From contig DASYJY010000035.1 of NCBI GenBank assembly GCA_035995985.1, forward strand, positions 378-64,377: a stretch of DNA of 64,000 nucleotides. The letters are read 5' to 3'. Position 1 is the first letter of the stretch, and the number at the start of each line of letters is the position of its first letter. This DNA comes from Thermoanaerobaculia bacterium (GTDB lineage Bacteria > Acidobacteriota > Thermoanaerobaculia > Gp7-AA8). A model generated the notes under the pieces. It ran no database searches and was not told where the DNA came from. It was given only the letters and a program-made list of their open reading frames with translations. The position numbers and the translations under genes are program-made. Shown here piece by piece: positions 1-64,000 of this stretch.

Positions 1-676
1 CGATCGCGCCATCGAGACGGGTGTGAAATCGATCTCGATCTTCACCGCGGCGTCCGACACGTTCAACAAGCGCAACATCAATATGTCGATCGACGAATCG
101 TTCGCGAACTACGCGCCGGTCGCCGCGCGTGCGCGTGCCGAGGGGATGCGCGTGCGCGGGTACGTGTCGACGGCGTTCGGCTGCCCGTACGAAGGCGACG
201 TCGCGCCGGAGAAAGTGCTCGAAGTCTCCGCGCGCCTGCTCGACCTCGGATGCTACGAAGTCTCCGTCGGCGACACCATCGGTGTCGGGACGCCGGTGCA
301 GGTTCAGGGCGTGATCGGAATGCTGTTGCAGGTGATTCCGGCCTCGAAGCTGGCCATGCACTTTCACGACACGCGCGGCACCGCGCTCGCGAACACGCTC
401 GCGGCGCTTGAGATGGGAATCGCGATATTCGATGCGTCGTCAGGCGGACTCGGCGGATGTCCCTACGCGCCGGGCGCCAGCGGCAACATGGCCACCGAGG
501 ATCTCGTCTACATGCTGGAGAAGATGGGGATCGACACCGCTGTCGATCTGAACCTGCTCGTGTCTGCGTCACAGATCATCGCGCCGTATCTCGATCATCC
601 GCTGCCGGGACGTTACCTGCAGGCGTGCACGCGCGCCGCGGCGCCGGTTGCGTCGACGACGGCGACAGTACAATGA
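1..676 (+). CDS. hydroxymethylglutaryl-CoA lyase (HMGL-like family), 5' partial; gene begins upstream of window
   Basis: Open frame reaches the window edge. The translation carries the conserved HMG-CoA lyase TIM-barrel segments RVRGYVSTAFGCPYEG, GDTIGVGTP, HFHDTRG and GGLGGCPYAPGASGNMATEDLVYML. Confidence 0.8.
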   Translation, partial: DRAIETGVKSISIFTAASDTFNKRNINMSIDESFANYAPVAARARAEGMRVRGYVSTAFGCPYEGDVAPEKVLEVSARLLDLGCYEVSVGDTIGVGTPVQVQGVIGMLLQVIPASKLAMHFHDTRGTALANTLAALEMGIAIFDASSGGLGGCPYAPGASGNMATEDLVYMLEKMGIDTAVDLNLLVSASQIIAPYLDHPLPGRYLQACTRAAAPVASTTATVQ

Positions 677-679
677 GCC

Positions 680-1120
680 GTGGCTGATTCCGCTCGCTTC
701 GAAGACGGCTGGTACATCGTTCCCTGGCAGGTCATCTTTCGCGACGTCGACGCGTTCGGCCACGTCAACAACGCCGTCTATCTCACCTACTTCGAGTGGG
801 CGCGCGCGCAGCTCTGGTTCGCGCTGACCGGCGCGGCGGGATTGCCGACCGACATTGGATTCATCGTCGCGCGCGCCGAGGTCGACTTCAAGCTGCAGAT
901 CGGGATGGAGCCGATCGACATCTGCATCCGCATCTCCGAAATGCGCGGCACATCGTTCGACACCGTCTACGAAATCCGCAAACGCGGTGGCAAGGTGGCG
1001 GCGACCGGGAAGGTCGTCGTCGTCCTCTTCGACTGGAAGGCGCAGACGAAGATGCCGATCAGCGGCGAGCTGCGGCAGAAGGTGCACGCGTTTCAGCAGG
1101 AGACGCCGAAATCCATTTGA
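680..1120 (+). CDS. acyl-CoA thioesterase, hotdog/4HBT (YbgC-like) family
   Basis: GTG start 4 nt after the upstream stop. 146-aa product with the 4HBT signature DVDAFGHVNNAVYLTYFEWAR. Confidence 0.7.
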   Translation: MADSARFEDGWYIVPWQVIFRDVDAFGHVNNAVYLTYFEWARAQLWFALTGAAGLPTDIGFIVARAEVDFKLQIGMEPIDICIRISEMRGTSFDTVYEIRKRGGKVAATGKVVVVLFDWKAQTKMPISGELRQKVHAFQQETPKSI

Positions 1121-1162
1121 TACACTCCCGGCCTCAATTCACGGCCGCGGCGGAGCTTCCTC

Positions 1163-1870
1163 GTGATTACCGGGTTCAATACCGACATCAAGCACAACGA
1201 GAAGGTCTACCACATCCAGACCGAGGACAAAGGGCTCCAGAACCCTTACATCGAGTCGCTTGTCTACGTCGGCGGTGAGATTCTCGCGTCGAAAAAAACG
1301 TCGTATGCGGAGCAGGCCGGCGCCGGCGTGGACGAGAAGTGGATCGGCAGTCTGATGGAGCAGCAGCATCGGACCATGATCGCCGCTATCAAGCGCGGAC
1401 GCTTCGACGTCACCGCCGATGTGACGAAATCGACGCCGCGTCCGATGATGTCAGCGCCGATGCCCGGGCCGACGCGTGTGGAACCGCCGCCGCCGCTGGC
1501 CATCGACGAAGAGCGGACGCTCGATCAGGTCATCATCGACTACCTCGCCTCCGAGGCCGAGAGCGAGCACCTCGAACTGTCGCTGATGAGCAGCACCGAG
1601 TTCTACGCCGGATTGCCGGTCGAGCTGCGCGTAGCGGCGAAGAAAAGCCTTTCACAGAGTCCGATCGCCGCCGCGGCGATCGAGGTGAAAGTGATCTCCA
1701 CCGTCGAGCCGCCGCGCGTCATCTTCCGCGGCAAGACCGCCGCCGACGGCACGACCGTGATCCGCTGCGACATCCCGCAATTCGCCGAGGGAACGGCGGC
1801 CATCATCATTTCGGCGTCGAGTCCGATCGGTAATGATGAGGTGAAGCAGTTGGTGAAGAGAAAGAAATAG
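1163..1870 (+). CDS. hypothetical protein
   Basis: 235-aa ORF with GTG start and a consistent high-GC codon pattern. No motif recognised. Followed by a strong hairpin. Confidence 0.45.
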   Translation: MITGFNTDIKHNEKVYHIQTEDKGLQNPYIESLVYVGGEILASKKTSYAEQAGAGVDEKWIGSLMEQQHRTMIAAIKRGRFDVTADVTKSTPRPMMSAPMPGPTRVEPPPPLAIDEERTLDQVIIDYLASEAESEHLELSLMSSTEFYAGLPVELRVAAKKSLSQSPIAAAAIEVKVISTVEPPRVIFRGKTAADGTTVIRCDIPQFAEGTAAIIISASSPIGNDEVKQLVKRKK

Positions 1871-1985
1871 CTCTTAGCTCTTAGCTGTGAGCTCTTAGGG
1901 GCGACCGCTCCGCGCGACACCCGACACCCCGACACCCCGACACCCTGATCCCCTAACAGCTAAGAGCTAACAGCCAATAGCTGGT
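1871..1985. repeat. long imperfect inverted repeat with four tandem CCGACAC(C) units in the loop; probable bidirectional terminator or REP-like element
   Basis: The arm agctcttagctcttagctgtgagctcttagg pairs with cctaacagctaagagctaacagccaatagct. The loop contains cgacaccccgacaccccgacaccc. Confidence 0.5.
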
Positions 1986-2015
1986 CCCCTTCCTGCAAAA
2001 GCACCTCATTCCGCA

Positions 2016-4448
2016 ATGCTTCGGCATCGTTTTACTCGAGCTCTGACACTCATCGCCGCACTGGTGGCGGTGACGTATCTCCTCATCAGCCTCTATCTGC
2101 CGTCGTCTCGTTGGCTCATCTTCGGCGTCGACAAACACACGGGCGTCGTCCGCGTCGTGCAGCAGTCGGTCACATTTCTGCCGCCCCACCAATTCTTCCG
2201 GCTGAAGTTCGAGCGCCGCGAAGGCGCCGCGCAGCGCGACGGCATCATTCGCATCACGTCGAAGGAAGGCGTGCCGGTCACCGTCTACTACCGGCTGCGC
2301 TTCGGCATCTCCGGCGATCGACTGCCCGACGCGCCGCGGATGGTCGACGAGGGATGGAACGGCTGGATTCGGGCGCGCGTCGCCGAGGCTGTCTCGGCGG
2401 TGACGCAGCAGATACCGATCGAAGATCTGCTCTCACCCAACTCATCGTTCAACTCGCAACGCGAACCGTTGCGGAAGACGGTCGCTAATCACCTCGCGCG
2501 CAGCGGACTGAAAGTCACCGCATTCGAGGTGGCGCGATTCGAAGCCGACAAAGACGCGCTCCTCCGCGTCAAACGCGCCGAGCTCCGGCGCGACGCGCGC
2601 AGTGCGCCGTCGCGCGTGGTCGTCTTCGCCATCGACGGCGCCGATTGGGAGCTCCTCCACGAGCTCGCCGACGACGGCCGCATCCCGAACATCAAAGCGC
2701 TGGCCAGCGGTGGCACGGCGGGATCGCTGCAAACTATCCAGCCGACGGTGTCGCCGATGGTCTGGACCACCGTCGCCACCGGCCTCACGCCCGACCGTCA
2801 CGGCGTCATCGACTTCATGGACACCGCGCATCACACGCCGGTCGATGCGTACACACGGCGCGTTCCCGCGATCTGGGATATCGCCGACGCCTTCGGCCGC
2901 CAGTCCCTCATCGCCGGCTGGTGGACGTCGTGGCCGGCTACCGCACCGAACAGCATCTTCTACGACATGCCGGTCGATCAGTCGGCCACCGCGGTTTATC
3001 CCGCCGAGCTCACCGATCGCGTCACCGCGCTGGCCGTCCCGCCGGAAACCGTCGGCTATCCGCAGGTGCGGCGCTTTCTCAACATCGCGCCGGCCGAATG
3101 GGACGCCGCCGTCAACGCCAACAATCCCGCCGATCCGGTCGTCATCTTTCGCCGCATCCTCGCGAAAACCTGGAACGACCATCGCGTGGCCATCAATCTC
3201 TACAACGATCAGCGGCAGCACGGACAAGACCCGATGCTGACGATGGTTTCGTACGAAGGCACGGACGCCGTCAATCACCTCTTCGCGCCGTTTCATCCGC
3301 CGTATCGCGAAGGCATCAGCGAGCAGAACTACCGCAAGTTCTGGCCGGCCGTGGCGAATTACTACTCCGAAGTCGACCGGCTGATCGGCGAGTGGATGGG
3401 CGTGCTGCCACGCGACACGACCGTCATGATCGTGTCGTCGTACGGCTTCCGCTGGGGCAAGACCCGGCCGCGCACCATGCCCAACGGCGGCGCCGCGCTT
3501 TCCGACCACCGCAATCCCGGCATCTTCATCGCCTACGGTCCGCACGTCGCGCCGAATCGCGCCACGCATCCGATGTCGGTTTACGACATCACGCCTACGA
3601 TTCTCTCTCTCCTCGGCTTGCCGCTGTCGATGGAGATGCCAGGCCACGCCGCCGATTGGGCGTTCCGCGACATCGCGCCGATCACCTCGGTGCGCGTGGT
3701 GAGCTACGGAGAGTTCGTCGGCAGCAAGCCGGTCAGAACCAGCGCGCCCGTCGCTGCTCCCGCCTACGCGCAGGAGTTGCAGGCCATCGGTCATCTCAAC
3801 GATCCGTCACGCAATTTGACGCCGGTGCTCGAGGATGAGGACCAGACCCAGCGCGCCGCCACGCCGCTATCTCCGGAGCGCCTCGGTCAATACGCGTACT
3901 ACAACAACCTCGGCATCCAGCTTCGGTCGAAGGGAAAGATGAGCGATGCGGTCGATGCCTTCGACCGGGCCATCGACATCAATCCAACAAGCCCCGTTCC
4001 GCATCTGAATGAAGCGATGACGATGTTCGACCGCCAGCAGTACACGGCTGCCGATGATCAGTTTCTGAAGGCCGTGGCCCTCGGCCTGCCGAACGCGGAG
4101 AAGTACTTCATCGACTTCGCTGCGCTCTACCGCGATCACAACATGAACGCGCGCGCGATCTTGCTGCTGTACCAGGGACGCAAGCTCTTCCCGCAGTCGT
4201 ACCTGATCGGCGCAAACCTCGGCTCCGCACTCCTGGCCGCGCAGCGCTACACCGAAGGCGTCCCCGAGCTCGTTCGCGCCCTCGGCCTGCAACCGTCATC
4301 GACGCTCGCCCTCAACAACCTCGGCCTCTTCTACGCGAAACAAAACGACTACGGCCGCGCACTCGATTACTGGAATCGCTCGCTCTCGATCGAGCCGCAC
4401 CAGCCTCAAATCCGGGACGCCGCGGTGGCGGCAAGATCGCGGTTATAA
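2016..4448 (+). CDS. membrane-anchored multidomain protein: N-terminal TM helix + SPFH/band-7-like region, central alkaline-phosphatase-superfamily (type I phosphodiesterase/nucleotide pyrophosphatase-like) domain, C-terminal TPR repeats
   Basis: N-terminal TM segment ALTLIAALVAVTYLLISLYL. AlkP-core metal-binding motifs VVVFAIDGADWE and PTVSPMVWTTVATGLTPDRHGV. TPR-like repeats YYNNLGIQLRSKGKMSDAVDAFDRAIDINP and LNNLGLFYAKQNDYGRALDYWNRSLSIEP. Confidence 0.65.
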   Translation: MLRHRFTRALTLIAALVAVTYLLISLYLPSSRWLIFGVDKHTGVVRVVQQSVTFLPPHQFFRLKFERREGAAQRDGIIRITSKEGVPVTVYYRLRFGISGDRLPDAPRMVDEGWNGWIRARVAEAVSAVTQQIPIEDLLSPNSSFNSQREPLRKTVANHLARSGLKVTAFEVARFEADKDALLRVKRAELRRDARSAPSRVVVFAIDGADWELLHELADDGRIPNIKALASGGTAGSLQTIQPTVSPMVWTTVATGLTPDRHGVIDFMDTAHHTPVDAYTRRVPAIWDIADAFGRQSLIAGWWTSWPATAPNSIFYDMPVDQSATAVYPAELTDRVTALAVPPETVGYPQVRRFLNIAPAEWDAAVNANNPADPVVIFRRILAKTWNDHRVAINLYNDQRQHGQDPMLTMVSYEGTDAVNHLFAPFHPPYREGISEQNYRKFWPAVANYYSEVDRLIGEWMGVLPRDTTVMIVSSYGFRWGKTRPRTMPNGGAALSDHRNPGIFIAYGPHVAPNRATHPMSVYDITPTILSLLGLPLSMEMPGHAADWAFRDIAPITSVRVVSYGEFVGSKPVRTSAPVAAPAYAQELQAIGHLNDPSRNLTPVLEDEDQTQRAATPLSPERLGQYAYYNNLGIQLRSKGKMSDAVDAFDRAIDINPTSPVPHLNEAMTMFDRQQYTAADDQFLKAVALGLPNAEKYFIDFAALYRDHNMNARAILLLYQGRKLFPQSYLIGANLGSALLAAQRYTEGVPELVRALGLQPSSTLALNNLGLFYAKQNDYGRALDYWNRSLSIEPHQPQIRDAAVAARSRL

Positions 4449-4452
4449 ACGC

Positions 4453-4483
4453 TTTTCTCCGCGTCCCCGCGCCTCCGCGTGAC
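4453..4483. repeat. half-copy of dispersed REP-like element (ttttctccgcgtccccgcgcctccgcgtga)
   Basis: Near-identical to the right arms of the palindromic elements at 41993-42060 and 54788-54846. Confidence 0.5.
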
Positions 4484-6855
4484 TACATCGCGTCGAACAA
4501 CTTCAGAATCCGCTTGTACTCATCTGCCCAACTGGTCGGCTCGACGAATCCGTGGTTCTCGACCGGGTACGGCGCGATCTCCCAATTCGTTTTCCGCAAC
4601 TCGATCAGGCGCTGCGCGAGGCGGACGCTGTCCTGGAAATGAACGTTCGTGTCGACCATGCCGTGGCAGATCAGCAAGTGTCCTTTCAAGCCCTGCGCGA
4701 AGTAGATCGGCGATGACTTCCGATACGCCTCGGCGTCGGTCTGCGGCAGATTGAGGATGTTCGACGTGTAGGGATGGTTGTACGCGGCCCAATCGGTGAC
4801 GGGACGCAGCGCGGCGCCGGTCGCGAAAACGTCCGGCGTCGTAAACATCGCCATCAGCGTGATGAAGCCGCCGTAGCTTCCGCCGTAGATGCCGATGCGT
4901 TTCGGATCGACGCCGTGCGTCTTCACCAGCCACTTCGCGGCATCGACGTTGTCTTCGAGATCCTTCCCGCCCATATGCCGGTAGATTGCCGTGCGCCAAT
5001 CGCGTCCGTAGCCGCGCGAGCCGCGGTAGTCGATATCGAGCACGAGGTAGCCCTTCGACATCAGCAGGTGATGAAACATGTATTCATGCGCGTAGCTGGA
5101 CCAGAAGCGATTCACGTTCTGCAGATAGCCCGCGCCGTGGACGAAGATGACCGCGTGTCCGCCCTTCCAGTTCGCCGGTTTGTAGATGCGCGCCGGCACC
5201 TCCACACCGTCGCGCGCCGGCACGCGAACGATGGGAACATCGAGCCACTTAAAGTTCGCAAAGTCGGGTGCGGGCGACGTCGTAACGCGCTTGCTGCTGA
5301 CGTACAACTCCGGCGGTTTGTTGGTGTACGAGTAGACGTCCGCGATCGAGTTACCGTCCGGCGAGACGACCGCTTCGTTGTTGCCGTCCATCGTCGTCAG
5401 CTTCGCCGACGTTCCGCCGGCGACCGGAATCCGATACACGTGACGAACGAACGGACTCTCCTCGCTGGTCGTGAGGTAGAACGATTTCTTGTCGTCCGAA
5501 AGCACCGCGGAATCGACTTCCCACTTGCCGCTGGTGAGCTGCTTCGGCGCGCCGCCGCTGACCGGCACTTCGTACAAGTGCATGAAACCGGTAGCCTCGG
5601 ACAAGTAATAGATGGTGTCGTTGTTTGCCCAGCCGAACGACTGCGCGTCGGCAAAACGGAGCCACGCGTCGTCGTGCATGGTCACGATCGTGCGGCCCTT
5701 GGCGGTGGCGGGATCGAACTCCATAATCCACGCGTCTTTGTTGTCGGAGGAGCGGACGACGACGAACGCGTGCTTGCCATCCTCCGACCAGACTGGCGCG
5801 CGAAGATTGACCTCCCGCTCTTTCGGCTCAGCACTCTTCTCGGTTTTCTGCTCGCTCGCTTTCCCCTGCTCCTCGGCCGTGGCGCTCGTGACGGCCTTCT
5901 GCGGTTCGGCCGCGGGCAACGGTTTCATTCCGTGATCGAACCACTTCACCTCGCCATTCGTCGCGCTGACCACCGCAACGCGCGACGGCAGCAGCGCATC
6001 ACCAACCTTCTCCCTGCCGGGAATCGTGTCGGTGTACACGGCCTCGGTGATGTAATTCGGAACGATCGTCTTCTTCGCTTTCTCCGACTCGTTGTTGATG
6101 ACCAGGACGATCGTTTTTCCATCCGGCGAAAGCCGTGCGTTCACGACGGTCTGCTTCTTGTCGAGTTTGAACGGCTTGATCGGATGCTCGCGCTTCCGCT
6201 TCGCCTCGTCCTCCTCGCGCTTCTTCGCCTTCCGATCGACGATATCGAGCAGCTTCCGCTCCTCGGCTTTGATGTACTCCTGACTCGCGGTCCCTTTCTT
6301 CGCGGCGTCGTCCCACAGCGTCACGTTCGAGCCTTTGTCATCCGGCGCGACGATGTTCGTCAGCTGCGTGATCGATCCGTTTGCGAGATCGATGGCGAAG
6401 ACGTTGTTGGCGCGGACGAACGTCACGCGCGTTTCATCGAATGTGAATTGCGGCGCAGACTCGACGTCGTTCGTCTGCGTCAGCGCGCGGCGTTTGTTCG
6501 TCGCGGAATCCCACACATAAACGTCCGCGTCGTCAAGGTAGACGCCGCGATGTTTGTCGCGTGTCCACTGCGCATTCGCGGGCGGCGCATCCTTCTTTTC
6601 GTCATCGCTCAGTTTGCGAAGTCCGCTGCCGTCGCGATTGACGACGTACGTGTCGCGATCGTGCTCCAGCGTGTCGGTGTAGAGCTTCCACGAAAAGTAG
6701 ACGTGCTGGCCATCCGGCGACCACCGCACATCCTCGGGCGTCCAGCCGTAAAGGCCCGGCCCGCGCATGATGTTGTCGATGGAAAGATCGAATTGCTGCG
6801 CGGCGGCAGCAAGCGCAATGACGGCAAAAAGAAGAGCGATCGCGATCCGTTTCAT
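4483..6855 (-). CDS. S9 family serine peptidase (prolyl oligopeptidase/dipeptidyl-peptidase IV-like), secreted
   Basis: 790 aa with an N-terminal signal peptide (MKRIAIALLFAVIALAAAAQ). N-terminal beta-propeller-like region. C-terminal alpha/beta hydrolase with the nucleophile elbow IGIYGGSYGGF plus downstream Asp and His. Confidence 0.85.
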   Translation of the reverse strand: MKRIAIALLFAVIALAAAAQQFDLSIDNIMRGPGLYGWTPEDVRWSPDGQHVYFSWKLYTDTLEHDRDTYVVNRDGSGLRKLSDDEKKDAPPANAQWTRDKHRGVYLDDADVYVWDSATNKRRALTQTNDVESAPQFTFDETRVTFVRANNVFAIDLANGSITQLTNIVAPDDKGSNVTLWDDAAKKGTASQEYIKAEERKLLDIVDRKAKKREEDEAKRKREHPIKPFKLDKKQTVVNARLSPDGKTIVLVINNESEKAKKTIVPNYITEAVYTDTIPGREKVGDALLPSRVAVVSATNGEVKWFDHGMKPLPAAEPQKAVTSATAEEQGKASEQKTEKSAEPKEREVNLRAPVWSEDGKHAFVVVRSSDNKDAWIMEFDPATAKGRTIVTMHDDAWLRFADAQSFGWANNDTIYYLSEATGFMHLYEVPVSGGAPKQLTSGKWEVDSAVLSDDKKSFYLTTSEESPFVRHVYRIPVAGGTSAKLTTMDGNNEAVVSPDGNSIADVYSYTNKPPELYVSSKRVTTSPAPDFANFKWLDVPIVRVPARDGVEVPARIYKPANWKGGHAVIFVHGAGYLQNVNRFWSSYAHEYMFHHLLMSKGYLVLDIDYRGSRGYGRDWRTAIYRHMGGKDLEDNVDAAKWLVKTHGVDPKRIGIYGGSYGGFITLMAMFTTPDVFATGAALRPVTDWAAYNHPYTSNILNLPQTDAEAYRKSSPIYFAQGLKGHLLICHGMVDTNVHFQDSVRLAQRLIELRKTNWEIAPYPVENHGFVEPTSWADEYKRILKLFDAM

Positions 6856-6891
6856 GCCGCGTATCGTAATCGGAGCCGCGCGCGCGACGCG

Positions 6892-7434
6892 TTACACCGT
6901 CGTACCGATAACCACCGGCAGCTCCAGCGCCACCGCAGCCGCATTCACGACCGCCGCGATCCGCACCGCGTCGACGACGTGATCCTCGGTCAGTCCGCCG
7001 TCGATCACGGCCGCTTCGTGCGAACGGATGCACATCTCGCAGCCGTTGATCGCGCTGACGGCGAGGCAGAAAAGCTCGAAGTCCACTTTGTTCGTGGCCG
7101 GCTTGGCGATGCGCTGCATGCGCAGCCGCGCCGGCTTCGCCTCGTAGGACGGCTTGCCGACCATGTGCTTGAAGCGGTAGTAGACGTTGTTCATCGCCAT
7201 CAGCGACGCCGAGGCGAGCGCGTCGTCGATCACGGCGTCGCCGGCTTCGTCGCGCGCGTCAGCGAGCATGGCGTCGAGCAACTCAGGGTTGCGGGCAGCG
7301 GCCGCCGAAGCGACCGCCACCCCCCACCGCTGCGCCGCCGTGAGCGTGACCGACTGCATCACGCTCTGCAGATTGAGTTTCGTATCGCGCGCGTTTTCGG
7401 GCAGACGCGCGCGCAGCGATTCGACGGCGCTCAT
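6892..7434 (-). CDS. ahpD: alkyl hydroperoxidase AhpD-family (carboxymuconolactone decarboxylase fold) protein
   Basis: 180 aa with the AhpD core motif NGCEMCIRSHE. Lies immediately downstream of ahpC. Confidence 0.8.
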   Translation of the reverse strand: MSAVESLRARLPENARDTKLNLQSVMQSVTLTAAQRWGVAVASAAAARNPELLDAMLADARDEAGDAVIDDALASASLMAMNNVYYRFKHMVGKPSYEAKPARLRMQRIAKPATNKVDFELFCLAVSAINGCEMCIRSHEAAVIDGGLTEDHVVDAVRIAAVVNAAAVALELPVVIGTTV

Positions 7435-7438
7435 GTGC

Positions 7439-7981
7439 TTACGCCGCTCCCAGCGTTTCCTGGCCCGGGCGCCAGTTGCACGGGCAGAGCTCGTCGCTCT
7501 GCAGCGCGTCGAGCGCGCGGATCACTTCGTCGACGTTGCGGCCGACCGAAAGATCGTTCGCGTTGACCCAGCGGATGATGCCGTCCGGATCGACGATGAA
7601 CGTCACGCGAATCGCCGCGCCGGCCTGCGGATGAAGAATGCCGAGTTGCATGGCAAACGCCGGCGTGATGTAGACCAGCGGCGTCTTCACATCCTTCAGA
7701 TCGGGATGCGAAACGCGCCAGGCCAGGTGCGAGTGCTCGTTGTCAGTGCTGCCGCCGAGGACCACGGCATCACGGTCGGCGAAGTCGCCGCCTTTCTTGC
7801 CGAACTCCACAATCTCAGTCGGGCAGATGAACGTGAAATCCTTCGGGTAGGCGTAGAACACGAGCCACTTTCCAGCGTTGTCCTTCGTGCTGATGGTCGT
7901 GAACTCCTTCCCCTTCTCCGTCCCGACGGACGCCTTCAGTTTGTACTCCGGAAACTTGTCTCCAACGGTAAGCATGGGCAT
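7439..7981 (-). CDS. ahpC: peroxiredoxin, alkyl hydroperoxide reductase AhpC (1-Cys/2-Cys Prx)
   Basis: Peroxidatic-Cys motif PKDFTFICPTEI and resolving Cys near the C-terminus. Classical AhpC/AhpD gene pair. Confidence 0.9.
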   Translation of the reverse strand: MPMLTVGDKFPEYKLKASVGTEKGKEFTTISTKDNAGKWLVFYAYPKDFTFICPTEIVEFGKKGGDFADRDAVVLGGSTDNEHSHLAWRVSHPDLKDVKTPLVYITPAFAMQLGILHPQAGAAIRVTFIVDPDGIIRWVNANDLSVGRNVDEVIRALDALQSDELCPCNWRPGQETLGAA

Positions 7982-8014
7982 GTTGCGTTTACTCTCCTTC
8001 TTTGATTTACAAAA

Positions 8015-8422
8015 TCAGGACTTGCGCCGGACGTTCTTGCGAACCCCGTGCATGACCACTTGGTAATCGTGAATCTCGAATCCCTTCAGCGTCTCGATGT
8101 TGCAGACCTGGACCTTGTCCCACGGGATGTCGTGAATCGCGCCGCTCTCGTCGACGAGATGATGGTGCCGATCGACGTTCGGATCGAACACCACGCTGTC
8201 CTCGGCCAGCGCGAGCGCACGCAACAACCCTTTCTCGACGAAGAGGTTGAGCGTGTTGTAGACCGTGGCGCGAGAGATGTACGGCACGCGGGCCTTGACC
8301 CGCGTCCAGACGAGGTCGGCCGAGGGATGCTCGACGGTCTTGAGCACGTAGTCCGCCACTGCGACGCGTTGCGCCGAGGGCTGGATGCCGTGCTCCTGAA
8401 GAATGGTCACGCTGTCGCGCAT
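8015..8422 (-). CDS. Fur-family transcriptional regulator (peroxide-stress type, PerR/FurA-like)
   Basis: 135 aa with a winged-helix N-terminus (SAQRVAVADYVLKT...ISRATVYNTLNLFVEKGL) and an HHH metal-site segment. First gene of a perR-ahpC-ahpD arrangement. Confidence 0.8.
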   Translation of the reverse strand: MRDSVTILQEHGIQPSAQRVAVADYVLKTVEHPSADLVWTRVKARVPYISRATVYNTLNLFVEKGLLRALALAEDSVVFDPNVDRHHHLVDESGAIHDIPWDKVQVCNIETLKGFEIHDYQVVMHGVRKNVRRKS

Positions 8423-8429
8423 GGGATGG

Positions 8430-8444
8430 TTAGACTAAGTCTAA
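8430..8444. promoter_or_regulatory. 7-1-7 palindrome TTAGACTaAGTCTAA immediately upstream of the Fur-family gene; candidate Fur/PerR-type operator
   Basis: Perfect inverted repeat located 8 nt upstream of the regulator's start codon, in the perR/antitoxin divergent region. Confidence 0.45.
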
Positions 8445-8486
8445 ATGTGGATTATGTCAAGAACTGATTCGCGGTACACTTCCGCG

Positions 8487-8801
8487 ATGCGCACCGCACA
8501 AGTAAGCGAGCTGAAGGACCGGCTGGATGAAGTGATCGAAGCAGTGAAGAACGGCGAGACGGTGGAGATCCAGGAGGGCGCCGCTCGCGTTGCTAAGGTC
8601 GTTCCCGACACCGACGTTGCTTCTTCGCCTTCGTCAGCCGATCAGAATCGCGTTCGGGAGCATCTTGAAAAAATGATTCGCGAAGGGAAGGCGCATCGCG
8701 GAACAGGTAAGCTGCCCGACGACTTCTTCACCCGCCCTCGGCCGAAGCTTCAAGGCGGCAGCGTGCTTGAGCAGTTGCTGCGAGATCGAGAGGAAGACTG
8801 A
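8487..8801 (+). CDS. type II antitoxin (Phd/YefM-VapB-like)
   Basis: N-terminus MRTAQVSELKDRLDEVIEAVKNGETVEIQEGAARVAKVVP is typical of prevent-host-death antitoxins. The longer track ORF starts at 8445. Stop abuts the PIN gene. Confidence 0.65.
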   Translation: MRTAQVSELKDRLDEVIEAVKNGETVEIQEGAARVAKVVPDTDVASSPSSADQNRVREHLEKMIREGKAHRGTGKLPDDFFTRPRPKLQGGSVLEQLLRDREED

Positions 8802-8863
8802 TTGCGGTTCTGGGACACGTCAGCACTGGTCCCTTTGGGCTCGATGAGCCTTCCACAAGACGA

Positions 8864-9217
8864 ATGGCAGAACTGCTGTCGGAGGATCCGGAGATCACCG
8901 TCTGGATCTGTACGAGCGTCGAAATCACCAGCGCACTGGTCCGTCGAGCGCCGCCGGGCGATCCAGTCGCTTTACGCAATGCGGAGACGCTCATCGCGTC
9001 TCTCGCGTCGATCTGGATAGCAGTGGACGAGTCGGTTGCGGCGGTCGATCGCGCGAAGCACCTCGCCAAAACTTACCGCCTGCGCGCGATGGATGCGCTC
9101 CAACTGGCCGCGGCGCTCATCGCTTGCGAATACGATCCCGCCGGCCTTCCCTTTGTAACTCTCGACAACGCACTTGCCTCGGCTGCGCGCGCCGAGGGGT
9201 TCGTCGTCCTGCCCTAG
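8864..9217 (+). CDS. PIN-domain VapC toxin, apparently frameshifted (N-terminal catalytic-Asp segment MRFWDTSALVPL lies in another frame from 8802)
   Basis: The 117-aa ORF carries the PIN middle and C-terminal motifs LRAMDALQLAAAL and FVTLDNALASAARAEGFVV. The 5' segment (TTG at 8802) encodes FWDTSALVPL in a different frame. Confidence 0.55.
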   Translation: MAELLSEDPEITVWICTSVEITSALVRRAPPGDPVALRNAETLIASLASIWIAVDESVAAVDRAKHLAKTYRLRAMDALQLAAALIACEYDPAGLPFVTLDNALASAARAEGFVVLP

Positions 9218-9220
9218 CCG

Positions 9221-9592
9221 CTAGGTTCCCGCCTCCAGAAACATATCCTCCAGATCGATTTTCTCGATATCTCCGTCGTCGACGACGGCGCGGACGACGG
9301 TGCCGTCGCGTTTGAGGGTAATGATGGTGGGGTCGGGCGTTTCGCCGACTTCCTGGCGGAGCGACGGGGTGATGGCATCATCGGTGGTGACCTGGACGGC
9401 GCAGCGCGGGATCGGCCCGAACGAGTCGCGGCCGCTGATTTCGCCCGCGAGCTCGGCTAACTCCGTGGCGCGGCGGCTGGAGCCGACGATGAGCATTCGG
9501 ACCTGATCGGTGGCGAGCACCTGATCGAGAGACTTATCCCGTGGGACGATGACGGGAGCGGGCATGGGCGCTAACCCTCCTTCGGGGTGCAA
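9221..9592 (-). CDS. hypothetical protein
   Basis: 123-aa ORF downstream of and co-directional with the M16 peptidase gene. No motif recognised. Confidence 0.35.
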   Translation of the reverse strand: MHPEGGLAPMPAPVIVPRDKSLDQVLATDQVRMLIVGSSRRATELAELAGEISGRDSFGPIPRCAVQVTTDDAITPSLRQEVGETPDPTIITLKRDGTVVRAVVDDGDIEKIDLEDMFLEAGT

Positions 9593-9625
9593 GAGTACAC
9601 AAGAGGCCGTTCGACTGCGTCGGAA

Positions 9626-10911
9626 TTACGCGACCGCCTGCCGCAGCATGTCGGTGGAGATGCCTGGCGATTTCAGATTCCCAATTAGTGTCAGCGAGAG
9701 CGAGTCTGGATCCACGATCGTGCCGGCCACGTGTGCGATGTCTTCGAGCGTAACGGCGTCGATGGCAGCGATGATTTCGTCGGGGGAAAACTGGCGGCCG
9801 AAGTAGTACTCCTGCCGGGCCAGTCCGGACATCCGGCTGACGGTCGATTCGAGCGAGAGCAGGATCGATCCCTTCAGGTGCAACTTGGCCGAGCTCAGCT
9901 CCTCGGCGGTGGCGCCGCCGCTCTTGATCAGCCGCATTTCCGTGAGAGTCATGTCGAGTACGCGTTTGAGATTCTTCGGCGCGCAGGCAGCGTAGATGGC
10001 CTCGTAGCCGCCGTTGACGTAGCCGTTGTGGTACGACATGACGGTGTAGACGAGGCCAGCTTTTTCGCGGATTTTCTGGAAGAGCCGCGAGGACATGCCG
10101 CCGCCGAGGATGGCGTTGAAGAGCGCCGCGGCGTAGCGCTCGTCGCCCTGCTGCGGAAAGCCGCGCGAGCCGAGGCAGAGGTGAACCTGCTCGAGCTCGC
10201 GCTTCTCGCGGAGGATGACGTGTTGGGCCGGCGTCGGCGCGTTCCACGTGACCTGGACCGGCGGCTTGGTGTCGTTGGCGAACGTCGTCTCCAGAAACGG
10301 GAGGATTTCCTCCGGCCGCACGTTTCCGGACGCGCAGAAAATCATGTTGGACGGATGGAAGGTTTCGTCGTAGTGCGCGAGGATCTGCTTTCGTCCGAGG
10401 CGGTTCACCGTCTCCTCCGTGCCGAGGATCGGACGGCCGAGCGGATGGTCGGGCCAGAACGCGGTAACGAAGATTTCATGGACCAGATCGTCCGGCGTGT
10501 CCTCGACCATCTTGATTTCTTCGAGGATGACGCCGCGCTCCACTTCGAGATCGTCATCGGTGAAGCGCGGTGAGATGAGGATGTCGGTGAGGAGGCTGAG
10601 CGCCGTTTGCACCTGCTCGTCGAGAACGTGGCAGTAGAACGAGGTGTACTCCTTGCCGGTGAAGGCATCAACGTCGCCGCCGAGGATGTCGATGACTTTG
10701 GCGATGTCGCTTGTCGAACGCGTGGCCGTGCCCTTGAAGACCAGATGCTCGAGGAAGTGCGACGCGCCGCTGTGCTCTTCCGACTCGACCGCGGAGCCGC
10801 TGCGCAGGTAGTAGCCGAGCGCGACGGAGCGAACGTAGGGGAGCGTCTCGATCAGGATTGTCAGCCCCGAGGGGAGGACGTAGCGGCTGACGTTTTGCAG
10901 GTTGGATGACA
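9626..10911 (-). CDS. M16 family zinc peptidase (insulinase/pitrilysin-like)
   Basis: Inverted zinc motif HFLEHLVFKGT (HxxEH) with downstream E, and a second inactive-like M16 domain. Start taken at MSSNLQNV; the track ORF has a 57-codon Arg-rich 5' extension judged artefactual. Confidence 0.85.
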
Positions 10912-10964
10912 TTCGTAGCGGGATTGTAGTTCGCGTTCGCCGCACCGTGTAGGATCGTGAGGTC

Positions 10965-11714
10965 GTGAAGAGCCGCGAAGAAATCGTGCCGCCGCCCGAT
11001 CCACCGGCGCACTTGATGGGCGGGATCGGATCGGGTGATTTCTGGCAGATCGGCAATGAAATCGCCGGCCTGACGATGGCCACCGCCCGCCTCTATCCGG
11101 ACGACCGGATTCTCGATGTGGGCTGCGGTCTGGGCCGAGTGGCCTTGCCGCTGTCACGGCTGCTCGATCAGCGCGGCAGCTACGATGGATTCGATACATC
11201 CCTTGAATACGTCGAGTGGTGCATGCGCAACCTCCCGCTTGATCCGGCGAGATTTCGTTTTCGTCATTTCGACATCAAGAGCTCGCATTACAACGACAAC
11301 GGCGCGATCTCCGCGGAAGCGTTTCCGTTTCCGTGGCCGGAAAAATCATTCAGCCTTGCCATTGCGGTGTCGCTGTTTACGCATCTATCAGCAGCGGCAA
11401 CGACGAACTATCTGCGCGAGATCGCGCGCACATTGCAGCCGAATGGACGGCTGTTCGCGTCCTTTTACGTTCTCGACGAACAGTCGCGGCAACTGGCCGA
11501 AAGCGACACGACCGATCCTCAATTCACGGCGCATTTCGACGAAGGAATGATCGGCGATCCCGCGAATCCCGAAGCCGCGGTCGCCTTCAATGCGGAGTGG
11601 CTGGCGGCGGCGTTGGAGTCGGCCGGTCTGATGTTTGATGCGTTCTATCCCGGCCGGTGGCGGCACCTGCCGGTGATGTCGCACCAGGACATTCTGATCA
11701 CCCACAAGCCGTAG
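10965..11714 (+). CDS. class I SAM-dependent methyltransferase
   Basis: Motif I ILDVGCGLGRV, and post-I acidic and motif II segments. GTG start. Confidence 0.7.
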   Translation: MKSREEIVPPPDPPAHLMGGIGSGDFWQIGNEIAGLTMATARLYPDDRILDVGCGLGRVALPLSRLLDQRGSYDGFDTSLEYVEWCMRNLPLDPARFRFRHFDIKSSHYNDNGAISAEAFPFPWPEKSFSLAIAVSLFTHLSAAATTNYLREIARTLQPNGRLFASFYVLDEQSRQLAESDTTDPQFTAHFDEGMIGDPANPEAAVAFNAEWLAAALESAGLMFDAFYPGRWRHLPVMSHQDILITHKP

Positions 11715-11723
11715 AACGGAGCG

Positions 11724-12386
11724 CTAATGGAACTGGGTATTGGCCGCCGCGATGCGCGCCGCCTTCTCTTGGTCATAGTCGATCGCGGTGTAGACCCACG
11801 TTTCGTAGGTGTCCGCGCCGAAAAGCGTCGCGAGCGATTTGCCGTGCGCGGCCGGGCGAACGCCGATGAACGGACCGCCCGCGTAGTCTTTGATCGGGAT
11901 GCCGGGAAGGGCGGGCGGCGCGTTGGGATTCGTGCCGGTGGTGCCGCTTGTATCTGTTGACGGTGCAGGAGGTGGAGGCGGCGGCAGCGGGCCGGGCGGG
12001 CCGCCGTTCGGCGTGGTGAAGTGCGCCGGGAGCGATCCGGCCGCGGCCTGCGGGATGATCAGCCAGTCCACCTCGCCTGTGAGGGGATCGATGTACTCGC
12101 CCTTCACTCCCCGAATCATCCGCGGCTGGCGCGCGTCCTTGAGTTGCTGAATCGAGGTCGGATACGTGGTGTTCTTCGTTTTGAAGTCGGAAACGGCCAT
12201 CGCATATTGATGCATGGCGTAGATCGTTTCCTGCTCCCGCTCGCGCTTCATGACGGTCGACCACATCCGCGGCACGGTGTACGCGACGACGATCATCATG
12301 ATCGTCATGACTACGAGCAGGCCGGCGAGCGTGAAGCCCGATTCGTCCGCGTTACCAGCTCTTGTACGGGGTGCCATCGAGTCCAT
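11724..12386 (-). CDS. GspG-like pseudopilin paralog with atypical leader (GFTLAG, no Glu+5) and poly-Pro linker
   Basis: Hydrophobic N-terminus ESGFTLAGLLVVMTIMMIVVAYT, a PPGPLPPPPPPAP tract, and a C-terminal pilin-like domain. Start taken at an internal Met; the alternative is 12377. Confidence 0.65.
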   Translation of the reverse strand: MDSMAPRTRAGNADESGFTLAGLLVVMTIMMIVVAYTVPRMWSTVMKREREQETIYAMHQYAMAVSDFKTKNTTYPTSIQQLKDARQPRMIRGVKGEYIDPLTGEVDWLIIPQAAAGSLPAHFTTPNGGPPGPLPPPPPPAPSTDTSGTTGTNPNAPPALPGIPIKDYAGGPFIGVRPAAHGKSLATLFGADTYETWVYTAIDYDQEKAARIAAANTQFH

Positions 12387-12783
12387 TGCCGGGAGCCTGG
12401 CTGTGTACGTCGTAGATGCCCGGAGCCGCGTTTTCCGACGCTGCTGCCGGATCAGTCGGAACCGCATTCGGGTCGGAAGGATCGGGCGTGTTCTGCACTT
12501 CCTCCCAATCCGCTTTCATCGTGATCGGGTCCTTGGGAACAGCGCGAAGGTAGTGCTCCTGCGCAAGCGCCTGGATGCTTTGCGGATACTTCTGCTTGTC
12601 GGCGTAATAGTCGTCGATCGATTTGCGCATCTCGAACAGGTCGTGGCGCAGCGCCGACTCGCGCGCTTTGGTCTGCGCCCACTTGACGTTCGACACGGCC
12701 ACGGCCGCGAGGATGCCGATGATCGTTACGACGACAATCAATTCGATCAGGGTGAAGCCGGATTGGCGTATCGGTCGTTTCAT
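12352..12783 (-). CDS. gspG: type II secretion system major pseudopilin GspG
   Basis: Prepilin leader MKRPIRQSG|FTLIELIVVVTIIGILAA followed by DLFEMRKSIDDYYADKQKYP (GspG fold signature). Confidence 0.85.
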   Translation of the reverse strand: MKRPIRQSGFTLIELIVVVTIIGILAAVAVSNVKWAQTKARESALRHDLFEMRKSIDDYYADKQKYPQSIQALAQEHYLRAVPKDPITMKADWEEVQNTPDPSDPNAVPTDPAAASENAAPGIYDVHSQAPGNGLDGTPYKSW

Positions 12784-12805
12784 GGTTTGCCTCGGAGTGG
12801 CCACT

Positions 12806-13300
12806 TCACCATTCGTTGTAGTGCGTCTTGCCGTCGAGGGCGGGCGCGGTTGATTTCGAGTGAATCTCGTACACGTTCTTGTCGCCGCCCGATGTGCTGT
12901 CCGGATCGTCGTCAGTCGTAAGAGTGGTCCATTCCGCTTTTCCGGTCATCGGATCGATGAGGTCGCGCTCGCGCAGCAGGCGGGCTTTCTGCCCGCTGGT
13001 GAGCTCGATCGGCTTGGTCAGATCTTCGAGCTTTTTCGGCCACGGCCCCTGCCCGATGTCGGGCGGATCTTTGATCAATCCGTTAGGCGCGCTCGTCGAC
13101 GGCATCCGCAGTTCGTGATAGCGATCGATGGCCTCGGTGATCTTGCGCAGCCGTTCGTGCAGTTCCATTTCCTTCTGACGACGCATGCCAAAGTTGGCCA
13201 GCGGCAAGGCCACCGTGGCCAGGATTCCGACGATCGCGACGACGGTAATCAGCTCGGCGACGGTGAAGCCGGAGCTCCGTTTGTAGGTTCGGGCATGCAT
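12806..13300 (-). CDS. GspG-like pseudopilin paralog
   Basis: Prepilin N-terminus SSG|FTVAELITVVAIVGILA and the GspG-like motif ELHERLRKITEAIDRYHEL. Its ATG overlaps the secretin stop (ATGA). Confidence 0.8.
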   Translation of the reverse strand: MHARTYKRSSGFTVAELITVVAIVGILATVALPLANFGMRRQKEMELHERLRKITEAIDRYHELRMPSTSAPNGLIKDPPDIGQGPWPKKLEDLTKPIELTSGQKARLLRERDLIDPMTGKAEWTTLTTDDDPDSTSGGDKNVYEIHSKSTAPALDGKTHYNEW

Positions 13301-15729
13301 CAGTCGACCTTGGCGCGGCCTCCGGAGACCGAGGCGTTCACGACGCTGCCGGCGCCGTTGGTGAGGTGCGGATCTTCGAGCACGAGATAGGTGTCGCCGG
13401 GAGCGCCGCCGCGTACGCGCAGCGAGGCGATGGAGCCGCCGCCATTGTTGAACTGCAGCGGCTTACCGTTCGATGACGTGATGCGAATCGTGCCGTGCTC
13501 GCGGTCGATCGTGGCCACGGGCGGCGTCTTCAGATCGATCGAGAGTGCCTGTCCGAAGACGACTTCGCTGACGTCGATCGTCATCGGGTTGTAGTGCAGG
13601 AGGATCTGTTTCGTGGTCAGCCCGTCGAGATCCATCCCGACGACGTCCCACATCTTCTCCTCGCCCGGCTTGAACGCCATGTGCATCGGCTGCGGCTGTA
13701 CGCGCGGCGAGAGTCCCGCGGTGTCAGTCGCATCGGCGACGGCGATCGACTGCGCGACCGCCGTGCCGCTGACCGGCTTGCCGATCTGGCTCTGCGGCAC
13801 CGGGGTTGGAGGCTGCGGCGTGGCATTCGGATTCGTCGGAGCGGAGTTGGGCGTGCGGCGGAAGGGATCACTCGGCGCGCTGCCCGGCGTGACCGTGATG
13901 TTCGACGAGGGAATCGGATTGCCGTCGCCATCGACGTTGCCGGCGCTGAATTGCTGCGCGCTGCGCGGCGAGAACGGATCGGCGGTGCTCTGCGACTCAA
14001 GGCGCGGTGAGAGTCCGCGGAAGCTCAGGTTGCTCTGCGTGCCGACCCACATCGGAGCCATGTCGTCTTCGGTGATATCCGGCATGCGGACGATGTGCGG
14101 CGTCATCGTGAGCATGAGGTCCGTGCGGTGGTGCATGTTGTGGTCCTTGGTGAACAGCCGCCCGAGGAGCGGGATGTCGCCGAGGAACGGGGTCTTGTTG
14201 CTGGACGTGAGCTGCGTGTCCTGAATGAGGCCGGCCAGGAAGTTCGTCTCGCCATCTTTGAGACGGATGGTCGCTTCGATCGTGCGCGTGTTGAACGACG
14301 GCGGGGCGTCGGCGCTGGCGGCGGCAGCGATGTCGGAGACTTCGACGGTCAGCTTGAGCGTGACCTCGCCGTTGTGATGGACGCGCGGCTCCATCGAGAC
14401 TTTGATACCGATGTCCTGATACTGGAACGATGTCGCGGGAAGACTTCCCTGCGTGCCGCTCTGCACGCCGGTGACGAACGTAGTGACCGGCACCGGCACG
14501 CGCTGACCGATGTGCAGCGTGGCCTTCTCCCCTTCGGAGATGCGCAGCTCGGGATTCGCGAGGGTCTCGGTGTTGCCGACGCTTTTGATCAGGTTGTAGG
14601 AAATGGACGGAATCGTGAAGACGAGGTTGGCGCTCTTCAGACCGCGAAGGAAATCGAGGTTCTGCAGGACGGGATTGCCCTTGTCGTCGACCGTGCTGGC
14701 CGCACCGAGCGTGCCGCCCAGACCGGTCACGACCGCGCCGATGTCGCGCTGCTTGTCGAGATCGATCTGCAGGAGCTCGACGTCGACGACGACTTCCGCT
14801 TTCGCTTTGTCGTTCGCTTCGATGATCTTCTCGGCGATACGAACTTTGTCCGCGGTGTCGCGGATGGTGATGGCGTTGAGCGCCTTCAGCGGGAAGACAT
14901 TGCGCGCTTCGATCATGGTCCGGACGACGTTCGTGACCTGCTCGGCGTCGCCGTTGGACAGATAGAAGGTGCGGATGACGAGGTCTTCGTAATCGCGGCG
15001 CGCCTGCGGATTGTCGGGGACGATGATGATGGTGTGCTCGTCGAGCGCTTTGTAGAAATGGTTGGCGGCCTGCATGACGCGCTCGAGAGCCTGCTGGGCG
15101 GTGACGTCCTTCAGCTCGACGGCGATGCGGTCGTCCTTCACGGCCTGGTCGAAAAGGATGTTGATGCCGAAGGCGCCGCCGAGCGCTTTGTAGATCTCCT
15201 TGACGGGCGTCTCGTGCGGAAACGAGAGTGTGATCGGCTGATCGGAGGTCGGGCTCAGTTGCGGCGGAGCGGACTTGGTGATGTTCGCCTTGGCGCGTTT
15301 CTTCAGTTCGTCGATCGTGGCGGGCTGTCCGGCCAGCGAGGCTTCGCGCAGCGTGTTGACGGCCTTGCCGTATTCAACGGCGGCGTACTGGTTGGTCGGA
15401 TCGAGCTTGATGACCAGCTCCAGCTCCGTCGCCGCAAGCTGCGTCAGCCGGATCTGATCCTCTCCTCGGGCGTTGAGCGCCGAGGCTCGCAGTGACTTTC
15501 CCTTTTGAAAATGAACGCGGGAGGCTTCCAGTTTGGCGCGGGAGAGATTGATCTGGTAGAGCGAGTTCGATGGATCGACGTCGAGCGCTTTCTGGTACTG
15601 GATGACGGCCTGATCCCAGTCCTTCGTCGTCTCAGCGGTCTTCGCTTTCTGAAACGCGTTGTAGCTGGTGCACGAGAGCAGCGTCAGCGACAACGCGATG
15701 GCGGTGATTCCGAGTTTCGTCTGGTTCAT
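13300..15729 (-). CDS. secretin (GspD/PilQ family) lipoprotein with N-terminal TPR-like region and ~260-aa C-terminal extension
   Basis: Lipobox LTLLSC. TPR-like helices within residues 40-150. N0/N1-like domains. Secretin domain ending LMLTMTPHIVRMPD. Then a Pro/Ser-rich linker plus a beta-rich C-terminal domain. Confidence 0.85.
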   Translation of the reverse strand: MNQTKLGITAIALSLTLLSCTSYNAFQKAKTAETTKDWDQAVIQYQKALDVDPSNSLYQINLSRAKLEASRVHFQKGKSLRASALNARGEDQIRLTQLAATELELVIKLDPTNQYAAVEYGKAVNTLREASLAGQPATIDELKKRAKANITKSAPPQLSPTSDQPITLSFPHETPVKEIYKALGGAFGINILFDQAVKDDRIAVELKDVTAQQALERVMQAANHFYKALDEHTIIIVPDNPQARRDYEDLVIRTFYLSNGDAEQVTNVVRTMIEARNVFPLKALNAITIRDTADKVRIAEKIIEANDKAKAEVVVDVELLQIDLDKQRDIGAVVTGLGGTLGAASTVDDKGNPVLQNLDFLRGLKSANLVFTIPSISYNLIKSVGNTETLANPELRISEGEKATLHIGQRVPVPVTTFVTGVQSGTQGSLPATSFQYQDIGIKVSMEPRVHHNGEVTLKLTVEVSDIAAAASADAPPSFNTRTIEATIRLKDGETNFLAGLIQDTQLTSSNKTPFLGDIPLLGRLFTKDHNMHHRTDLMLTMTPHIVRMPDITEDDMAPMWVGTQSNLSFRGLSPRLESQSTADPFSPRSAQQFSAGNVDGDGNPIPSSNITVTPGSAPSDPFRRTPNSAPTNPNATPQPPTPVPQSQIGKPVSGTAVAQSIAVADATDTAGLSPRVQPQPMHMAFKPGEEKMWDVVGMDLDGLTTKQILLHYNPMTIDVSEVVFGQALSIDLKTPPVATIDREHGTIRITSSNGKPLQFNNGGGSIASLRVRGGAPGDTYLVLEDPHLTNGAGSVVNASVSGGRAKVD

Positions 15730-15797
15730 TCGTTTCAATCCTGGGTAGCCAGCATGAGTTATCTGCTGATCACTCTGACGGTAGCATTTCGTAAAGG

Positions 15798-16472
15798 TCA
15801 CTGGCCGAGCGGCACACGCGTCTTGACGTCGACGGGGAAGCCGACGTAGCCGATCTCGACCGATTCGATGCCGATGCTGCGCAGCACGAACTTGCCGTCG
15901 ATCGTTTCACCGACGCGTACGTTGACGATCTCGCCGTTGCCGTTGAACGTCGCGATCGGATTGTTGACCGGCCCGAAAGTGCCGATGTACTTCATCGTGA
16001 ATTGCGGCGGTTGGGGAACCTGTGGCTTAGGCGGATTGGCCGCGAGCCAAGCCGCGTAATCGGGATCGCACACGTCACCCTTGCCGTTTGCGTTGTCGTC
16101 TTTCTGGTCAGGGTTGTAGGTGGTCGGACAGTTATCCCGGAAGTCAGGGATGCCGTCGTTGTCCTTGTCGGGAGGAGGCGGCGCCGCTTTCGGTGGGGGC
16201 TCCGGCGGTTTTGGTGGTGGCTCAACGTAGCCGAAGAGATTCCGCGCACTCTTATAGCTGCCGCTCTGCGCGTCCAGCCATTCGGTATGCAGCATGGGAA
16301 CGCCGGGCGTGGCGACCGTTTTCGCAATGCGCGCCGGATGCGGCGATGTGGCCGGCCGCGCCGGCGCCGGATCGACGGTATTCGACGTCGAAGCGAACGA
16401 ATAGATCGCAAAGAGGGCGATCAGAATGACGCCGACGACGGTCCAGGTTTTCCAGTTCATCCAATCCATCAC
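15798..16472 (-). CDS. PilP-like inner-membrane pilus assembly protein with embedded thrombospondin-type-3-like Ca-binding repeat
   Basis: N-terminal TM helix, a Pro-rich linker, DKDNDGIPDFRDNCPTTYNPDQKDDNANGKGDVCD, and a C-terminal beta domain. Sits between the pilO and secretin genes. Confidence 0.5.
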   Translation of the reverse strand: MMDWMNWKTWTVVGVILIALFAIYSFASTSNTVDPAPARPATSPHPARIAKTVATPGVPMLHTEWLDAQSGSYKSARNLFGYVEPPPKPPEPPPKAAPPPPDKDNDGIPDFRDNCPTTYNPDQKDDNANGKGDVCDPDYAAWLAANPPKPQVPQPPQFTMKYIGTFGPVNNPIATFNGNGEIVNVRVGETIDGKFVLRSIGIESVEIGYVGFPVDVKTRVPLGQ

Positions 16473-17080
16473 AACTGCCGGTTCGCGGCTGGCGCGGTCG
16501 AGCGCACGTCCTTGAATAAGGTTTTGAGTCGAATATTGAGCGTCAGGACCTTGTCGGTTCCGTTCCCGTTCGCGCCGAGGCCGATGCTGTCGATGATCAC
16601 GAACTGATCGGACAATTCGAGCAGATTGATCAGCCGCCGGATTTCTTCATACGTTCCCTGAACAGTGAATGCAATGCCTACCGTAGTCGTGCCGATCGAT
16701 CCTTTTGTCGACGGTGCATTCGAGAGCTGTTTCGACTCGCCGGTCGTGAATGCGTATGCGGGCGGCTGCAGGTGGCTGGCAGCCGCGAGCCGTTTCACTT
16801 CATCGATCAGCGCGGTCAGACGCTGCATCGGCGTCGACCAGCGCTCGTTGTAGAGCACCTGCAGGTCAGTCTGCACTTTCTTGTAGGCGGCGAGCTGCTG
16901 TTCCGCCGTCATGCGCGCATTGCGCGCCTGATCGAGTTGGGCCTCGCTCTGTGTCTGACGCGCATCGAGGTCGTGCAAACGGCTGACGTACTGGACGCGG
17001 TACGTGAAGAAAAAGAGCGTGTTCGCCAGCAGCAGGAGGCCGAGGACGATCAGCAGGACGCGCTTCTCACGCCAGATCAT
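16469..17080 (-). CDS. PilO/GspM-like pilus assembly protein
   Basis: Single N-terminal TM helix, a coiled coil, and a C-terminal ferredoxin-like domain. 4-nt overlaps with both neighbours. Confidence 0.7.
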   Translation of the reverse strand: MIWREKRVLLIVLGLLLLANTLFFFTYRVQYVSRLHDLDARQTQSEAQLDQARNARMTAEQQLAAYKKVQTDLQVLYNERWSTPMQRLTALIDEVKRLAAASHLQPPAYAFTTGESKQLSNAPSTKGSIGTTTVGIAFTVQGTYEEIRRLINLLELSDQFVIIDSIGLGANGNGTDKVLTLNIRLKTLFKDVRSTAPAANRQL

Positions 17081-17658
17081 TCGACCCTCCGCGCGATCGA
17101 CGGACGATAGTCGACGCCGAGCGTGAAGTGATACTCCGTTCCGGTGCCGATCATCGTTTCCGACGTCGGGAAGGCGTTGGCGAAGTGCGGATCGCCGTTG
17201 AAGCGGTTGATCGTGGCGGTGAGACCTTCACCGGTCTTGGTGATGCATGTCATCGAGAGGTGCACCAGTCCGTCTTTGTCGAACGACGGCGCGACCGACT
17301 GGAGCCGCACGTCGGTCGGCAGCACTTTCTCGAGGCGGTCGAGCAACTCGCTCCAGGAGAAGGCACGCTCGGCGAGCTGCGCGTTGGCGAACTCGGTCTG
17401 CGAGGCCAGCTGCTTGAGATCGACGACGCGAAGGCGCTGCGCGAACGTTTCGGTGCGGCGCTGTTCGTCGGCGATCTGCAGTTCGAGTTTGGCGATGTTC
17501 GCGCGCGTCGTTTTCGTTTCCGTGCGGTAGCGCAGAAACGTGTCGACGTTATTGAGCGCGAGAAACGCCGTCAGCACAGCCATGATGACCACGGCCGCGT
17601 AGACGGGCCGGTAATCGCGGAACGGCCGCGCGGCAAGGTTGAGATGGATCGGCTTCAC
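17077..17658 (-). CDS. PilN-like pilus assembly protein
   Basis: GTG start giving VKPIHLNLAARPFR, then a TM helix and a coiled coil. The GTG overlaps the pilM stop (GTGA). Confidence 0.7.
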   Translation of the reverse strand: MKPIHLNLAARPFRDYRPVYAAVVIMAVLTAFLALNNVDTFLRYRTETKTTRANIAKLELQIADEQRRTETFAQRLRVVDLKQLASQTEFANAQLAERAFSWSELLDRLEKVLPTDVRLQSVAPSFDKDGLVHLSMTCITKTGEGLTATINRFNGDPHFANAFPTSETMIGTGTEYHFTLGVDYRPSIARRVE

Positions 17659-18545
17659 CCTGTGAATACTCCCGTGGCGGCGGTCAGCTCCGCTTCGTAT
17701 GCGCCGGCGTCGCCCGGCGACTGTTCGGCCACGTCGCGCAAGGAAATCTTGACGACTGGCGCCGAGAACTCGCTGCCGATCGTACCGGTCACCTCGCCAT
17801 TGATACCGTTGCCGACCACGTAGCATTTTTCAACCGACGTGGTCTGGAACGTGTCGCGAAGATACGTCGCGGAGAGCCGGATCTCCTGCTGGAGCGTCCG
17901 TTCGCCGTTGAGATTACGCGAGCGAATGAACAGCGGCTGCGCGCCGCGGAAGACGGCGGTGGTGAAGTCGTGATCGCGGATGTAGAAGAAGATGCGGTCG
18001 CGCGTGGTCGCGGCTTCGCGGGCGGTGATCGCGTTCCAGACGTTGAGGCCGGCCGGCTCGATGAGGATGACTTCGATTCCGGCGGCTTCGAACAAGCGTT
18101 CGATCGCGCTGATGGTGGCATTGACGGCGCTGACCGCGAGAATGCGCGGCGGCGTCCGGCTGAGCACTTCATACGACAGCCGCAGCTCCGTCGGATCGAC
18201 CGGCATGGTGCGGCGCAGGCTCCAGCGGATCACTTCCGCGGCTTCGCTGGCGCGCTCCGGCAAGGTCTGCAACTCGATGATGTTCATGCGGAACCAGGAG
18301 TCGGGCAGGAGCAGCGAGAGCTTGTCCCATCGTCCCGTTTCGAGCTTCATGCGCCGGATCGTTTCGGCCAGCAGCGCTTCGTTGCGCAGCTCGGGCGTGA
18401 CCACGCCGGCCGCGAAGACATCGTCGCGCAGCGGGTAACTCTTCGCCTGCAGGATCTGCATCTCTTTCCGTCCGCGGCCTACACGGGCGTGGACGAGAGA
18501 ATCGTTATCCAGTACGACGACGTCAGGTGGGAAAGAGCGCGCCAT
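17655..18545 (-). CDS. PilM-like actin-fold pilus assembly protein
   Basis: 296 aa with actin-like ATPase-fold segments. First gene of a pilMNOP-secretin block. Confidence 0.7.
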   Translation of the reverse strand: MARSFPPDVVVLDNDSLVHARVGRGRKEMQILQAKSYPLRDDVFAAGVVTPELRNEALLAETIRRMKLETGRWDKLSLLLPDSWFRMNIIELQTLPERASEAAEVIRWSLRRTMPVDPTELRLSYEVLSRTPPRILAVSAVNATISAIERLFEAAGIEVILIEPAGLNVWNAITAREAATTRDRIFFYIRDHDFTTAVFRGAQPLFIRSRNLNGERTLQQEIRLSATYLRDTFQTTSVEKCYVVGNGINGEVTGTIGSEFSAPVVKISLRDVAEQSPGDAGAYEAELTAATGVFTG

Positions 18546-18546
18546 A

Positions 18547-20172
18547 TCACTCCACGAAGGTGACCTTGTTGATCTCGCGCAACGTGGTCTGTCCGTTCAT
18601 CACTTTCCGGAGCGCCGATTCGCGGAGGAACAGCATTCCTTCTTCTTTCGCAGCTTTCTTGATTTCCGAGGCGGGACGGCGGTCGAGAATCATGGTTCGA
18701 ATACGGTCGGAAAGGTCGAGAAGTTCCGAGATTGCGGCGCGGCCGTGGAAGCCCGTTCCGTTGCAGTCGATGCAACCGGCGCCTTCCGCGAACTTCCTTC
18801 CGCGGAACTCCTTCGGATCGAGCCCCGACTCAATGATGAATGAGTCGGGATATTCGACCTCGTGGCGGCAGGAGTCGCAGATTTTGCGCACCAGCCGCTG
18901 CGCCAGGACGCAGTTGAGCGCCGAGACGAAGTTGTAGAGATCGACCTTCATGTTCAGGAAGCGGCCGAGAACGTCGACGACGTTGTTGGCGTGAACGGTG
19001 GTGAAGACGAGATGGCCGGTGAGCGCCGACTGCACGGCGATGGCGGCCGTCTCTTCGTCGCGGATCTCACCGACCATGACCTTGTCGGGATCGTGACGGA
19101 GGATGGCTCGCAGTCCGCGGGCGAACGTCAGCCCCTTTTTCTCGTTGACCGGAATCTGCGTGATTCCGCGGAGCTGGTACTCGACGGGATCTTCGATGGT
19201 GATGATCTTGTCTTCCGAGGTCTGAATCTCGGAAAGTGCGGCATAGAGCGTCGTCGTCTTGCCGGAGCCGGTCGGACCGGTGACGAGCACCATCCCGTAC
19301 GGCTCTTTGATGAACTTGCGGAACTTGAGCAGCATCTCCTCGTCGAAGCCGAGGACATCGAGGCGCAGGCTCTTGAAGTCGGAGTTCATCGACTCCTTGT
19401 CCAGGATGCGGATGACCGAGTCCTCGCCGTGCGCGGTCGGGACGATGGAGACACGGAAGTCGATGGTGCGGCCGGTGATGCGCAGCTTGAAACGGCCGTC
19501 CTGCGGTACGCGCTTCTCGGCGATGTCGAGCTCGGACATGACCTTGATGCGCGAAATGATGGTGCTGTGGTGGCGCTTGTCGATCGGTTCGAGCGCTTCG
19601 TAGAGCACGCCGTCGATGCGGTACTTGACGACCACTTCGTTGTCGCGCGTCTCGATGTGAATGTCCGAGGCGCGGCGCTGAATGGCATTGAAGACGATGG
19701 AGTCGACCAGCTTGATGATCGGCGACGACTCCTGCGCCGTGATCGAATCGATCGTCAGCGTCTCCTCGCCTTCCTCGTCTTCGCCGACGAGGGTCATGCG
19801 GAAACCTTCGGTCGCTTCGTCCAGGACCCGCTGCGTCGACTCGGACTTCTGCAGCTTGTCGCGGATGGCGGCCGCCGAGGCCACTTTGACTTTCAGCGGC
19901 GCACCGAGCAGGAGCTCGAGCTCATCGAGCTTGAGGACGTCGGTGGGATCGCCGACCACGACGGCGATGTGGCCGTTCTCGCGCTTCTCCGGGAGGAACT
20001 GATAGCGGATCATCAGCTCCAGCGGCACGTCTTTGAAGAGCTGGTGGTCGACCTGGAAGTGCTCGAGGTTGACGAACTCGAAGCCGTATTGCTCGGCCAG
20101 CCGTTGCGCACGCCCGGCTTCACCGGTGGGATCGGCGTTCTTGTAGAGGAGCGTGCGTGGATCGGCGGCCAT
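18547..20172 (-). CDS. gspE: type II secretion / type IV pilus assembly ATPase (GspE/PilB family)
   Basis: Walker A GPTGSGKTT, Asp box, Walker B, His box, tetracysteine CDSC...CIDCNGTG, and an N-terminal GSPII_E_N-like domain. Confidence 0.9.
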   Translation of the reverse strand: MAADPRTLLYKNADPTGEAGRAQRLAEQYGFEFVNLEHFQVDHQLFKDVPLELMIRYQFLPEKRENGHIAVVVGDPTDVLKLDELELLLGAPLKVKVASAAAIRDKLQKSESTQRVLDEATEGFRMTLVGEDEEGEETLTIDSITAQESSPIIKLVDSIVFNAIQRRASDIHIETRDNEVVVKYRIDGVLYEALEPIDKRHHSTIISRIKVMSELDIAEKRVPQDGRFKLRITGRTIDFRVSIVPTAHGEDSVIRILDKESMNSDFKSLRLDVLGFDEEMLLKFRKFIKEPYGMVLVTGPTGSGKTTTLYAALSEIQTSEDKIITIEDPVEYQLRGITQIPVNEKKGLTFARGLRAILRHDPDKVMVGEIRDEETAAIAVQSALTGHLVFTTVHANNVVDVLGRFLNMKVDLYNFVSALNCVLAQRLVRKICDSCRHEVEYPDSFIIESGLDPKEFRGRKFAEGAGCIDCNGTGFHGRAAISELLDLSDRIRTMILDRRPASEIKKAAKEEGMLFLRESALRKVMNGQTTLREINKVTFVE

Positions 20173-20181
20173 GACGGTCTC

Positions 20182-21387
20182 TTATTGCGCGACGTTGCTG
20201 AGCTGGAACAGTGGGAGATAGAAGGCGTAGAGCAGAATGGCGATGACGCTGCCCATGAAGACAAGGATCATCGGCTCGATGGCCGACACCATGCGCGTCA
20301 GGCGCGATTCGATTTCCTCGTCGTAGAACTCACTGACATTTCCGAGCATTTCCGTCAGCGCGCCGGTCGATTCGCCGACCTTGATCATCTCGACGGCGAG
20401 ATCGCTCATCGCGCCGGTGTTTTCGAGCGAGCGCCACAGCGGCTCCCCTTCGCGCACGTTCTGCACGATGCCGAAGATCTTCTTCGAAATGGAGTGGTTG
20501 GTGACGGACTGCGAGGCGATCTCGATCGCCGGAACCATCGGCGTACCGCCCGCGAGCAGCGTTCCGAGCGACTGCGTGAATTGCATGATGGCGAAGCGGT
20601 GCAGGATACCGCCGGCCAGCGGCAGGTTGAGCTTGAATTTGTCCCACGCTACCCGGCCGCTCCCTTTCGCCCATCGCCGGAAAAGGATGTATCCGCCGAC
20701 GAGAACGATGGCGAGGATGGGAAGGTTGGTATTCAGCGTCTTCGAAACGCCGATCATCAAGGTCGTGAACCAGGGCAATTCGGCGCCGAAACCTTGATAG
20801 AACTCGGCGAACTTGGGGATGACCTTGACCAGCATGATGAAGACCATGCCGATCGAGAGAAGGATCAGCACAGTCGGATAAATCATCGCGCCGATGACGC
20901 GCTTTCGCAGGTTGACGATGATCTTCTGGTAGCGAAGGAAGCGGCGTAGCACGCCTTCGAGGTCGCCGGAGCGCTCGCCCGCGCGAAGTGACGTGGAGTA
21001 GATCGGCGGAAAGGAGTCGCCGTACGCGGCAAAAGCGTCGGAGAGCGCGATCCCCGATTTCAGTTTCTCGCGCACGTCCGTCAGCACTTCCCTGAACCGC
21101 AGGTTTTTCTGCCGCTCGAGCATGATGTCGAACGACTGCAGAATCGGCAGTCCCGCTTTCACGAGCGCGAGCAGTTCCTGGTTGAACATCAGGAACATCT
21201 CGGTGGAGATGATTTTCTTGCCGCGCGGAAGAAGATCGCGCAGTTGCATCGCGCCGCGGCGCGCGTCGAAGACGTGCATCCCCTGCTGGCGCAGTTCGTC
21301 TTCAGCGGCGCGAACGCTCATCGCCTGGATGTGGCGTTCGGTGATGGCTCCGTCGGGCGTGCCGACTCTGACAATAAATTCTGGCAT
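20182..21387 (-). CDS. gspF: type II secretion system inner-membrane platform protein GspF/PilC
   Basis: 401 aa with a duplicated GspF domain and three TM segments. Confidence 0.9.
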   Translation of the reverse strand: MPEFIVRVGTPDGAITERHIQAMSVRAAEDELRQQGMHVFDARRGAMQLRDLLPRGKKIISTEMFLMFNQELLALVKAGLPILQSFDIMLERQKNLRFREVLTDVREKLKSGIALSDAFAAYGDSFPPIYSTSLRAGERSGDLEGVLRRFLRYQKIIVNLRKRVIGAMIYPTVLILLSIGMVFIMLVKVIPKFAEFYQGFGAELPWFTTLMIGVSKTLNTNLPILAIVLVGGYILFRRWAKGSGRVAWDKFKLNLPLAGGILHRFAIMQFTQSLGTLLAGGTPMVPAIEIASQSVTNHSISKKIFGIVQNVREGEPLWRSLENTGAMSDLAVEMIKVGESTGALTEMLGNVSEFYDEEIESRLTRMVSAIEPMILVFMGSVIAILLYAFYLPLFQLSNVAQ

Positions 21388-21585
21388 TGCGGTTCTGAGT
21401 CTGCCCTCTACGACGGTTGACGCCGTGAAACGTTCCGGACTCGGGCAGGGTGCTTACAACGGGGTGGGGCCGAAACGGATTCCGCGATTTCCTTGCGATT
21501 GCTGATGTTGCGGTGCCGCGATCGTGTGACCGCCATCACGCCAGCAGCCGAGTATGGCTCCGAACGTGAATGACCTCGGCAGACC

Positions 21586-22680
21586 GTGACAACTACTCCC
21601 CTCCGCCGGCGTAACGATCTGCCACCGGACCCGCCCGCGGAGCCAATCGGCGTCCTCATCGTCGAAGACGACGAAAACTTTTCCGTATGGCTCGCGTCCA
21701 TCGCACGCCGCCTTGGGCTGACCGTCACGACAGCCACAAACGGCGTGGACGCGCTCCGCAAACTCGCCGCTCAACACTTCGACCTGCTCATCTCCGATTT
21801 CGAGATGCCGCGCAAGGACGGCCTCGCGCTCATCGCCGACGTCCGCGCGAATCCGGAGACGAGCGGGTTGTACGCGGTGATGTTGACGGCGCACGACGAG
21901 CTTTCGGTCAAAGTCACCGCCCTCACCCTCGGCTACGACGACTTCCTGGCCAAGGGCTGCACGGAGGTCGAAGTCGTGGCGAAGGTCGCCGCGGCGCGCC
22001 GCATCCTGGCGCGGCAACGCGCGGTCGACGCCGACGCGCGCCAGTGGCGCGACATCGCCAATCACGATGAGCTGACCAGCGTGGCCACGCGCCGCTTTTT
22101 CTTCGAACAAGCCGAACGGCATCTCGCGCAGAACGACAACATCGCCGTCGTCCTCTTCGACGTCAACGACTTCAAGAGCATCAACGACAACTACGGACAT
22201 CTGATGGGCGACCGCGTGCTGAAAGACATGGGCGGTCTTTTTCTACGCCGTACGCGAAGCGACGACGTCATCGCCCGCTACGGCGGCGATGAGTTCGTGC
22301 TGCTGGTGCTCAATCTGACGGTTGACGAAACGCGCGCCGTTGCCGAACGGCTGGCGGCGGAGTTGTCGTCGCTGCAGTGGCACGAACGCGGCGCGACTGT
22401 GCAGGTGGGCGTGACGATCGGCATGGGCTGCTCATCGCTCCTCCCCGGCGCGACGATCCAGCAACTGCTCGAAGTAGCGGACCGCGAGCTGTATGCGAAT
22501 AAGTGGCTGCAGAAACATCCGGCCACGACGGCACCCGAGGTCTACGAATATCCTGATGCCGACACGCCGCCCGCTCGGGCATCTCGGCCGCGGCCGCAGC
22601 GTGTCGTGACTACATCGGCGGCTTCTGCGTCATCTCCGCCGGAATCGTCTCGAGGCGATTCGTCACGTGGTCGTCGATGA
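21586..22680 (+). CDS. response regulator receiver + GGDEF diguanylate cyclase (PleD/WspR-like)
   Basis: REC domain with phospho-acceptor LISDFEMP. GGDEF domain with the active site RYGGDEF. Low-complexity C-terminal tail. Confidence 0.85.
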   Translation: MTTTPLRRRNDLPPDPPAEPIGVLIVEDDENFSVWLASIARRLGLTVTTATNGVDALRKLAAQHFDLLISDFEMPRKDGLALIADVRANPETSGLYAVMLTAHDELSVKVTALTLGYDDFLAKGCTEVEVVAKVAAARRILARQRAVDADARQWRDIANHDELTSVATRRFFFEQAERHLAQNDNIAVVLFDVNDFKSINDNYGHLMGDRVLKDMGGLFLRRTRSDDVIARYGGDEFVLLVLNLTVDETRAVAERLAAELSSLQWHERGATVQVGVTIGMGCSSLLPGATIQQLLEVADRELYANKWLQKHPATTAPEVYEYPDADTPPARASRPRPQRVVTTSAASASSPPESSRGDSSRGRR

Positions 22681-23131
22681 CTTCGCTGTACGGTTCATCG
22701 TTCTGCTGCGCCATGTACGACTGCTCCTGACGAAGGGCAGTCTGCCGCGCCTGTTCAGCCGCGACGCGCATTTCGCGCGCGCTGCGCTCCTGCGCGGCGA
22801 TCGCGCTTGCGTCGCCGGAGTTGCCGGTAGCCCACGAGCGTCCTTGCGCGTCTGGTCCTCCCGCGATTGCAGATGCCGGCGCGGACGGCCAGCGGGAGAT
22901 GACGAGCGTGGTGGAGTCGATGATGACGCGGGACTTCGGATGGAGGCGGGCCTGATAACTGATCTTCGCTGCGCGGACGAGCGGCGAGTCGTAAGCGGAA
23001 GCGGCGGCCGCGGCAACCGGTGGCGGAGCCGGCGCCTGCTTCGCGTTCGTCGCCTTCGTTTCCGCCGCCAAAGCGACGCTGACCACGAAAACCGCAGAGA
23101 CTGCAATGACTACGCTTCCGAGACGTCGCAT
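22610..23131 (-). CDS. hypothetical secreted protein
   Basis: Signal peptide MRRLGSVVIAVSAVFVVSVALAAE, Ala/Gln-rich. Overlaps the GGDEF gene 3' end by ~70 nt, which lowers confidence. Confidence 0.35.
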   Translation of the reverse strand: MRRLGSVVIAVSAVFVVSVALAAETKATNAKQAPAPPPVAAAAASAYDSPLVRAAKISYQARLHPKSRVIIDSTTLVISRWPSAPASAIAGGPDAQGRSWATGNSGDASAIAAQERSAREMRVAAEQARQTALRQEQSYMAQQNDEPYSEVIDDHVTNRLETIPAEMTQKPPM

Positions 23132-23208
23132 CGGCTGGTGCCTCCTGATTGGAAAGTACCGGTTGCAACGGACGCCGCCAATGGGCGCATTCCCTGCCCT
23201 TTCGGGCT

Positions 23209-23805
23209 CTACCGTTCAACCCATTTCTGCCCCTTACCGGCGTAGTAGAGCTTGCGGAGATTGCCGTCCGACCCCGACGAGCGTACCGCGGCGCCAAGGC
23301 TGCCGCCGTCGGTGAGGAAGATCGTCCCCGGAGTACCGGAGCCGATCTGCGAAAACGAACAGATCGAGGAGTTGTTGAACGCGATCGGCGAGGTGCCGGC
23401 CGTGAACGGCGCCAGCGTGTCGGGATCGGTGAAGCCGTTCCCGATCCCGACCTCGATCGGGGCCGTCGTGTTGAGAAGCGGGAACGGGCCTTCGATGCGC
23501 CGGTCCACGCCGCTGGCGATCTCGCTGCGCAGCACGCCATTGCCGTTCTCGTCGGTGTAGATCGCGTACATCCACTCGCCGTTCGTCTGGAAGTAGTAGA
23601 CGCCGCAGTTTTTCGAAAGCGCCGCCGCCGTGCTCTGCGCGCGCACCATTTGCCGGCGCAGCCGATCCGCGGCGGTCGCCAGCGCGAAGCGGCGGTGCAT
23701 GTTGTCGAGCGCCGGTGCTGCCGCCAGCAGCAGGCTGGCCATGATGGCCATACTCACAGCGCATTCGAGGAGCGTCATTCCCTTGGATGTTCTCTTCGGT
23801 TCCAT
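23209..23805 (-). CDS. GspH/FimT-like minor pseudopilin
   Basis: Prepilin leader MEPKRTSKG|MTLLECAVSMAIMASLLL with Glu+5, and a C-terminal beta domain. Confidence 0.7.
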   Translation of the reverse strand: MEPKRTSKGMTLLECAVSMAIMASLLLAAAPALDNMHRRFALATAADRLRRQMVRAQSTAAALSKNCGVYYFQTNGEWMYAIYTDENGNGVLRSEIASGVDRRIEGPFPLLNTTAPIEVGIGNGFTDPDTLAPFTAGTSPIAFNNSSICSFSQIGSGTPGTIFLTDGGSLGAAVRSSGSDGNLRKLYYAGKGQKWVER

Positions 23806-23968
23806 TGCTCTTCTCCTTTGTTCGGAGAAGGCCATTGCAAGAGAACGGAGGCAGACGCATTTTCAGCTAAGTTGCTGCGAGCAGACGAGTTATCAAACTC
23901 GATGAGGCGCGCCAGCCGTCAAAAAGATTGGCGGCGTCGCCGGTTTTTCACGCGGCGACGCCGTGCCG

Positions 23969-25081
23969 TTACGACGAACCGGAGGTGATGACGATCGACT
24001 CCTTCGAGTCGATGTGGCCGATGTAGCTGGCCAGAATCACCATGCGGGCGAGGATGCGCCGCGATCCGGCCGGCCCGACGATCAGAAACTCGAGGCCGGA
24101 GGGGAAGGTCGGCACATTGGAGTCGAAGACGGCGTATTTCGGAATGGGGTCTCGCACCTGGATCGAGCCGTCGGCCTTCTTGACATCCGTGTTCAGGTTG
24201 AAACGAGCTGCCGAGGGGCGGTAGCCGACGGTGTAATCCATCTTGCCGGAGATGCGTCCGCCGTTCAGCCCCTTCACCAGACTCGCCGACGTCGGCAGCG
24301 CGATGGTCGGGCTGTTGATGGCGGTGAACCCCATTGAGGCGCTGATCGTGTAGAACGCGGTCGGCGCCGCCACTCCCGAATTCCATGCTTTTGTCGTCGG
24401 CTGCGTCGCGCCAGTGACGGGATCCGTGTAGGTGCTCAACTGAGTGGCTACTTTCGTTTTATCGGTAGCGAGGGTGCCCGGCAGCGCGGCCCACTGCGTC
24501 AATTGCGAATAATCGGCGTAGATGTCGCTCTTCGCCTGGATCGCGTCCACGAAATAGTTCTGCCCCGCGAAGCCGTGAGTGAACCGCTGCGTCAGGTAGA
24601 AAACCTGAAACTGGTAACGGTCGACGAGCATCGTCCCCCCGGTTATGCTCAAGCCCGTTATGACCGCTGGCGAAAGTTGTTTGGCGACCAGCAGCACGTT
24701 GCCGGTGTAGCGAGTGGCTGGGTCATCGGGGACTAGTGAGGTGCTGGCCGGATTTAAGACCGGCATCTTCGAACCCGTCAGCAGCGGAAACGCGGCTGGA
24801 AATGTGAGGGCCGAGAAATAGCCGGGGCCGGTGCTGGCGGCGCTGCCTTCGAAGACAACTCGCGATTGCAACAACTCACGTTGAATGGCGTTGACCGCGC
24901 TCTGTCCGTAGATCGGAAGGTCGTTGTGCTCTTCCACGAAAAGGCTGGTCTGCACGCTGTCTTCGAGGAGCGTGTACGAGATAAAGAAAAGGACGGTAAA
25001 AAGAGCGACGACCACCATCATTTCCATCAGCGTGATGCCACGCTGGCCTCTCGGGCGGGATTTCATCTTCGTCATCATCAT
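23969..25081 (-). CDS. GspJ/PilW-like minor pseudopilin (enlarged, 370 aa)
   Basis: Leader KSRPRGQRG|ITLMEMMVVVALFTVLFFISY with Glu+5. 4-nt overlap with the upstream giant pseudopilin gene. Confidence 0.6.
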   Translation of the reverse strand: MMMTKMKSRPRGQRGITLMEMMVVVALFTVLFFISYTLLEDSVQTSLFVEEHNDLPIYGQSAVNAIQRELLQSRVVFEGSAASTGPGYFSALTFPAAFPLLTGSKMPVLNPASTSLVPDDPATRYTGNVLLVAKQLSPAVITGLSITGGTMLVDRYQFQVFYLTQRFTHGFAGQNYFVDAIQAKSDIYADYSQLTQWAALPGTLATDKTKVATQLSTYTDPVTGATQPTTKAWNSGVAAPTAFYTISASMGFTAINSPTIALPTSASLVKGLNGGRISGKMDYTVGYRPSAARFNLNTDVKKADGSIQVRDPIPKYAVFDSNVPTFPSGLEFLIVGPAGSRRILARMVILASYIGHIDSKESIVITSGSS

Positions 25082-28000
25082 GGTGATCTCTGTAAGAACG
25101 CGCGGTACTGGTGGAATGAGTAGTGTAACGGGTAACCCTCCCGGTAACCCTCTACGCGGATCAGATAGTTGCCTTGCGGAAAGGTCCCTGCCGGTGTATT
25201 GAAGGTCGTCGACGAGGTCGTGCTGGCCGCTGACACAGCCACGGAGATCTCGTGCGCCGGGTCCGGCTTCACGCCTGTATAGGCCACTGAGTTGTCCTGG
25301 ATGTATTTCCAGCCCGTGGGATTTCCATTTGCAGGATTCTTATCGGGAACGCCGTTACTCGGACTGTAGATCACGGCGTACTTCATCGTCAGCGTTTCCG
25401 TCCAGTTGGCGTACTGCGGGTCCGTCGTGTACGTGAGATCATCCCACCGTTTCCACGTCGTTTTCCACCCGACGGTGATGGAACTCTTATTTTTCAGATC
25501 GGTATTTTCATTCGGATCGGTGATGACCACGCGAGGCAACTGGCGTACATGCTTCGCTTTCGGACTGGCTGACGCATCGGTATAGAGGCCGCCATTCATG
25601 TAACTCTGAATCAATGTCAGGAACGACCATTTTGCGATGAAGGTCGTGCCGGCTACGCCGGTCGGTGAAAGACCATTGACGGCAATGAACGCGGGATTAT
25701 TACTGGCCGGATCGGTCAGAGCGAGGAGGGCGCTTCCCTGTGTCTCGCCACCTGGATGCGTGTAGTACGTATTCAGCACCCTGGCCACATACGCATTGGG
25801 ATAGGTGGCCGGCTCGAGGAAGTTCTCGGGGTTATAGCCGGTATTGTTGACATTGATGTCAAAAGGACGGGCGTTGTCGATCGTGTCCGGAACGGGCAGT
25901 GCGTAGTTGTCGGCGATGTCCTTTCCAGGGCCTGGGCTGGTGATATTGGCTTGATCGCCATCGTGATACGTGTGGTGGAACGTCGCGGCCGCATTGCCGC
26001 TCCAGAACAATGTCGTACTGCCCATCTCCTTCGTGCGGCGCACCGACGCGGTCAGGTTCGTGCCGTTGAACGGAGGGAACTTGGCGCGGTCATCGCGGAC
26101 GAACTTAGTTCCGCCGGTGCCGGTCGGGATATTGCCGTTGGCAAGCCAGGACGCGTAAGACGTATCCGGATAAAGCTCGCCCATCCACGGTTTCGCCCAC
26201 CAGACCGGCGGCGCGGCGTTGTCGCGGATGTATTTTACAGTCCCGGTAATGGAGTTCTCGTAAAGGCTGCCACCCGATCCGGTAAATGGCTTTGTAGACA
26301 CCGGAACACTGCTTGGAAATCCATTGGCTGAGTCATAGCCGATCTCGTTGCCGATGCCGATGTAGTAGTAGGAGAAGCCGGTCATCGTCGTCCAAATAGC
26401 ATTGGACCGCGTAAGTGAGGACCGCAGCATCTGGAAGAGCCGGTGTACGTCGATCTCGAGAGAACCCGCGCCGGTGTCCCACCCGGCATCGGCGAGATTG
26501 CCGTTGTTGTTGATACCGTACTGCTGCGCGCCTACGTTGTAAACCCAGCCGGGCCAGCCAGGCGTCCTCCCGATCGAATTATCGAACCCGAGCTCAGCAC
26601 CGCAATTGTTTGCGGCGGTTGTGTCGAATTGTACGGAACCCGGCCGTCCTTTCGTGGTGATCCGAACTCTGCCGCTGACAGCGTCAGCGTTCGCGACACC
26701 GGTAAACAAAACATTGGCCATGAGCTTCGCAACGACCTGTGCGGCGGTCATATCGACCGTCGACGCTGAAAGTGTTGTCGAAATTGCGAGCGCGACGCCA
26801 TCGATCTTTACAACAAACTTATTGTTCTGGCTACCACCGCTGGCCACGATGTGAAATGGCTCGACGTCCGCGCTCGTGATTTCGGCGGATCCTCCGCGAT
26901 TGCGGTTGGCATCCTCCATATCATCGAAATAGCGGTTGTAGCCCATGCCAAGCGGGCTCTCATACGCGCCAGCCGCAACGGCCGGCGGGCCAACGATCGC
27001 GCCGGCCGGAAATGCAGACGGACTAAAAACATTGGGCCGTTTCAGATCCGCATACGGGCAGTGACGCGGATCGCCGATCACCTGGAAGCGCTCCGTGATA
27101 GGCAACTTCGGCGGCGTCGCGGCGGTGCCATAGATGTAAGAATTAGGCCCGCACCATACAAAGGTGCGGCTCTTGTTCTCAGGGTCGACGGCGTTGGGAT
27201 AAAGATAGCCACTCGTTTCCTGGTCGCCAATACGCGTTTCCACGGAGAGAACCGCGCCCGTCGCCGGGATCGCTGCCGCGGGAATCTTGATGAGCCAACG
27301 CGCTGTGTTTTTCGGCCGTACGGCGGTGGATGTCAGGTCTGTAGAGAACTGAACTGCACCAGTCGTGAGATCTTCAACGGGCGATGGAATGTAATCGAGG
27401 CCGTAAAGCCGATCCTCGGGTGCCAGGCCGCGGCCACTCGTCTCCGTCGGAGTTCTCAGCGGTGAACCGTATAGCTTGAGGACGGTGTCGCCTGTGGCCG
27501 CGTCGATATTGTAGGTCCACGCCATCTGGTTCGGTTTCCCCACGACTGGGTAGGAAGCAGCGGCGACAGGAGCTGCGTCGTAAGCATCCGCGCCTCCCGA
27601 TCCGTCATTGTCGACCCCGCCGTGAATTGCCTGAACGTTGCAGGTGGTGCCAGCCGGAGGTGGAGCGACCGGCGTGCAGCCCGCGGGGTTGGCCGGAATC
27701 CACGAATTCAAACCGTTGATGCGGATCGTTAACGGTACGGGCATGATCGCCGGCGCCGAGACCGGATCGGTATATGTATAAACGCGCAGCGTCACCCAGT
27801 TGTTCGCGGCATAGGCCAATTGCTCGGGATGCGTGACGGCGCGAACGTTCTGCAGTCCGGCGGTTCCGGGACTCTTGGCCGCATCCGAGTAATTGCGCAC
27901 CGGCGGGAACGGCATCAGCTCACCGTGAAGATTGATGATCAGCGCGTTGGTGTAGTTCTGCGGATTCATGTACATGTCGTCCATGAGCAGACGCCATGTC

Positions 28001-29031
28001 ATCTCCTCGGTTTGCGGTGGATCCTGCTTCGCCGCTGCTTTCTTACGGGCGTCGTAAAGCGCCTTTTCGTCGTAATACCGCATGGCGTTGTTGTACTGAT
28101 CGGCGATCGCGTACGGTTGCGGATTGTCTTTGGCGTCGTAACCGTTCGTATCGACTCCGTCGACGCTCATCCGCCCACGGAAGAAGAACGACGGATAGTA
28201 ATAATCATCGCCGCAGTTACCGGCATTGATACAAGCCGTCGGCATCTTACCGGGATAGAAGTATACGGAGTTGATGTCCGCGTTGGAATCGGCCGCGTCA
28301 TTGATAAAAGGCTTGTAAAGCAGATCACGTCCGTAGGCGAGCGAGGTGATCCAGTGCGCACGGAAAATGAGCCCTGGATTTCGAGATTGCAAATCGCTGA
28401 TCGCGCTTTTGACAAACGGGACGACGTTCGACATGTAGACCCACCAACCCGGCACGTTTTCAATGGCGAGGCAGTAGACGTCGTACACCTGCGTCGGAGG
28501 CATATCCCCCGCCAGTGTGCGAATCACGCTGGATACCTCGGCGAGGAGGATTTGCCCGCCCCTCGGCAGGTTCTCAAAGACCTTTACGTTGACCAGACGA
28601 ACGTCGTTTCCCTGCCCTTTGATCTTACGGACTGTGATGAGACGCTCATACTGCCACTGGTCCGGCGCCACCATCAGAACATTGCCGCTCGTTACGTCGT
28701 CCGGAAGCGGCGGAGTCAGCGGCGCCTGGTTTTTTTCGCCGATCGTCGTGAGCACCATGTTGTTCTTCACGCCGTCATCGTAGTCGTCCAGCGTGACGAT
28801 CGTGCTGCCCGCATTCGTCTGCACGAGCGACTTGAGCTCTTCGATCATCGAGATCGCTTTTTCGGTCGCGAACTGTTTGCTCGATGTCAGGCGCGTGAGG
28901 TTATGTGCATTGCTCATCACGGTTACCGTTCCGAGCACCATCACGGAAATGATCGCGAAGCCGGCGATCACTTCGATAAGACTCATACCGGACTGCCGGC
29001 TACGCGTCGTCACTATCATTGTATTTCCCAT
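25078..29031 (-). CDS. giant (1317 aa) GspI/PilV-like pseudopilin with ~1250-aa C-terminal extension
   Basis: Class III signal peptide RSRQSG|MSLIEVIAGFAIISVMVLG (Gly-1, Glu+5). Lies between the gspK-like and gspJ-like genes. Single uninterrupted ORF. Confidence 0.7.
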   Translation of the reverse strand: MGNTMIVTTRSRQSGMSLIEVIAGFAIISVMVLGTVTVMSNAHNLTRLTSSKQFATEKAISMIEELKSLVQTNAGSTIVTLDDYDDGVKNNMVLTTIGEKNQAPLTPPLPDDVTSGNVLMVAPDQWQYERLITVRKIKGQGNDVRLVNVKVFENLPRGGQILLAEVSSVIRTLAGDMPPTQVYDVYCLAIENVPGWWVYMSNVVPFVKSAISDLQSRNPGLIFRAHWITSLAYGRDLLYKPFINDAADSNADINSVYFYPGKMPTACINAGNCGDDYYYPSFFFRGRMSVDGVDTNGYDAKDNPQPYAIADQYNNAMRYYDEKALYDARKKAAAKQDPPQTEEMTWRLLMDDMYMNPQNYTNALIINLHGELMPFPPVRNYSDAAKSPGTAGLQNVRAVTHPEQLAYAANNWVTLRVYTYTDPVSAPAIMPVPLTIRINGLNSWIPANPAGCTPVAPPPAGTTCNVQAIHGGVDNDGSGGADAYDAAPVAAASYPVVGKPNQMAWTYNIDAATGDTVLKLYGSPLRTPTETSGRGLAPEDRLYGLDYIPSPVEDLTTGAVQFSTDLTSTAVRPKNTARWLIKIPAAAIPATGAVLSVETRIGDQETSGYLYPNAVDPENKSRTFVWCGPNSYIYGTAATPPKLPITERFQVIGDPRHCPYADLKRPNVFSPSAFPAGAIVGPPAVAAGAYESPLGMGYNRYFDDMEDANRNRGGSAEITSADVEPFHIVASGGSQNNKFVVKIDGVALAISTTLSASTVDMTAAQVVAKLMANVLFTGVANADAVSGRVRITTKGRPGSVQFDTTAANNCGAELGFDNSIGRTPGWPGWVYNVGAQQYGINNNGNLADAGWDTGAGSLEIDVHRLFQMLRSSLTRSNAIWTTMTGFSYYYIGIGNEIGYDSANGFPSSVPVSTKPFTGSGGSLYENSITGTVKYIRDNAAPPVWWAKPWMGELYPDTSYASWLANGNIPTGTGGTKFVRDDRAKFPPFNGTNLTASVRRTKEMGSTTLFWSGNAAATFHHTYHDGDQANITSPGPGKDIADNYALPVPDTIDNARPFDINVNNTGYNPENFLEPATYPNAYVARVLNTYYTHPGGETQGSALLALTDPASNNPAFIAVNGLSPTGVAGTTFIAKWSFLTLIQSYMNGGLYTDASASPKAKHVRQLPRVVITDPNENTDLKNKSSITVGWKTTWKRWDDLTYTTDPQYANWTETLTMKYAVIYSPSNGVPDKNPANGNPTGWKYIQDNSVAYTGVKPDPAHEISVAVSAASTTSSTTFNTPAGTFPQGNYLIRVEGYREGYPLHYSFHQYRAFLQRSP

Positions 29032-29032
29032 G

Positions 29033-30235
29033 TCATTTCCCGACCCAATACTTGCTGCGGCTGAAACGGTACTGACCCATTTGTGAATTGATCTGGCCGA
29101 TGATGGCCGGGTCGTAGTCAGCCTCGGAAATGTCCGTACCGCTGTTGATCGCTACCGTGGCGCTGCTGGAGTTGTTCGCCGCGATGATGGCACCGCTCAC
29201 CTGCGTGACCTCGCTGATGACGAGGTTGCCCGTGCAATAGATGACGCCACTCCAATTGGAGTTCGATCCGACCGCGACCGTCAGATCGCCATACACGACC
29301 AGGATTCCGCTGCCAGTGAGTGGCCGCTTGTTATCAAACACGGCAGGGCCATTGATGATGATCAGGTTCATCGCCGGCAGCGGATTGGGAAGGTCAGTTA
29401 CCGTCGTCACATTAACGTCGGCAAGACCCTGCAACTCCTGAGGCGTCACTGCAAAGACCGCCTGGATGTCGTACGGCGCCGCGGAATTGGTCTTCGTAGG
29501 CGTGAGACCGCGGACCACTCCGTTATTTTTCATACCGAGACCGCCGCCCGGTCTGCACGAGACGCCGATCCCTGCACCGCCCTGGATTTTAGTTTTTGTA
29601 TCGATCGTGACGTTATCGCAATTCGCGCTGAAGAGGGCCGCGCCGCCGTCAGGAACATTGACGCTCATTTTCTGAATCTCAGTGCGAAAGGTCTGCTTTG
29701 AAAGAATCTGATTGGTGCTCTGATCGTAATTATCGTTGGCTGGATCGTTCTGCACCCACACGTATCCGATCGACTCCAACTGCCAGACGGAGCCCTGGGT
29801 CGCACTAGTGCGGCCTTTCTGGTTGGTAACGTCGACGACGCCAGCCCCGGCCACGCTGAACGGGAGGCTGCCTTTCCTGACTTCATACCGGGCCATCAGA
29901 CGTCCCGGACCGCTGACTTGATAGTTGCGGACGATCCCCATGTTGGGACTGTTGGTGTCCTCAGTCTCGTTGATCGGCGGATTCGCGGACGCGTCGATAA
30001 TGGGGTTGAACGTCTTGACGGGCTGTACCTTCTGCTTCCGGAACCATGACAGCGCATCGACCAAACCTGCCTGCGCGGCATTCGCGGCCTGTCCCTGATA
30101 GGTGAGTTGGCGGGAGACGAGACGGTTTCCGAGTTGAACCTGAGTCAACATCGTGAGAAGCGTCAGCAGAACGAGCGAGATGATGATCGTCGTCGCAAGG
30201 ACTGCTTGTCCTCTTTCTCTGTGGCGGTGCTTCAT
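29033..30235 (-). CDS. GspK-like minor pseudopilin
   Basis: N-terminus MKHRHRERGQAVLATTIIISLVLLTLLTML (GspK-type uncleaved hydrophobic start, no Glu+5), with a large periplasmic domain. Confidence 0.6.
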   Translation of the reverse strand: MKHRHRERGQAVLATTIIISLVLLTLLTMLTQVQLGNRLVSRQLTYQGQAANAAQAGLVDALSWFRKQKVQPVKTFNPIIDASANPPINETEDTNSPNMGIVRNYQVSGPGRLMARYEVRKGSLPFSVAGAGVVDVTNQKGRTSATQGSVWQLESIGYVWVQNDPANDNYDQSTNQILSKQTFRTEIQKMSVNVPDGGAALFSANCDNVTIDTKTKIQGGAGIGVSCRPGGGLGMKNNGVVRGLTPTKTNSAAPYDIQAVFAVTPQELQGLADVNVTTVTDLPNPLPAMNLIIINGPAVFDNKRPLTGSGILVVYGDLTVAVGSNSNWSGVIYCTGNLVISEVTQVSGAIIAANNSSSATVAINSGTDISEADYDPAIIGQINSQMGQYRFSRSKYWVGK

Positions 30236-30370
30236 TCGTCCTCCCGGCAGCATGGTGGGCTCCCTATGAGCAATGGCTGAGCCATGCGGTGCGTATCGCC
30301 TAAGCGATTGATGTACGGCCATTTAGCTATTTCCTAGGGCTTTCGAGGTCGAGAGCATCGCCGGATTCTG

Positions 30371-32071
30371 TTACAAAATGTAACGGCTGCGCAGCTGCTC
30401 CGACAGCACCTCGGCGGGCGACGTGCCGGTGGCGGACGGCTCATCGAACTCGATCTCGGCCACGGCTCCCCCTTCCGGGCGCGGCAGGAGTTGGATGGTG
30501 CCCTGGTGCAGAAGGATGATCTTTTTCGTCAGCGTCAGCCCGAGGCCGAAGCCGGCAGGCTTTCCTGATTGGAAGGGGACGAAGAGCCGAACGGCCGGAT
30601 CGAGACCCGCTCCGTCGTCTTCGACCGTGATGCGGCTCCGTGGATGCGCGCTCGTGCGGATGACGATGCGGCCCTCACCTCCCCGCGATTGAATCGATTC
30701 GACGGCGTTGCGAATGATGTTGTCGAGTGCGCGCGCCAGGAGCGCCGCGTCACCGCGCACGGAGAGCTTGTCGCCGCTGACGTCGAACGCGATGGCCGGC
30801 GCGAGTGGCGCGATCCGTTCGACGACATCGCGGACGAGCGCGGTCAGCGCGACATCATCGTGCCGGGCGGCGAGCGGCCGGCCGAGCGCGAGGAGACGTT
30901 CGACGGCGTCCGAAAGCGCGAGCGCCTCCTGTTCGGCCTTGCGCAGCCGCTCGTTGCTCGCTTCGTCCGCCGCGCCGAGGCGAGCCAGCCGGAGGTAGCC
31001 GAGAATCGCCGCGAGTGAATTTCGGAATTCGTGCGCAATGCCTCCTGACATTTCGCCCAGATCGGCAAGCGCCTGCATGTCGCGCACGCGCTGCTCGAGC
31101 TTGCGGACTTCGGTCAGGTCGGCGAACAGCGCGAGCATGCCGAGGTATCGGCCGTCCTGATCCATGAGCGGGACCGTCGAGACGCCGATGTGCACCGGTT
31201 CGGCGCCGCCGCTCGTCACCTCGCGGCGCTGCACGGCGATTCGCCGCTCGTGCGCCATCGCCAGCGTCCGTGCGAACGTCGATGTGCCGAGGGCCTGCTC
31301 GACGGTGCGGCCGGTGGCGGCGGCGCTGCCCGGCAGGTCGAGGATGTCGCAGGCGAACTGATTCAGATCGACGATCAGGCCGGCTTCGTCGAGGGCGATG
31401 AATCCGGAGGTGAGACTGCGCACGAGCGTGCCGGTCAGACGGGCCAATTCGTCGGCGCGTTCTTTCTCTTGCCGATGCATCCGTTTCAGCTCGTTCTCGC
31501 GCTGCTTCAGCGTTTCGAGAGAGCTGCCGAACGTGTGGAGAAGGTAGGCGGTGCCGCCCTCGTCGCCGGCCGTTCCGCGCTCCGCCGGCGCGCGGCCTCG
31601 AATCGCGTCATTGACGTAGACCGGCAGAAGAAGGATCGCGGCGATTCCGGCGATGACGCCGGCCACGAGCGCCAGCCGCACCGTCCGGGCGATGTGCTGC
31701 AACGCCTCTTCCGCGAAGTGAATGCGGACGACGGCCGGTCCGGCCGTCCGCGTTTCCACGTGCGACGGCGCGCCGGCCGGCGGGACGATGCCCAATCGCA
31801 CGACTGCACTACCCGACTGAATCTCGATGGCGTCCAGCCGGTATCGCTGCCGCAGGACATCGAGCGCGGCCAGGTCAGGGATGCCGCCTGCGAGCGTTGC
31901 CGCACACGCGTCGCTGATAGCCGCCTCGCGTTCGCGTTCGGATCGTTGCGCGACAATCCAGAGCGCCGGAACGGTGCTCGACAACACGACGGCGCCGGCG
32001 GCGAACAGCGCCAGCAGCATCGACGAGACGCCAAGCAACGACCTGCGCCGGGAAGCGGATCCGCTGGACAT
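30371..32071 (-). CDS. sensor histidine kinase with TM/PAS-like sensor, HisKA and HATPase_c domains
   Basis: H-box GGIAHEFRNSL, plus N, D and G boxes (IIRNAVES, DDGAGL, GFGLGL). Start taken at MSSGSASRRRSLLGV to avoid overlapping the peptidase gene. Confidence 0.8.
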   Translation of the reverse strand: MSSGSASRRRSLLGVSSMLLALFAAGAVVLSSTVPALWIVAQRSEREREAAISDACAATLAGGIPDLAALDVLRQRYRLDAIEIQSGSAVVRLGIVPPAGAPSHVETRTAGPAVVRIHFAEEALQHIARTVRLALVAGVIAGIAAILLLPVYVNDAIRGRAPAERGTAGDEGGTAYLLHTFGSSLETLKQRENELKRMHRQEKERADELARLTGTLVRSLTSGFIALDEAGLIVDLNQFACDILDLPGSAAATGRTVEQALGTSTFARTLAMAHERRIAVQRREVTSGGAEPVHIGVSTVPLMDQDGRYLGMLALFADLTEVRKLEQRVRDMQALADLGEMSGGIAHEFRNSLAAILGYLRLARLGAADEASNERLRKAEQEALALSDAVERLLALGRPLAARHDDVALTALVRDVVERIAPLAPAIAFDVSGDKLSVRGDAALLARALDNIIRNAVESIQSRGGEGRIVIRTSAHPRSRITVEDDGAGLDPAVRLFVPFQSGKPAGFGLGLTLTKKIILLHQGTIQLLPRPEGGAVAEIEFDEPSATGTSPAEVLSEQLRSRYIL

Positions 32072-32093
32072 TCCTGACAGGATAGCGCCGCGG

Positions 32094-32921
32094 TCAGCGC
32101 GGCACGAAGCTGAGATACCAGTCCGCCATCTCGTGACCGAAGAACAGAACGGCGAGAAAGCCGATGCCGAGGAAGACGCCGAACGGGAGCGCGGTCCGCA
32201 TCCCTTCGCCACTGCGAATCGCGAGCGGGATGCTGATCAACGATCCGGTCACCGAGGCGATCATGAGGACCGGGACGACGCTTCGCCATCCGGTGACGGC
32301 GCCGATCATCGCCAGCAGTTTGATGTCGCCCTGCCCCATCCCCTCGGCATGGCGCAAAAGCCAGTAGATGCCGATGATCGCCAGCGGAATGGCCGCGCCG
32401 AGGAACGCGCCGAAAAGGGAGTCGAGCAGCGAATCGGCCAGCATCAGCGATGGATGCAGGATGCCGAGGCCGAGCGCGCCGGCGCCGAGTCCGATGGCGA
32501 TGCCGGGGAGGTCGATGACGTCAGGAAGGATTTGGATATCGGCGTCGATGTAGATGAGGGCGATGGTGATCGAGATGATCGCCGCGACGATCACGAATGC
32601 GACTGTCGGCCCGGTGCGCTGATAGACAGCAAGATAAAAGAGCGCGTTCGCCAGCTCTACGAGCGGATAGCGCCAGGCGATGCCGGCTCCGCAGGCGCGG
32701 CAACGTCCGCGCAGCACGATGAAACTGAGGACGGGGATGTTGTCGTACCAGCGGATGGCCGCATCGCACTGCGGACAATGGCTGCCGGGAAAGACGATCG
32801 ACTCGTCGCGCGGATAGCGATGGATGACGACGTTGAGAAAGCTTCCGACGATCGCGCCGATGGCAAAGGCGTAGATGCCGAGCAGGAGCGTCATTGAGGC
32901 GGATTGTATTGGGAGTGTCAT
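32094..32921 (-). CDS. prepilin peptidase (A24 family; PilD/GspO)
   Basis: N-terminal CPQC...CRAC zinc-binding tetracysteine. Eight TM segments. Catalytic Asp region GQGDIKLLAMIGA. Confidence 0.9.
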   Translation of the reverse strand: MTLPIQSASMTLLLGIYAFAIGAIVGSFLNVVIHRYPRDESIVFPGSHCPQCDAAIRWYDNIPVLSFIVLRGRCRACGAGIAWRYPLVELANALFYLAVYQRTGPTVAFVIVAAIISITIALIYIDADIQILPDVIDLPGIAIGLGAGALGLGILHPSLMLADSLLDSLFGAFLGAAIPLAIIGIYWLLRHAEGMGQGDIKLLAMIGAVTGWRSVVPVLMIASVTGSLISIPLAIRSGEGMRTALPFGVFLGIGFLAVLFFGHEMADWYLSFVPR

Positions 32922-32924
32922 CCG

Positions 32925-33203
32925 CTACGACGCGGAGATCTCTTCCCCAAGCACCTCGGCGCGCGCGGCTTCGACGGCCAGCAGGATCTCCTGGTAGAGA
33001 TGGAAGGCGAAGTCTTTGTTCAGCGGCTCGGCGGCTCCGCGGTTGACGATGTCCGCGATCTGGGCGGCGTAGTACGACGCCAGCGGAAGGCGTTCGCCGG
33101 AGTTGTGGATCTGGCGGAATCCGAAGAGCAGTTCTTCGCGCAGCGACTCGCGAAAGAGGCCGTTGGCGACGTCGTCTTCGAGGCTCTCGTAGTCGACATT
33201 CAT
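32925..33203 (-). CDS. hypothetical small protein (92 aa)
   Basis: Start taken at MNVDYESLEDD, whose ATG overlaps the upstream gene's stop (ATGA). The track ORF's Arg-rich 5' extension is judged artefactual. Confidence 0.35.
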   Translation of the reverse strand: MNVDYESLEDDVANGLFRESLREELLFGFRQIHNSGERLPLASYYAAQIADIVNRGAAEPLNKDFAFHLYQEILLAVEAARAEVLGEEISAS

Positions 33204-34366
33204 CGGATGAACGACTCCACGAGCTTGGCGTCGGCGCCGTACGCGGCGCGAACGCGGACACCGTCCAGCGCCATCTTCGGTTCGAGGCCTCGGCCGCGAA
33301 GGAAGGCCGCGTAGGCGTCGCGGAAGGCGAGGGCGCGGCCGGCGTTTTCCCACTGCGTGTCGACGAGCACGGTCGGATCGCATTTGATGTTCTGCACGAC
33401 AGTGACGCGATCGTCGATCCATCCGGCGCCGGCGTCGCCAACGAGGAAGCGCCAGTGAAACTCGCCGAGGTGCTCGACGGTGAGGGCGTGGGGGAGCGGG
33501 GACTTGTCGTCGAACGCGACCGCCGCCGCGCTGGTCGCGGCGAGGCGTGTGAAGTATTCGGCAGGATGGAGCACCTCGCGCGTCGAACGCGGCGGGTTCT
33601 CGTCCATGCGGTCGACCATCTTCCAGCCGCCGCGGCGATAGCCTTCGATGACCAGCTTCAGCCCCTCCGCGTACGGAAACTTGAGCGACTCGGCGAAGTA
33701 GCGTGGCGTGGACGCGTCGATCGTTTTGTCGGCGGCGCCCAGAGACGACGTCAGCATCGACAGCACTTCGGGATTGGCGAGGACGTCGTCGAGCTTTTGG
33801 CCGGCGCGGTCGAGCACGAAGTCGATCATCACCAGCGTCGCTTCGCCTTCCAGCAGCGCATGCAGCGCGAGGCCGCCGTCGGTATCTTTCTGCAAGGCAA
33901 GATCGCGCGCGCCGGCGTGGAAGCGCTGGTCCTGGAGCGCGTGCGTCAGTTCGTGGATGACGACCGACTCGCGGAGCATGTCGCTGTCTCCGATCCCGCC
34001 GGCAGCGGACGGCAGCTTGTCGATCGCGAAGTAGGTGTGCGTCAGCGGATCGTAGAAAGCCAGCACCTGCGACTCGTACAGATCGAGCATGCTGCCGACG
34101 AGATCGGTCTTGCCGCCGTCAACGAGTTGCAGGGCGCGGAGAACGAGCGCGTAGTCGTCGGGCGAATACGGCAGCGATTTCTCCATCTGCGCGCGCAGAA
34201 CCTTCGGCAGCTCTTCACGCGTGATCATCTTCGAGACGACGGGACGGATGAACGTGAGTCCGCGCAGCTTCTCGACCACTTTCATTTCGGTATCGAGCGA
34301 TGCGGCGTGCGCGGCCGCCGAGACAAGAAAGAGTATTGCGATGAAGACCGGGAGCCGTCGGGACAT
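33200..34366 (-). CDS. secreted putative zinc metallopeptidase (HExxH motif), function unknown
   Basis: Signal peptide MSRRLPVFIAILFLVSAAAHA. VVIHELTHALQD with a downstream EGEAT (gluzincin-like). First gene of the long minus-strand operon. Confidence 0.5.
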   Translation of the reverse strand: MSRRLPVFIAILFLVSAAAHAASLDTEMKVVEKLRGLTFIRPVVSKMITREELPKVLRAQMEKSLPYSPDDYALVLRALQLVDGGKTDLVGSMLDLYESQVLAFYDPLTHTYFAIDKLPSAAGGIGDSDMLRESVVIHELTHALQDQRFHAGARDLALQKDTDGGLALHALLEGEATLVMIDFVLDRAGQKLDDVLANPEVLSMLTSSLGAADKTIDASTPRYFAESLKFPYAEGLKLVIEGYRRGGWKMVDRMDENPPRSTREVLHPAEYFTRLAATSAAAVAFDDKSPLPHALTVEHLGEFHWRFLVGDAGAGWIDDRVTVVQNIKCDPTVLVDTQWENAGRALAFRDAYAAFLRGRGLEPKMALDGVRVRAAYGADAKLVESFIR

Positions 34367-34405
34367 GCGGCTCGCAACGGTGCGGCTATCCCCGCGATTC
34401 CGAAT

Positions 34406-34453
34406 TTCACTCTTCACACTTCACACTTCACCCTTCACTCTTTAGCCTTTACA
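34406..34453. promoter_or_regulatory. tandem heptamer array (TTCACNC x5 plus 2 degenerate units) in the divergent promoter region, abutting the rsbW-like start codon
   Basis: The sequence reads ttcactc ttcacac ttcacac ttcaccc ttcactc tttagcc tttacaa, followed by ATG. Confidence 0.55.
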
Positions 34454-34927
34454 ATGCGCGGCGGTTCAAAATTGATGGAACGTGACGGCGAGCGGATCGA
34501 GATCACCATCAGCAGTCGGTTCGAGAACATCGAGCTCGTGCAGGTGATCGCCGAACATCTCTGCGAAAACGCTGGGATGGATGAAGATGGCTCGCACTGG
34601 ATCGGCATGGCCGTCCGCGAGGCGGTCGCGAACGCGATCAAGCACGGCAACAAGCTGGACGTGAAGAAGAAGGTCAACGCCACGTTCGAACTGCACGGCC
34701 ACAATCTGGCCATCACGATTTCAGACGAGGGAACCGGCTTCGATCCGGAGAAGGTGAGCGACCCGCTCAACCCGCAGAACCTGATGAAGACGAGCGGCCG
34801 CGGCATCTTCTACATGCGTACGTTCATGGACCAGATCCGCTATTCGTTCGAGGCCGGCGGCGGGACTTCGCTCGTGATGACTAAAAACCTGGCCAAAGGA
34901 ACCGGTATCGCCAGCGGCAAAGCCTGA
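34454..34927 (+). CDS. anti-sigma factor / serine-protein kinase (RsbW/SpoIIAB-like, HATPase_c)
   Basis: Bergerat ATP-binding motifs EAVANAIKHG and DEGTGF...GRGIF. Alternative start at 34475. Confidence 0.75.
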   Translation: MRGGSKLMERDGERIEITISSRFENIELVQVIAEHLCENAGMDEDGSHWIGMAVREAVANAIKHGNKLDVKKKVNATFELHGHNLAITISDEGTGFDPEKVSDPLNPQNLMKTSGRGIFYMRTFMDQIRYSFEAGGGTSLVMTKNLAKGTGIASGKA

Positions 34928-34982
34928 TATCTTCCGCGTCCGCGGCCGGATGCCGCGGGGAAGCAGACAAAGGAGAAGAGAG

Positions 34983-35309
34983 ATGAAAGCCACCACTCGC
35001 GACGTAAACGACATCGCGATCATCAAAGTCGATGGCAAGATCACGATCGGCGCGGGCGACCAGCAGCTTCGCGATGTGATCGCGGGCGCCTCCAGCAAGA
35101 AAATCCTGCTCGACCTCTCCGGCGTGACGACGATCGATTCGTCCGGGATCGGCGAATTGGTCGGCTCGTATACGACCGTGACGAACAAGGGCGGCAAGCT
35201 GAAACTGCTGCACCTTCCTGCCAAACTCAACGAGCTGCTCCACGTGACCCAGCTCATCACCGTGTTCGAGGTCTACGAAAACGAAGACGAAGCGATCAAG
35301 AGCTTCTAG
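34983..35309 (+). CDS. anti-sigma factor antagonist (STAS domain; RsbV/SpoIIAA-like)
   Basis: STAS fold with the phosphorylatable Ser region LDLSGVTTIDSSGIGELV. Confidence 0.8.
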   Translation: MKATTRDVNDIAIIKVDGKITIGAGDQQLRDVIAGASSKKILLDLSGVTTIDSSGIGELVGSYTTVTNKGGKLKLLHLPAKLNELLHVTQLITVFEVYENEDEAIKSF

Positions 35310-35339
35310 GCCGGCAGGCCGCGTTTCCTCGTTCGACCG

Positions 35340-35412
35340 CGCGGTCTTAGTGGATTAGTAGATTCGTGGATCCGAAGATTCGGGTCTCTTCTTATCTACT
35401 AATCCACTGATC
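35340..35412. repeat. inverted-repeat element containing GTGGATTAGTAGAT / ATCTACTAATCCAC arms (terminator-like; related copy at 39318-39390)
   Basis: The arm agtggattagtagattcgtggatc pairs with atctactaatccactgatctacgaatccact. Lies between convergent genes. Confidence 0.5.
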
Positions 35413-35422
35413 TACGAATCCA

Positions 35423-36094
35423 CTATCCCGGTCCGCGGCGGCGCCTTGCCGGGCCGTTGTCGTCCATCCCTGTCGACGCCGGACCCTGCCAGCGCATCGG
35501 AAGCGCGTTCGTCGTAACCGTCTCCGTTCGCTCGACCCATTTCGTGAACAGCTCGTCGGCGAGCTTCTTGTCGCGCACCGCTCGCTCTGGAATGCCGACC
35601 AGCATCGCGAACGGAGCGGGATCGCCGAGGAAGTTGACGCGGAGTTGGAGAGCATGAGGCTTCGGCGTCCAGGGGGAGTTGGCCGGCATGTGGATGTTGA
35701 TGTTCGCGCCGGCGTTGAACGTGCGCCGCTCGCCGGATGGAATCGAGATCAGCCGCGGCAGGAACTCTTCGCCGGGGATCTCGGAGCCGACGTCGATCGT
35801 GACCGTGCGCGTCTCGGGATCGTAGTTCGACTGCGCGTTGCGGTCGGCGATCAGGATTGGGGTCGCGCGCTGATTGGTCACCTCGTACTTAATGGCGATG
35901 CTCGTCCCCTGCCTCATGTCCTCGCCATAGATTTCAGCATCGACGCGGACGTCATTCTCGGTACCGACCATCCGCCGCGCCTGTTTCATGTTGATTTTGC
36001 CGGGCGCCGTCGCGGGCGTGGGCGCCGTGTTCGAGTTGCAGGATGCGGCAAGCAACAGCATCGACGCACAAACGGATCGGCGCATGAGGGTCAT
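35423..36094 (-). CDS. hypothetical lipoprotein (paralog of 36812-37447)
   Basis: Lipobox LLAASC. Shares the motifs VGSEIPGEEFLPRLISIPSGERRTF and LFTKWVERTETVTTNALPMRW with its paralog. Confidence 0.5.
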   Translation of the reverse strand: MTLMRRSVCASMLLLAASCNSNTAPTPATAPGKINMKQARRMVGTENDVRVDAEIYGEDMRQGTSIAIKYEVTNQRATPILIADRNAQSNYDPETRTVTIDVGSEIPGEEFLPRLISIPSGERRTFNAGANINIHMPANSPWTPKPHALQLRVNFLGDPAPFAMLVGIPERAVRDKKLADELFTKWVERTETVTTNALPMRWQGPASTGMDDNGPARRRRGPG

Positions 36095-36184
36095 GGCGGG
36101 AAATTACTACCGTTTGCTTGCCGAAGATGAAAAACAAACGCAAATGAAAAGGCCTCCCGCGAGGGAGGCCCGGTTATCTTCAGA

Positions 36185-36694
36185 TCAGAGGCCGCGTTTC
36201 TTTGCGCGGATGTTGCGCCGGCTGCCTTTCGGCTTTCCGCCGCCGCCACCGTAAGCGCCACCGCCACCAGCGCCGCCGCCACCGCCGTAACCACCGCCAC
36301 CGCCACCACCGTAGCCGCCGCCACCGCTACCACCGTAGCCGCCACCACCGCCGCCGCCGTAACCACCACCGCCGCCGCCACCCGGACCGCGGCCACCGCC
36401 ACCACCGCCGAACGAACGGCCACCGCCGCCGCCACCAGCACGCGGCGGACGATCCTCGGCTGCATTCACCCGGAGGGCGCGGCCGCCCAGATCGTGACCA
36501 TTGAATTTCTCGATCGCCTTCGCGGCGTCTTCATCCGACTCGAATTCGACGAACGCGAATCCGCGGGGCCGTCCCGACTCGCGATCGGTCGGAAGAAACA
36601 CGTCTCGTACCGTTCCGACCTGCGCAAACAACGCTTCGACTTCGTCGCGCGTTGTGTTGAAGTCGAGATTCCCTACGAAAACCTTGGAAGCCAT
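36185..36694 (-). CDS. RNA-binding protein, RRM domain with glycine-rich (GGGGGGY)n C-terminal tail
   Basis: RNP2 KVFVGNL and RNP1 RGFAFVEF. The tail repeats GGGGGGYGGGGGGGYGG. Start taken at MASKVF. Confidence 0.85.
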   Translation of the reverse strand: MASKVFVGNLDFNTTRDEVEALFAQVGTVRDVFLPTDRESGRPRGFAFVEFESDEDAAKAIEKFNGHDLGGRALRVNAAEDRPPRAGGGGGGRSFGGGGGGRGPGGGGGGGYGGGGGGGYGGSGGGGYGGGGGGGYGGGGGAGGGGAYGGGGGKPKGSRRNIRAKKRGL

Positions 36695-36811
36695 CAACAT
36701 CTCCTCTTCTGCGGCTCATGCCTGCCAGTTGAGTGGCTTCCGGCGTTCCGCGCGCGAAGTGTATCGCGTTGCATGATTGGTGCGAGGGAAAACTCAACTA
36801 CGGCTTTCCGG

Positions 36812-37447
36812 TCACAATCCCGAGCGCGCCGCTTCCGCCGTCACGCCCTGCCGCTCGTTACTCCAGCGGACGGGGAGAACGTTCAGTTCGACCGACGAAA
36901 CGCTGGCCACCCACGTGTCGAAGAGATCGTTCGGCAACGGAGGTGCGACGGCGGACTTTGCCTGCTGCGCGATCAGATTCGCGAACGGTTTGAGATCGCG
37001 CAGAACATTGACGACGATCTGCACAAAGCGCGGCACATGCGCCCACGGACTCTTCGCATTCGCGACGACGACTTGCGGGGACGCTCCGATGCGGAATGCG
37101 CGCGTCTGTCCCGGCGCGATCATCGTCAGATGCGGCATTGCAGCCCCCTCGGGGATCTCGGCGCCGATCGATACGGTGATGGTCTGCGAGTCGGCGTCGA
37201 AGGTCGCGTCGGCGATTTTGTCCGCGACTGCAATCGGCGCCGAGGTCAGATTTTCGACCTGGTAGGTGACGCTGATCGGGCAACCGGGAGAAAGCGTTTC
37301 CTGAAGCATCTGCGCGTCGACCTTGATGTCGTCCTCGCGGCCGAGCGCTCTGCGTGGGTCTTTGAAATCGACTCCGCCGGCTTCGGCTGTGGAACTGACG
37401 AGAAGGAAAACTGCCACTGCTACTGCAATACGACCTGAAGATTTCAC
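36812..37447 (-). CDS. hypothetical secreted protein (paralog of 35423-36094)
   Basis: Signal peptide. Shares IGAEIPEGAAMPHLTMIAPGQTRAF and LFDTWVASVSSVELNVLPVRW with its paralog. Confidence 0.5.
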   Translation of the reverse strand: MKSSGRIAVAVAVFLLVSSTAEAGGVDFKDPRRALGREDDIKVDAQMLQETLSPGCPISVTYQVENLTSAPIAVADKIADATFDADSQTITVSIGAEIPEGAAMPHLTMIAPGQTRAFRIGASPQVVVANAKSPWAHVPRFVQIVVNVLRDLKPFANLIAQQAKSAVAPPLPNDLFDTWVASVSSVELNVLPVRWSNERQGVTAEAARSGL

Positions 37448-37472
37448 GACGACCTCCTATGCGGAGGTGGTC

Positions 37473-39269
<1,797 letters not shown>

Positions 39270-39317
39270 CAGGCGGCGGGCTGTCTAACACGAAGTACGC
39301 GGATTGTCATCCACGGG

Positions 39318-39390
39318 AGGAGTGGATTAGTGGATCAGGACTCTGAGCCGCTCCGCTTTCCTAATCTACGAGTCACTAATCTACTGATCC
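39318..39390. repeat. second copy of GTGGATTAGT-type repeat element
   Basis: Both agtggattagtggatcagg and ctaatctacgagtcactaatctactgatcc share cores with the 35340-35412 element. Confidence 0.45.
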
Positions 39391-39866
39391 AGCAGCTTCT
39401 CCATGATCACGACATCGCGCCAGACTCCGTCGAGTTGCCCATGCCGTTCGTAAACGCCCACTTCGCGAAATCCGAGCGCGCGCAGCAATCCGCGGCTGGC
39501 GGCGTTTTCGACGAAGACGCGCGAAACCAGCTTCCAGAAGCCGGCAGCGCGCGCGGCGGTGAAGAGTGCTTCCATCGCCATCCGTCCGGCGCCGCGTCCG
39601 CGCGCGGCGCGGGCGGCGTAAACGGAAAATTCGGCGATGCCGGCGTAGCAATCGCGGGAACGGTAGGTCGACGTCGCGGCGAACGCGATCACCTCGCCGT
39701 CATCGTCCGCAACGACGACGACCGGATGACGACCGTCGAACCACCGCACCACGTCGTCCGCGGTGCGGTGGCGCGTTTCGAACGTAGCCACCCGGTCGTC
39801 GATGCCTTCGTTGTAGATGCGGGCGATGGCTGCGGCGTCGGACGCCGCGGCATCCCGCATCTTCAT
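39381..39866 (-). CDS. GNAT family N-acetyltransferase
   Basis: Start taken at MKMRDAAASDAAAIARIYNEG. The acetyl-CoA binding segment is RGRGAGRMAMEAL. The track ORF's 5' extension overlaps the S46 gene and is judged artefactual. Confidence 0.75.
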   Translation of the reverse strand: MKMRDAAASDAAAIARIYNEGIDDRVATFETRHRTADDVVRWFDGRHPVVVVADDDGEVIAFAATSTYRSRDCYAGIAEFSVYAARAARGRGAGRMAMEALFTAARAAGFWKLVSRVFVENAASRGLLRALGFREVGVYERHGQLDGVWRDVVIMEKLLDQ

Positions 39867-41929
39867 TTCCCGGTCAGTTCCTTCACCAGCCCCGGAAGGC
39901 TGTAGACCTTCTTCAACGCATCGAGGATGCCGGCCGAATGCACAGCCACGGCGCGGCCGACACGGTCGTCGAACTGGTAGTCCCACGGCAGCGACTGAAT
40001 GTTTCCGTCGAAGATGATGCCGACGAATTCGTTGTTGCGATTCACGACCGGGCTGCCGGAGTTGCCGCCGATGATGTCCGCGGTCATGACGAAGTCGTAC
40101 GGCGTCTTGTCGTTGTCGAGTACCGCCTTCTTCGAAATCCACGACTGCGGCAGCTTGAACTCGCCCTCATTGCCATGTTCCGCGGCGTGCTCGAACGTGC
40201 CGCCGATCTCCGTCGCCCACGGAACGTTCTGGCCGTTTTCAACGAACCCTTTCACCGTTCCGTACGAGAGCCGCAGCGTGAACGTGGCGTCGGGATAGGT
40301 ATCGCCGCCGCTGGTTTTGAACTGCGCGTTGGCGATCTTCGCGTACGACTGCCGCAGCGGTTCGGCGATGTTGTTGTCGTACTGCGTGCGCAGCTCGCGC
40401 GCGCGGGCGTCGACCATGCGAGCCACCTGGATCATCGGATCGTTCGACGCGTCGACCGCGGACTTGCCGCCTTCGCCGAGCGCTTTGCGAGCGGCAACGT
40501 CGCGAAGCTTCGTGCCGTGGACGAGTTCCGCGGCGCGCTCCTGCGGCGATTTGCCGGCCAGCACCTGCTTCACCAGCGCATCGGTCGGCGCGACTTCGAG
40601 CCAGTTCGACAGCGAATCGGCCAGCGTCACGATTTCCAGATCCTCATAAATCGGAGCTTCGGAATACAGACCCTGCTTCAGCGACGGCAGGTTCGACTCG
40701 CGATATTCGCGGAGCCGTTCGCCGTTCGGCTTCGTCGATTCCTCGCCGAGGCGAAGCAGCGTTTTGGCGGTCTGGAAGAGCGCGCTGTTGAAGGCCACGC
40801 CGCCCTCGATGAATCGATATTCGAGATAGATCGGACGATAGGTGTTGATCGCGGCGTCGATGTTCTGCCATGCATCGCCGTACGAGGTGTTGAGCTGGCC
40901 GTCGGCGGTCACCTTCTGGCGCAGCGACGCTTCGCTGGCCGATTTCGTGGCCAACACGGCCGGATCCTGAAGGCCGGCGATGCGCCCGAGGTAGGCCTTG
41001 CGCGAGTTCTTGACTCCGAAAAGCTCATCGTGCGCGCGGCGGTCGTTCTCGAGGCTGCGCTGCGCGTAGTTCGTCAGCAGCACTTCGCGGCGGCGCAGCA
41101 GGTTGAGCGTGAAGGGATAGGCGATGTCGCGGTAGAACTGCAGGTGCGTCATCGTGTTCAGACGACTCGTCGATCCCGGATGGCCGGAGACGAAAACGAG
41201 CTCGCCGTCCTTCGCGCCCGTCTCGCTCCACTTGAGGTAGTCGGCCGGATGGACCGGCTTGCCGTTCTCGTACGCGCGGAAGAAGCAGACGTCGAGATCG
41301 TAGCGCGGATACTCGAAGTTGTCCGGATCGCCGCCGAAGAATGCGATGGCAACTTCCGGCGCGAAGACGAGCCTCACGTCGGTGTAGACCTTGTAGCGGT
41401 AGAGGTGATACTCGCCGCCCTGGAAGAGCGTGACGACATCGCTGCGAAGTCCGGACGCCTTCACCGACTCCTGCTCGATCGTGCTCATCACGCCGCGCCG
41501 CGCTGCCTGGGCGGCCGCGGTGGTCATGCCGGGCGTCACCGCGGCGTTGACCTTCGCGGTGACGTCCTCGATCGACTGCAGCACGTTCAATTCGAGATCG
41601 ACGCACTTCACCTCGTCGGCCTGCGTCTTGGCGTAGTAACCGGTGGTGACGTAGTCGTGATCCTTGGTCGAGATCTTGGCCAGGCAATCGAGTCCGACGT
41701 GATGGTTGGTCAGCGCCAACCCGTCCGCCGACACGAACGATCCCGACCCGCCGCTGTTGAATCGAATGGACGACTTCTGCAGATGATCGAGCCACGCCTG
41801 CGTCGGCGCAAAGTTGTACCGCTGCTTGAAGATCGCTTTCGGCGTCCGGTTGAAAAGCCACATCCCCTCGTCCGCGACCAGCGGAAGCGCGAGGAGCAGG
41901 AAGAGGATTGCGAGGAAGGACTTACGCAT
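39863..41929 (-). CDS. S46 family serine peptidase (dipeptidyl-peptidase 7/11-like), secreted
   Basis: Signal peptide MRKSFLAILFLLLALPLVA followed by the mature-N-terminus hallmark DEGMWLF. Catalytic His in TNHHVG, and Ser in GGNSGSPV. Confidence 0.85.
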   Translation of the reverse strand: MRKSFLAILFLLLALPLVADEGMWLFNRTPKAIFKQRYNFAPTQAWLDHLQKSSIRFNSGGSGSFVSADGLALTNHHVGLDCLAKISTKDHDYVTTGYYAKTQADEVKCVDLELNVLQSIEDVTAKVNAAVTPGMTTAAAQAARRGVMSTIEQESVKASGLRSDVVTLFQGGEYHLYRYKVYTDVRLVFAPEVAIAFFGGDPDNFEYPRYDLDVCFFRAYENGKPVHPADYLKWSETGAKDGELVFVSGHPGSTSRLNTMTHLQFYRDIAYPFTLNLLRRREVLLTNYAQRSLENDRRAHDELFGVKNSRKAYLGRIAGLQDPAVLATKSASEASLRQKVTADGQLNTSYGDAWQNIDAAINTYRPIYLEYRFIEGGVAFNSALFQTAKTLLRLGEESTKPNGERLREYRESNLPSLKQGLYSEAPIYEDLEIVTLADSLSNWLEVAPTDALVKQVLAGKSPQERAAELVHGTKLRDVAARKALGEGGKSAVDASNDPMIQVARMVDARARELRTQYDNNIAEPLRQSYAKIANAQFKTSGGDTYPDATFTLRLSYGTVKGFVENGQNVPWATEIGGTFEHAAEHGNEGEFKLPQSWISKKAVLDNDKTPYDFVMTADIIGGNSGSPVVNRNNEFVGIIFDGNIQSLPWDYQFDDRVGRAVAVHSAGILDALKKVYSLPGLVKELTGK

Positions 41930-41992
41930 CAAAATTACCTCCAGTTGATTTGCGAGCGGGATTCTATGCACAAACCGCGCGAGACGGTTTTC

Positions 41993-42060
41993 ACGCGAAG
42001 CCGCGGGGACGCGGAGGTGAGTCCGCGTTTTTCTCCGCGCCTCCGCGTCTCCGCGTGAAA
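41993..42060. repeat. palindromic REP-like element (tcacgcgaagccgcggggacgcggag ... ctccgcgcctccgcgtctccgcgtga)
   Basis: Imperfect ~68-nt hairpin. Near-identical copy at 54788-54846 and a half-copy at 4453-4483. Confidence 0.6.
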
Positions 42061-42242
42061 AAATAAGGAGATGCTCGCGAAGATCATGATCGACAAACGA
42101 TTGCTCGCCGCGAGGCGAGTCACGGAGGCGCTCCGAAATTACCTTCGAATGCGAAAGCAGAAGAAGATCGTGGCCCTGTTCGGAACGATCGACTTCGATC
42201 CGAAATACGACTACAAAAAGCAACGAAATCGCAGGTAAGTCT

Positions 42243-44897
42243 TTATCTCCAGTTCGCGACCACGGTCACCGGCGAGGGATCCGCCTCCCCTCCGTTCGCG
42301 ATGACCCGTCCGTCCGGCGCGAGGTCGTAGTCGGAGGAAGAGACGGGGTTGACGTCGAGGCGGTATCTCGGTCGCGTCGCGGTAATGGCGAAGGTGGTCG
42401 CGGTCTGGACGTCGACCTCGGTCAGCGTGTTGTCGGCGGTGAGGTAGTCGAGGTGCGCGCCGTCGGGAGACCAGCGGGAGGAGTGGCCGCCGGTGGTCGT
42501 GACCTGCCACTTGCCGCCGGTGCCGAGGAAAGGGACGACGTAGATTTCGTCGCGGCCGCTTTCGTTCGAGGTGTAGGCGAGCCAGCGGCCGTCGGGGGAG
42601 ATTCGCGGATCATGCGCGGCGAATTCGCCGGCGATGATCGCGCGCGGTTGTTCGGCGGCGGTCAGCGGCACAGCCCAGATCTGCGGGGCGGCGGGATTTT
42701 GCCAGAGCGAGACGACGACCCATTTGCCATCCGGCGAGGCGGAGCCGGGGTCGGCGTCGCCGGTTAGTCGCGCGACGAGTTGGCGCGGACCGTTGCCGTC
42801 GGCGCGGCGACGGTAGATGGCGGCGCGCTCTTCCGGCTTGTCGCGCGCCGCGTAGATGATCTCCGTGCCGTCGTGGCTCCAGACTGGCGCCTCATTCATC
42901 GACCCTTCGAACGTGAGCCGCGTGCGAACGTCGTGGTCGGCGTCGATGACCCAGATGTCGGCGCGCGGCTCGCCGGCGTTCGTGACCAGGCGATGGCCGT
43001 CGGACGAGAGTTTGAGGTCGTAATACTTGGCCACCTCGCCGAGCGTGCCGAGGTTCTTGCCGTCGCGGCCGAACCAGAGCAGGTGCGTCCCGGAGAGCGT
43101 GCCGCCGGGTTGAAAGATGAGCGTGCGGCCGGCGGCATCGAAGACACCGTGCCACGTCGAGGCATCGAAGCGAACGTTCTGCGCCACGATCGTAGGACTA
43201 CCCGTCAACGCGCCGCGGCTGACATCGAACGGCTGCGAGACGAGCGTGCTTTCGCGCAGCATCAGGAGCTTGCCGTCGATGTAGGCGACATTCGCCAGAG
43301 TCTGCGCGACCACACGATCGCTGCGGCCGTCGAGAAAGCGGATGTGCAACGCGGTGGCGCGCGAACCGGGCACGAAGTGATTCGCGGCGAGGTAGAGAAA
43401 CGACTTGCCGCCGGGGAGGAAGAGCGGCCAGCGATGCGTGGTGATGCCGCCGCCGGGCGTGGTCAGCGCGACAGGCGTGCCGCCGCTGGCGTTTACGCGA
43501 TACAGACCAGCGCGCGTCTCGGGCGTGTAGACGATGATGTTCTCCTCGCTCCACGTTCCGCCGCGCGCATTCGGCGCGTCGGTGACGACGATCGGTACGC
43601 CACCGGCGGCATCAACGGTCTTCAACTTGCCATGCGCGAAGAATCCGAGCGAGCGATTGTCGGGCGACCAGAACGGGAACATGGCGTCGTCGCTGTTTTC
43701 AATCTCGCGCGGCTCGGCGGAGTCGAGCGAACGCATCCACAGCGTCCGCTTCCCTTCCGGCGAGACCGCCACAAAGGCGACTCGGCGGCCGTCGTGTGAA
43801 AGGACAGGCGAGCCTGCATAGTCGCCGGTGAAGACGAATCGCAGTCCACGCGGCGGCACGATCGCGGCGATGACCGGCTGGCGCAGTGAATCGATTTCGC
43901 GCCGTGACCACATCGCGATTCCGGTTGCCGCCGCAATCGCGCCTGCGAGCGCGATCGTCCACGCCGCCCGCTCGCGCCACATGCGTCCGCGCGCGCGGGC
44001 CATCGGCGGCGGCGCGGACGGATTCGTCTGCTCGTCGCGGATCCACTGCAGCGCGAGCATGACGTCGTGCGCCGTCTGGAAGCGGTCATCGGGATTTTTC
44101 GCGAGGCACGTGCGAACGACGCGATCGAGCGACACCGGCGTCATCGGACGCAGCGTCGAGATCGGCGCCGGCTCGCTGGCGATGATCTGCGCGATCATCC
44201 CGGCCCGGCTGGCCGCGTTGAACGCGCGTCGGCCGGTGAGCATCTCGTAGAGCATGCAGCCGAATGCGAAAATGTCGGTGCGCGCGTCGCTGCGGGCGTA
44301 TTCGATCTGCTCCGGCGCCATGTAGCAGAACGTTCCCACCAGCGTCCCCTCGGCGGTCAGCGGCTCGCTGGGCAGCATCGCGGTGATGCTTTGCGGCGAC
44401 GTCGACGCGACCAACGCCGCGTCCATCGCTTTTGCCAGGCCGAAATCGAGCAGCTTCGAGCCGCTGCGCGTGAGGATGACGTTGCCCGGCTTGAGATCGC
44501 GATGAATGATGCCGGTGCGATGCGCCTTATCGAGCGCGTCGGCGATCTCGATGCCGTGCCGCAAGACGTCCGACACCGGCAACGGACCGCGAGCCAGCCG
44601 CTCCGTCAGCGGCTCGCCGTCGAGATACTCCATCACCAGATACTCGACGTCGTTCTGCGTGCCGACGTCGAAGAGCATGCAGATGTTCGGATGATTGAGG
44701 CTCGAGATTGCCTTCGCCTCGCGCTCGAAGCGCGCGCGCAGCTGCGCATCGCGCGCGAACTCCGCCGGCAGCACTTTGATGGCCACGTCGCGCGAGAGCC
44801 GCGTGTCGCTGGCGCGGTAAACCTCTCCCATCCCGCCCGCGCCGATGGGCGCAGCGATCTCGTACGGGCCGAGCCGGGTGCCGGGAGGAAGGGACAC
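42243..44897 (-). CDS. Ser/Thr protein kinase with TM segment and C-terminal TolB-like/WD40-like beta-propeller
   Basis: Kinase motifs GAGGMGEVY, HRDLKPGN and DFG. ~550-aa C-terminal propeller region. Confidence 0.9.
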   Translation of the reverse strand: MSLPPGTRLGPYEIAAPIGAGGMGEVYRASDTRLSRDVAIKVLPAEFARDAQLRARFEREAKAISSLNHPNICMLFDVGTQNDVEYLVMEYLDGEPLTERLARGPLPVSDVLRHGIEIADALDKAHRTGIIHRDLKPGNVILTRSGSKLLDFGLAKAMDAALVASTSPQSITAMLPSEPLTAEGTLVGTFCYMAPEQIEYARSDARTDIFAFGCMLYEMLTGRRAFNAASRAGMIAQIIASEPAPISTLRPMTPVSLDRVVRTCLAKNPDDRFQTAHDVMLALQWIRDEQTNPSAPPPMARARGRMWRERAAWTIALAGAIAAATGIAMWSRREIDSLRQPVIAAIVPPRGLRFVFTGDYAGSPVLSHDGRRVAFVAVSPEGKRTLWMRSLDSAEPREIENSDDAMFPFWSPDNRSLGFFAHGKLKTVDAAGGVPIVVTDAPNARGGTWSEENIIVYTPETRAGLYRVNASGGTPVALTTPGGGITTHRWPLFLPGGKSFLYLAANHFVPGSRATALHIRFLDGRSDRVVAQTLANVAYIDGKLLMLRESTLVSQPFDVSRGALTGSPTIVAQNVRFDASTWHGVFDAAGRTLIFQPGGTLSGTHLLWFGRDGKNLGTLGEVAKYYDLKLSSDGHRLVTNAGEPRADIWVIDADHDVRTRLTFEGSMNEAPVWSHDGTEIIYAARDKPEERAAIYRRRADGNGPRQLVARLTGDADPGSASPDGKWVVVSLWQNPAAPQIWAVPLTAAEQPRAIIAGEFAAHDPRISPDGRWLAYTSNESGRDEIYVVPFLGTGGKWQVTTTGGHSSRWSPDGAHLDYLTADNTLTEVDVQTATTFAITATRPRYRLDVNPVSSSDYDLAPDGRVIANGGEADPSPVTVVANWR

Positions 44898-44910
44898 GTG
44901 TGGCGAAAGT

Positions 44911-45783
44911 CTAATCCCAGTTCGTGTCGTTCATCTTCGCCACGATCTTCGCGACTTCGATGTAGTCGGCGCCGTCGCCGAGCTGGTTCAGCGATGATGT
45001 GAAGAGGTGCTGCGTCAGTGCCAGCATCGGCGTCGCGGCGTGCTGCTGATGCGCGATCGACGCGGCGATGCGGATGTCTTTGTCGTGATGCGCGAGTTTG
45101 AAAACGAGCGGCCACTTGTGCTCGAGGAGCCGCATCGGCAGCAGGTTTTCGGATGCATTCGATCGGCCGCTGCCGGCGTTCGTCACGGCGAGCGCGGTCT
45201 TGAGATCGATGCCGTATTGCTTCGCCAGAAGCAGGCATTCCGAGGTGATCCAGACGGTCGCGCCCATGATCGTGTTCGTGAGGACTTTGATCGCATGACC
45301 GGAGCCGACCGGACCGACGTGAATGATGGTCTTGCCGCAGAGCTGAAGAATTTCGCGGGCGCGTTCGAAATCGGCGGCGTCGCCGCCGATCATGATCGTG
45401 AGCGTGGCGTTCTCGGCGCCGACCGTCGCGCCGGTGACGGGCGCATCGACGAACGCGACGCGTTTTTCGGCGAGACGCGCTGCGGTTTGTTTCGAAGCAT
45501 TCGGATCGCCGCTGGTCGCATCGATCCAGAGCGTTCCTGGACGCAGCGACGGAAGCAGCTTGTCGACGATCTCATCGACCTCAATGCTCGTCGGCAGCAT
45601 GGTGATGATGACCTCGGCGTTCGCACAGTCGGCGAGATCGTTCGCGAGCGTCGTCCCGTGCTCGCGCGCGTGGCGCTCCGCCTTTTCGCGGGTGCGGTTC
45701 CAGACGGTGAGCTCGTGTTGTTTGGAGAGATGGCGCGCCATCGGGAAACCCATGGCGCCAAGTCCGATGAATGCGATTTTCAT
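44911..45783 (-). CDS. NAD(P)-dependent oxidoreductase, 3-hydroxyisobutyrate dehydrogenase family
   Basis: Rossmann N-terminus MKIAFIGLGAMG. The catalytic Lys region is VGSGHAIKVLTN. Confidence 0.85.
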   Translation of the reverse strand: MKIAFIGLGAMGFPMARHLSKQHELTVWNRTREKAERHAREHGTTLANDLADCANAEVIITMLPTSIEVDEIVDKLLPSLRPGTLWIDATSGDPNASKQTAARLAEKRVAFVDAPVTGATVGAENATLTIMIGGDAADFERAREILQLCGKTIIHVGPVGSGHAIKVLTNTIMGATVWITSECLLLAKQYGIDLKTALAVTNAGSGRSNASENLLPMRLLEHKWPLVFKLAHHDKDIRIAASIAHQQHAATPMLALTQHLFTSSLNQLGDGADYIEVAKIVAKMNDTNWD

Positions 45784-46043
45784 CGGAGCATTCTATCGGG
45801 CAAGCCGAGCTGGCTGATGTGGAGTTGGCGCGTCACACACGCCGCGTCCCTGCGCCGCACTCCACATCAGAACAGCAGCTCGATCGAGACCCTCCGGCAC
45901 GCGTTGCAGAGAGAGAGAGGTAGCTTCAGCAATTGTCGACGGAGGCACGCCCATTCGCCCGCTCTTCCGTCGTTTGGGTCCGAGGTGGGCACGTAACTGA
46001 AGGGCCTCGATCCAACCGCTGTTCTCAGATTTTCAAGGAAAAT

Positions 46044-46073
46044 AAAAAAGGGGCATTACGCCCCTTTGTTTGC
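46044..46073 (-). terminator. rho-independent terminator downstream of the ferredoxin gene
   Basis: The plus strand reads aaaaaaggggcattacgcccctttgttt: a GC stem flanked by T-runs on both strands. Confidence 0.7.
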
Positions 46074-46143
46074 CTCGCGGCGAATTGCTGTTCGGTGAGT
46101 CTAAGTTTGCAGGGTACTCGATTTCGTGACGCAGCTCACATTC

Positions 46144-46407
46144 TCAGGTTTTCTTGTACCAGGCCGCGTTGATCTCCGTGTAGTGCTTCCACTGCTCCGG
46201 CACCAGATCCTGCGGGAAGATGGCCTGCACGGGACACGCCGGCTCGCACGCGCCGCAGTCGATGCAGACCTCGGGATCGATATAGAGCATCGTGTCCTCG
46301 GCGAATCCGTCCTCGTCCTTCCGAGGGTGAATGCAGTCGACGGGACAGACGTCGACGCAGGCGGTGTCCTTGGTTCCCACACACGGTTCAGCAATCACAT
46401 AGGTCAT
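46144..46407 (-). CDS. fdxA: 7Fe ferredoxin ([3Fe-4S][4Fe-4S], FdxA-type)
   Basis: Cysteine ligand pattern CVGTKDTACVDVCPVDCI ... CIDCGACEPACP. Confidence 0.9.
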   Translation of the reverse strand: MTYVIAEPCVGTKDTACVDVCPVDCIHPRKDEDGFAEDTMLYIDPEVCIDCGACEPACPVQAIFPQDLVPEQWKHYTEINAAWYKKT

Positions 46408-46474
46408 GGCGCGCGCATTTTAAGTGAAGAAGGAACGGGTCAAGTGAAAAAAATCGGGCCGGCGAATCCCAGCT

Positions 46475-48559
46475 TCACTCTTCGTTTTTCGTTTCCCACA
46501 TGCGGATCGATTCGATCTGGTAGTCGTTGCCCATGAACGTGACCAGATCGCCGGTGGCGTGGCCGAGGAGCGCTTTGGCGACGTCGGATTGATTCGAATA
46601 GACGCCGTGCTCCGGCGCCGATTCCCACGGCCCGAGGATGGTGACTTCGCGTCGTTCGTCGCCGTTCGCCAGCGCGACCTTCGTTCCGACGCGAACGATC
46701 GACGTATCGACCTGATCGGGATTGAGAACCTGCACGCGCGAGATCTCCGAGGCTAATTCGCCGACGCGGGCGGAAAGGTACTCGGCGCGTGCGCGCGCAG
46801 CTTTGTATTCGAAGTTTTCGCGAAGGTCGCCCATCTCGCGTGCGGCCTGCAGTGCGCGCGAGTTCGCCGGGATCTCGACGGTCTTGAGGTTCGTCAGCTC
46901 GGCGCGCTTCTGCTCGAGCGACTGCGCCGTCGCGTACACCGGCTCCGCTTCCGGCTCGCGCAGTTGCGGGAACTTCATCAGCGCGGCGCCCTTGGCCGTC
47001 TCGCGGCGGTACTCCTCGATCGCGCCGTAGCGATCGATCGTTTCGACCAGCTTGCGTGCGCCTTCTTCGTTGCCGACACCGGTGATGATGCGCAGCGCGA
47101 GACCGCCGTGATCGAACATCTCTTTGAGCTTCGCGCGAACTGGTGAAAATTCGTCGGAGCTGATGGCGTCGATGATCTGGAACAGCAGCGTGTAGTTCGC
47201 TTTTTCTGAAAGCGTCTCCTGCTCGTTGAGCTGCTTGGCGAACCAGTAGAACGCGCGCGGATGGCGGCGTGGATAGCGCAGCGTTTCGTCGATGAGGCGG
47301 TCGCGCAGCTCCTTGTTTCCCGACTCATCGAGCGCGTTGATGATCTGCGAGAGGATGCGCGGGTCTTCGTCGAGAAAGAAGACTTCGCTGTAGACCTTCG
47401 GCCAGTCGGGATTCAGGTCACGCACTTGTCCGAGGGCGCGCTCGCGCAGCGGCTTGTCGGTGACGGCAACGATGACACGCGATGCCAGCGGCCCGGTGAT
47501 GAGCGATTTCGGATCGAGCAAGGGTGTGTACGAGCCGGGCAGGCTTTCCAGTGTCGCTGCGATCTGCCACGCCGTCGCCGGATCGCGCGGTGCAAGCCTC
47601 GCGGCCTCGGAGGCCAGCTTCTCCGAAATGTAGTCGGCCAGATCTTTGCTGCGCGCGCTGTGTTTCCGGGCGAGGTCGAGCTTCCCTTTCGGATCGGCCC
47701 GATCGAAGGCGCCCTTGATCGCTTCGTCAGCCGCGCCGGTCGACGCGCTCCAGGCGTACGTGGCCTTGGCGCCGCTGCCGCTGATCACGATCTGCGGATT
47801 CTTTCGCGCCGCCGTCCACCACGAGCTCCACTTCTCCTCGGGCACAATACCGATGACGGCGTCGCGCACTTCGCCCATCTGCATCGGACGTCCGAAGCTC
47901 TGCAGAATTCGCGCGAAGAATGCCGGCGGCGACTTCTTCGCTTCCGCTCGTACCGCTTCGGCATCGCTGAATTTCTCGCGAAGCACGTGTCCCGCCGGAA
48001 GCGGCGTGAGGTACTTGGCGGCCGCGCCGATCGGAACGGGGACGCGCTTATCTTTTTCGAAGTCGAGACGGGCGATGCCTAGATCGGGATTGAGCTCCGT
48101 CACGATGCCGGCGCCGCGGCCGGCCATGAAGTACATCTCCCCTTCGTCGTACTTCAGCCAGGTCTCGATCTTCTCCGCCTTCTCAACCGGATTGCTGGTC
48201 GGCTCGCTGAAGCCGGCGAAGTCGTACACGCGCTGGAAGTTTTTATGCGTCCCGTGCGCGCCGCGCAGCGCCTGCTCGATCTGCGGGCGCAGCGTGGCCG
48301 GATGTTTGGAGAGGCGGCCCAGCTCTTTCAGAACCTGCAGGCGCAGCGGCCACAGTTTCTTCTCCAGCAGCGTGTCGGAGAGGAGGCCGAGGAGCGTGTC
48401 GGACTGCGTGCGCTGCTCCGACTTGCGGAGCACGCGGGCAGTGATGATGAACGAGTCGACGTCGCTCGGGTCGCGGTCGAGCTGCGACATCCACAGGGAC
48501 TCGAGCTCGTCGAATTTCTTTTGGTCGATCAGGCGCTGAGCATCGTCGCGAAACGGCAA
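46475..48559 (-). CDS. large (694 aa) protein with C-terminal GreA/GreB-family domain and ~540-aa N-terminal extension
   Basis: The C-terminal ~150 aa carry the Gre factor motifs LRENFEYKAARARAEYL and a FKBP-like domain. The N-terminal region is helical with no assignable motif. Confidence 0.6.
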   Translation of the reverse strand: MPFRDDAQRLIDQKKFDELESLWMSQLDRDPSDVDSFIITARVLRKSEQRTQSDTLLGLLSDTLLEKKLWPLRLQVLKELGRLSKHPATLRPQIEQALRGAHGTHKNFQRVYDFAGFSEPTSNPVEKAEKIETWLKYDEGEMYFMAGRGAGIVTELNPDLGIARLDFEKDKRVPVPIGAAAKYLTPLPAGHVLREKFSDAEAVRAEAKKSPPAFFARILQSFGRPMQMGEVRDAVIGIVPEEKWSSWWTAARKNPQIVISGSGAKATYAWSASTGAADEAIKGAFDRADPKGKLDLARKHSARSKDLADYISEKLASEAARLAPRDPATAWQIAATLESLPGSYTPLLDPKSLITGPLASRVIVAVTDKPLRERALGQVRDLNPDWPKVYSEVFFLDEDPRILSQIINALDESGNKELRDRLIDETLRYPRRHPRAFYWFAKQLNEQETLSEKANYTLLFQIIDAISSDEFSPVRAKLKEMFDHGGLALRIITGVGNEEGARKLVETIDRYGAIEEYRRETAKGAALMKFPQLREPEAEPVYATAQSLEQKRAELTNLKTVEIPANSRALQAAREMGDLRENFEYKAARARAEYLSARVGELASEISRVQVLNPDQVDTSIVRVGTKVALANGDERREVTILGPWESAPEHGVYSNQSDVAKALLGHATGDLVTFMGNDYQIESIRMWETKNEE

Positions 48560-48640
48560 AGTCGAAGTCCCCCCGGGCGGAATGAGCGGGACATTGTAGC
48601 GGTGTTGGCCGTGGCTGTCTCTGCGCCGCCGGCCTGCCGG

Positions 48641-48874
48641 CTACCGCCGCAGTTTGACGATGGCTTTGAACACGTCGAAAGGGAGCTCTTCGGCGTGGAC
48701 GATGTGACGAAGGTGATGCAATGTGGTACGGCGTTCCTTCACGTCTTCGAGCGAGATGTTGTGCTTCCGAAGTACCTCATGTGCTTTCTGGTCAGGCATA
48801 GTTCTCCCGTGTTGAAGACTGCGTTGGAGCACGGTTAAACGCGGCTGTCCGTGAACTATTTCGCTTAGATTCAT
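48641..48874 (-). CDS. hypothetical small protein
   Basis: 77-aa ORF in an otherwise empty interval. Weak call. Confidence 0.25.
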   Translation of the reverse strand: MNLSEIVHGQPRLTVLQRSLQHGRTMPDQKAHEVLRKHNISLEDVKERRTTLHHLRHIVHAEELPFDVFKAIVKLRR

Positions 48875-48901
48875 AAAGTACTTGACAATGTTCGGCTACC
48901 G

Positions 48902-49561
48902 ATGCATCTTGACGGCATGCGACGCTTGGCCGTGCTCATCCTCTACGTCATCGTCACCATCGCCTGTCACTACGGAACGAACTCGCCCGCCGCGGCGGCC
49001 GCGTCCGCCGGCGACGTCGCCGGCATCAAGCGCATGCTCGACGCCGGCCTCGACCCGAATGCGCACGACGCGGCCGGCTACACGCCGCTGATCGACGCCG
49101 CCCGCGCCGGCAACGTGGACGTGATCCGCCTCCTCACCAGCCGCGGCGCGAATCCGAATCTGGCCGACACCGCGGTGAACTCCTGGACACCGCTGCTGCA
49201 CGCGGTCCACAAGTCGCGGCCGGCGTCCGTCACCGCGCTGCTCGCCGCCGGCGCGAATCCGGACAACGCCGACCCGCATGGAACCACACCATTAATGTTG
49301 GCCTCCGGCTACGGCGACACGGACATCGTGAAGATCCTCCTCGCGCACAAAGCCAACCCGCGCCTAGCCGCCAGCGACGGCATCACCGCCCTCGACCTGG
49401 CCCGCTCCGGCGTCCCCGACATCGACCGCTTCACGGTCTTCCACTGCCAGCAGGAGACGGTGAATGCGCTCTTAGCTGCCGATCCGAAGCTCCCCGATCA
49501 CACTGACAAGCTCCCGGGCATCGCGCGCATGCTGATGCGCACGAAGCGGTGCGGCGCGTAG
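48902..49561 (+). CDS. ankyrin-repeat protein with N-terminal hydrophobic segment
   Basis: Four or five ANK repeats, including GYTPLIDAARAGNVDVIRLLTSRGANPN and GTTPLMLASGYGDTDIVKILLAHKANP. Confidence 0.75.
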   Translation: MHLDGMRRLAVLILYVIVTIACHYGTNSPAAAAASAGDVAGIKRMLDAGLDPNAHDAAGYTPLIDAARAGNVDVIRLLTSRGANPNLADTAVNSWTPLLHAVHKSRPASVTALLAAGANPDNADPHGTTPLMLASGYGDTDIVKILLAHKANPRLAASDGITALDLARSGVPDIDRFTVFHCQQETVNALLAADPKLPDHTDKLPGIARMLMRTKRCGA

Positions 49562-49576
49562 GGAACAGGAAACGAT

Positions 49577-50524
49577 TCACACGCGTAGCGCGATCTTGCC
49601 GAAGTGGTCCTCTTTCATCGCGCGATGCGCTTCGTCCGCATCGGCGAGATCGAAGACGCGATCGATGATGGGGCGGATGCGTCCGGCGCGGAGGTCGTCG
49701 CCGAAGCGGGTGATGAACGACGACACGATGGCCGCCTTCTCCTCGACTGGCCGTGCCCGCAACGTCGATCCGATGATCTGCTGACGTTTCAAGAGCAGCG
49801 CGTTCACGTTCAAGTCGATCGAGCCCGGACCGCCCATTGAGCCGATGATCACCACGCGGCCTCCGACGGCCAGGCATTCGAGATCGCGCGAAAGGTACTT
49901 CGCGCCGATGTGGTCGACGATCACGTTCGCGCCCCGTGCGCGTTCAACGTAATCCTCCTCGTTGTAGTTGATGGCCACATCCGCGCCGTGTGCGAGACAG
50001 CGCTCGCATTTCTCGCGCGAGCCGGCGGTGACGATGACGCGCAGGCCGGCCTGTTTGGCAAGTGTCGTCGCCGCGGTGCCGACGCCGCTTCCGCCGCCGT
50101 GAACGAGCAGCGTCTCGCCGGCCCGCGCACGTGCGAGCTCGAAGACATTGAGATACGCAGTGAGAAAAACCTCCGGCATCGCGCCAGCTTCGACGTCGGT
50201 CAGCGCGTCCGGAACATGCATCGCGGAACCGTGATGGACGACGACTTCCTCGGCATATCCGCCGCCGGCGAGCAGCGCCATCGCGCGATCGCCGACGTTC
50301 CAGCCGCGAACATCCGCTCCGATTTCCATCACCTCGCCCGCGCATTCGAGTCCGAGGATTGGCGACGCGCCGGCGGGCGGCGGATAGTGACCTTCGCGCT
50401 GCAACAAGTCGGCGCGATTCACGGCCGTGGCGCGAACGCGGATGCGCAGGTCGTTGGCTGACGGCGGCGGCGATTCCACGTCACCGATGTGCATCGTCAC
50501 TTCATCGAAGAGGATGGCGCGCAT
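49577..50524 (-). CDS. NADPH:quinone oxidoreductase (MDR/zeta-crystallin family)
   Basis: 315 aa with a GroES-like N-domain and Rossmann segment VHGGGSGVGTAA. Confidence 0.85.
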   Translation of the reverse strand: MRAILFDEVTMHIGDVESPPPSANDLRIRVRATAVNRADLLQREGHYPPPAGASPILGLECAGEVMEIGADVRGWNVGDRAMALLAGGGYAEEVVVHHGSAMHVPDALTDVEAGAMPEVFLTAYLNVFELARARAGETLLVHGGGSGVGTAATTLAKQAGLRVIVTAGSREKCERCLAHGADVAINYNEEDYVERARGANVIVDHIGAKYLSRDLECLAVGGRVVIIGSMGGPGSIDLNVNALLLKRQQIIGSTLRARPVEEKAAIVSSFITRFGDDLRAGRIRPIIDRVFDLADADEAHRAMKEDHFGKIALRV

Positions 50525-50534
50525 ATCCCTTCCC

Positions 50535-50990
50535 TCATTGATTCACAGGTTGTGCGGCGCGGTTTCCGACAATCCCAAGCGTCACCTGGACGGCAGCCAA
50601 TACAAAGTAGCCGAGGATCGAGGACGATGCGAGGTCATAGCCGTCCGCGGCATGGATTCCACCCAACGACATGACCGCAGAAATGACGACGCCGATCGTG
50701 AGTTCCGTCCATGAGATGACGGCGGCGAGACATTCCAGGATCAGGATGGCGAACGAGCGGCGAACGCGCGCGCTCGCGAACTGCGCAAGGAGCAGTGGAA
50801 TCGGCCAGAGGAAACAAAGAAGCGTGCCGATTTCATATCTCGAGAACTCGACGTGATGTTGCTGCACGGATCCACCCGTCGTGCAGGTCGTCAACGGCAT
50901 CGTAAGCGCGAACAACAGAGCGATGGCCGCACACGTTTTCGCGGCCAGCAAAATCCATCGGAGACGGCCAACTTCGAACGATTTCGTCAT
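50535..50990 (-). CDS. hypothetical membrane protein
   Basis: 151 aa with four predicted TM helices. Confidence 0.4.
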   Translation of the reverse strand: MTKSFEVGRLRWILLAAKTCAAIALLFALTMPLTTCTTGGSVQQHHVEFSRYEIGTLLCFLWPIPLLLAQFASARVRRSFAILILECLAAVISWTELTIGVVISAVMSLGGIHAADGYDLASSSILGYFVLAAVQVTLGIVGNRAAQPVNQ

Positions 50991-51067
50991 GCGCCGGGTG
51001 TTTCGCTCCGGACGTTACCAGATTGCGAATTGACGCGGCCGCGATCCCGCCTGCGATATCGTTCGCC

Positions 51068-51991
51068 GCCATGGCCGACGTCATCGCCTGCCGCAATCTG
51101 CGCAAGCACTTCGCCGACGTGAAGGCGGTGGACGGACTCGATCTGTCCGTGACCAGCGGCGAGTGTTTCGGACTCCTCGGGCCGAACGGCGCGGGGAAAA
51201 CGACGACGATCGAAATCCTGGAAGGACTCACGAAGCCCGATTCCGGCGACGTCGAAATCCTCGGGCTCGACTGGCGCTCGCACGAACGCGAGCTGCGCGA
51301 ACGCATCGGAATCTCGCTGCAGGAAACTCAGCTCACCGAGAAGCTCACCGTCTTCGAGACCGTGCGGCTCTTCCGGTCGTTTTATCGCGATGGATATGAC
51401 CCGGAGGATCTGCTGCGCGATCTATCGCTCGATGAGAAGCGGGACGCGCGCGTCGGCAAACTGTCCGGCGGTCAGCGGCAGCGCCTCGGCGTCGCGTGCG
51501 CGCTGGTTGGCAATCCGGACGTGCTCTTTCTCGACGAGCCGACTACCGGCCTCGATCCACAAAGCCGTCTGCAGCTCTGGGACATCGTGCAGCGCTTTCG
51601 CGTCAAAGGCGGCACGGTGCTGCTGACGACGCACTACATGGAGGAGGCGCAGCGCCTCTGCGACCGCGTGGCCATCGTCGACCACGGCCATCTCATCGCC
51701 CTCGGCACGCCCGCGGATCTGATCGCGAAGCTCGAAGCGCGCAACGTCATCGAGTTCACCAGCGAGCCGGCTCTTTCGCAGGTGGTCGTCGCGGCGATCG
51801 ATGCGTGCGCCGGTGCGAGCGCGCACAAAGGTGGATGGTTGCTGCGCGTCCATTCGCTCGCCGAGGCCGTGCCGCAGCTGATCGCGGCAGTGGAGCGGGA
51901 AGGCGCGAAGCTCGTGTCGCTCTCCACGCACGAAGCGACGCTCGAAGATCTCTTCGTCTCGCTGACCGGAAGGGAGCTTCGCGATGCCTGA
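51068..51991 (+). CDS. ABC transporter ATP-binding protein
   Basis: Walker A GPNGAGKTT, signature LSGGQRQR, Walker B LLFLDEPT. Start taken at MADVIACRNL. Confidence 0.9.
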   Translation, partial: AMADVIACRNLRKHFADVKAVDGLDLSVTSGECFGLLGPNGAGKTTTIEILEGLTKPDSGDVEILGLDWRSHERELRERIGISLQETQLTEKLTVFETVRLFRSFYRDGYDPEDLLRDLSLDEKRDARVGKLSGGQRQRLGVACALVGNPDVLFLDEPTTGLDPQSRLQLWDIVQRFRVKGGTVLLTTHYMEEAQRLCDRVAIVDHGHLIALGTPADLIAKLEARNVIEFTSEPALSQVVVAAIDACAGASAHKGGWLLRVHSLAEAVPQLIAAVEREGAKLVSLSTHEATLEDLFVSLTGRELRDA

Positions 51992-53030
51992 GAAAACGCG
52001 CATCCGGCCGCCGATCGTCGAGCTGGCGGTGACGCGCACGAAGGAGTTCGTGCGTGAAAGCGAAGCGCTCTTCTGGGTCTTCGGCTTTCCGCTGATCCTC
52101 GCGCTCGCCCTCGGATTCGCATTCCGCGAGAAGCCGCCGGACCGTGTGCCGGTTGGCATCGTCGCAGGGCCGAACGCGGCGCAACGTCTGGCAGCGCTAC
52201 AGAAATCGCCAGTGCTCCTTCCGAGCATCATGAGTGAGTCGGAAGCGCGCGACGCGCTCCGGCGCGGCAAAGTCTCGCTGCTCATCGAAGGAGCCGACAC
52301 CGTCGTCTTTCGCTTCGACGCCACGCGTCCCGATGCGCAGAGCGCGCGGCGCGAAGCCGACGATGCGCTGCAGACCGCCGCAGGACGGCGCAACGTCATC
52401 GTCACGCGCGAGGAACGCGTTCACGAGCAGGGCGCGCGCTACATCGACTTCCTCATCCCAGGCCTCCTCGGCATGAACCTCATGGGCACCGGCATGTGGA
52501 GCATGGGCTTCACGATCGCCAACGCGCGCATGAAGAAGCTGCTCAAGCGTCTCGTGGCCACGCCGATGCGCAAGACCGATTTTCTGCTCGCGCAGTTTCT
52601 GTCACGGCTGATCTGGCTGCTGATCGAGGTGACAGTGCTGGTCGTCTTCGGCTGGCTCGTCTTCGGCGTGCGCGTGAATGGATCGATTCTGCTGCTCGCG
52701 ATCCTCTGCATCATCGGCGGCTTCAGCTTCTCCGGCATCGGCCTGCTGACTGCATCGCGAGCCCGCACGATTGAAGCCGTGAGTGGTCTGATGAACCTCA
52801 TCATGATGCCGATGTGGCTTTGCTCCGGAGTCTTCTTTTCCTACGAACGCTTCCCTGATTCGGTGAAGCCGTTCATCCGTTTGCTGCCGCTGACGTTGCT
52901 CAACGACGCGTTGCGCACAGTCGTCAACGATGCCGCCGGCCTCACGCAGATTGCCGGAAAGCTGGCATTACTGGCGGCGTGGGGCCTGGTGACATTCATG
53001 ATCGGATTGAAAGTGTTCCGCTGGCAATGA
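51984..53030 (+). CDS. ABC-2 type transporter permease
   Basis: 348 aa with six TM helices. Overlaps the ATPase gene stop. Confidence 0.85.
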   Translation: MPEKTRIRPPIVELAVTRTKEFVRESEALFWVFGFPLILALALGFAFREKPPDRVPVGIVAGPNAAQRLAALQKSPVLLPSIMSESEARDALRRGKVSLLIEGADTVVFRFDATRPDAQSARREADDALQTAAGRRNVIVTREERVHEQGARYIDFLIPGLLGMNLMGTGMWSMGFTIANARMKKLLKRLVATPMRKTDFLLAQFLSRLIWLLIEVTVLVVFGWLVFGVRVNGSILLLAILCIIGGFSFSGIGLLTASRARTIEAVSGLMNLIMMPMWLCSGVFFSYERFPDSVKPFIRLLPLTLLNDALRTVVNDAAGLTQIAGKLALLAAWGLVTFMIGLKVFRWQ

Positions 53031-53455
53031 AACGAATCGCGGTCATCGTCCTTCTCTTCCTCGCCGCCTGCGCAACGACGACGCAAAGCACACCGAACGC
53101 CGATGTGCTCATGCAGCGCGATCGCGATTTCGCGAAGCAATCGGCGGCGCACGGTCATCTCGCATGGCAGGAGCTCATGGCTAAGAACGCCGTGAAGCCG
53201 GCCAACGGCGGCCAGATGCTCAACGGACCGCAGGAGATCGGCGAGAACATGCTGGCGGCATTCGCGAGCGGTTTCACGCTGTCGTGGGAACCGGCGCGCG
53301 CCGAAATCTCCCGCGGCGGAAAGCTCGGCTACACGTGGGGCCGCTACCGCTCCGTCTTCAACGGCAAAACGCGCGAAGGAACGTACATGACCGTCTGGGA
53401 AAAACAGCAGGACGGCACGTGGAAGGTGCTCTTCGACACGGGCGATCCGGATTGA
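53027..53455 (+). CDS. lipoprotein with NTF2-like/SnoaL (DUF4440-like) fold
   Basis: Lipobox LFLAAC. The C-terminal segment GTYMTVWEKQQDGTWKVLFDTG is typical of the fold. 4-nt overlap with the permease gene. Confidence 0.5.
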   Translation: MKRIAVIVLLFLAACATTTQSTPNADVLMQRDRDFAKQSAAHGHLAWQELMAKNAVKPANGGQMLNGPQEIGENMLAAFASGFTLSWEPARAEISRGGKLGYTWGRYRSVFNGKTREGTYMTVWEKQQDGTWKVLFDTGDPD

Positions 53456-53483
53456 GGCCACAACTGCGTAGAATCTGCGCTGC

Positions 53484-54230
53484 ATGAAAGTCGCGACATG
53501 GAATGTGAACGGGATCCGCGCTCGTGAGACGCAGTTTCAGGAGTGGGTTGCCACCGCGCAGCCGGACGTGATCTGCCTGCAGGAGATCAAAGCCTCCATC
53601 GCGCAGGTCCCCGAATCGATCTGCAACCTCGGCGGCTACTGGTGCTACTGGCACGGCGCCGCCGCGTACTCCGGCGTCGCGCTGCACATGCGCCGCGAGA
53701 CGTTCCCCGAGGAGCCGAAGTTCACGCATCCGGAGTTCGACCACGAGACGCGCATCGTCGAAGCGCGCGCCGGCGATACGGTCTTCGCGTCGGTGTACGT
53801 CCCGAACGGCGGCAAGGACTACGCGGCCAAGATCGCGTTCATGAACTCGCTGATCGCCTACGCGCATTCGCACCGCGAGCAGGGACTGAACCTCGTCATC
53901 TGCGGCGACTACAACGTCGCGCGGACCGACATGGACGTGCATCCGAAAGAGCGCAAGCCGAACATCATCGGTCAGCGCCCCGAGGAGCGCGACCTGTTAG
54001 AAGCGATGATCGCCGAAGGCCTCGTCGACGTTGGCCGCAAGCTCTACCCCGAGGCGGACGACTACTTCTCCTGGTGGGCTCCCTGGCGCAATCTCCGCCA
54101 ACGCAACATCGGCTGGCGATTGGATTACGTGCTGGCCAGCGAGTCGCTCGCGAAGCGGGCGGTGTCGTGTCCATCATTCCGCGAAATCGGAACGAGCGAC
54201 CACGCGCCAGTGGTGGCGACGTTCGAGTGA
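53484..54230 (+). CDS. xth: exodeoxyribonuclease III
   Basis: MKVATWNVNGIRAR...LQEIK, and a C-terminal SDHAPV. Confidence 0.9.
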   Translation: MKVATWNVNGIRARETQFQEWVATAQPDVICLQEIKASIAQVPESICNLGGYWCYWHGAAAYSGVALHMRRETFPEEPKFTHPEFDHETRIVEARAGDTVFASVYVPNGGKDYAAKIAFMNSLIAYAHSHREQGLNLVICGDYNVARTDMDVHPKERKPNIIGQRPEERDLLEAMIAEGLVDVGRKLYPEADDYFSWWAPWRNLRQRNIGWRLDYVLASESLAKRAVSCPSFREIGTSDHAPVVATFE

Positions 54231-54236
54231 GTCACG

Positions 54237-54781
54237 ATGCACTCGTACACCATCGATGAATACGTTTCATTGCAGCGAGGCATCGACGTCAAACTCGAAT
54301 ACTTTGATGGCGACATCTTCCTCATGGCCGGGTACTCAGCTGGCCACTATCGGATCAGCCGCAACGTACTGAGGCTCTTCGAGGCTGCGCTTGCAGCATC
54401 GTCGTGTGAAGCGTTCGGTAGCGACATGCGCGTGAGCACGCCGTCCGGCCTCTACACCTACCCGGACGCCTCGATCATCTGCGGTCCGAAGGTCGGCAAC
54501 GAAGCGGAGACGATCAGTACACCGATCGTGATCGTTGAGGTGCTGTCCGATCGACTCGCAACTATGACCGCGGCGAGAAGTTCGATCTCTACCGATCAAT
54601 CCCGACGCTTCGTCACTACCTGTTGATCGAGCAGAACTTCATTCACGTGGAGCACCGGAGTCTCGCGAGTGACGGATCGTGGTCAAGCGAGATCGTCGAT
54701 TCGGCGGGCATCGTTCGCTTGCCCAACGTCGGAATCGAGTTGCGGACGGCGAAAATCTACGACGGCGTCGCACTCGCCTGA
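54237..54781 (+). pseudogene. Uma2-family (DUF820) putative endonuclease, disrupted by an apparent 1-nt frameshift near 54552
   Basis: The first frame gives the Uma2 N-terminus and core up to EVLSD, then a stop at 54626. The conserved C-terminus STRNYDRGEKFDLYRSIPTLRHYLLIEQ continues in another frame to 54781. Confidence 0.6.
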
Positions 54782-54787
54782 AAAGCT

Positions 54788-54846
54788 TTCACGCGGAGCC
54801 GCGGAGCTCGCGGAGGTTTTCTCCGCGTCCCCGCGTCTCCGCGTGA
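54788..54846. repeat. palindromic REP-like element (tcacgcggagccgcggagctcgcggagg ttttctccgcgtccccgcgtctccgcgtga)
   Basis: Same family as 41993-42060. Lies between convergent genes. Confidence 0.6.
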
Positions 54847-54853
54847 ACAGTTT

Positions 54854-55495
54854 TTACTCGAGAACCACGATCACCACGCGCCGATTTTCCGCTCGGCCTT
54901 TGCGCGTCTTGTTCGGTGCCACCGGCAGCGTGTCGCCGTAGGAAATCGTCGACATGCGGTTCAGCGGCAGTTGCGCGCCCCGGGAGAGATAGCGGCGGAC
55001 TTCGTCGGCGCGGCGTTCGCCGAGCTCGTCGTTAAGTTTGCGGCCGCCGGTGTCGTCCGTGTGGCCCTGAATCTCGATGTAGTACTGCTCGTTGAGGGCC
55101 TTCACCTTGCCGGCGAAATCGTCGAGCGCGGCCTGCGCGTCTTTGTTCAACTCATACGAACCGACCTTGAACTTGATGCGGTCTTCCTTGAACGTCTGCT
55201 GGAAAACGACCTTCCCTTTTGCCAGCACGCCGGCGTCCTGGGCACGTTTGAGAGCGTCCTTCGCCTCGGTGCTCAGCTGCGCGATGGCGGCGTCGTTCTG
55301 CTGGAGATGCGTGTCAGTGGCCTTCTGCTTGTTCTGCAGATCTTCGACCTGACCTTCGACCGACTCGACCTTCTTGCTGGTCTGCGCCTGCGCGTCGGCG
55401 ATCTTCTGATCGACCGATTTCGACGTCGCGCATGCGCCGAGTGTGGCGGCCAACGCCGTGGCCGTGAGGATGCGGATTGCAATCGTCTGCTTCAT
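54854..55495 (-). CDS. OmpA-family lipoprotein with coiled-coil N-terminal region
   Basis: Lipobox LGAC. C-terminal OmpA domain with the peptidoglycan-binding motif GHTDDTGGRKLNDELGERRA. Confidence 0.8.
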   Translation of the reverse strand: MKQTIAIRILTATALAATLGACATSKSVDQKIADAQAQTSKKVESVEGQVEDLQNKQKATDTHLQQNDAAIAQLSTEAKDALKRAQDAGVLAKGKVVFQQTFKEDRIKFKVGSYELNKDAQAALDDFAGKVKALNEQYYIEIQGHTDDTGGRKLNDELGERRADEVRRYLSRGAQLPLNRMSTISYGDTLPVAPNKTRKGRAENRRVVIVVLE

Positions 55496-56460
55496 TTAAC
55501 TTCCCTTCCTTTCCGTCTGTTTATTCGAGAGGCGACCAGGGGAGGTTCAGTGCCGAGGTACCCCGCGCGGACCCGGACGGCGCGCGCGCGTCCCGCGAGT
55601 TTCAGCGAGATCGTGCGGTACTTTACTGCACCTTTTCCCGTGGGGGCGAACCCGATCAGGTACTGCGCGCGGAGGTCGTCCTCGATGTGCGAGACGGCTT
55701 CCGCGATCTGTTGCGGCGTGTTTCCGAGGTAGAGCTTTCCGCCCGTAAGTGTGGCTACTTCGTTGAGCAGTCCGATATCCGACAGATCCTCACGCGGGCG
55801 CTTCTTACTGTCGACCGGCTGCTCCGGCTCACGCAATCCGAGTGAATAGATCGGAACGGAGATGCCCTGAAGCTGCTGCGCGAGCGCGCCGCGCGTGAGC
55901 GAGGACGCATTGTCGATGCCGTCGCTGAGCAGAATGATCGCGCGCGACGGATTACGTCCGAGTTTGCTGCGCTCCGGCATCGTCGCCAGCGCATCGAAGA
56001 ACGCGGTCTTGCCGTACGGCTTGACGTGACCGAGAGCGCGCGTGATGTCGTTCGGATTTTCTGTGAACGGCGCGACTTCGACTGCCTGCGACTCCGCGAA
56101 AACATACAGCGCGAAATCGTCGCCGGGACGGCGGTGTCCGATCAGCGCGCCGATCGCAGCGAACGCCGAATCCATCTTCCCCGCCAGCGCCATCGAGCCG
56201 GAGCCGTCGAGGAGGATCGTGAACGACACCGGCGCGTTCTGCGACTTCTCGAACATGTCGCTGCGCACCGGCGCTCCATCCACCGTCAGATTGACCTCGG
56301 CATTGCGCAGGTCGGTGATGGGACGTCCGTGATCGCCGAGGACCGTGAAGGGGATCATGACGTAGCCGACGGAGACTGATTCCGACATCGGCGCGACGAC
56401 ACTCTGGGCGAGCACGGGCAGTGCGATGAACAACGCGGCGCAGGCGAGTACCCGGCTCAT
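55492..56460 (-). CDS. von Willebrand factor A (VWA) domain protein, secreted
   Basis: Signal peptide MSRVLACAALFIALPVLA. MIDAS motif LLDGSGSM. Remaining VWA fold elements present. Confidence 0.75.
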   Translation of the reverse strand: MSRVLACAALFIALPVLAQSVVAPMSESVSVGYVMIPFTVLGDHGRPITDLRNAEVNLTVDGAPVRSDMFEKSQNAPVSFTILLDGSGSMALAGKMDSAFAAIGALIGHRRPGDDFALYVFAESQAVEVAPFTENPNDITRALGHVKPYGKTAFFDALATMPERSKLGRNPSRAIILLSDGIDNASSLTRGALAQQLQGISVPIYSLGLREPEQPVDSKKRPREDLSDIGLLNEVATLTGGKLYLGNTPQQIAEAVSHIEDDLRAQYLIGFAPTGKGAVKYRTISLKLAGRARAVRVRAGYLGTEPPLVASRINRRKGREVK

Positions 56461-56489
56461 GCGGACAATGAACAAATAACTAGTTGCGC

Positions 56490-56849
56490 CTACTTCCACG
56501 TCAGCGGGATGAACTTCTCATCGTCCTGTTGCGTCCGCTCCCATTTCAGGAAGTCGTAGTACCCGCAGCGCTTGAAGTCCGGATACTCGTGGCAGACGCC
56601 GGGCCGCGCGTTGTAGATCGTGCAGCGGCGCTCTTTAATGTCGAGAAACATGCAGACGCTGCCGTAGATCTTGTCCTTCTGGTGACGAAGGACCTGCTCC
56701 CCTTCGACGACTTTCGTGAAGCGCTTTTTCGCGACTTCGACGTCGACGTCGAAATGCTTCGCCAGGCGATTCAGGTCGCGCTTGTTGACGATGATCCGCG
56801 TGTAGCTGCAGCAGTACGCGGGGCACTTCGTGCAGTCGTAGGAAGCCAT
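56490..56849 (-). CDS. YkgJ-family cysteine-cluster (Zn/Fe-chelating, UPF0153) protein
   Basis: Cysteine pattern CTKCPAYCC ... C ... C. Confidence 0.7.
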
Positions 56850-56867
56850 GGCGAGAGTTTACGGGAA

Positions 56868-56990
56868 GTGGTTGTTAGTGGCCAGTGGTCAGTGGCAAGG
56901 GGTCAGTTGGGTTGAATGTAGCTCTCGCTCGCGTGCGCATCGCTCAGTCTTCCTGACCACTGGCCACTGACCACTAACCACTATCATTGC
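56868..56990. repeat. long inverted repeat (gttagtggccagtggtcagtggcaagg ... ctgaccactggccactgaccactaaccac)
   Basis: ~27-nt arms flanking a ~60-nt loop. Lies between divergent genes. Confidence 0.5.
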
Positions 56991-56993
56991 GCC

Positions 56994-57683
56994 ATGGACC
57001 ACGCCGTCGCCCTCGTTCAGGCGTATCTGCAGCTCAATGGGTATTTCACGTCCGCCGAGTACCCGATCATCGCGGCCGCGGGACGCAACGGCTTCCGCAC
57101 GCTGACGGACATCGACGTCCTCGCGTTCCGCTTTCCGTCCGGGTTGCCGTCGCCGGCGAGCTCGCCGAAGCGTGCACCGCGCGCGCTCGACATGAGCGAT
57201 GTCGATCCGGGCCTCGGCGTGCCCGCGGACGCGATCGACATGGTGATCGGCGAGGTGAAGGAAGGGCGCGTCGGAATCAACAGCGGCGCGAGGAATCCCG
57301 AAATTCTGAAGACCGTCATCAGCCGCCTCGGCGATTCGACCATCGACAGCGACGCCGTCGTCGCGGACCTGCTCGAGCACGGATCGGCCACACTGCCGTC
57401 CGGATTCGCGATCCGCCTGATCGCATTCGGCTCGTTCCCGCCCGGCGCGCCGGTGCCGCCGTGCCGCATCATCAGCCTCGGGCACGTACTCGATTTCCTG
57501 CAGCGCTACGTGCGCAAACACTGGAGCATGCTGCGGCATCTGCAGTTCAAAGATCCCGCGTTCGGATTTCTGATGACGATGGAAAAAGCGCGGCGCGGCG
57601 GCGCGGGCCGGCGCGGTAAAGCGGGCGTCGAGATCGTCTCGTCGACGCCGCGGCCGGCGCATGATCGCCCGCTGAAGAGGTGA
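56994..57683 (+). CDS. hypothetical protein
   Basis: 229-aa ORF. Possible weak PD-(D/E)xK-like residues D..EVK; unconfirmed. Confidence 0.4.
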   Translation: MDHAVALVQAYLQLNGYFTSAEYPIIAAAGRNGFRTLTDIDVLAFRFPSGLPSPASSPKRAPRALDMSDVDPGLGVPADAIDMVIGEVKEGRVGINSGARNPEILKTVISRLGDSTIDSDAVVADLLEHGSATLPSGFAIRLIAFGSFPPGAPVPPCRIISLGHVLDFLQRYVRKHWSMLRHLQFKDPAFGFLMTMEKARRGGAGRRGKAGVEIVSSTPRPAHDRPLKR

Positions 57684-57728
57684 CGCATTTCGTATCTCAC
57701 TGACGACCCGATCGATGCCGCCGCACTC

Positions 57729-58103
57729 GTGAAGCGCGTGATGCGTCCGTCCGATGGCGCGTACGTGCTGTTCGAAGGCGTCGTGCGCAATCACCACGAA
57801 GGCAAGGCGGTCGAGTCGATTTTCTACGATGCCTACCGGCCGATGGCGGAGAAGGAGATGGCGAAGATCGTCGAGGAGGTGCGGAGTTCGTATGCCGAGG
57901 TTGCGATCGATGTTGTGCATCGCCTCGGGCAACTCGTCGTCGGCGACTCATCGATCGCGATCGTGGCCGCGTCGCCGCATCGTGCCGAGGCCTTCGAGGC
58001 GTGCCGGATGATGATCGATCGCATCAAAGAGACCGTTCCGATCTGGAAAAAGGAGCGCGGACCGGGCGGCGAAGAGTGGGTCGGTTGGCAGGGCAAGTGC
58101 TGA
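57729..58103 (+). CDS. moaE: molybdopterin synthase catalytic subunit MoaE (start uncertain)
   Basis: Conserved SDGAYVLFEGVVRNHH, and the C-terminal WKKE...GEEWVG. Homology continues upstream of the GTG to an in-frame TGA at 57681. Confidence 0.75.
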   Translation: MKRVMRPSDGAYVLFEGVVRNHHEGKAVESIFYDAYRPMAEKEMAKIVEEVRSSYAEVAIDVVHRLGQLVVGDSSIAIVAASPHRAEAFEACRMMIDRIKETVPIWKKERGPGGEEWVGWQGKC

Positions 58104-58104
58104 C

Positions 58105-58806
58105 ATGACCACTTCCCACAACGTCTCCGACCGCCAGCTCCCGCGCGGCGCCGGCGACGCGGCCGAGGTACCGCCGATTCCTGCCGCGAGCGTGATCGTG
58201 TTGCGTGACTCGCCGCTGGAAGTGCTGATGATCCGCCGCCATTCGAAGTCATCGTTCGTGCCGGATGCGTGGGTCTTTCCCGGCGGCGTCGTTGAACCTT
58301 CCGATCATGACCTCGGCGATGGAACAGAGCTCGCGACGATGCGCGTCGCCGCCGCACGCGAATTGTTCGAAGAGAGTGGCATCTGGCTGGGCGCTCCGCT
58401 CCCGGATGCGGATGCAAAACGCCGCAAGCTGCTGGCTGCCGAAATCACGTTCGCGTCGCTGCTCAACGAATCGCCGCTCGATCTCGAGAAACTCGTCTGG
58501 ACGTCGCGCTGGATTACGCCGGTCGGTGTTCCGAAGCGATTCGACACCTATTTTTTTCTCGCTGCCGTCGATCGCAACGCGATCGCCTCGGTCGAAAACG
58601 TCGAAGCGGTCGAAGTGATCTGGATTCCGCCGGCCGAGGCGATCGAGAAACTGCAGATCGTCTTTCCGACGCAGAAGAACCTCGAAGCGCTGGCCGGATT
58701 CGCGTCAGCCGAGGAATTGCTCGCCTCGCGCCGAGGAGTGGACGTGGCGACGACGCGGCCGGTGCTCGTCGTCGAAGACGGAAAGAAGAGGATCATCCTG
58801 CCGTGA
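58105..58806 (+). CDS. NUDIX hydrolase
   Basis: NUDIX box GGVVEPSDHDLGDGTELATMRVAAARELFEESGI. Confidence 0.8.
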   Translation: MTTSHNVSDRQLPRGAGDAAEVPPIPAASVIVLRDSPLEVLMIRRHSKSSFVPDAWVFPGGVVEPSDHDLGDGTELATMRVAAARELFEESGIWLGAPLPDADAKRRKLLAAEITFASLLNESPLDLEKLVWTSRWITPVGVPKRFDTYFFLAAVDRNAIASVENVEAVEVIWIPPAEAIEKLQIVFPTQKNLEALAGFASAEELLASRRGVDVATTRPVLVVEDGKKRIILP

Positions 58807-59597
58807 TCATTCGCGACATCACCGCTCCGAATCCGGGCGCGTTCACGTTGAGCGGAACGCGGACCTATCTCCTCGGCGAGTCGGCGGTGATCGATCCGGG
58901 TCCCGCGATCAATTCGCACATCGACGCGATTCGAATGGCGATGCCGAGGCTGACCACGATTCTGATCACGCACCGGCATGGTGACCACGCACCGGCCGCG
59001 GTGCCGCTGAAGAGAATGACTGGCGCACGAATCGTCGCGCCGCGCGGCGTGCTCGATGACACGCTCGTCGATCAGCGCGTCGCCGGCGGCGACACGATTG
59101 CGGTCGAAGACGAAACGCTCGAAGTGATCGCCACGCCGGGACACACCGCCGAACACGTTTGCTTTCTGACATCAGCCGGCGATCTCTTCGCCGGCGATAC
59201 GGTCCTCGGCGAAGGGACGACGGCGATCTTTCCGCCCGACGGATCGATGCGTGATTACATCGCCTCGCTGCGGCTCCTCCTGACGCACAATCCGAAACGA
59301 ATCTTCCCCGCGCACGGACCGACACGCGATGATGCCGCCACCTTGATTGAGCAATATATTGGTCATCGAATTCAGCGGGAAAAACAGGTCCTCGATGCGC
59401 TCACGAACGGTGCGACGTCCGCGGCGTCGATGCGGCAGCGTATCTATCCCGATCTCGATCCGCGGCTTCACGGCGCGGCGGAGATTCAGATCGCGGCGCA
59501 TCTGATCAAGCTCGTCGAAGATGGGGCGGTGATTCAGAACGGGACCGGCGATTATCTGGTTACAGGATCCGGTCGAGACCGCGAACGAGTCCGGTGA
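58803..59597 (+). CDS. MBL-fold metallo-hydrolase
   Basis: HRHGDH motif plus downstream His and Asp ligands. GTG start overlapping the NUDIX gene stop. Confidence 0.8.
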   Translation: MIIRDITAPNPGAFTLSGTRTYLLGESAVIDPGPAINSHIDAIRMAMPRLTTILITHRHGDHAPAAVPLKRMTGARIVAPRGVLDDTLVDQRVAGGDTIAVEDETLEVIATPGHTAEHVCFLTSAGDLFAGDTVLGEGTTAIFPPDGSMRDYIASLRLLLTHNPKRIFPAHGPTRDDAATLIEQYIGHRIQREKQVLDALTNGATSAASMRQRIYPDLDPRLHGAAEIQIAAHLIKLVEDGAVIQNGTGDYLVTGSGRDRERVR

Positions 59598-60327
59598 ATT
59601 CGCGCACGCGGCGGATTGCGAGCAACGTTCCTCCGATGTAAGGCGCCGCACCGCGACCGCCGTCGTAATGCAGCGTGAGACGCTCGTCTTCCTGTCCGAA
59701 TCGGACTTCGAGACCAATAGTGTAACCCGGCAGCCGAATCGAGTGGATTCTCGATCCATCCACGCCCGCTCCTCGCGCTTCTTTCTCGCCGATCGTCGAG
59801 TCGACCGGCACGTCCACTTGCTGTTCGCGAACCTCGGAGATCCGCCAGGCCAGCTCGCGAGCCATACCGCTCGGCGCGTCAATCTTCCCCGCGTACGCGC
59901 TATCAATGATTTCCCAACTCGGCAGATATTTCGCGGCCTCGACAGCGAATCGCTGCAGCAGCGCGGCGGTGATCGCGAAGTTGCCTACTGCAACGACGCC
60001 TACGGACGCGGATTTCGCAGCGTCGTCGATCTGGGTGAAATCCTCCAGCGTCAATCCTGAGCTCCCGATCACGATGTGCAGGCCACGGCTGATCGCTGCC
60101 AGGACGTGGCCTTTCACAGAAGCTGCGCTGGTGTAGTCGACGAAAACATCAGACGCTGTCGTCAGCGCATCGTCAACCGAAGAGCTAATGGTGACGTCGC
60201 CAATTTTCTTGCCGCTGGCGCGCCTCGCCGCAGCGGCAACCAGTTGAAGATCGTGAGCTTCATCGATCGCTTGCGCGAGTGGCTTCCCCACCCAGCCCGT
60301 TACTCCGGCCACAGTGACTCGGATCAT
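59560..60327 (-). CDS. dapB: 4-hydroxy-tetrahydrodipicolinate reductase
   Basis: Start MIRVTVAGVTGWVGK (NAD-binding GxxGxxG), plus the C-terminal DapB domain. The track ORF's 296-codon 5' extension is rejected. Confidence 0.85.
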   Translation of the reverse strand: MIRVTVAGVTGWVGKPLAQAIDEAHDLQLVAAAARRASGKKIGDVTISSSVDDALTTASDVFVDYTSAASVKGHVLAAISRGLHIVIGSSGLTLEDFTQIDDAAKSASVGVVAVGNFAITAALLQRFAVEAAKYLPSWEIIDSAYAGKIDAPSGMARELAWRISEVREQQVDVPVDSTIGEKEARGAGVDGSRIHSIRLPGYTIGLEVRFGQEDERLTLHYDGGRGAAPYIGGTLLAIRRVREFTGLVRGLDRIL

Positions 60328-60369
60328 CAAGCGATCATACGGCCCTTCGCACGTACAATCCGCACCGCA

Positions 60370-61293
60370 ATGAGGCACAAAGACTTCCTCGAAATTCACG
60401 ACTACTCCGCCGACGAGGTGCGCGAGATCTTCGAGATCGCTCGCGACATGAAGGCCGATCGCGAGAAGTACCGCGATGCGCTGAAGGGAAAGACGCTGGC
60501 GATGATCTTCGAGAAATCGTCGACTCGCACGCGCGTCTCCTTCGAAGTGGGGATGTTCCAGATGGGCGGCCACGCGCTCTTTCTGTCTTCCCGCGACATC
60601 CAGATCGGACGTGGCGAGCCGATTTACGACAGCGCGAAAGTCCTCTCGCGCTACGTCGACGGCATCATGGCCCGCACGTTCGCGCACAAGACGGTCACGG
60701 AGCTCGCCGAGTATTCGAGCGTGCCGGTCATCAACGGACTCACCGATCTCTCGCACCCGATGCAGGCGATGACCGATTACTTCACCGCCTGGGAGCACCT
60801 CGGCGATCTCAAAGGCCGCAAGCTCGCCTACATCGGCGACGGCAACAACATGGCCCACTCGCTGATGTTCGGCGCGTCGAAGGTAGGGATGCACATCTCC
60901 ATCGCCACGCCGCCTAGCTACGCGCCCGATCCGATGATCGTCGCGCAATCGCAGGGCGATGCTGATTACGCTGGTACGAAGGTCACCATCACGACGTCGA
61001 TCGACGAAGCGGTGCGCGATGCCGACGTCGTGGAGACGGACGTGTGGGCGTCGATGGGGCAGGAAGCGGAAGCGCAGAAACGACAGAAAGACTTCGAAGG
61101 TTGGATGGTCGATTCGCGCGTGATGTCGCTCGCGAAGAAGGACGCCATCTTCATGCACTGCCTTCCCGCCCATCGCGGCGAGGAAGTGGCCGGCGAGGTC
61201 ATCGACTCGCCGCAATCAGTCATCTACGACGAAGCCGAGAACCGGCTGCACGTGCAGAAGGCGATCATGTACGTGTTGATGAAGAATGCCTGA
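60370..61293 (+). CDS. argF: ornithine carbamoyltransferase
   Basis: Carbamoyl-phosphate motif STRTR, ornithine-site HCLP, and FMHCLPAHRGEEV. Start at MRHKDFLEI. Confidence 0.9.
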   Translation: MRHKDFLEIHDYSADEVREIFEIARDMKADREKYRDALKGKTLAMIFEKSSTRTRVSFEVGMFQMGGHALFLSSRDIQIGRGEPIYDSAKVLSRYVDGIMARTFAHKTVTELAEYSSVPVINGLTDLSHPMQAMTDYFTAWEHLGDLKGRKLAYIGDGNNMAHSLMFGASKVGMHISIATPPSYAPDPMIVAQSQGDADYAGTKVTITTSIDEAVRDADVVETDVWASMGQEAEAQKRQKDFEGWMVDSRVMSLAKKDAIFMHCLPAHRGEEVAGEVIDSPQSVIYDEAENRLHVQKAIMYVLMKNA

Positions 61294-62278
61294 CGCACAA
61301 ACCCGACACACGCGCGGCCTGACCGTCGTCATCATCCTCGGCGTGATTTTTTTTGCGCTGCTGGCGCTGCTGATTCTGCGCAGCGGGAAACATGGTGACG
61401 CGCCGCCGCCGGCGTCGGAAAACCTGTCGGTGCTTGCGCTGCGGCTTCGGCTTCGTACGCAGCCGACGGCGAATGCGCCCGTTGTCGCGACGGCGACGAA
61501 CGGCGAAAAGCTGATCGTGCTCGAAGACCGCGGCGCGTGGGTTCGCGTGCAGGACGACGACGGCATGACCGGCTGGGCCGAGCGCAACTCGCTGGAGCGC
61601 ACGTCCGAGCGCGAGCGCCGCCTGGCGCGCTACGAAACGATTCGCAAGCTGCCTGCACTCAACGCCATCGTCAGTGCGCGCACGCCGCTCTACGCCGGCC
61701 CCGGGATTTTTTATCCGATCATCGGCGAGCTGTCGGCGGAGACGCAGGTGAAGGTTTACACGCGCGACCACGATTTCTACGCGCTCGATCACGACAACCA
61801 AATCGCGTACGCGGATGTCGATGCGATCGACGTCAGTTCCGCCGGCACGCGTCAGGTCGAAGTGCATACCGATACCACCGCCACTGACACCGCCGCGACC
61901 ACGTCCGCCGCTCCGCCGGAAACCGAGTCGCAGCCGCCGACCGAAACCGCGCCAGCCGAGGTGCATGTGGCGACGGACAACGGCGGCGTTTACTCCGCGG
62001 TGCCGGCCGGCGGCACGCAGCCGGAGGAGACCGATCGCGTCGTTCCGCGTTATCCGATGATGGCGCGCCGCGCCGGGATTCAGGGACCGGTCGTCGTCCG
62101 CGGGATTGTCCGCCGCGATGGGACCATCGACAACGTGGAAGTCATCCGCGATCTCCCCTACGGCCTCGGCGACGCCGCTCGCGACGCGGTGAGCCAGTGG
62201 CACTTCCGGCCGGCGACGGTTCGCGGCGAGCCGATTGATGTGTATTACACGGTGACCGTGAATTTCCGATTGCAGTGA
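61286..62278 (+). CDS. TonB-family energy transducer with two bacterial SH3-like domains
   Basis: N-terminal TM helix and a Pro/Thr-rich spacer. C-terminal TonB domain VVPRYPMMARRAGIQGPVVV...VYYTVTVNFRL. Confidence 0.7.
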   Translation: MPDAQTRHTRGLTVVIILGVIFFALLALLILRSGKHGDAPPPASENLSVLALRLRLRTQPTANAPVVATATNGEKLIVLEDRGAWVRVQDDDGMTGWAERNSLERTSERERRLARYETIRKLPALNAIVSARTPLYAGPGIFYPIIGELSAETQVKVYTRDHDFYALDHDNQIAYADVDAIDVSSAGTRQVEVHTDTTATDTAATTSAAPPETESQPPTETAPAEVHVATDNGGVYSAVPAGGTQPEETDRVVPRYPMMARRAGIQGPVVVRGIVRRDGTIDNVEVIRDLPYGLGDAARDAVSQWHFRPATVRGEPIDVYYTVTVNFRLQ

Positions 62279-62299
62279 TGGTTGAGATCCTGCCGAACC

Positions 62300-62404
62300 A
62301 CCAGCACAGACAAGAGTGTCTGTGCCACACCGGCTCTCCCGCTTCGCTCGGATGCGCAAGTACGGAAGGGTCAATGTGGCACAGACACTCTTGTCTGTGC
62401 TGGT
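62300..62404. terminator. perfect 29-bp inverted repeat (ccagcacagacaagagtgtctgtgccaca / tgtggcacagacactcttgtctgtgctgg) between convergent genes; probable bidirectional terminator
   Basis: Exact reverse-complement arms separated by 47 nt. Confidence 0.65.
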
Positions 62405-62411
62405 GTTCGCG

Positions 62412-63053
62412 CTAAATCACACCTAAGTCAATCGCCCGCAGCACCGCGCGAGTGCGATCTCGCACTCCCAGCTTCGCCAGAAGGTTCGAGATGTGATTCT
62501 TCACGGTGCCGTCGGTGATGTTGAGCAGGTCGCCGATTTCCTTGTTGCTGTAGCCGCCGGCGAGGAGGCGCAGGATGGTTCGTTCGCGGTCGGTGAGCGG
62601 CTCGGGGAGGTCGACGGATTCGAACGAGGAGTCGCTCCTCTCCAGTGCGCGCATGATCCGCTCGGTGATGACCGGCTCGATGCACGTTCCTCCATCAGCG
62701 AGCGTCCGAATCGCGCCGGCGAGCCGTTCCAGCGAGACGTCCTTGAGCAGCCAGCCTTTCGCGCCGGCGCGGACGGCTTCGAACAAAATCGCGTCGTCGT
62801 CGAACGTCGTCAGGATCAGTGTCGGACGCGCGGCGTTGCGTTCGCGCAGGGTGCGCAGGACGCCGACGCCGTCGAGTTTCGGCATGCGCAGGTCGAGCAG
62901 GACGACGTCCGGCTTCTCGCGCTCGATCACTTCGACCGCTTCTTCACCATCGCTGGCCTCGGCGACGACTTCGATGTCCGGCACGAGCGCGAGGAGGCTG
63001 CGCAGGCCCTGGCGAACGATGGTTTGATCCTCGACGATGCAGATGCGAATCAC
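62412..63053 (-). CDS. LuxR/NarL-family two-component response regulator
   Basis: REC domain with phospho-acceptor LLDLRMP. C-terminal HTH_LuxR segment ILRLLAGGYSNKEIGDLLNITDGTVKNHISNLLAKLG. Confidence 0.9.
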   Translation of the reverse strand: MIRICIVEDQTIVRQGLRSLLALVPDIEVVAEASDGEEAVEVIEREKPDVVLLDLRMPKLDGVGVLRTLRERNAARPTLILTTFDDDAILFEAVRAGAKGWLLKDVSLERLAGAIRTLADGGTCIEPVITERIMRALERSDSSFESVDLPEPLTDRERTILRLLAGGYSNKEIGDLLNITDGTVKNHISNLLAKLGVRDRTRAVLRAIDLGVI

Positions 63054-63964
63054 GCGGTGGCTCCGAGCGGGAGCGTCACGTGGAGCGAGAAGCCGCGGCC
63101 GCGCATCGACGTCACTTCGAACGTGCCGCGCGCCTGTTGCACGCGCTCGCGAAGACCGAGGAGGCCGTTGCCGAACGTGACGTTGTCGGCGCCGACGCCG
63201 TCGTCGCGCGCATCGATCGACAGCGTGTGCTCGGCAGTGCCGAGGTTCAGCCAGAGATTGCGCGCGCCGGAGTGACGCACAGCGTTGGTCACGATTTCCT
63301 GCACGGTCCGCAGCGCGACCTCGGCGATGTTCGCGTCGGCCACGGCCAGCTCGCGTGGAAAGTTGAGATGGAGCGACGGCGCGACGATTACATCGCGCAG
63401 CGATTCGAGCGACGACGTCAGATCGACAGGTTCGTCATTGCGAAGGCGGCTGACGACGTCGCGAACGTCGGCTAGGAGATGCTTTGCGATCGACTTGCTC
63501 TTCTCGATCGGCTCCTTCGCATCGCCCGACGCGAGATGCCCGGCCACTTCGAGATTGAGACTGAGCGCGGTCAGGTGATGGCCGAGGAGATCGTGGAGGT
63601 CGCGCGCGATGCGGAGGCGTTCCGAGGTGCGGCTGCTGATCTCGAGCAACTCCGTGGTCATGCGCAGCTCCGCATTGGCCTCGGCCAGCGCCTTCCGCGC
63701 CTCCACCTCCGAGTGGGCGACGTGCATCGAGAAAAGAGAGAACAGCGAAAACGCAAAGTAGACGAGCGCGTAGATGACCGGCGAACCGTCGGTGGCCGAA
63801 ACGATGATGCCGAGGACGATGCAGTTGATCGCGATGACGATGATGGCGACGCGCGGCCGGTAGGCGCCGAGTTGCGCGGCGATGATCACCAGCAGTACGG
63901 GTTGAAAGCCGGTGGGCTGCATCGAGATGCAGACGTACGCGGCCAGTGTTTCGACGACGAGCAT
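63050..63964 (-). CDS. sensor histidine kinase (HisKA_3/NarX-DesK type), possibly extending beyond window end
   Basis: TM helices, H-box ARDLHDLLGHHLT, and HATPase_c segment DDGVGA...GLLGLRER. 4-nt overlap with the regulator gene. No in-frame stop between 63964 and the window edge. Confidence 0.8.
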   Translation of the reverse strand: MLVVETLAAYVCISMQPTGFQPVLLVIIAAQLGAYRPRVAIIVIAINCIVLGIIVSATDGSPVIYALVYFAFSLFSLFSMHVAHSEVEARKALAEANAELRMTTELLEISSRTSERLRIARDLHDLLGHHLTALSLNLEVAGHLASGDAKEPIEKSKSIAKHLLADVRDVVSRLRNDEPVDLTSSLESLRDVIVAPSLHLNFPRELAVADANIAEVALRTVQEIVTNAVRHSGARNLWLNLGTAEHTLSIDARDDGVGADNVTFGNGLLGLRERVQQARGTFEVTSMRGRGFSLHVTLPLGATA

Positions 63965-64000
63965 CGAAATCTTCGTCGGCGTGCCGCATCCCGGCCGCGT

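What the first reader, a model, noticed from the sequence alone, without database searches (positions are those of the whole stretch)
11724..34453. About 22.7 kb minus-strand supercluster encoding a complete hybrid T2SS / type-IV-filament machine with unusual components
The gene order in the direction of transcription is:
- HExxH secreted protein, small protein, prepilin peptidase, PAS histidine kinase;
- GspK-like, giant GspI-like, GspJ-like and GspH-like pseudopilins, then a secreted hypothetical;
- a divergent GGDEF regulator;
- GspF, GspE, PilM, PilN, PilO, PilP-like;
- a TPR-secretin;
- three GspG paralogs.

T2SS-type pseudopilins (including the GspG signature DLxxMRxxIDxYYxDxxxYP) are combined with PilMNOP instead of GspC/L/M. 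Almost every junction has a 1-4 nt start/stop overlap (ATGA or GTGA), which suggests translational coupling. The completeness, the giant tip pseudopilin, the fused TPR-secretin and the embedded c-di-GMP module together point to a specialised secretion or adhesion filament, not a housekeeping T2SS.
Basis: partly seen in the sequence, partly recalled or inferred. Interest (0 to 1): 0.7.

Follow-up and report, generated by a model that had tools for sequence, protein, structure and literature searches.

The report
Pilus machine with giant tip pilin
An uncultured soil-type bacterium (Acidobacteriota, class Thermoanaerobaculia) keeps all genes for a type IV pilus-like filament machine in one 22.7 kb cluster. 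Two of the four tip subunits are greatly enlarged, one to 1,317 residues, and this conserved tip module has not been described before.

Summary
HMM searches confirm a prepilin peptidase, a PAS histidine kinase, a REC-GGDEF protein on the opposite strand, a GspF/PilC platform, a GspE/PilB ATPase, a secretin and six prepilin-type proteins.

- The 296-aa protein is PilM-like.
- The 400-aa protein is a GspK/ComZ-type tip pilin with an ice-binding-protein-like beta-helix.
- The 1,317-aa protein is a GspI-like pilin module carrying about 1,150 extra residues.
- The GspJ label rests on position only. The GspH label has weak profile support.

The claim that almost every junction overlaps is overstated. 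Only 6 of 17 same-strand junctions overlap by 1-4 nt. A conserved terminator-like hairpin and a conserved sigma-54-like promoter divide the cluster into several transcription units.

The ATPase is nearer to T4aP PilB than to GspE. The machine is best read as a T4aP-like system with PulG-like pilins, resembling the Thermus ComZ-PilA2 arrangement, not a true T2SS hybrid.

The most original part is the triad G05-G06-G07. It keeps the same order in about 56-65 of 73 species loci across several phyla and has no family model. I rate it a new variant of a known kind, of moderate interest.

The parts
33200..34417 (-). G01: secreted HExxH protein of 405 aa. It has a Sec signal peptide and the motif HELTH. 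Probably an accessory gene, not core to the system.
   Evidence: NCBIfam Hvo_1808 family 2.7e-31, below the curated cut-off. No Pfam hit. Found only in the closest relatives L003 and L006.
32925..33203 (-). G02: small 92-aa protein of unknown function. Its ATG overlaps the G01 stop codon (ATGA).
   Evidence: No family hit. Junction sequence. Present only in L003 and L006.
32094..32921 (-). G03: bifunctional prepilin peptidase (PilD/GspO type).
   Evidence: Pfam A24_N_bact 2.8e-36 and Peptidase_A24 1.2e-14. The CxxC...CxxC motif is visible in the translation.
30371..32071 (-). G04: membrane PAS histidine kinase (AtoS/PilS-like). It lies directly upstream of the minor-pilin genes.
   Evidence: Pfam PAS_4, HisKA and HATPase_c. 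NCBIfam AtoS 4e-55, sub-cut-off. A kinase gene of this family lies at the triad in at least 16 loci.
30267..30284 (-). Sigma-54-type -24/-12 element TGGCTCAGCCATTGCTCA. It sits about 35 nt upstream of a conserved GGAGG ribosome-binding site and the ATG of G05.
   Evidence: One mismatch to TGGCAC-N5-TTGC. Conserved (3 variable positions inside, TGGCT and CCATTGCTCA fixed) in 7 relatives while the flanks diverge. Absent from the 56 more distant loci.
29033..30235 (-). G05: 400-aa GspK/ComZ-type tip pilin. It has a short leader (MKHRHRERG|QAVL), no Glu5, a pilin-like sheet and a C-terminal right-handed beta-helix.
25078..29031 (-). G06: 1,317-aa modular minor pilin. It has a prepilin leader (QSG|MSLIE) and a GspI-like pilin module. 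After that come a ThuA/GATase1-like domain, beta-sandwich domains, a FliD/flagellin-like insert (about residues 705-825) and a C-terminal beta-sandwich.
23969..25081 (-). G07: 370-aa minor pilin (QRG|ITLME). It is 'GspJ-like' by position only. Its start overlaps the G06 stop codon (ATGA).
   Evidence: N_methyl 4e-6. Profile searches match only the pilin alpha-1 helix. It always follows the giant pilin, with a prepilin motif visible in most of the 19 loci scanned.
23921..23963 (-). Conserved GC-rich hairpin followed by a U-run, just after G07. It looks like an intrinsic terminator or attenuator.
   Evidence: MFE -34.7 kcal/mol, z -2.2. The stem co-varies, the loop CGUGAAAAAC is invariant and a T-rich tract follows in the relatives. 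The simple terminator scan missed it.
23209..23835 (-). G08: 208-aa minor pilin (SKG|MTLLE), weakly GspH/FimU-like.
   Evidence: N_methyl 4.8e-5. hhalign against E. coli GspH gives 91% probability over 69 columns. Present in 12 loci.
22610..23131 (-). G09: 173-aa secreted protein of unknown function, Ala/Pro-rich, with the motif YDSPLVRAAK.
   Evidence: No family hit. Homologs lie downstream of the triad in 9 loci by BLAST. A related small secreted family occurs in about 20 further loci.
21586..22680 (+). G10: REC-GGDEF response regulator, a probable diguanylate cyclase. The GGDEF motif and the RxxD I-site are intact.
   Evidence: Pfam GGDEF 6.8e-35 and Response_reg 6.6e-22. Motifs read from the translation. 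Present at this position only in the window's clade (L003, L006). It is rearranged in L014 and absent from L005, L008, L033 and L059.
20182..21387 (-). G11: inner-membrane platform protein (GspF/PilC).
   Evidence: Pfam T2SSF 3.4e-54, two repeats. NCBIfam GspF 298.6 bits and PilC 264.5 bits, both below the equivalog cut-offs.
18547..20172 (-). G12: assembly ATPase (PilB/GspE). It has Walker A, two CxxC motifs and an N1E-type N-terminal domain without the c-di-GMP motif.
   Evidence: Pfam T2SSE 1e-129 and MshEN 7.8e-16. NCBIfam GspE 539 bits and PilB 534 bits, both sub-cut-off. PDB: Geobacter and Myxococcus PilB 420-424 bits, above GspE/EpsE at 345 bits. Motifs.
17655..18545 (-). G13: PilM-like cytoplasmic actin-fold protein.
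   Evidence: No Pfam or NCBIfam hit. The family profile hits only Thermus PilM 2ych_A, E 5.5e-4.
17077..17658 (-). G14: PilN-like bitopic protein of 193 aa. Its N-terminus KPIHLNLAARPF resembles the PilN INLLP motif. Its GTG start overlaps the G13 stop codon (GTGA).
   Evidence: Sequence and junction. No PDB or family hit. The assignment rests on motif, topology and position.
16469..17080 (-). G15: PilO/GspM-like bitopic protein.
   Evidence: Weak, sub-threshold hits: T2SSM_b 1.1e-3 and GspM_XpsM 4e-5.
15798..16472 (-). G16: PilP/GspC-HR-like protein. It has an N-terminal membrane anchor, a Pro-rich linker, an inserted thrombospondin type-3 Ca-binding repeat and a C-terminal beta domain.
   Evidence: TSP_3 1.5e-6. 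Profile against COMP/thrombospondin 1e-24. The C-terminal residues 162-210 match PilP 2y4x and 2lc4 at E 0.5-0.75. The TSP3 insert is absent from the L033 homolog. Weak GspC_delta hit at the N-terminus.
13300..15729 (-). G17: 809-aa liposecretin. In order it has a signal peptide with a lipobox (LLSC), an N-terminal TPR region, N0-like and N1 domains, the secretin domain, a Pro/Ser/Thr linker and a C-terminal cohesin-like domain.
   Evidence: Secretin 3.5e-42 and Secretin_N 1.9e-8. TPR_2 2e-5 and Cohesin 0.025 on pieces. Homologs carry TPR, Secretin_N and Secretin Pfam hits, many also Cohesin. Nearly all full-length homologs keep a Cys right after the signal-peptide h-region.
12806..13300 (-). 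G18: PulG/GspG-like pilin paralog of 164 aa (SSG|FTVAE).
   Evidence: N_methyl hit. Weak GspG and PilA hits. Paralogous to G19 and G20.
12352..12804 (-). G19: PulG/GspG-like pilin of 143-150 aa (QSG|FTLIE), the best candidate for the major subunit. It has no cysteines and a GspG-like C-terminal ...LDGTPYKSW.
   Evidence: N_methyl 1.7e-8 and T2SSG 4e-3. NCBIfam GspG 49.4 bits against a cut-off of 88.85. PDB: geopilin N-domain 47 bits, PulG 34.5 bits.
11724..12386 (-). G20: third pilin paralog of 220 aa. It lacks Glu5 (ESG|FTLAG) and has a Pro-rich insert. Its 5' end overlaps the end of G19 by 26-35 nt.
   Evidence: N_methyl 1.2e-4. GspG 9e-7. JGI gene call of 220 aa. Junction.

Best explanation
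**What it is.** This is the biogenesis locus of a type IV filament in a Thermoanaerobaculia bacterium. It is closest in build to a type IVa pilus machine.

**How it most likely works.**
- The peptidase (G03) processes six or seven prepilins.
- The PilB-like ATPase (G12) and the PilC-like platform (G11) drive polymerisation.
- The PilM/N/O/P-like proteins (G13-G16) link the inner-membrane motor to the secretin.
- The secretin (G17) is lipidated and carries TPR repeats. It probably targets itself to the outer membrane without a separate pilotin.
- Four minor pilins prime assembly and end up at the filament tip: G05 (K/ComZ-like), G06 (I-like), G07 (J position) and G08 (H-like).
- The shaft is built from PulG-like pilins, with G19 the most likely major subunit.

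Because G05 carries a beta-helix and G06 carries about 1,150 extra residues, the tip would display a large, conserved binding head. The filament would then serve attachment to a conserved ligand, possibly also DNA or polymer capture.

**Regulation.** Expression of the tip operon is probably driven from a sigma-54 promoter. It is probably controlled through the adjacent PilS-like kinase and an unlinked activator. In this clade a REC-GGDEF protein adds a c-di-GMP output.

**Shown versus inferred.**
- Shown: component identities, fold similarities, synteny and conserved non-coding elements.
- Inferred: tip location, surface exposure, adhesion, self-piloting and the regulatory wiring.
For: **Core parts.** HMM searches identify the core components.

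**T4aP-like build.**
- The ATPase is nearer to T4aP PilB of Geobacter and Myxococcus (420-424 bits) than to GspE/EpsE (345 bits).
- PilM and PilN are split, unlike the fused GspL. The PilM profile hits only Thermus PilM, and a PilN-type N-terminal motif is present.
- Pfam finds a single Secretin_N (N1) stretch and a weak N0-like STN match in the secretin.

**Tip complex.**
- In Thermus, ComZ (a GspK-like pilin with an ice-binding-protein-like solenoid) binds the adjacent GspI-like PilA2. Together they are argued to cap the pilus (PMC6561018).
- Large modular pilins are argued to be tip-exposed (PMC8179133).

**Conservation.**
- The triad keeps its order in about 56-65 of the loci, and prepilin motifs are visible in most of the 19 loci scanned across phyla.
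- The full collinear cluster recurs in L005, L008, L033 and L059.

**Other elements.**
- The lipobox Cys is conserved across secretin homologs.
- The sigma-54-like element and the hairpin are conserved against diverged flanks.
Against: - No retraction ATPase (PilT) is present in the window.
- The pilins are PulG/GspG-like, with no disulfide D-region. NCBIfam scores slightly favour the Gsp models for the ATPase, platform and secretin.
- No component reaches an equivalog cut-off.
- PilN, PilO and PilP rest on weak or positional evidence. GspJ-likeness of G07 could not be shown.
- Whether a tip pilin of roughly 140 kDa (estimated from its length) can pass the secretin is unknown.
- In most genomes the triad is unlinked to any ATPase within 10 kb. 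Its dependence on this particular machine is therefore inferred.
- The high conservation of G06 (33-50% identity across classes and phyla, with many invariant residues) is unusual for an adhesin.
Confidence: 0.6

Rival explanations
1. It is a true type II secretion system of a non-proteobacterial type. A short periplasmic pseudopilus of GspG-like subunits, capped by the enlarged K/I/J tip, pushes folded exoproteins through the secretin. The filament never leaves the cell.
For: - The pilins are GspG-like: motif, no cysteines, GspG-type C-terminus, and the best NCBIfam hit is GspG.
- GspE, GspF and GspD models score slightly above PilB, PilC and PilQ.
- There is no PilT in the window.
- Sources annotate homologs as 'general secretion pathway protein D' or PulG.
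- Denise et al. 2019 report many T2SS outside Proteobacteria without experimental evidence.
Against: - The ATPase is nearer to PilB in the PDB comparison.
- PilM and PilN are split instead of fused as GspL, and no GspC with a PDZ domain is present.
- Pfam finds a single Secretin_N (N1) stretch in the secretin.
- A tip subunit with about 1,150 extra residues and adhesin-like or FliD-like folds is hard to fit in a periplasmic piston.
- The closest structural analog of the G05/G06 pair is the Thermus pilus tip.
Confidence: 0.2
2. It is a competence (DNA-uptake) pilus like that of Thermus thermophilus. The ComZ-like G05, together with the GspI-like G06, forms a tip receptor for extracellular DNA.
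For: - It lies next to a GspI/PilA2-like pilin, as in Thermus, where ComZ and PilA2 bind each other and DNA.
Against: - No ComEA, ComEC or DprA genes were seen in the ORFs inspected across the window.
- G06's large extra modules have no counterpart in PilA2.
- The ComZ DNA-binding lysines could not be mapped.
Confidence: 0.1
3. G05-G06-G07 is an independent module whose linkage to this machine is incidental. It may be a membrane-anchored surface complex that uses prepilin-type signals only for anchoring, in the manner of the archaeal bindosome. In that reading G06 is a conserved enzyme or receptor, not a filament subunit.
For: - The triad stands alone, with no ATPase or platform within 10 kb, in most of the 73 loci. 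These include isolate Mor1 and the Planctomycetota and Elusimicrobia MAGs.
- G06 is unusually well conserved, with many invariant His, Asp, Glu, Arg and aromatic residues.
- It contains a ThuA/GATase1-like domain.
- GC3 is lower in G05 and G06 (0.70-0.72) than in their neighbours (0.78-0.85).
Against: - Minor-pilin operons of T4aP are commonly unlinked to the machine genes, so standing alone does not argue against a pilin role.
- A K-like pilin without Glu5, an I-like pilin and a J-position pilin mirror the GspK-I-J and PilX-V-W tip sets.
- The linked, collinear arrangement is conserved in at least nine loci even though G06 identity there is only 42-70%.
Confidence: 0.1

Closest known systems
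Thermus thermophilus type IVa pilus / competence pilus (PilF, PilC, PilM-N-O-W-Q, PilA1-4, ComZ)
   Same: - PilB/PilF-type ATPase, split PilM and PilN, and a secretin.
- Minor pilins are structurally like T2SS pseudopilins.
- A GspK-like pilin carrying an ice-binding-protein-like beta-solenoid (ComZ) lies next to a GspI-like pilin (PilA2).
   Different: - The I-like partner here is 1,317 aa, not a small pilin.
- The major pilins are PulG-like.
- The secretin is lipidated with a TPR head and a cohesin-like tail.
- No PilT or competence genes are found nearby.
- Sequence similarity to ComZ is undetectable.
Proteobacterial type II secretion system (Gsp/Xcp), especially the GspK-GspI-GspJ tip complex
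   Same: - GspE/F/D-type core parts and GspG-like pilins.
- Four minor pilins, with a K-type lacking Glu5.
   Different: - No fused GspL and no GspC with a PDZ domain. PilM/N/O/P-like proteins take their place.
- The K-type carries a beta-helix, not an alpha-domain.
- The I-type is more than ten times larger: E. coli GspI is about 125 aa.
- The gene order is K-I-J-H, not H-I-J-K.
- The ATPase is nearer to PilB.
- No component reaches the NCBIfam Gsp equivalog cut-offs.
Deltaproteobacterial T4aP (Geobacter, Myxococcus) with PilS/PilR and sigma-54 control of pilin genes
   Same: - The best solved-structure matches of the ATPase are the PilB proteins of these organisms.
- The N-terminus of the pilin matches geopilin best.
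- A PAS histidine kinase lies beside pilin genes, and a sigma-54-type promoter lies in front of them. PilS/PilR-sigma-54 control of pilA is established knowledge, not tested here.
   Different: - No PilR-type activator and no PilT in the window.
- The promoter precedes the minor-pilin operon, not the major pilin.
- No PilY1.
- The secretin lacks AMIN domains.
Modular type IV pilins (S. sanguinis PilB/PilC, ETEC CofB; survey in PMC8179133)
   Same: [quoted passage not shown]
   Different: - G06 has 1,317 aa and its family spans about 1,030-1,660 aa. That exceeds the largest case in that survey (860 aa).
- Its extra modules have no Pfam or NCBIfam signature, so a domain-signature survey of that kind would not have detected it as modular.
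- The family is conserved across phyla and always sits between two partner pilins.
Self-piloting liposecretin HxcQ and the TPR lipoprotein pilotins (PilF/PilW/Tgl, TadD)
   Same: The secretin has a conserved lipobox cysteine at its N-terminus, like HxcQ, and TPR repeats like the T4aP and Tad pilotins. HxcQ is cited through PMC12475490.
   Different: The TPR module and the secretin form one polypeptide here, with an added C-terminal cohesin-like domain. Lipidation and self-piloting were not tested.

Membership tests
Type II secretion system (Gsp) | GspE ATPase, GspF platform and GspD secretin at equivalog level | tested here: not met
   Homologous, but all below the NCBIfam curated cut-offs: GspE 539 vs 630, GspF 299 vs 424, GspD 171 vs 351. 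The ATPase is closer to PilB in the PDB comparison.
Type II secretion system (Gsp) | GspL (fused cytoplasmic, membrane and periplasmic parts), GspM, and GspC with HR plus PDZ or coiled-coil domains | tested here: not met
   PilM-like and PilN-like proteins are separate genes. Only weak GspM hits were found. The PilP/HR-like protein has no PDZ domain and only a weak N-terminal GspC_delta hit.
Type II secretion system (Gsp) | GspG major pseudopilin and GspH-I-J-K minor pseudopilins | tested here: inconclusive
   GspG-like, but sub-threshold at 49 vs 88.85 bits. I-like and K-like folds are supported. H-like support is weak. J-likeness is not demonstrable.
Type II secretion system (Gsp) | Secretion of folded exoproteins | not testable with these tools
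   Needs a secretome comparison of mutants.
Type IVa pilus (T4aP) | PilB-type assembly ATPase, PilC platform and PilD peptidase | tested here: met
   PilB of Geobacter and Myxococcus are the best solved relatives at 420-424 bits. T2SSF 3.4e-54 and A24 domains. All remain below the NCBIfam PilB and PilC equivalog cut-offs.
Type IVa pilus (T4aP) | PilM-PilN-PilO-PilP alignment subcomplex and a PilQ secretin | tested here: inconclusive
   PilM profile hit at E 5.5e-4, and it is unique. PilN is supported by motif only. PilO/GspM is weak. PilP is weak at E 0.5. The secretin domain is clear, but there is no AMIN domain.
Type IVa pilus (T4aP) | PilT retraction ATPase | tested here: not met
   There is no second secretion ATPase anywhere in the 64 kb window. 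The rest of the genome is not available.
Type IVa pilus (T4aP) | T4a major pilin with a disulfide-bonded D-region | tested here: not met
   The three candidate shaft pilins have no cysteines and are PulG-like.
ComZ-PilA2-type tip complex (Thermus) | A GspK-like pilin with an inserted ice-binding-protein-like beta-solenoid, adjacent to a GspI-like pilin | tested here: met
ComZ-PilA2-type tip complex (Thermus) | Physical ComZ-PilA2 binding and DNA binding | not testable with these tools
   Needs complex prediction or biochemistry.
Modular type IV pilins | Class III signal peptide and a pilin module fused to non-pilin modules | tested here: met
   The QSG|MSLIE leader gives an N_methyl hit. The model shows a GspI-like module followed by ThuA-like, FliD-like and beta-sandwich domains.
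Liposecretin / fused pilotin | N-terminal lipoprotein signal on the secretin, with TPR repeats | tested here: met
   The lipobox LLSC is present, and nearly all full-length homologs keep the Cys. TPR hits are found in the window copy and in homologs. This is sequence-level evidence only, and lipidation was not tested.
MSHA-type pilus | MshE ATPase with the c-di-GMP-binding MshEN motif, and an MshL secretin | tested here: not met
   The RLGxxLLxxGLI...Q motif is absent. MshL scores 105 bits against a cut-off of 250.

The most novel reading that the evidence does not exclude
G05-G06-G07 is a previously unrecognised, cross-phylum class of enlarged filament tip. A GspI-type subunit has become a conserved head of about 1,100-1,600 residues, holding ThuA-like, beta-sandwich and sometimes FliD-like domains. 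It is partnered with a beta-helix K-type subunit. Its strong conservation would mean it recognises or processes one universal ligand, for example a polysaccharide. It would not be a variable adhesin. In that reading a type IV filament serves as the display or delivery device for a large conserved effector. A further speculative possibility is that the secretin's cohesin-like tail docks the Ca-binding TSP3 repeat of the PilP-like protein.
Probability: 0.25. Interest if true: 0.7.

Novelty: new variant of a known kind. Interest (0 to 1): 0.5.

Why it matters
- **Undescribed machines.** Type IV filament machines outside Proteobacteria, Firmicutes and Thermus are almost unstudied. No paper in the searched library links Thermoanaerobaculia with a described type IV pilus or T2SS.
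- **A possible general design for the tip.** This locus suggests that the four core minor pilins can be expanded into a very large tip structure: one 1,317-aa pilin plus one beta-helix pilin. The design is conserved in Acidobacteriota, Planctomycetota, Elusimicrobia and unclassified lineages, as 410 representative clusters at E<=1e-30.
- **Size limits.** It extends the known size range of modular pilins. It also raises the question of how such a head passes a secretin.
- **Experimental route.** The isolate 'Acidobacteria bacterium Mor1' carries the triad (L037) and offers an entry point for experiments.
- **Ecology.** If the head binds a common environmental polymer, it could explain how these abundant soil and sediment bacteria attach to surfaces.

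Tried and rejected
- **Sequence searches against solved structures.** Searches with G06, G05 and the G14 profile found nothing useful.
- **G07 and G08 profiles.** They matched only the shared pilin helix. hhalign of G07 against E. coli GspJ aligned only 32 N-terminal columns. The GspJ label therefore stays positional.
- **Rfam.** Nothing was found in the whole window.
- **Simple promoter and terminator scan.** It found no sigma-70 promoter in the intergenic regions and missed the conserved hairpin.
- **c-di-GMP link to the ATPase.** Rejected, because the MshEN binding motif is absent.
- **GGDEF as a conserved part of the system.** Rejected. It is found near the triad in only 4-7 of about 49 loci with enough flank, and it is absent from four collinear clusters.
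- **G01 and G02 as system components.** Not supported beyond the closest relatives.
- **Not available.** TXSScan/MacSyFinder and multimer prediction could not be run.

Full report
**Source and setting.**
The window matches a contig of JGI metagenome 3300035673. Homologs of its proteins are named almost only from Thermoanaerobaculia MAGs (Acidobacteriota). The flanking genes are housekeeping genes, including an M16 peptidase, a methyltransferase, LepA and an anti-sigma-type kinase. The cluster is therefore bounded at about 11724 and 34417. GC content is about 62%, which produces many spurious long antisense ORFs.

**Checking the observation.**
Twenty genes lie in the stated order. Pfam and NCBIfam confirm the following:
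- a prepilin peptidase;
- a PAS-HisKA-HATPase kinase;
- a REC-GGDEF protein on the + strand;
- a T2SSF platform;
- a T2SSE ATPase with an N1E/MshEN-type N-domain;
- a secretin;
- six proteins with a prepilin N_methyl motif (G06, G07, G08, G18, G19, G20).

None of the ATPase, platform, secretin or pilin hits reaches the NCBIfam equivalog cut-offs for either the Gsp or the Pil families. G05, G13 and G14 have no significant family match (G05 only a chance-level, sub-threshold Pfam hit). G15 and G16 have only weak matches.

The junction claim is overstated.
- Overlaps of 1-4 nt (ATGA, GTGA or TGATG) occur at 6 of 17 same-strand junctions.
- Five junctions have spacers of 1-9 nt.
- G19/G20 overlap by 26-35 nt.
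- The remaining gaps are about 22 nt (G03/G04), at least 46 nt (G04/G05), 133 nt (G07/G08), 77 nt (G08/G09) and 68 nt (G16/G17). The last figure holds if the secretin starts at the lipoprotein signal, as JGI calls it.
- The GGDEF gene diverges from gspF across a 198-nt spacer. Its 3' end overlaps that of G09 by about 70 nt.

**The assembly machine.**
- *ATPase.* G12 has a Walker A motif and two CxxC motifs but lacks the MshEN c-di-GMP-binding motif. Among solved structures it scores highest with T4aP PilB of Geobacter and Myxococcus (420-424 bits over residues 18-539). Thermus PilF follows at 368 bits and GspE/EpsE at about 345 bits.
- *PilM.* A profile of G13 and five orthologs hits a single PDB sequence, Thermus PilM (E 5.5e-4).
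- *PilN.* G14 starts four bases before the G13 stop codon. It begins KPIHLNLAARPF, which resembles the PilN INLLP motif (recalled from knowledge of PilN, not tested), and is followed by one membrane helix.
- *PilO.* G15 gives weak GspM/T2SSM_b hits.
- *PilP.* G16 has a membrane anchor, a proline-rich linker and a thrombospondin type-3 calcium-binding repeat (profile E 1e-24 against COMP). Its C-terminal beta domain weakly matches PilP (E 0.5-0.75). The TSP3 insert is missing from the L033 ortholog.
- *Secretin.* G17 is unusual in three ways.
  - A lipobox cysteine follows the signal peptide and is kept in nearly all full-length homologs.
  - An N-terminal TPR region is present.
  - A C-terminal cohesin-like domain follows a Pro/Ser/Thr linker. 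Both domains are weak in the window copy. They are recorded as Pfam hits in many of the 120 listed homologs, all about 800 aa long.
  - Pfam finds a single Secretin_N (N1) stretch and a weak N0-like STN match.
- *Shaft pilins.* The three terminal pilins are paralogs. They have no cysteines and a GspG-type helix-proximal motif and C-terminus. G19 has the most canonical leader. G20 lacks Glu5.
- *Retraction.* There is no second secretion ATPase (PilT) in the window.

**The minor-pilin block.**
G06 (1,317 aa) belongs to a large family.
- 605 clusters at 90% identity match it.
- 410 representatives at 50% identity match at E<=1e-30.
- It occurs in 73 species-level genome loci. Most are Thermoanaerobaculia. 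The set also includes the isolate 'Acidobacteria bacterium Mor1' (subdivision 22), several Planctomycetota MAGs, an Elusimicrobia MAG and unclassified bacteria.
- Apart from the N_methyl motif, no Pfam or NCBIfam model covers it.

Across these loci G05, G06 and G07 keep the same order and strand in about 56-65 loci. In 19 loci scanned across phyla, a GxxxxE prepilin motif is visible on the giant protein, on the following 310-400-aa protein, or on both, in 18 of them.

The insert at residues 705-825, which I assign to the FliD/flagellin matches from its sequence and strand pattern, is present in only about 30% of the family. The remaining roughly 1,100 residues are well conserved, with blocks of 83% identity.

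*G07 and G08.* G08 aligns with E. coli GspH over 69 columns (91% probability). G07 aligns with pilins, including GspJ, only through the N-terminal helix.

'GspH-like' is weakly supported. 'GspJ-like' is supported only by position.

**Synteny and transcription units.**
The whole collinear arrangement recurs in L005, L008, L033 and L059. G06 identity there is only 42-70%. The order is pilD, kinase, G05, G06, G07, G08, (G09), gspF, gspE, M, N, O, P, secretin (as far as each locus extends). A rearranged form occurs in L014, L031 and L044. The linkage is therefore conserved in one part of the class.

In most other loci the triad stands alone. One example is L075, where a small secreted protein and a convergent GGDEF gene follow it. 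Another is Mor1, where it lies next to a DUF11/SdrD-like surface protein. This is what one expects of T4aP minor-pilin operons.

The REC-GGDEF gene lies between the two halves only in the window's own clade (L003, L006). G01 and G02 occur only there as well.

Two conserved non-coding elements divide the cluster.
- *Promoter-like element.* The sequence TGGCTCAGCCATTGCTCA lies upstream of a conserved GGAGG-ATG, which is probably the true start of G05. Three internal positions vary among seven relatives. The TGGCT and CCATTGCTCA parts are fixed and the flanks have diverged. It looks like a sigma-54 promoter.
- *Terminator-like hairpin.* It sits after G07, its stem co-varies and its loop is invariant.

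No sigma-54 activator is encoded in the window.

**Interpretation.**
The parts list and the nearest structural analogs favour a T4aP-like filament machine. Its four core minor pilins would form the priming and tip complex. Two of them are enlarged into a big tip head. I put this reading at about 0.6.

A genuine T2SS remains possible at about 0.2. The pilins are GspG-like, PilT is not seen, and the Gsp HMMs score marginally higher. A Thermus-like DNA-uptake role (about 0.1) and an autonomous pilin-anchored surface complex (about 0.1) cannot be excluded.

The term 'hybrid' overstates the case. The pseudopilin-like character of minor pilins is normal for T4aP, so the real mixture is limited to PulG-like shaft pilins on a PilB/PilMNOP-type machine.

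**Novelty.**
No paper in the searched library describes such a system in this class. A survey of modular pilins found 860 aa as the extreme case (PMC8179133). The G06 family is larger than that and would not be detected as modular by domain signatures.

The machine itself is a member of a known superfamily. The conserved K-I-J triad with a giant I subunit and a beta-helix K subunit, together with the TPR-lipo-secretin carrying a cohesin-like tail, make it a new variant of a known kind.

Noticed in passing
window 23921-23963 (minus strand): A hairpin lies after G07 whose stem co-varies between relatives while its 10-nt loop CGUGAAAAAC is invariant. A U-run follows it. The rest of the intergenic region has diverged. 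An invariant loop is unusual for a plain terminator, so it may be a regulatory RNA element.
   Followed up: partly
window 30267-30284 (minus strand): A sigma-54-type -24/-12 element is conserved in seven relatives, with TGGCT and CCATTGCTCA fixed. It lies upstream of the G05 start codon. No enhancer-binding protein (GAFTGA motif) is encoded in the window.
   Followed up: partly
window 30371-30385 (minus strand): A perfect palindrome GTTACAtttTGTAAC spans the stop codon of the kinase gene and is conserved in six relatives. It may simply be conserved coding sequence, or it may be a binding site.
   Followed up: no
window 25078-30235: G05 and G06 have lower GC3 (0.72 and 0.70) than the other cluster genes (mostly 0.77-0.85). 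The window-wide GC profile dips here too. Together with the cross-phylum spread of the triad, this hints at lateral transfer of the module.
   Followed up: partly
L003 13248-19939: In this close relative about 6.7 kb is inserted between G07 and G08. The content was not examined.
   Followed up: no
L010, L016-L024, L035, L036, L043, L049-L051 (about 2.2-2.7 kb downstream of the giant pilin, opposite strand): A stand-alone protein of about 215 aa with two tandem MshEN-type c-di-GMP-binding motifs (for example L043:16184-16831) recurs near the triad in 15 loci. The window has no counterpart.
   Followed up: partly
window 15798-16472 and 13300-13750: The PilP-like protein carries a thrombospondin type-3 Ca-binding repeat, and the secretin ends in a cohesin-like domain. 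A dockerin-like/cohesin contact between the two is conceivable but untested. The TSP3 insert is absent from the L033 ortholog.
   Followed up: partly
window 25078-29031 (G06 residues about 360-405, 650-665, 876-900, 1019-1020): Clusters of invariant His, Asp, Glu and Arg residues are conserved across the 64 aligned homologs, all of 49% identity or more to G06. Examples are NLHGELxPFPPVRNYSDAAK, THPE and GDPRHCPYAD. They may mark metal or ligand sites. No enzymatic fold was identified.
   Followed up: no
window 34457-34927 (+ strand): An RsbW-type anti-sigma kinase (HATPase_c_2, 1.4e-23) is transcribed divergently from G01. A small ORF follows it that may be its STAS partner. It is probably unrelated to the cluster.
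   Followed up: partly

Follow-up and report, generated by a model that had tools for sequence, protein, structure and literature searches.

Can a protein of more than 1300 residues be a pilin, and what would such a protein do in the filament machine among whose genes it is encoded? The question is raised by an open reading frame in a 64,000-nucleotide stretch of Thermoanaerobaculia DNA (called the window below), which a sequence-only reading had described as a GspI/PilV-like pseudopilin of 1317 residues at 25078-29031. The coordinates and length were borne out, on the minus strand. We consider, with a probability of roughly two in three, that the product of the frame is a modular minor pilin belonging to a type IV filament machine, with a large head of its own in the priming or tip complex. 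The gene and the N-terminal parts of its product are listed here.

25078..29031, minus strand: putative giant modular minor pilin gene, 1317 amino acids plus stop (ORF list, translation, homologues)
28987..29031, minus strand: predicted leader peptide, residues 1-15 (MGNTMIVTTRSRQSG), from the sequence and the conservation of Gly-1 among homologues
28819..28986, minus strand: alpha1 helix, residues 16-71, from the AF2 helix (18-71), the invariance of E20 and N_methyl
28507..28818, minus strand: pilin head, residues 72-175, modelled as a four-stranded antiparallel sheet of GspI-type fold

The frame opens with ATG and continues for 1317 codons without interruption. Its third-position GC content of 0.70 is that of typical coding sequence here (the window has 62% GC), and it is a real gene, far beyond a chance open frame. 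Alanine is the commonest residue (10.1%), standing above the five in which the protein had been called rich, all of which are indeed high: Thr (8.7%), Gly (8.3%), Pro (7.6%), Asn (7.1%) and Tyr (5.2%). Self-BLAST found no internal repeats.

The N-terminus consists of MGNTMIVTTRSRQSG followed by MSLIEVIAGFAIISVMVLG; position -1 is Gly, +1 is Met and +5 is Glu. Cleavage is predicted after Gly15, so that the mature part opens MSLIEV. A short basic leader (ending RSRQSG), the glycine, a hydrophobic residue at +1, the glutamate at +5 and a stretch of about 20 hydrophobic residues together make up a class III signal. The hydrophobic alpha1-N segment, which holds Glu+5 (E20), is followed by a conserved alpha1-C motif, KQFATEKAISMIEEL. 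Nearly all homologues retain Gly-1 and Glu+5 as well as the hydrophobic helix: E20 is invariant (97 of 97 aligned homologues), and the motif G/x[ST]xx[ED], where the slash marks the predicted cleavage site, occurs in 210 of 248 long family members. Of the other 38, many were annotated with their start at the +1 Met, and a few are cut short at the N-terminus or depart from the strict pattern. These counts uphold the class III signal that had been proposed from the single sequence.

The protein was modelled with AF2 in two overlapping pieces (residues 1-1170 and 860-1317). In the pilin module the model shows a helix from 18 to 71 and four strands between 119 and 171 (pLDDT 75-89), with an extended alpha1 of about 50 residues packing on the antiparallel beta-sheet. 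Among 48,164 PDB chains compared with this module, the GspI orthologues XcpV, GspI and EpsI took ranks 1, 8 and 13, in keeping with the GspI-like character claimed for the N-terminal part; Foldseek against the PDB gave no match at E <= 1e-3. The module behind the signal is thus, in the models, of GspI-type fold. The family profiles weigh on the other side, with N_methyl just under its gathering score and the T2SSI and PilV models far under their cut-offs. Pfam PF07963 (N_methyl) scores 19.6 bits against a gathering score of 21.2, and matches 33 of 40 diverse homologues with a best E of 2.8e-08. PF02501 (T2SSI) gives no Pfam match to the protein of the window and matches 2 of the 40 homologues (E 0.003), while TIGR02523 (PilV) reaches a weak 19.9 bits, where the cut-off is 52.2; that T2SSI and PilV are the models touched at all speaks in favour of the pilin reading.

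A word-indexed search returned 605 homologues, and an exhaustive HMMER search 722 representatives at 50% identity, almost all of which align over the profile from position 1-5 through to its last position; full-length members have 1000-1660 amino acids. The phylogenetic spread, which had been proposed for checking, covers at least 220 species genomes in Acidobacteriota (mostly Thermoanaerobaculia) and Planctomycetota. Literature searches found no description of the family or of giant or large minor pilins, nor of the giant family in work on pilins in Thermoanaerobaculia, Acidobacteriota or Planctomycetota. The sequence-only reading had allowed for two pitfalls, an assembly fusion of two genes and a generic Sec signal in place of a pilin leader; both were checked, and neither applies. 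A fusion is ruled out by the same end-to-end architecture in hundreds of independent assemblies, and a Sec signal by the retention of Gly-1 and Glu+5, the helix unbroken to residue 71 and the GspI-type sheet after it. The idea of an artefact, whether two genes joined by an assembly or sequencing error or a Sec-signal protein mis-read as a pilin, has nothing in its favour but the protein's uncommon length and an N_methyl score under the threshold, and can for practical purposes be dismissed.

Beyond the pilin module the models show four to five further folded domains. The protein thus has the make-up of a modular pilin in the sense of Raynaud et al. 2021, where a pilin module at the N-terminus precedes one or more folded modules that are not specific to pilus biogenesis.

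27712..28491, minus strand: extension domain A, residues 181-440, alpha/beta, the most conserved part
26920..27711, minus strand: extension domain B, residues 441-704, beta-rich
26557..26919, minus strand: lineage-specific insert, residues 705-825, a small alpha/beta domain
25552..26556, minus strand: extension domain C, residues 826-1160, mixed alpha/beta, conserved, of no recognisable family
25081..25533, minus strand: C-terminal FN3/Ig-like beta-sandwich, residues 1167-1317

An extension beyond the pilin module had been predicted correctly, but because that module runs to about residue 175 it comprises about 1140 residues and not the ~1250 proposed. The modelled head, about 125 kDa in mass, is compact, and a pTM of 0.80 suggests that its domains are packed in a fixed arrangement. 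Domain A, which contains the motifs ENVPGWW, ADQYNNAMRY, NLHGE and VTHPE, is probably a ThuA/GATase1-like domain, of the class I glutamine-amidotransferase-like (GIFT-type) kind whose flavodoxin-like alpha/beta fold takes up about 200 residues; it has no sequence-level match to such domains and no evident Cys-His-Glu triad. Domain B carries a family-wide motif, GDPRHCPYADLK (residues 653-664), and an EF-hand-like D-x-D-G-x-G-x-x-D-x-Y loop (474-484) specific to the Thermoanaerobaculia clade, whose D-x-D-G-x-G-x-x-D part recalls the calcium site of PilY1. The insert is confined to the clade of ~1300-residue proteins. Searches of the extension turned up no lectin domain, no beta-helix and no domain known from adhesins. 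Of the folds earlier named for checking (beta-helix, lectin, Ig), an FN3/Ig-like one appears, at the C-terminus. Pfam and NCBIfam searches with the whole protein, 40 diverse homologues and single sub-domains returned only N_methyl and weak T2SSI, PilV, BNR and Big_7 matches, and phmmer and profile hmmsearch found no relatives in the PDB, only chance matches to UGI (E ~0.5).

The conservation profile shows strong purifying selection on the extension as a whole, with domain A more conserved than the pilin head. Polar and aromatic residues highly conserved across the two phyla include R235, D311, N314, R318, R379, D383, R397, H401, E647, D654, R656, Y660, D662, D861, R870 and E952. Such conservation is unlike that of typical variable adhesin tips; the profile rules out a fast-evolving adhesin and counts against a head of the usual adhesin kind. 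A role as an adhesin or substrate-recognition module is putative.

The head might instead be a displayed enzyme or a bindosome-like protein, for which the class III signal and pilin module would mainly provide anchorage and export of a catalytic or substrate-capturing unit, with no part in priming or adhesion. It would then resemble archaeal sugar-binding proteins with class III signals. Polar and aromatic residues so highly conserved in both phyla would suit this, and ThuA/GATase1-like and FN3-like domains are common in carbohydrate-active enzymes. However, no catalytic family was matched at the sequence level in Pfam, NCBIfam or the PDB, GATase1-type domains in GH42 enzymes and in IFT52 are not known to be catalytic, and we know of no demonstrated catalytic role for ThuA-like proteins. 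Because the K-I-J synteny set out below is tight, it argues for a structural member of the minor-pilin complex; although peptidase modules are among those described for modular pilins (PMC8179133), we regard a displayed enzyme as improbable.

Three further genes for putative minor pilins accompany the giant gene.

29033..30322, minus strand: upstream partner, PilX/GspK-like, 429 amino acids, probable start at Met30 (position 30235)
23969..25081, minus strand: downstream partner in the J/W-like slot, a 370-residue prepilin-type protein (QRG/ITLME)
23209..23835, minus strand: H/U-like slot, a 208-residue prepilin-type protein (SKG/MTLLE)

The flanking by K-like and J-like genes with junctions of 1-4 nt was described accurately: the TGA of the K-like gene is followed by 1 nt and then the giant ATG, and the giant stop overlaps the J-like ATG by 4 nt (ATGA). 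Judged by these junctions, the giant gene is translationally coupled to both neighbours. The placement of the gene as in H-I-J-K blocks was inaccurate, since gspI canonically stands between H and J, whereas the local order is K-like, I-like, J-like, H-like. The N-terminus of the K-like protein (...HRERG/QAVLATT) has no Glu at +5, nor have any of 17 aligned orthologues; a prepilin without Glu5 is a hallmark of GspK/PilX (PMC7541494). The K-like family comprises 312 co-distributed proteins, 3 of the 120 listed bearing the JGI name PilX, and the protein of the window had no match in Pfam or NCBIfam. The J-like protein matches Pfam N_methyl (26.6 bits), TIGR02532 and, weakly and N-terminally, GspJ, and its G15 and E20 are invariant in 16 orthologues; the H-like protein matches N_methyl (23.2 bits) and TIGR02532. 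The K and J identities stay positional because PDB profile searches gave only a weak match of the C-terminal part of the K-like protein to an ice-binding-type beta-solenoid and, for the J-like protein, N-terminal pilin-helix matches; both are putative assignments from N-terminal features, size and position.

The order K-like, giant, J-like recurs in Acidobacteriota and Planctomycetota, with the K-like gene upstream in at least 49 and the J-like gene present in at least 38 of 61 loci. The four-gene cassette also stands alone, far from any machinery (loci L001 and L004), and at least one MAG has two copies (L047 and L054, same assembly). GGDEF genes are associated with cassette loci.

In the window, the remaining parts of a filament machine lie on either side of the minor-pilin genes.

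32094..32921, minus strand: prepilin peptidase (A24), PF06750 E 2.8e-36, PF01478 E 1.2e-14
30371..32212, minus strand: PAS sensor histidine kinase, directly upstream of the minor-pilin genes and in the same place in locus L003
13300..21387, minus strand: assembly machinery block
20182-21387, minus strand: GspF/PilC
18547-20172, minus strand: GspE/PilB
13300-15801, minus strand: secretin
within 13300..21387, minus strand: three small proteins in the PilM/N/O or GspL/M slots
within 13300..21387, minus strand: TSP3-repeat protein in the PilP/GspC slot
11724..13300, minus strand: two GspG/PilA-like pilins of 164 and 247 amino acids, candidate major subunits

The gene content is that of a complete type IV filament cluster. 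No cluster ORF has a PilY1 domain, in agreement with the earlier view that the cluster has no separate PilY1-type protein, and a PilY1 homologue in the giant pilin itself was rejected, as the C-terminal PilY1 beta-propeller (PF05567) is not matched. The ORF at 21454-22200 on the minus strand is spurious, lying antisense to a real REC-GGDEF gene.

Whether the filament reaches the surface bears on the place of the head. Because the machinery scores lean to the T2SS and no PilT was found within 64 kb, it may never leave the periplasm. If the cluster is a T2SS, the giant GspI would stay periplasmic, and its head would be a piston face that recognises or pushes exoproteins, or would plug or gate the secretin, and would be no surface adhesin. 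The NCBIfam models score slightly better for T2SS than for T4P (GspD 170.6 against PilQ 114.2 bits, GspF 298.6 against PilC 264.5), which counts against the main reading; there are weak matches to GspM, delta-type GspC and GspG, the window holds a single ATPase, and the nearest fold matches of the pilin module are T2SS GspI proteins. All those scores are, however, under curated cut-offs, and GspE (539 bits) and PilB (534 bits) are practically equal. The lone cassettes and the two-copy MAG recall T4P minor-pilin/PilY1 sets, and the FN3/Ig-like C-terminal domain and associated GGDEF genes fit surface biology. We consider a purely periplasmic pseudopilus unlikely, at somewhat better odds than the displayed enzyme.

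In the preferred reading, that of a modular minor pilin, the hydrophobic alpha1-N helix would insert the protein into the inner membrane and the cluster's own A24 peptidase would cut after Gly15. The GspI-fold module (residues 16-175) would join the J/W-like (370 aa), Glu5-less K/X-like (429 aa) and H/U-like (208 aa) proteins. On the GspF/PilC platform these four minor pilins would make up a priming complex, and polymerisation of the major pilin would start from it. We infer complex formation from fold, neighbours and established models. As the priming complex starts polymerisation, it would end up at the filament tip, and the covalent ~1140-residue head, with four conserved domains and the clade-specific insert, would ride on it. 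There the head may bind a conserved external or periplasmic ligand, or act in catalysis, roles that elsewhere fall to a separate PilY1/PilC or a grafted vWA or lectin module. In favour of this reading are the class III signal kept across the family, the coupling to both neighbours, the recurrent gene order, the missing Glu5 of the K-like partner and the strong conservation of the head. The cluster also contains the peptidase, the ATPase, the platform, the secretin and candidates for the major pilin, and pilins onto which functional modules are grafted form an established class (PMC8179133). Carriage of a protein of >100 kDa through a secretin by the priming/tip complex is documented for PilY1 (PMC7541494). 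A compact head of the modelled size may be hard to pass through the secretin.

Several known systems are close. GspI/XcpV/EpsI of the T2SS and their T4aP counterpart PilV have about 120-190 residues and no extra domain, and are encoded in the order H-I-J-K or U-V-W-X, whereas the giant pilin is about ten times larger, has a multi-domain C-terminal extension, lies in the order K-I-J-H and does not reach the T2SSI and TIGR02523 models. The four-gene Verru_Chthon prepilin cassette (TIGR02596 and relatives) likewise contains several prepilin-type proteins, one of them very large; the J-like and H-like proteins show weak N-terminal matches to its protein D, and the giant pilin had no match to the cassette models at E <= 0.1. 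Modular pilins (PilB with vWA and PilC with lectin in S. sanguinis, CofB of ETEC, ComZ of Thermus; PMC8179133) likewise use a pilin module as carrier of a grafted module expected at the tip. The giant head is far larger (the largest modular pilin quoted in the InterPro survey has 860 residues; PMC8179133) and without database signature, and its carrier is GspI-type and conserved across two environmental diderm phyla. PilY1/PilC of T4aP (PMC7541494) similarly exceeds 1000 residues, belongs to a minor-pilin operon, combines a conserved core with variable insertions and is proposed to sit on the priming/tip complex.

It is a tentative thought that Acidobacteriota and Planctomycetota share a distinct tip architecture, in which the conserved ~125-kDa head of a GspI/PilV subunit, a new combination of domains, would replace PilY1 and would be a ligand-capturing or catalytic device (for a conserved polymer, for example) and not a generic adhesin, perhaps coupled to c-di-GMP through the histidine kinase and REC-GGDEF protein.

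Type IV filaments gain their specific functions largely from what is placed at the tip. In the proposed view tip subunit and large functional head are one polypeptide, and genetics and localisation would therefore be simpler, with one gene and one tag-free antigen. Experiments could become possible in Acidobacteria bacterium Mor1 (CP011806.1, locus L041), a cassette carrier whose record has no MAG label, if a culture is available. Many modules of modular pilins are predicted to lack signatures (PMC8179133), and with the giant protein the modular-pilin idea would come to include a case that is much larger, has many domains and is built on GspI. Its head is a conserved block of ~1000 residues without family annotation in two phyla abundant in soil, sediment and water, and is therefore a clear target for structural and functional work and for a new family model.

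The giant pilin, a 1317-residue GspI-type protein, is encoded by an uninterrupted ORF with an ATG start and a third-position GC of 0.70; 1 nt separates this ATG from the stop of the upstream K-like (GspK/PilX-like) gene, and its own stop overlaps the ATG of the next gene downstream (ATGA). The N-terminus reads MGNTMIVTTRSRQSG/MSLIEVIAGFAIISVMVLG (slashes separate positions -1 and +1), a basic leader with a final Gly, followed by Met at +1, Glu at +5 and a hydrophobic stretch. Glu+5 (residue E20) does not vary across 97 aligned homologues, in which M16 and L18 reach at least 90% conservation; in a more divergent set (n = 40), G15 and E20 also reach at least 90%. The strict motif G/x[ST]xx[ED] is present in 210 of 248 long family members; of the remainder, many have gene calls starting at the +1 Met, and a few are N-truncated or divergent. 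The Pfam N_methyl model scores 19.6 bits for the window protein, marginally below the threshold of 21.2, and is matched in 33 of 40 diverse homologues. The class III signal proposed in the sequence-only reading, with Gly at -1 and Glu at +5, is conserved across the homologues, and the enrichment in Thr, Gly, Pro, Asn and Tyr described there is borne out by the composition. Ala is the commonest residue. No internal repeats were found in the protein.

A word-indexed search returned 605 homologues. Among the matches listed (120 of 605), almost all are 1100–1550 aa long and most come from Thermoanaerobaculia MAGs; their sources use no name more specific than 'PulG', 'PilV' or 'prepilin-type', and PF07963 is the sole precomputed Pfam domain on record for them. 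An exhaustive profile search covering 1.84 billion representatives gave 722 clusters at E ≤ 1e-3, of which 410 reach E ≤ 1e-30. Nearly all matches align from profile position 1–5 onwards, so that the extension and the pilin N-terminus are always found joined. With each species represented by a single genome, a scan detected a homologue in 220 genomes. The carriers listed (80 of 220) are Acidobacteriota, mostly Thermoanaerobaculia together with a single record under the label Terriglobia and 'Acidobacteria bacterium Mor1', a record that is not a MAG, and Planctomycetota, including Brocadiia, Phycisphaerales and Planctomycetia. The earlier reading had allowed for the ORF being an assembly fusion of two genes; such an origin is excluded, since end-to-end homologues share the architecture across a large family in many genomes of two phyla.

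The gene lies in a filament cluster, listed here along the minus strand in order of falling coordinates.

Filament cluster in the window
32094-32921, minus: A24 prepilin peptidase
30371-32212, minus: PAS histidine kinase
29033-30322, minus: K-like protein, 429 aa (RG/QAVLATT, no Glu5)
25078..29031, minus: giant pilin, 1317 aa
minus: J-like (GspJ/PilW-like) prepilin-type protein, 370 aa (QRG/ITLME)
minus: H-like (GspH/U-like) prepilin-type protein, 208 aa (SKG/MTLLE)
22610-23131, minus: Sec-signal protein, 173 aa
minus: GspF/PilC, then GspE/PilB
minus: three small proteins in PilM/N/O or GspL/M slots, one with a weak GspM match
15798-16472, minus: TSP3-repeat protein in the PilP/GspC slot
13300-15801, minus: TPR-secretin
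minus: two GspG/PilA-like pilins

The placement of the giant gene between the K-like and J-like genes, as first described, stands; the order, however, is K-I-J-H and not the canonical H-I-J-K assumed there. The ORFs at 21454-22200 (-), antisense to a REC-GGDEF gene, and 23919-24386 (-), in another frame within the J-like gene, are probably spurious. The second GspG-like pilin (247 aa, 11724-12467, -) has Gly for Glu at +5 (ESG/FTLAG), and its N-terminal leader region is long, provided the annotated start is right. Occupying the PilP/GspC slot is a protein that combines a thrombospondin type-3 (calcium-binding) repeat with a Pro-rich linker and weakly matches delta-proteobacterial GspC. Weak, sub-threshold Pfam matches to TPR (17.7 bits versus 27) and STN (16.5 versus 28.4) precede the Secretin_N and Secretin domains of the secretin, which scores higher for GspD than for PilQ, both under cut-off. 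In the flanks (2016-6855 and 39863-44897) lie, among others, genes for a phosphodiesterase/TPR protein, for two peptidases (an S9 prolyl oligopeptidase and an S46 enzyme) and for a fusion of a Ser/Thr kinase with PD40 beta-propeller repeats; they fit a proteolytic soil Acidobacteriota lifestyle and are unrelated to the giant pilin.

The whole-locus order is repeated around a 1546-aa homologue in another genome (locus L003), with a counterpart of the PilP/GspC-slot protein at 18838-19503. Elsewhere (loci L001 and L004) a stand-alone cassette runs K-like, giant, J-like and ends with one or two small genes, for an H-like prepilin or the Sec-signal protein. The latter (161–183 aa, conserved DSPLVRAAK motif) accompanies the minor-pilin cassette in the window, L003 (13087-13638) and L004 (15473-15958), and has no Pfam or NCBIfam match. 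Of the 61 loci in which the giant ORF is complete, a K-like ORF of 380–500 aa ends at the giant ORF start in at least 49, and an ORF of 330–390 aa lies directly downstream in at least 38, 29 of these with a prepilin motif; the arrangement is seen in both phyla. The K-like family (312 proteins) is co-distributed with the giant pilin and lacks Glu5 throughout, a hallmark of GspK/PilX (PMC7541494); the homologues listed are mostly 'hypothetical', with 'PilX' three times. The K-like and J-like identities are putative, being only positional and N-terminal. The C-terminal half of the K-like protein has a repetitive G-x-G-I-x-V-V-x-G-N-L...NG-x-I-Y-V-x-G-N region, weakly matching the beta-solenoid of an ice-binding protein (7dc5, E 0.022) and recalling that of Thermus ComZ.

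The filament may be either a periplasmic, T2SS-like pseudopilus or an extracellular surface pilus. The former is favoured by T2SS models scoring slightly above T4P models, although all scores are below cut-offs, and by the absence of PilT from the 64-kb window; the occurrence of cassettes on their own, the presence of several cassettes in one genome, the FN3-like domains and the adjoining GGDEF genes all fit surface pili. In mid-cluster, the other strand carries a gene for a REC-GGDEF diguanylate cyclase (21586-22680, +), and in L001/L002 another GGDEF gene (15260-16414, -) comes after the stand-alone cassette. As the PAS histidine kinase has no adjoining response regulator, it may pair with the REC-GGDEF protein of the window, tying the filament to c-di-GMP.

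A short low-confidence linker (residues 176–179) precedes the extension, whose domain boundaries, like the placement of the ThuA-like and flagellin-outer-domain-like matches, are inferred from secondary structure rather than residue-level superpositions, the structure being given as two separate, uncombined models.

Regions of the head
441-704: beta-rich, bearing the family-wide motif GDPRHCPYADLK
705-825: well-folded insert limited to the ~1300-aa clade
826-1160: alpha/beta, conserved

None of these three regions has a sequence-level match in Pfam, NCBIfam or PDB, and Foldseek gave no match against PDB at E ≤ 1e-3. The residues of the segment DNDGSGGADAYD (residues 474–485; window 27577-27612, -) are spaced as in an EF-hand-like calcium loop. 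The loop is conserved in the Thermoanaerobaculia clade, where 83 of 97 sequences keep D474, 69 keep D476, 85 keep D482 and 94 keep Y484, but not in Planctomycetota homologues.

The giant pilin would work like a GspI/PilV protein fused to a PilY1-sized head, but it lies outside the GspI/PilV sequence families, as it does not reach their models and is ten-fold larger; nor is it a PilY1, since no propeller is detectable. It falls within the definition of modular pilins, for which an InterPro survey gives 860 residues as the most extreme case and predicts signature-less modules in many (PMC8179133). We found neither a description of the family in the searchable literature nor a dedicated Pfam or NCBIfam model; it is such a signature-less case, larger, multi-domain and conserved over two phyla.

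The best-supported model is that the giant pilin acts as a modular minor pilin, in line with the models established for GspK-I-J and for PilVWX/PilY1 (PMC7541494) and with the concept of modular pilins (PMC8179133). After processing by the prepilin peptidase of the cluster, its GspI-type module would take it into a priming complex that also contains the J-like, K-like and H-like proteins; this complex would nucleate polymerisation and stay at the filament tip, displaying the ~1140-residue head there. The conservation profile places the head under strong purifying selection, and many Arg, Asp, His and Tyr residues in it are invariant in the divergent set (n = 40), which argues for a head that would serve a specific conserved ligand or activity rather than a variable adhesin.
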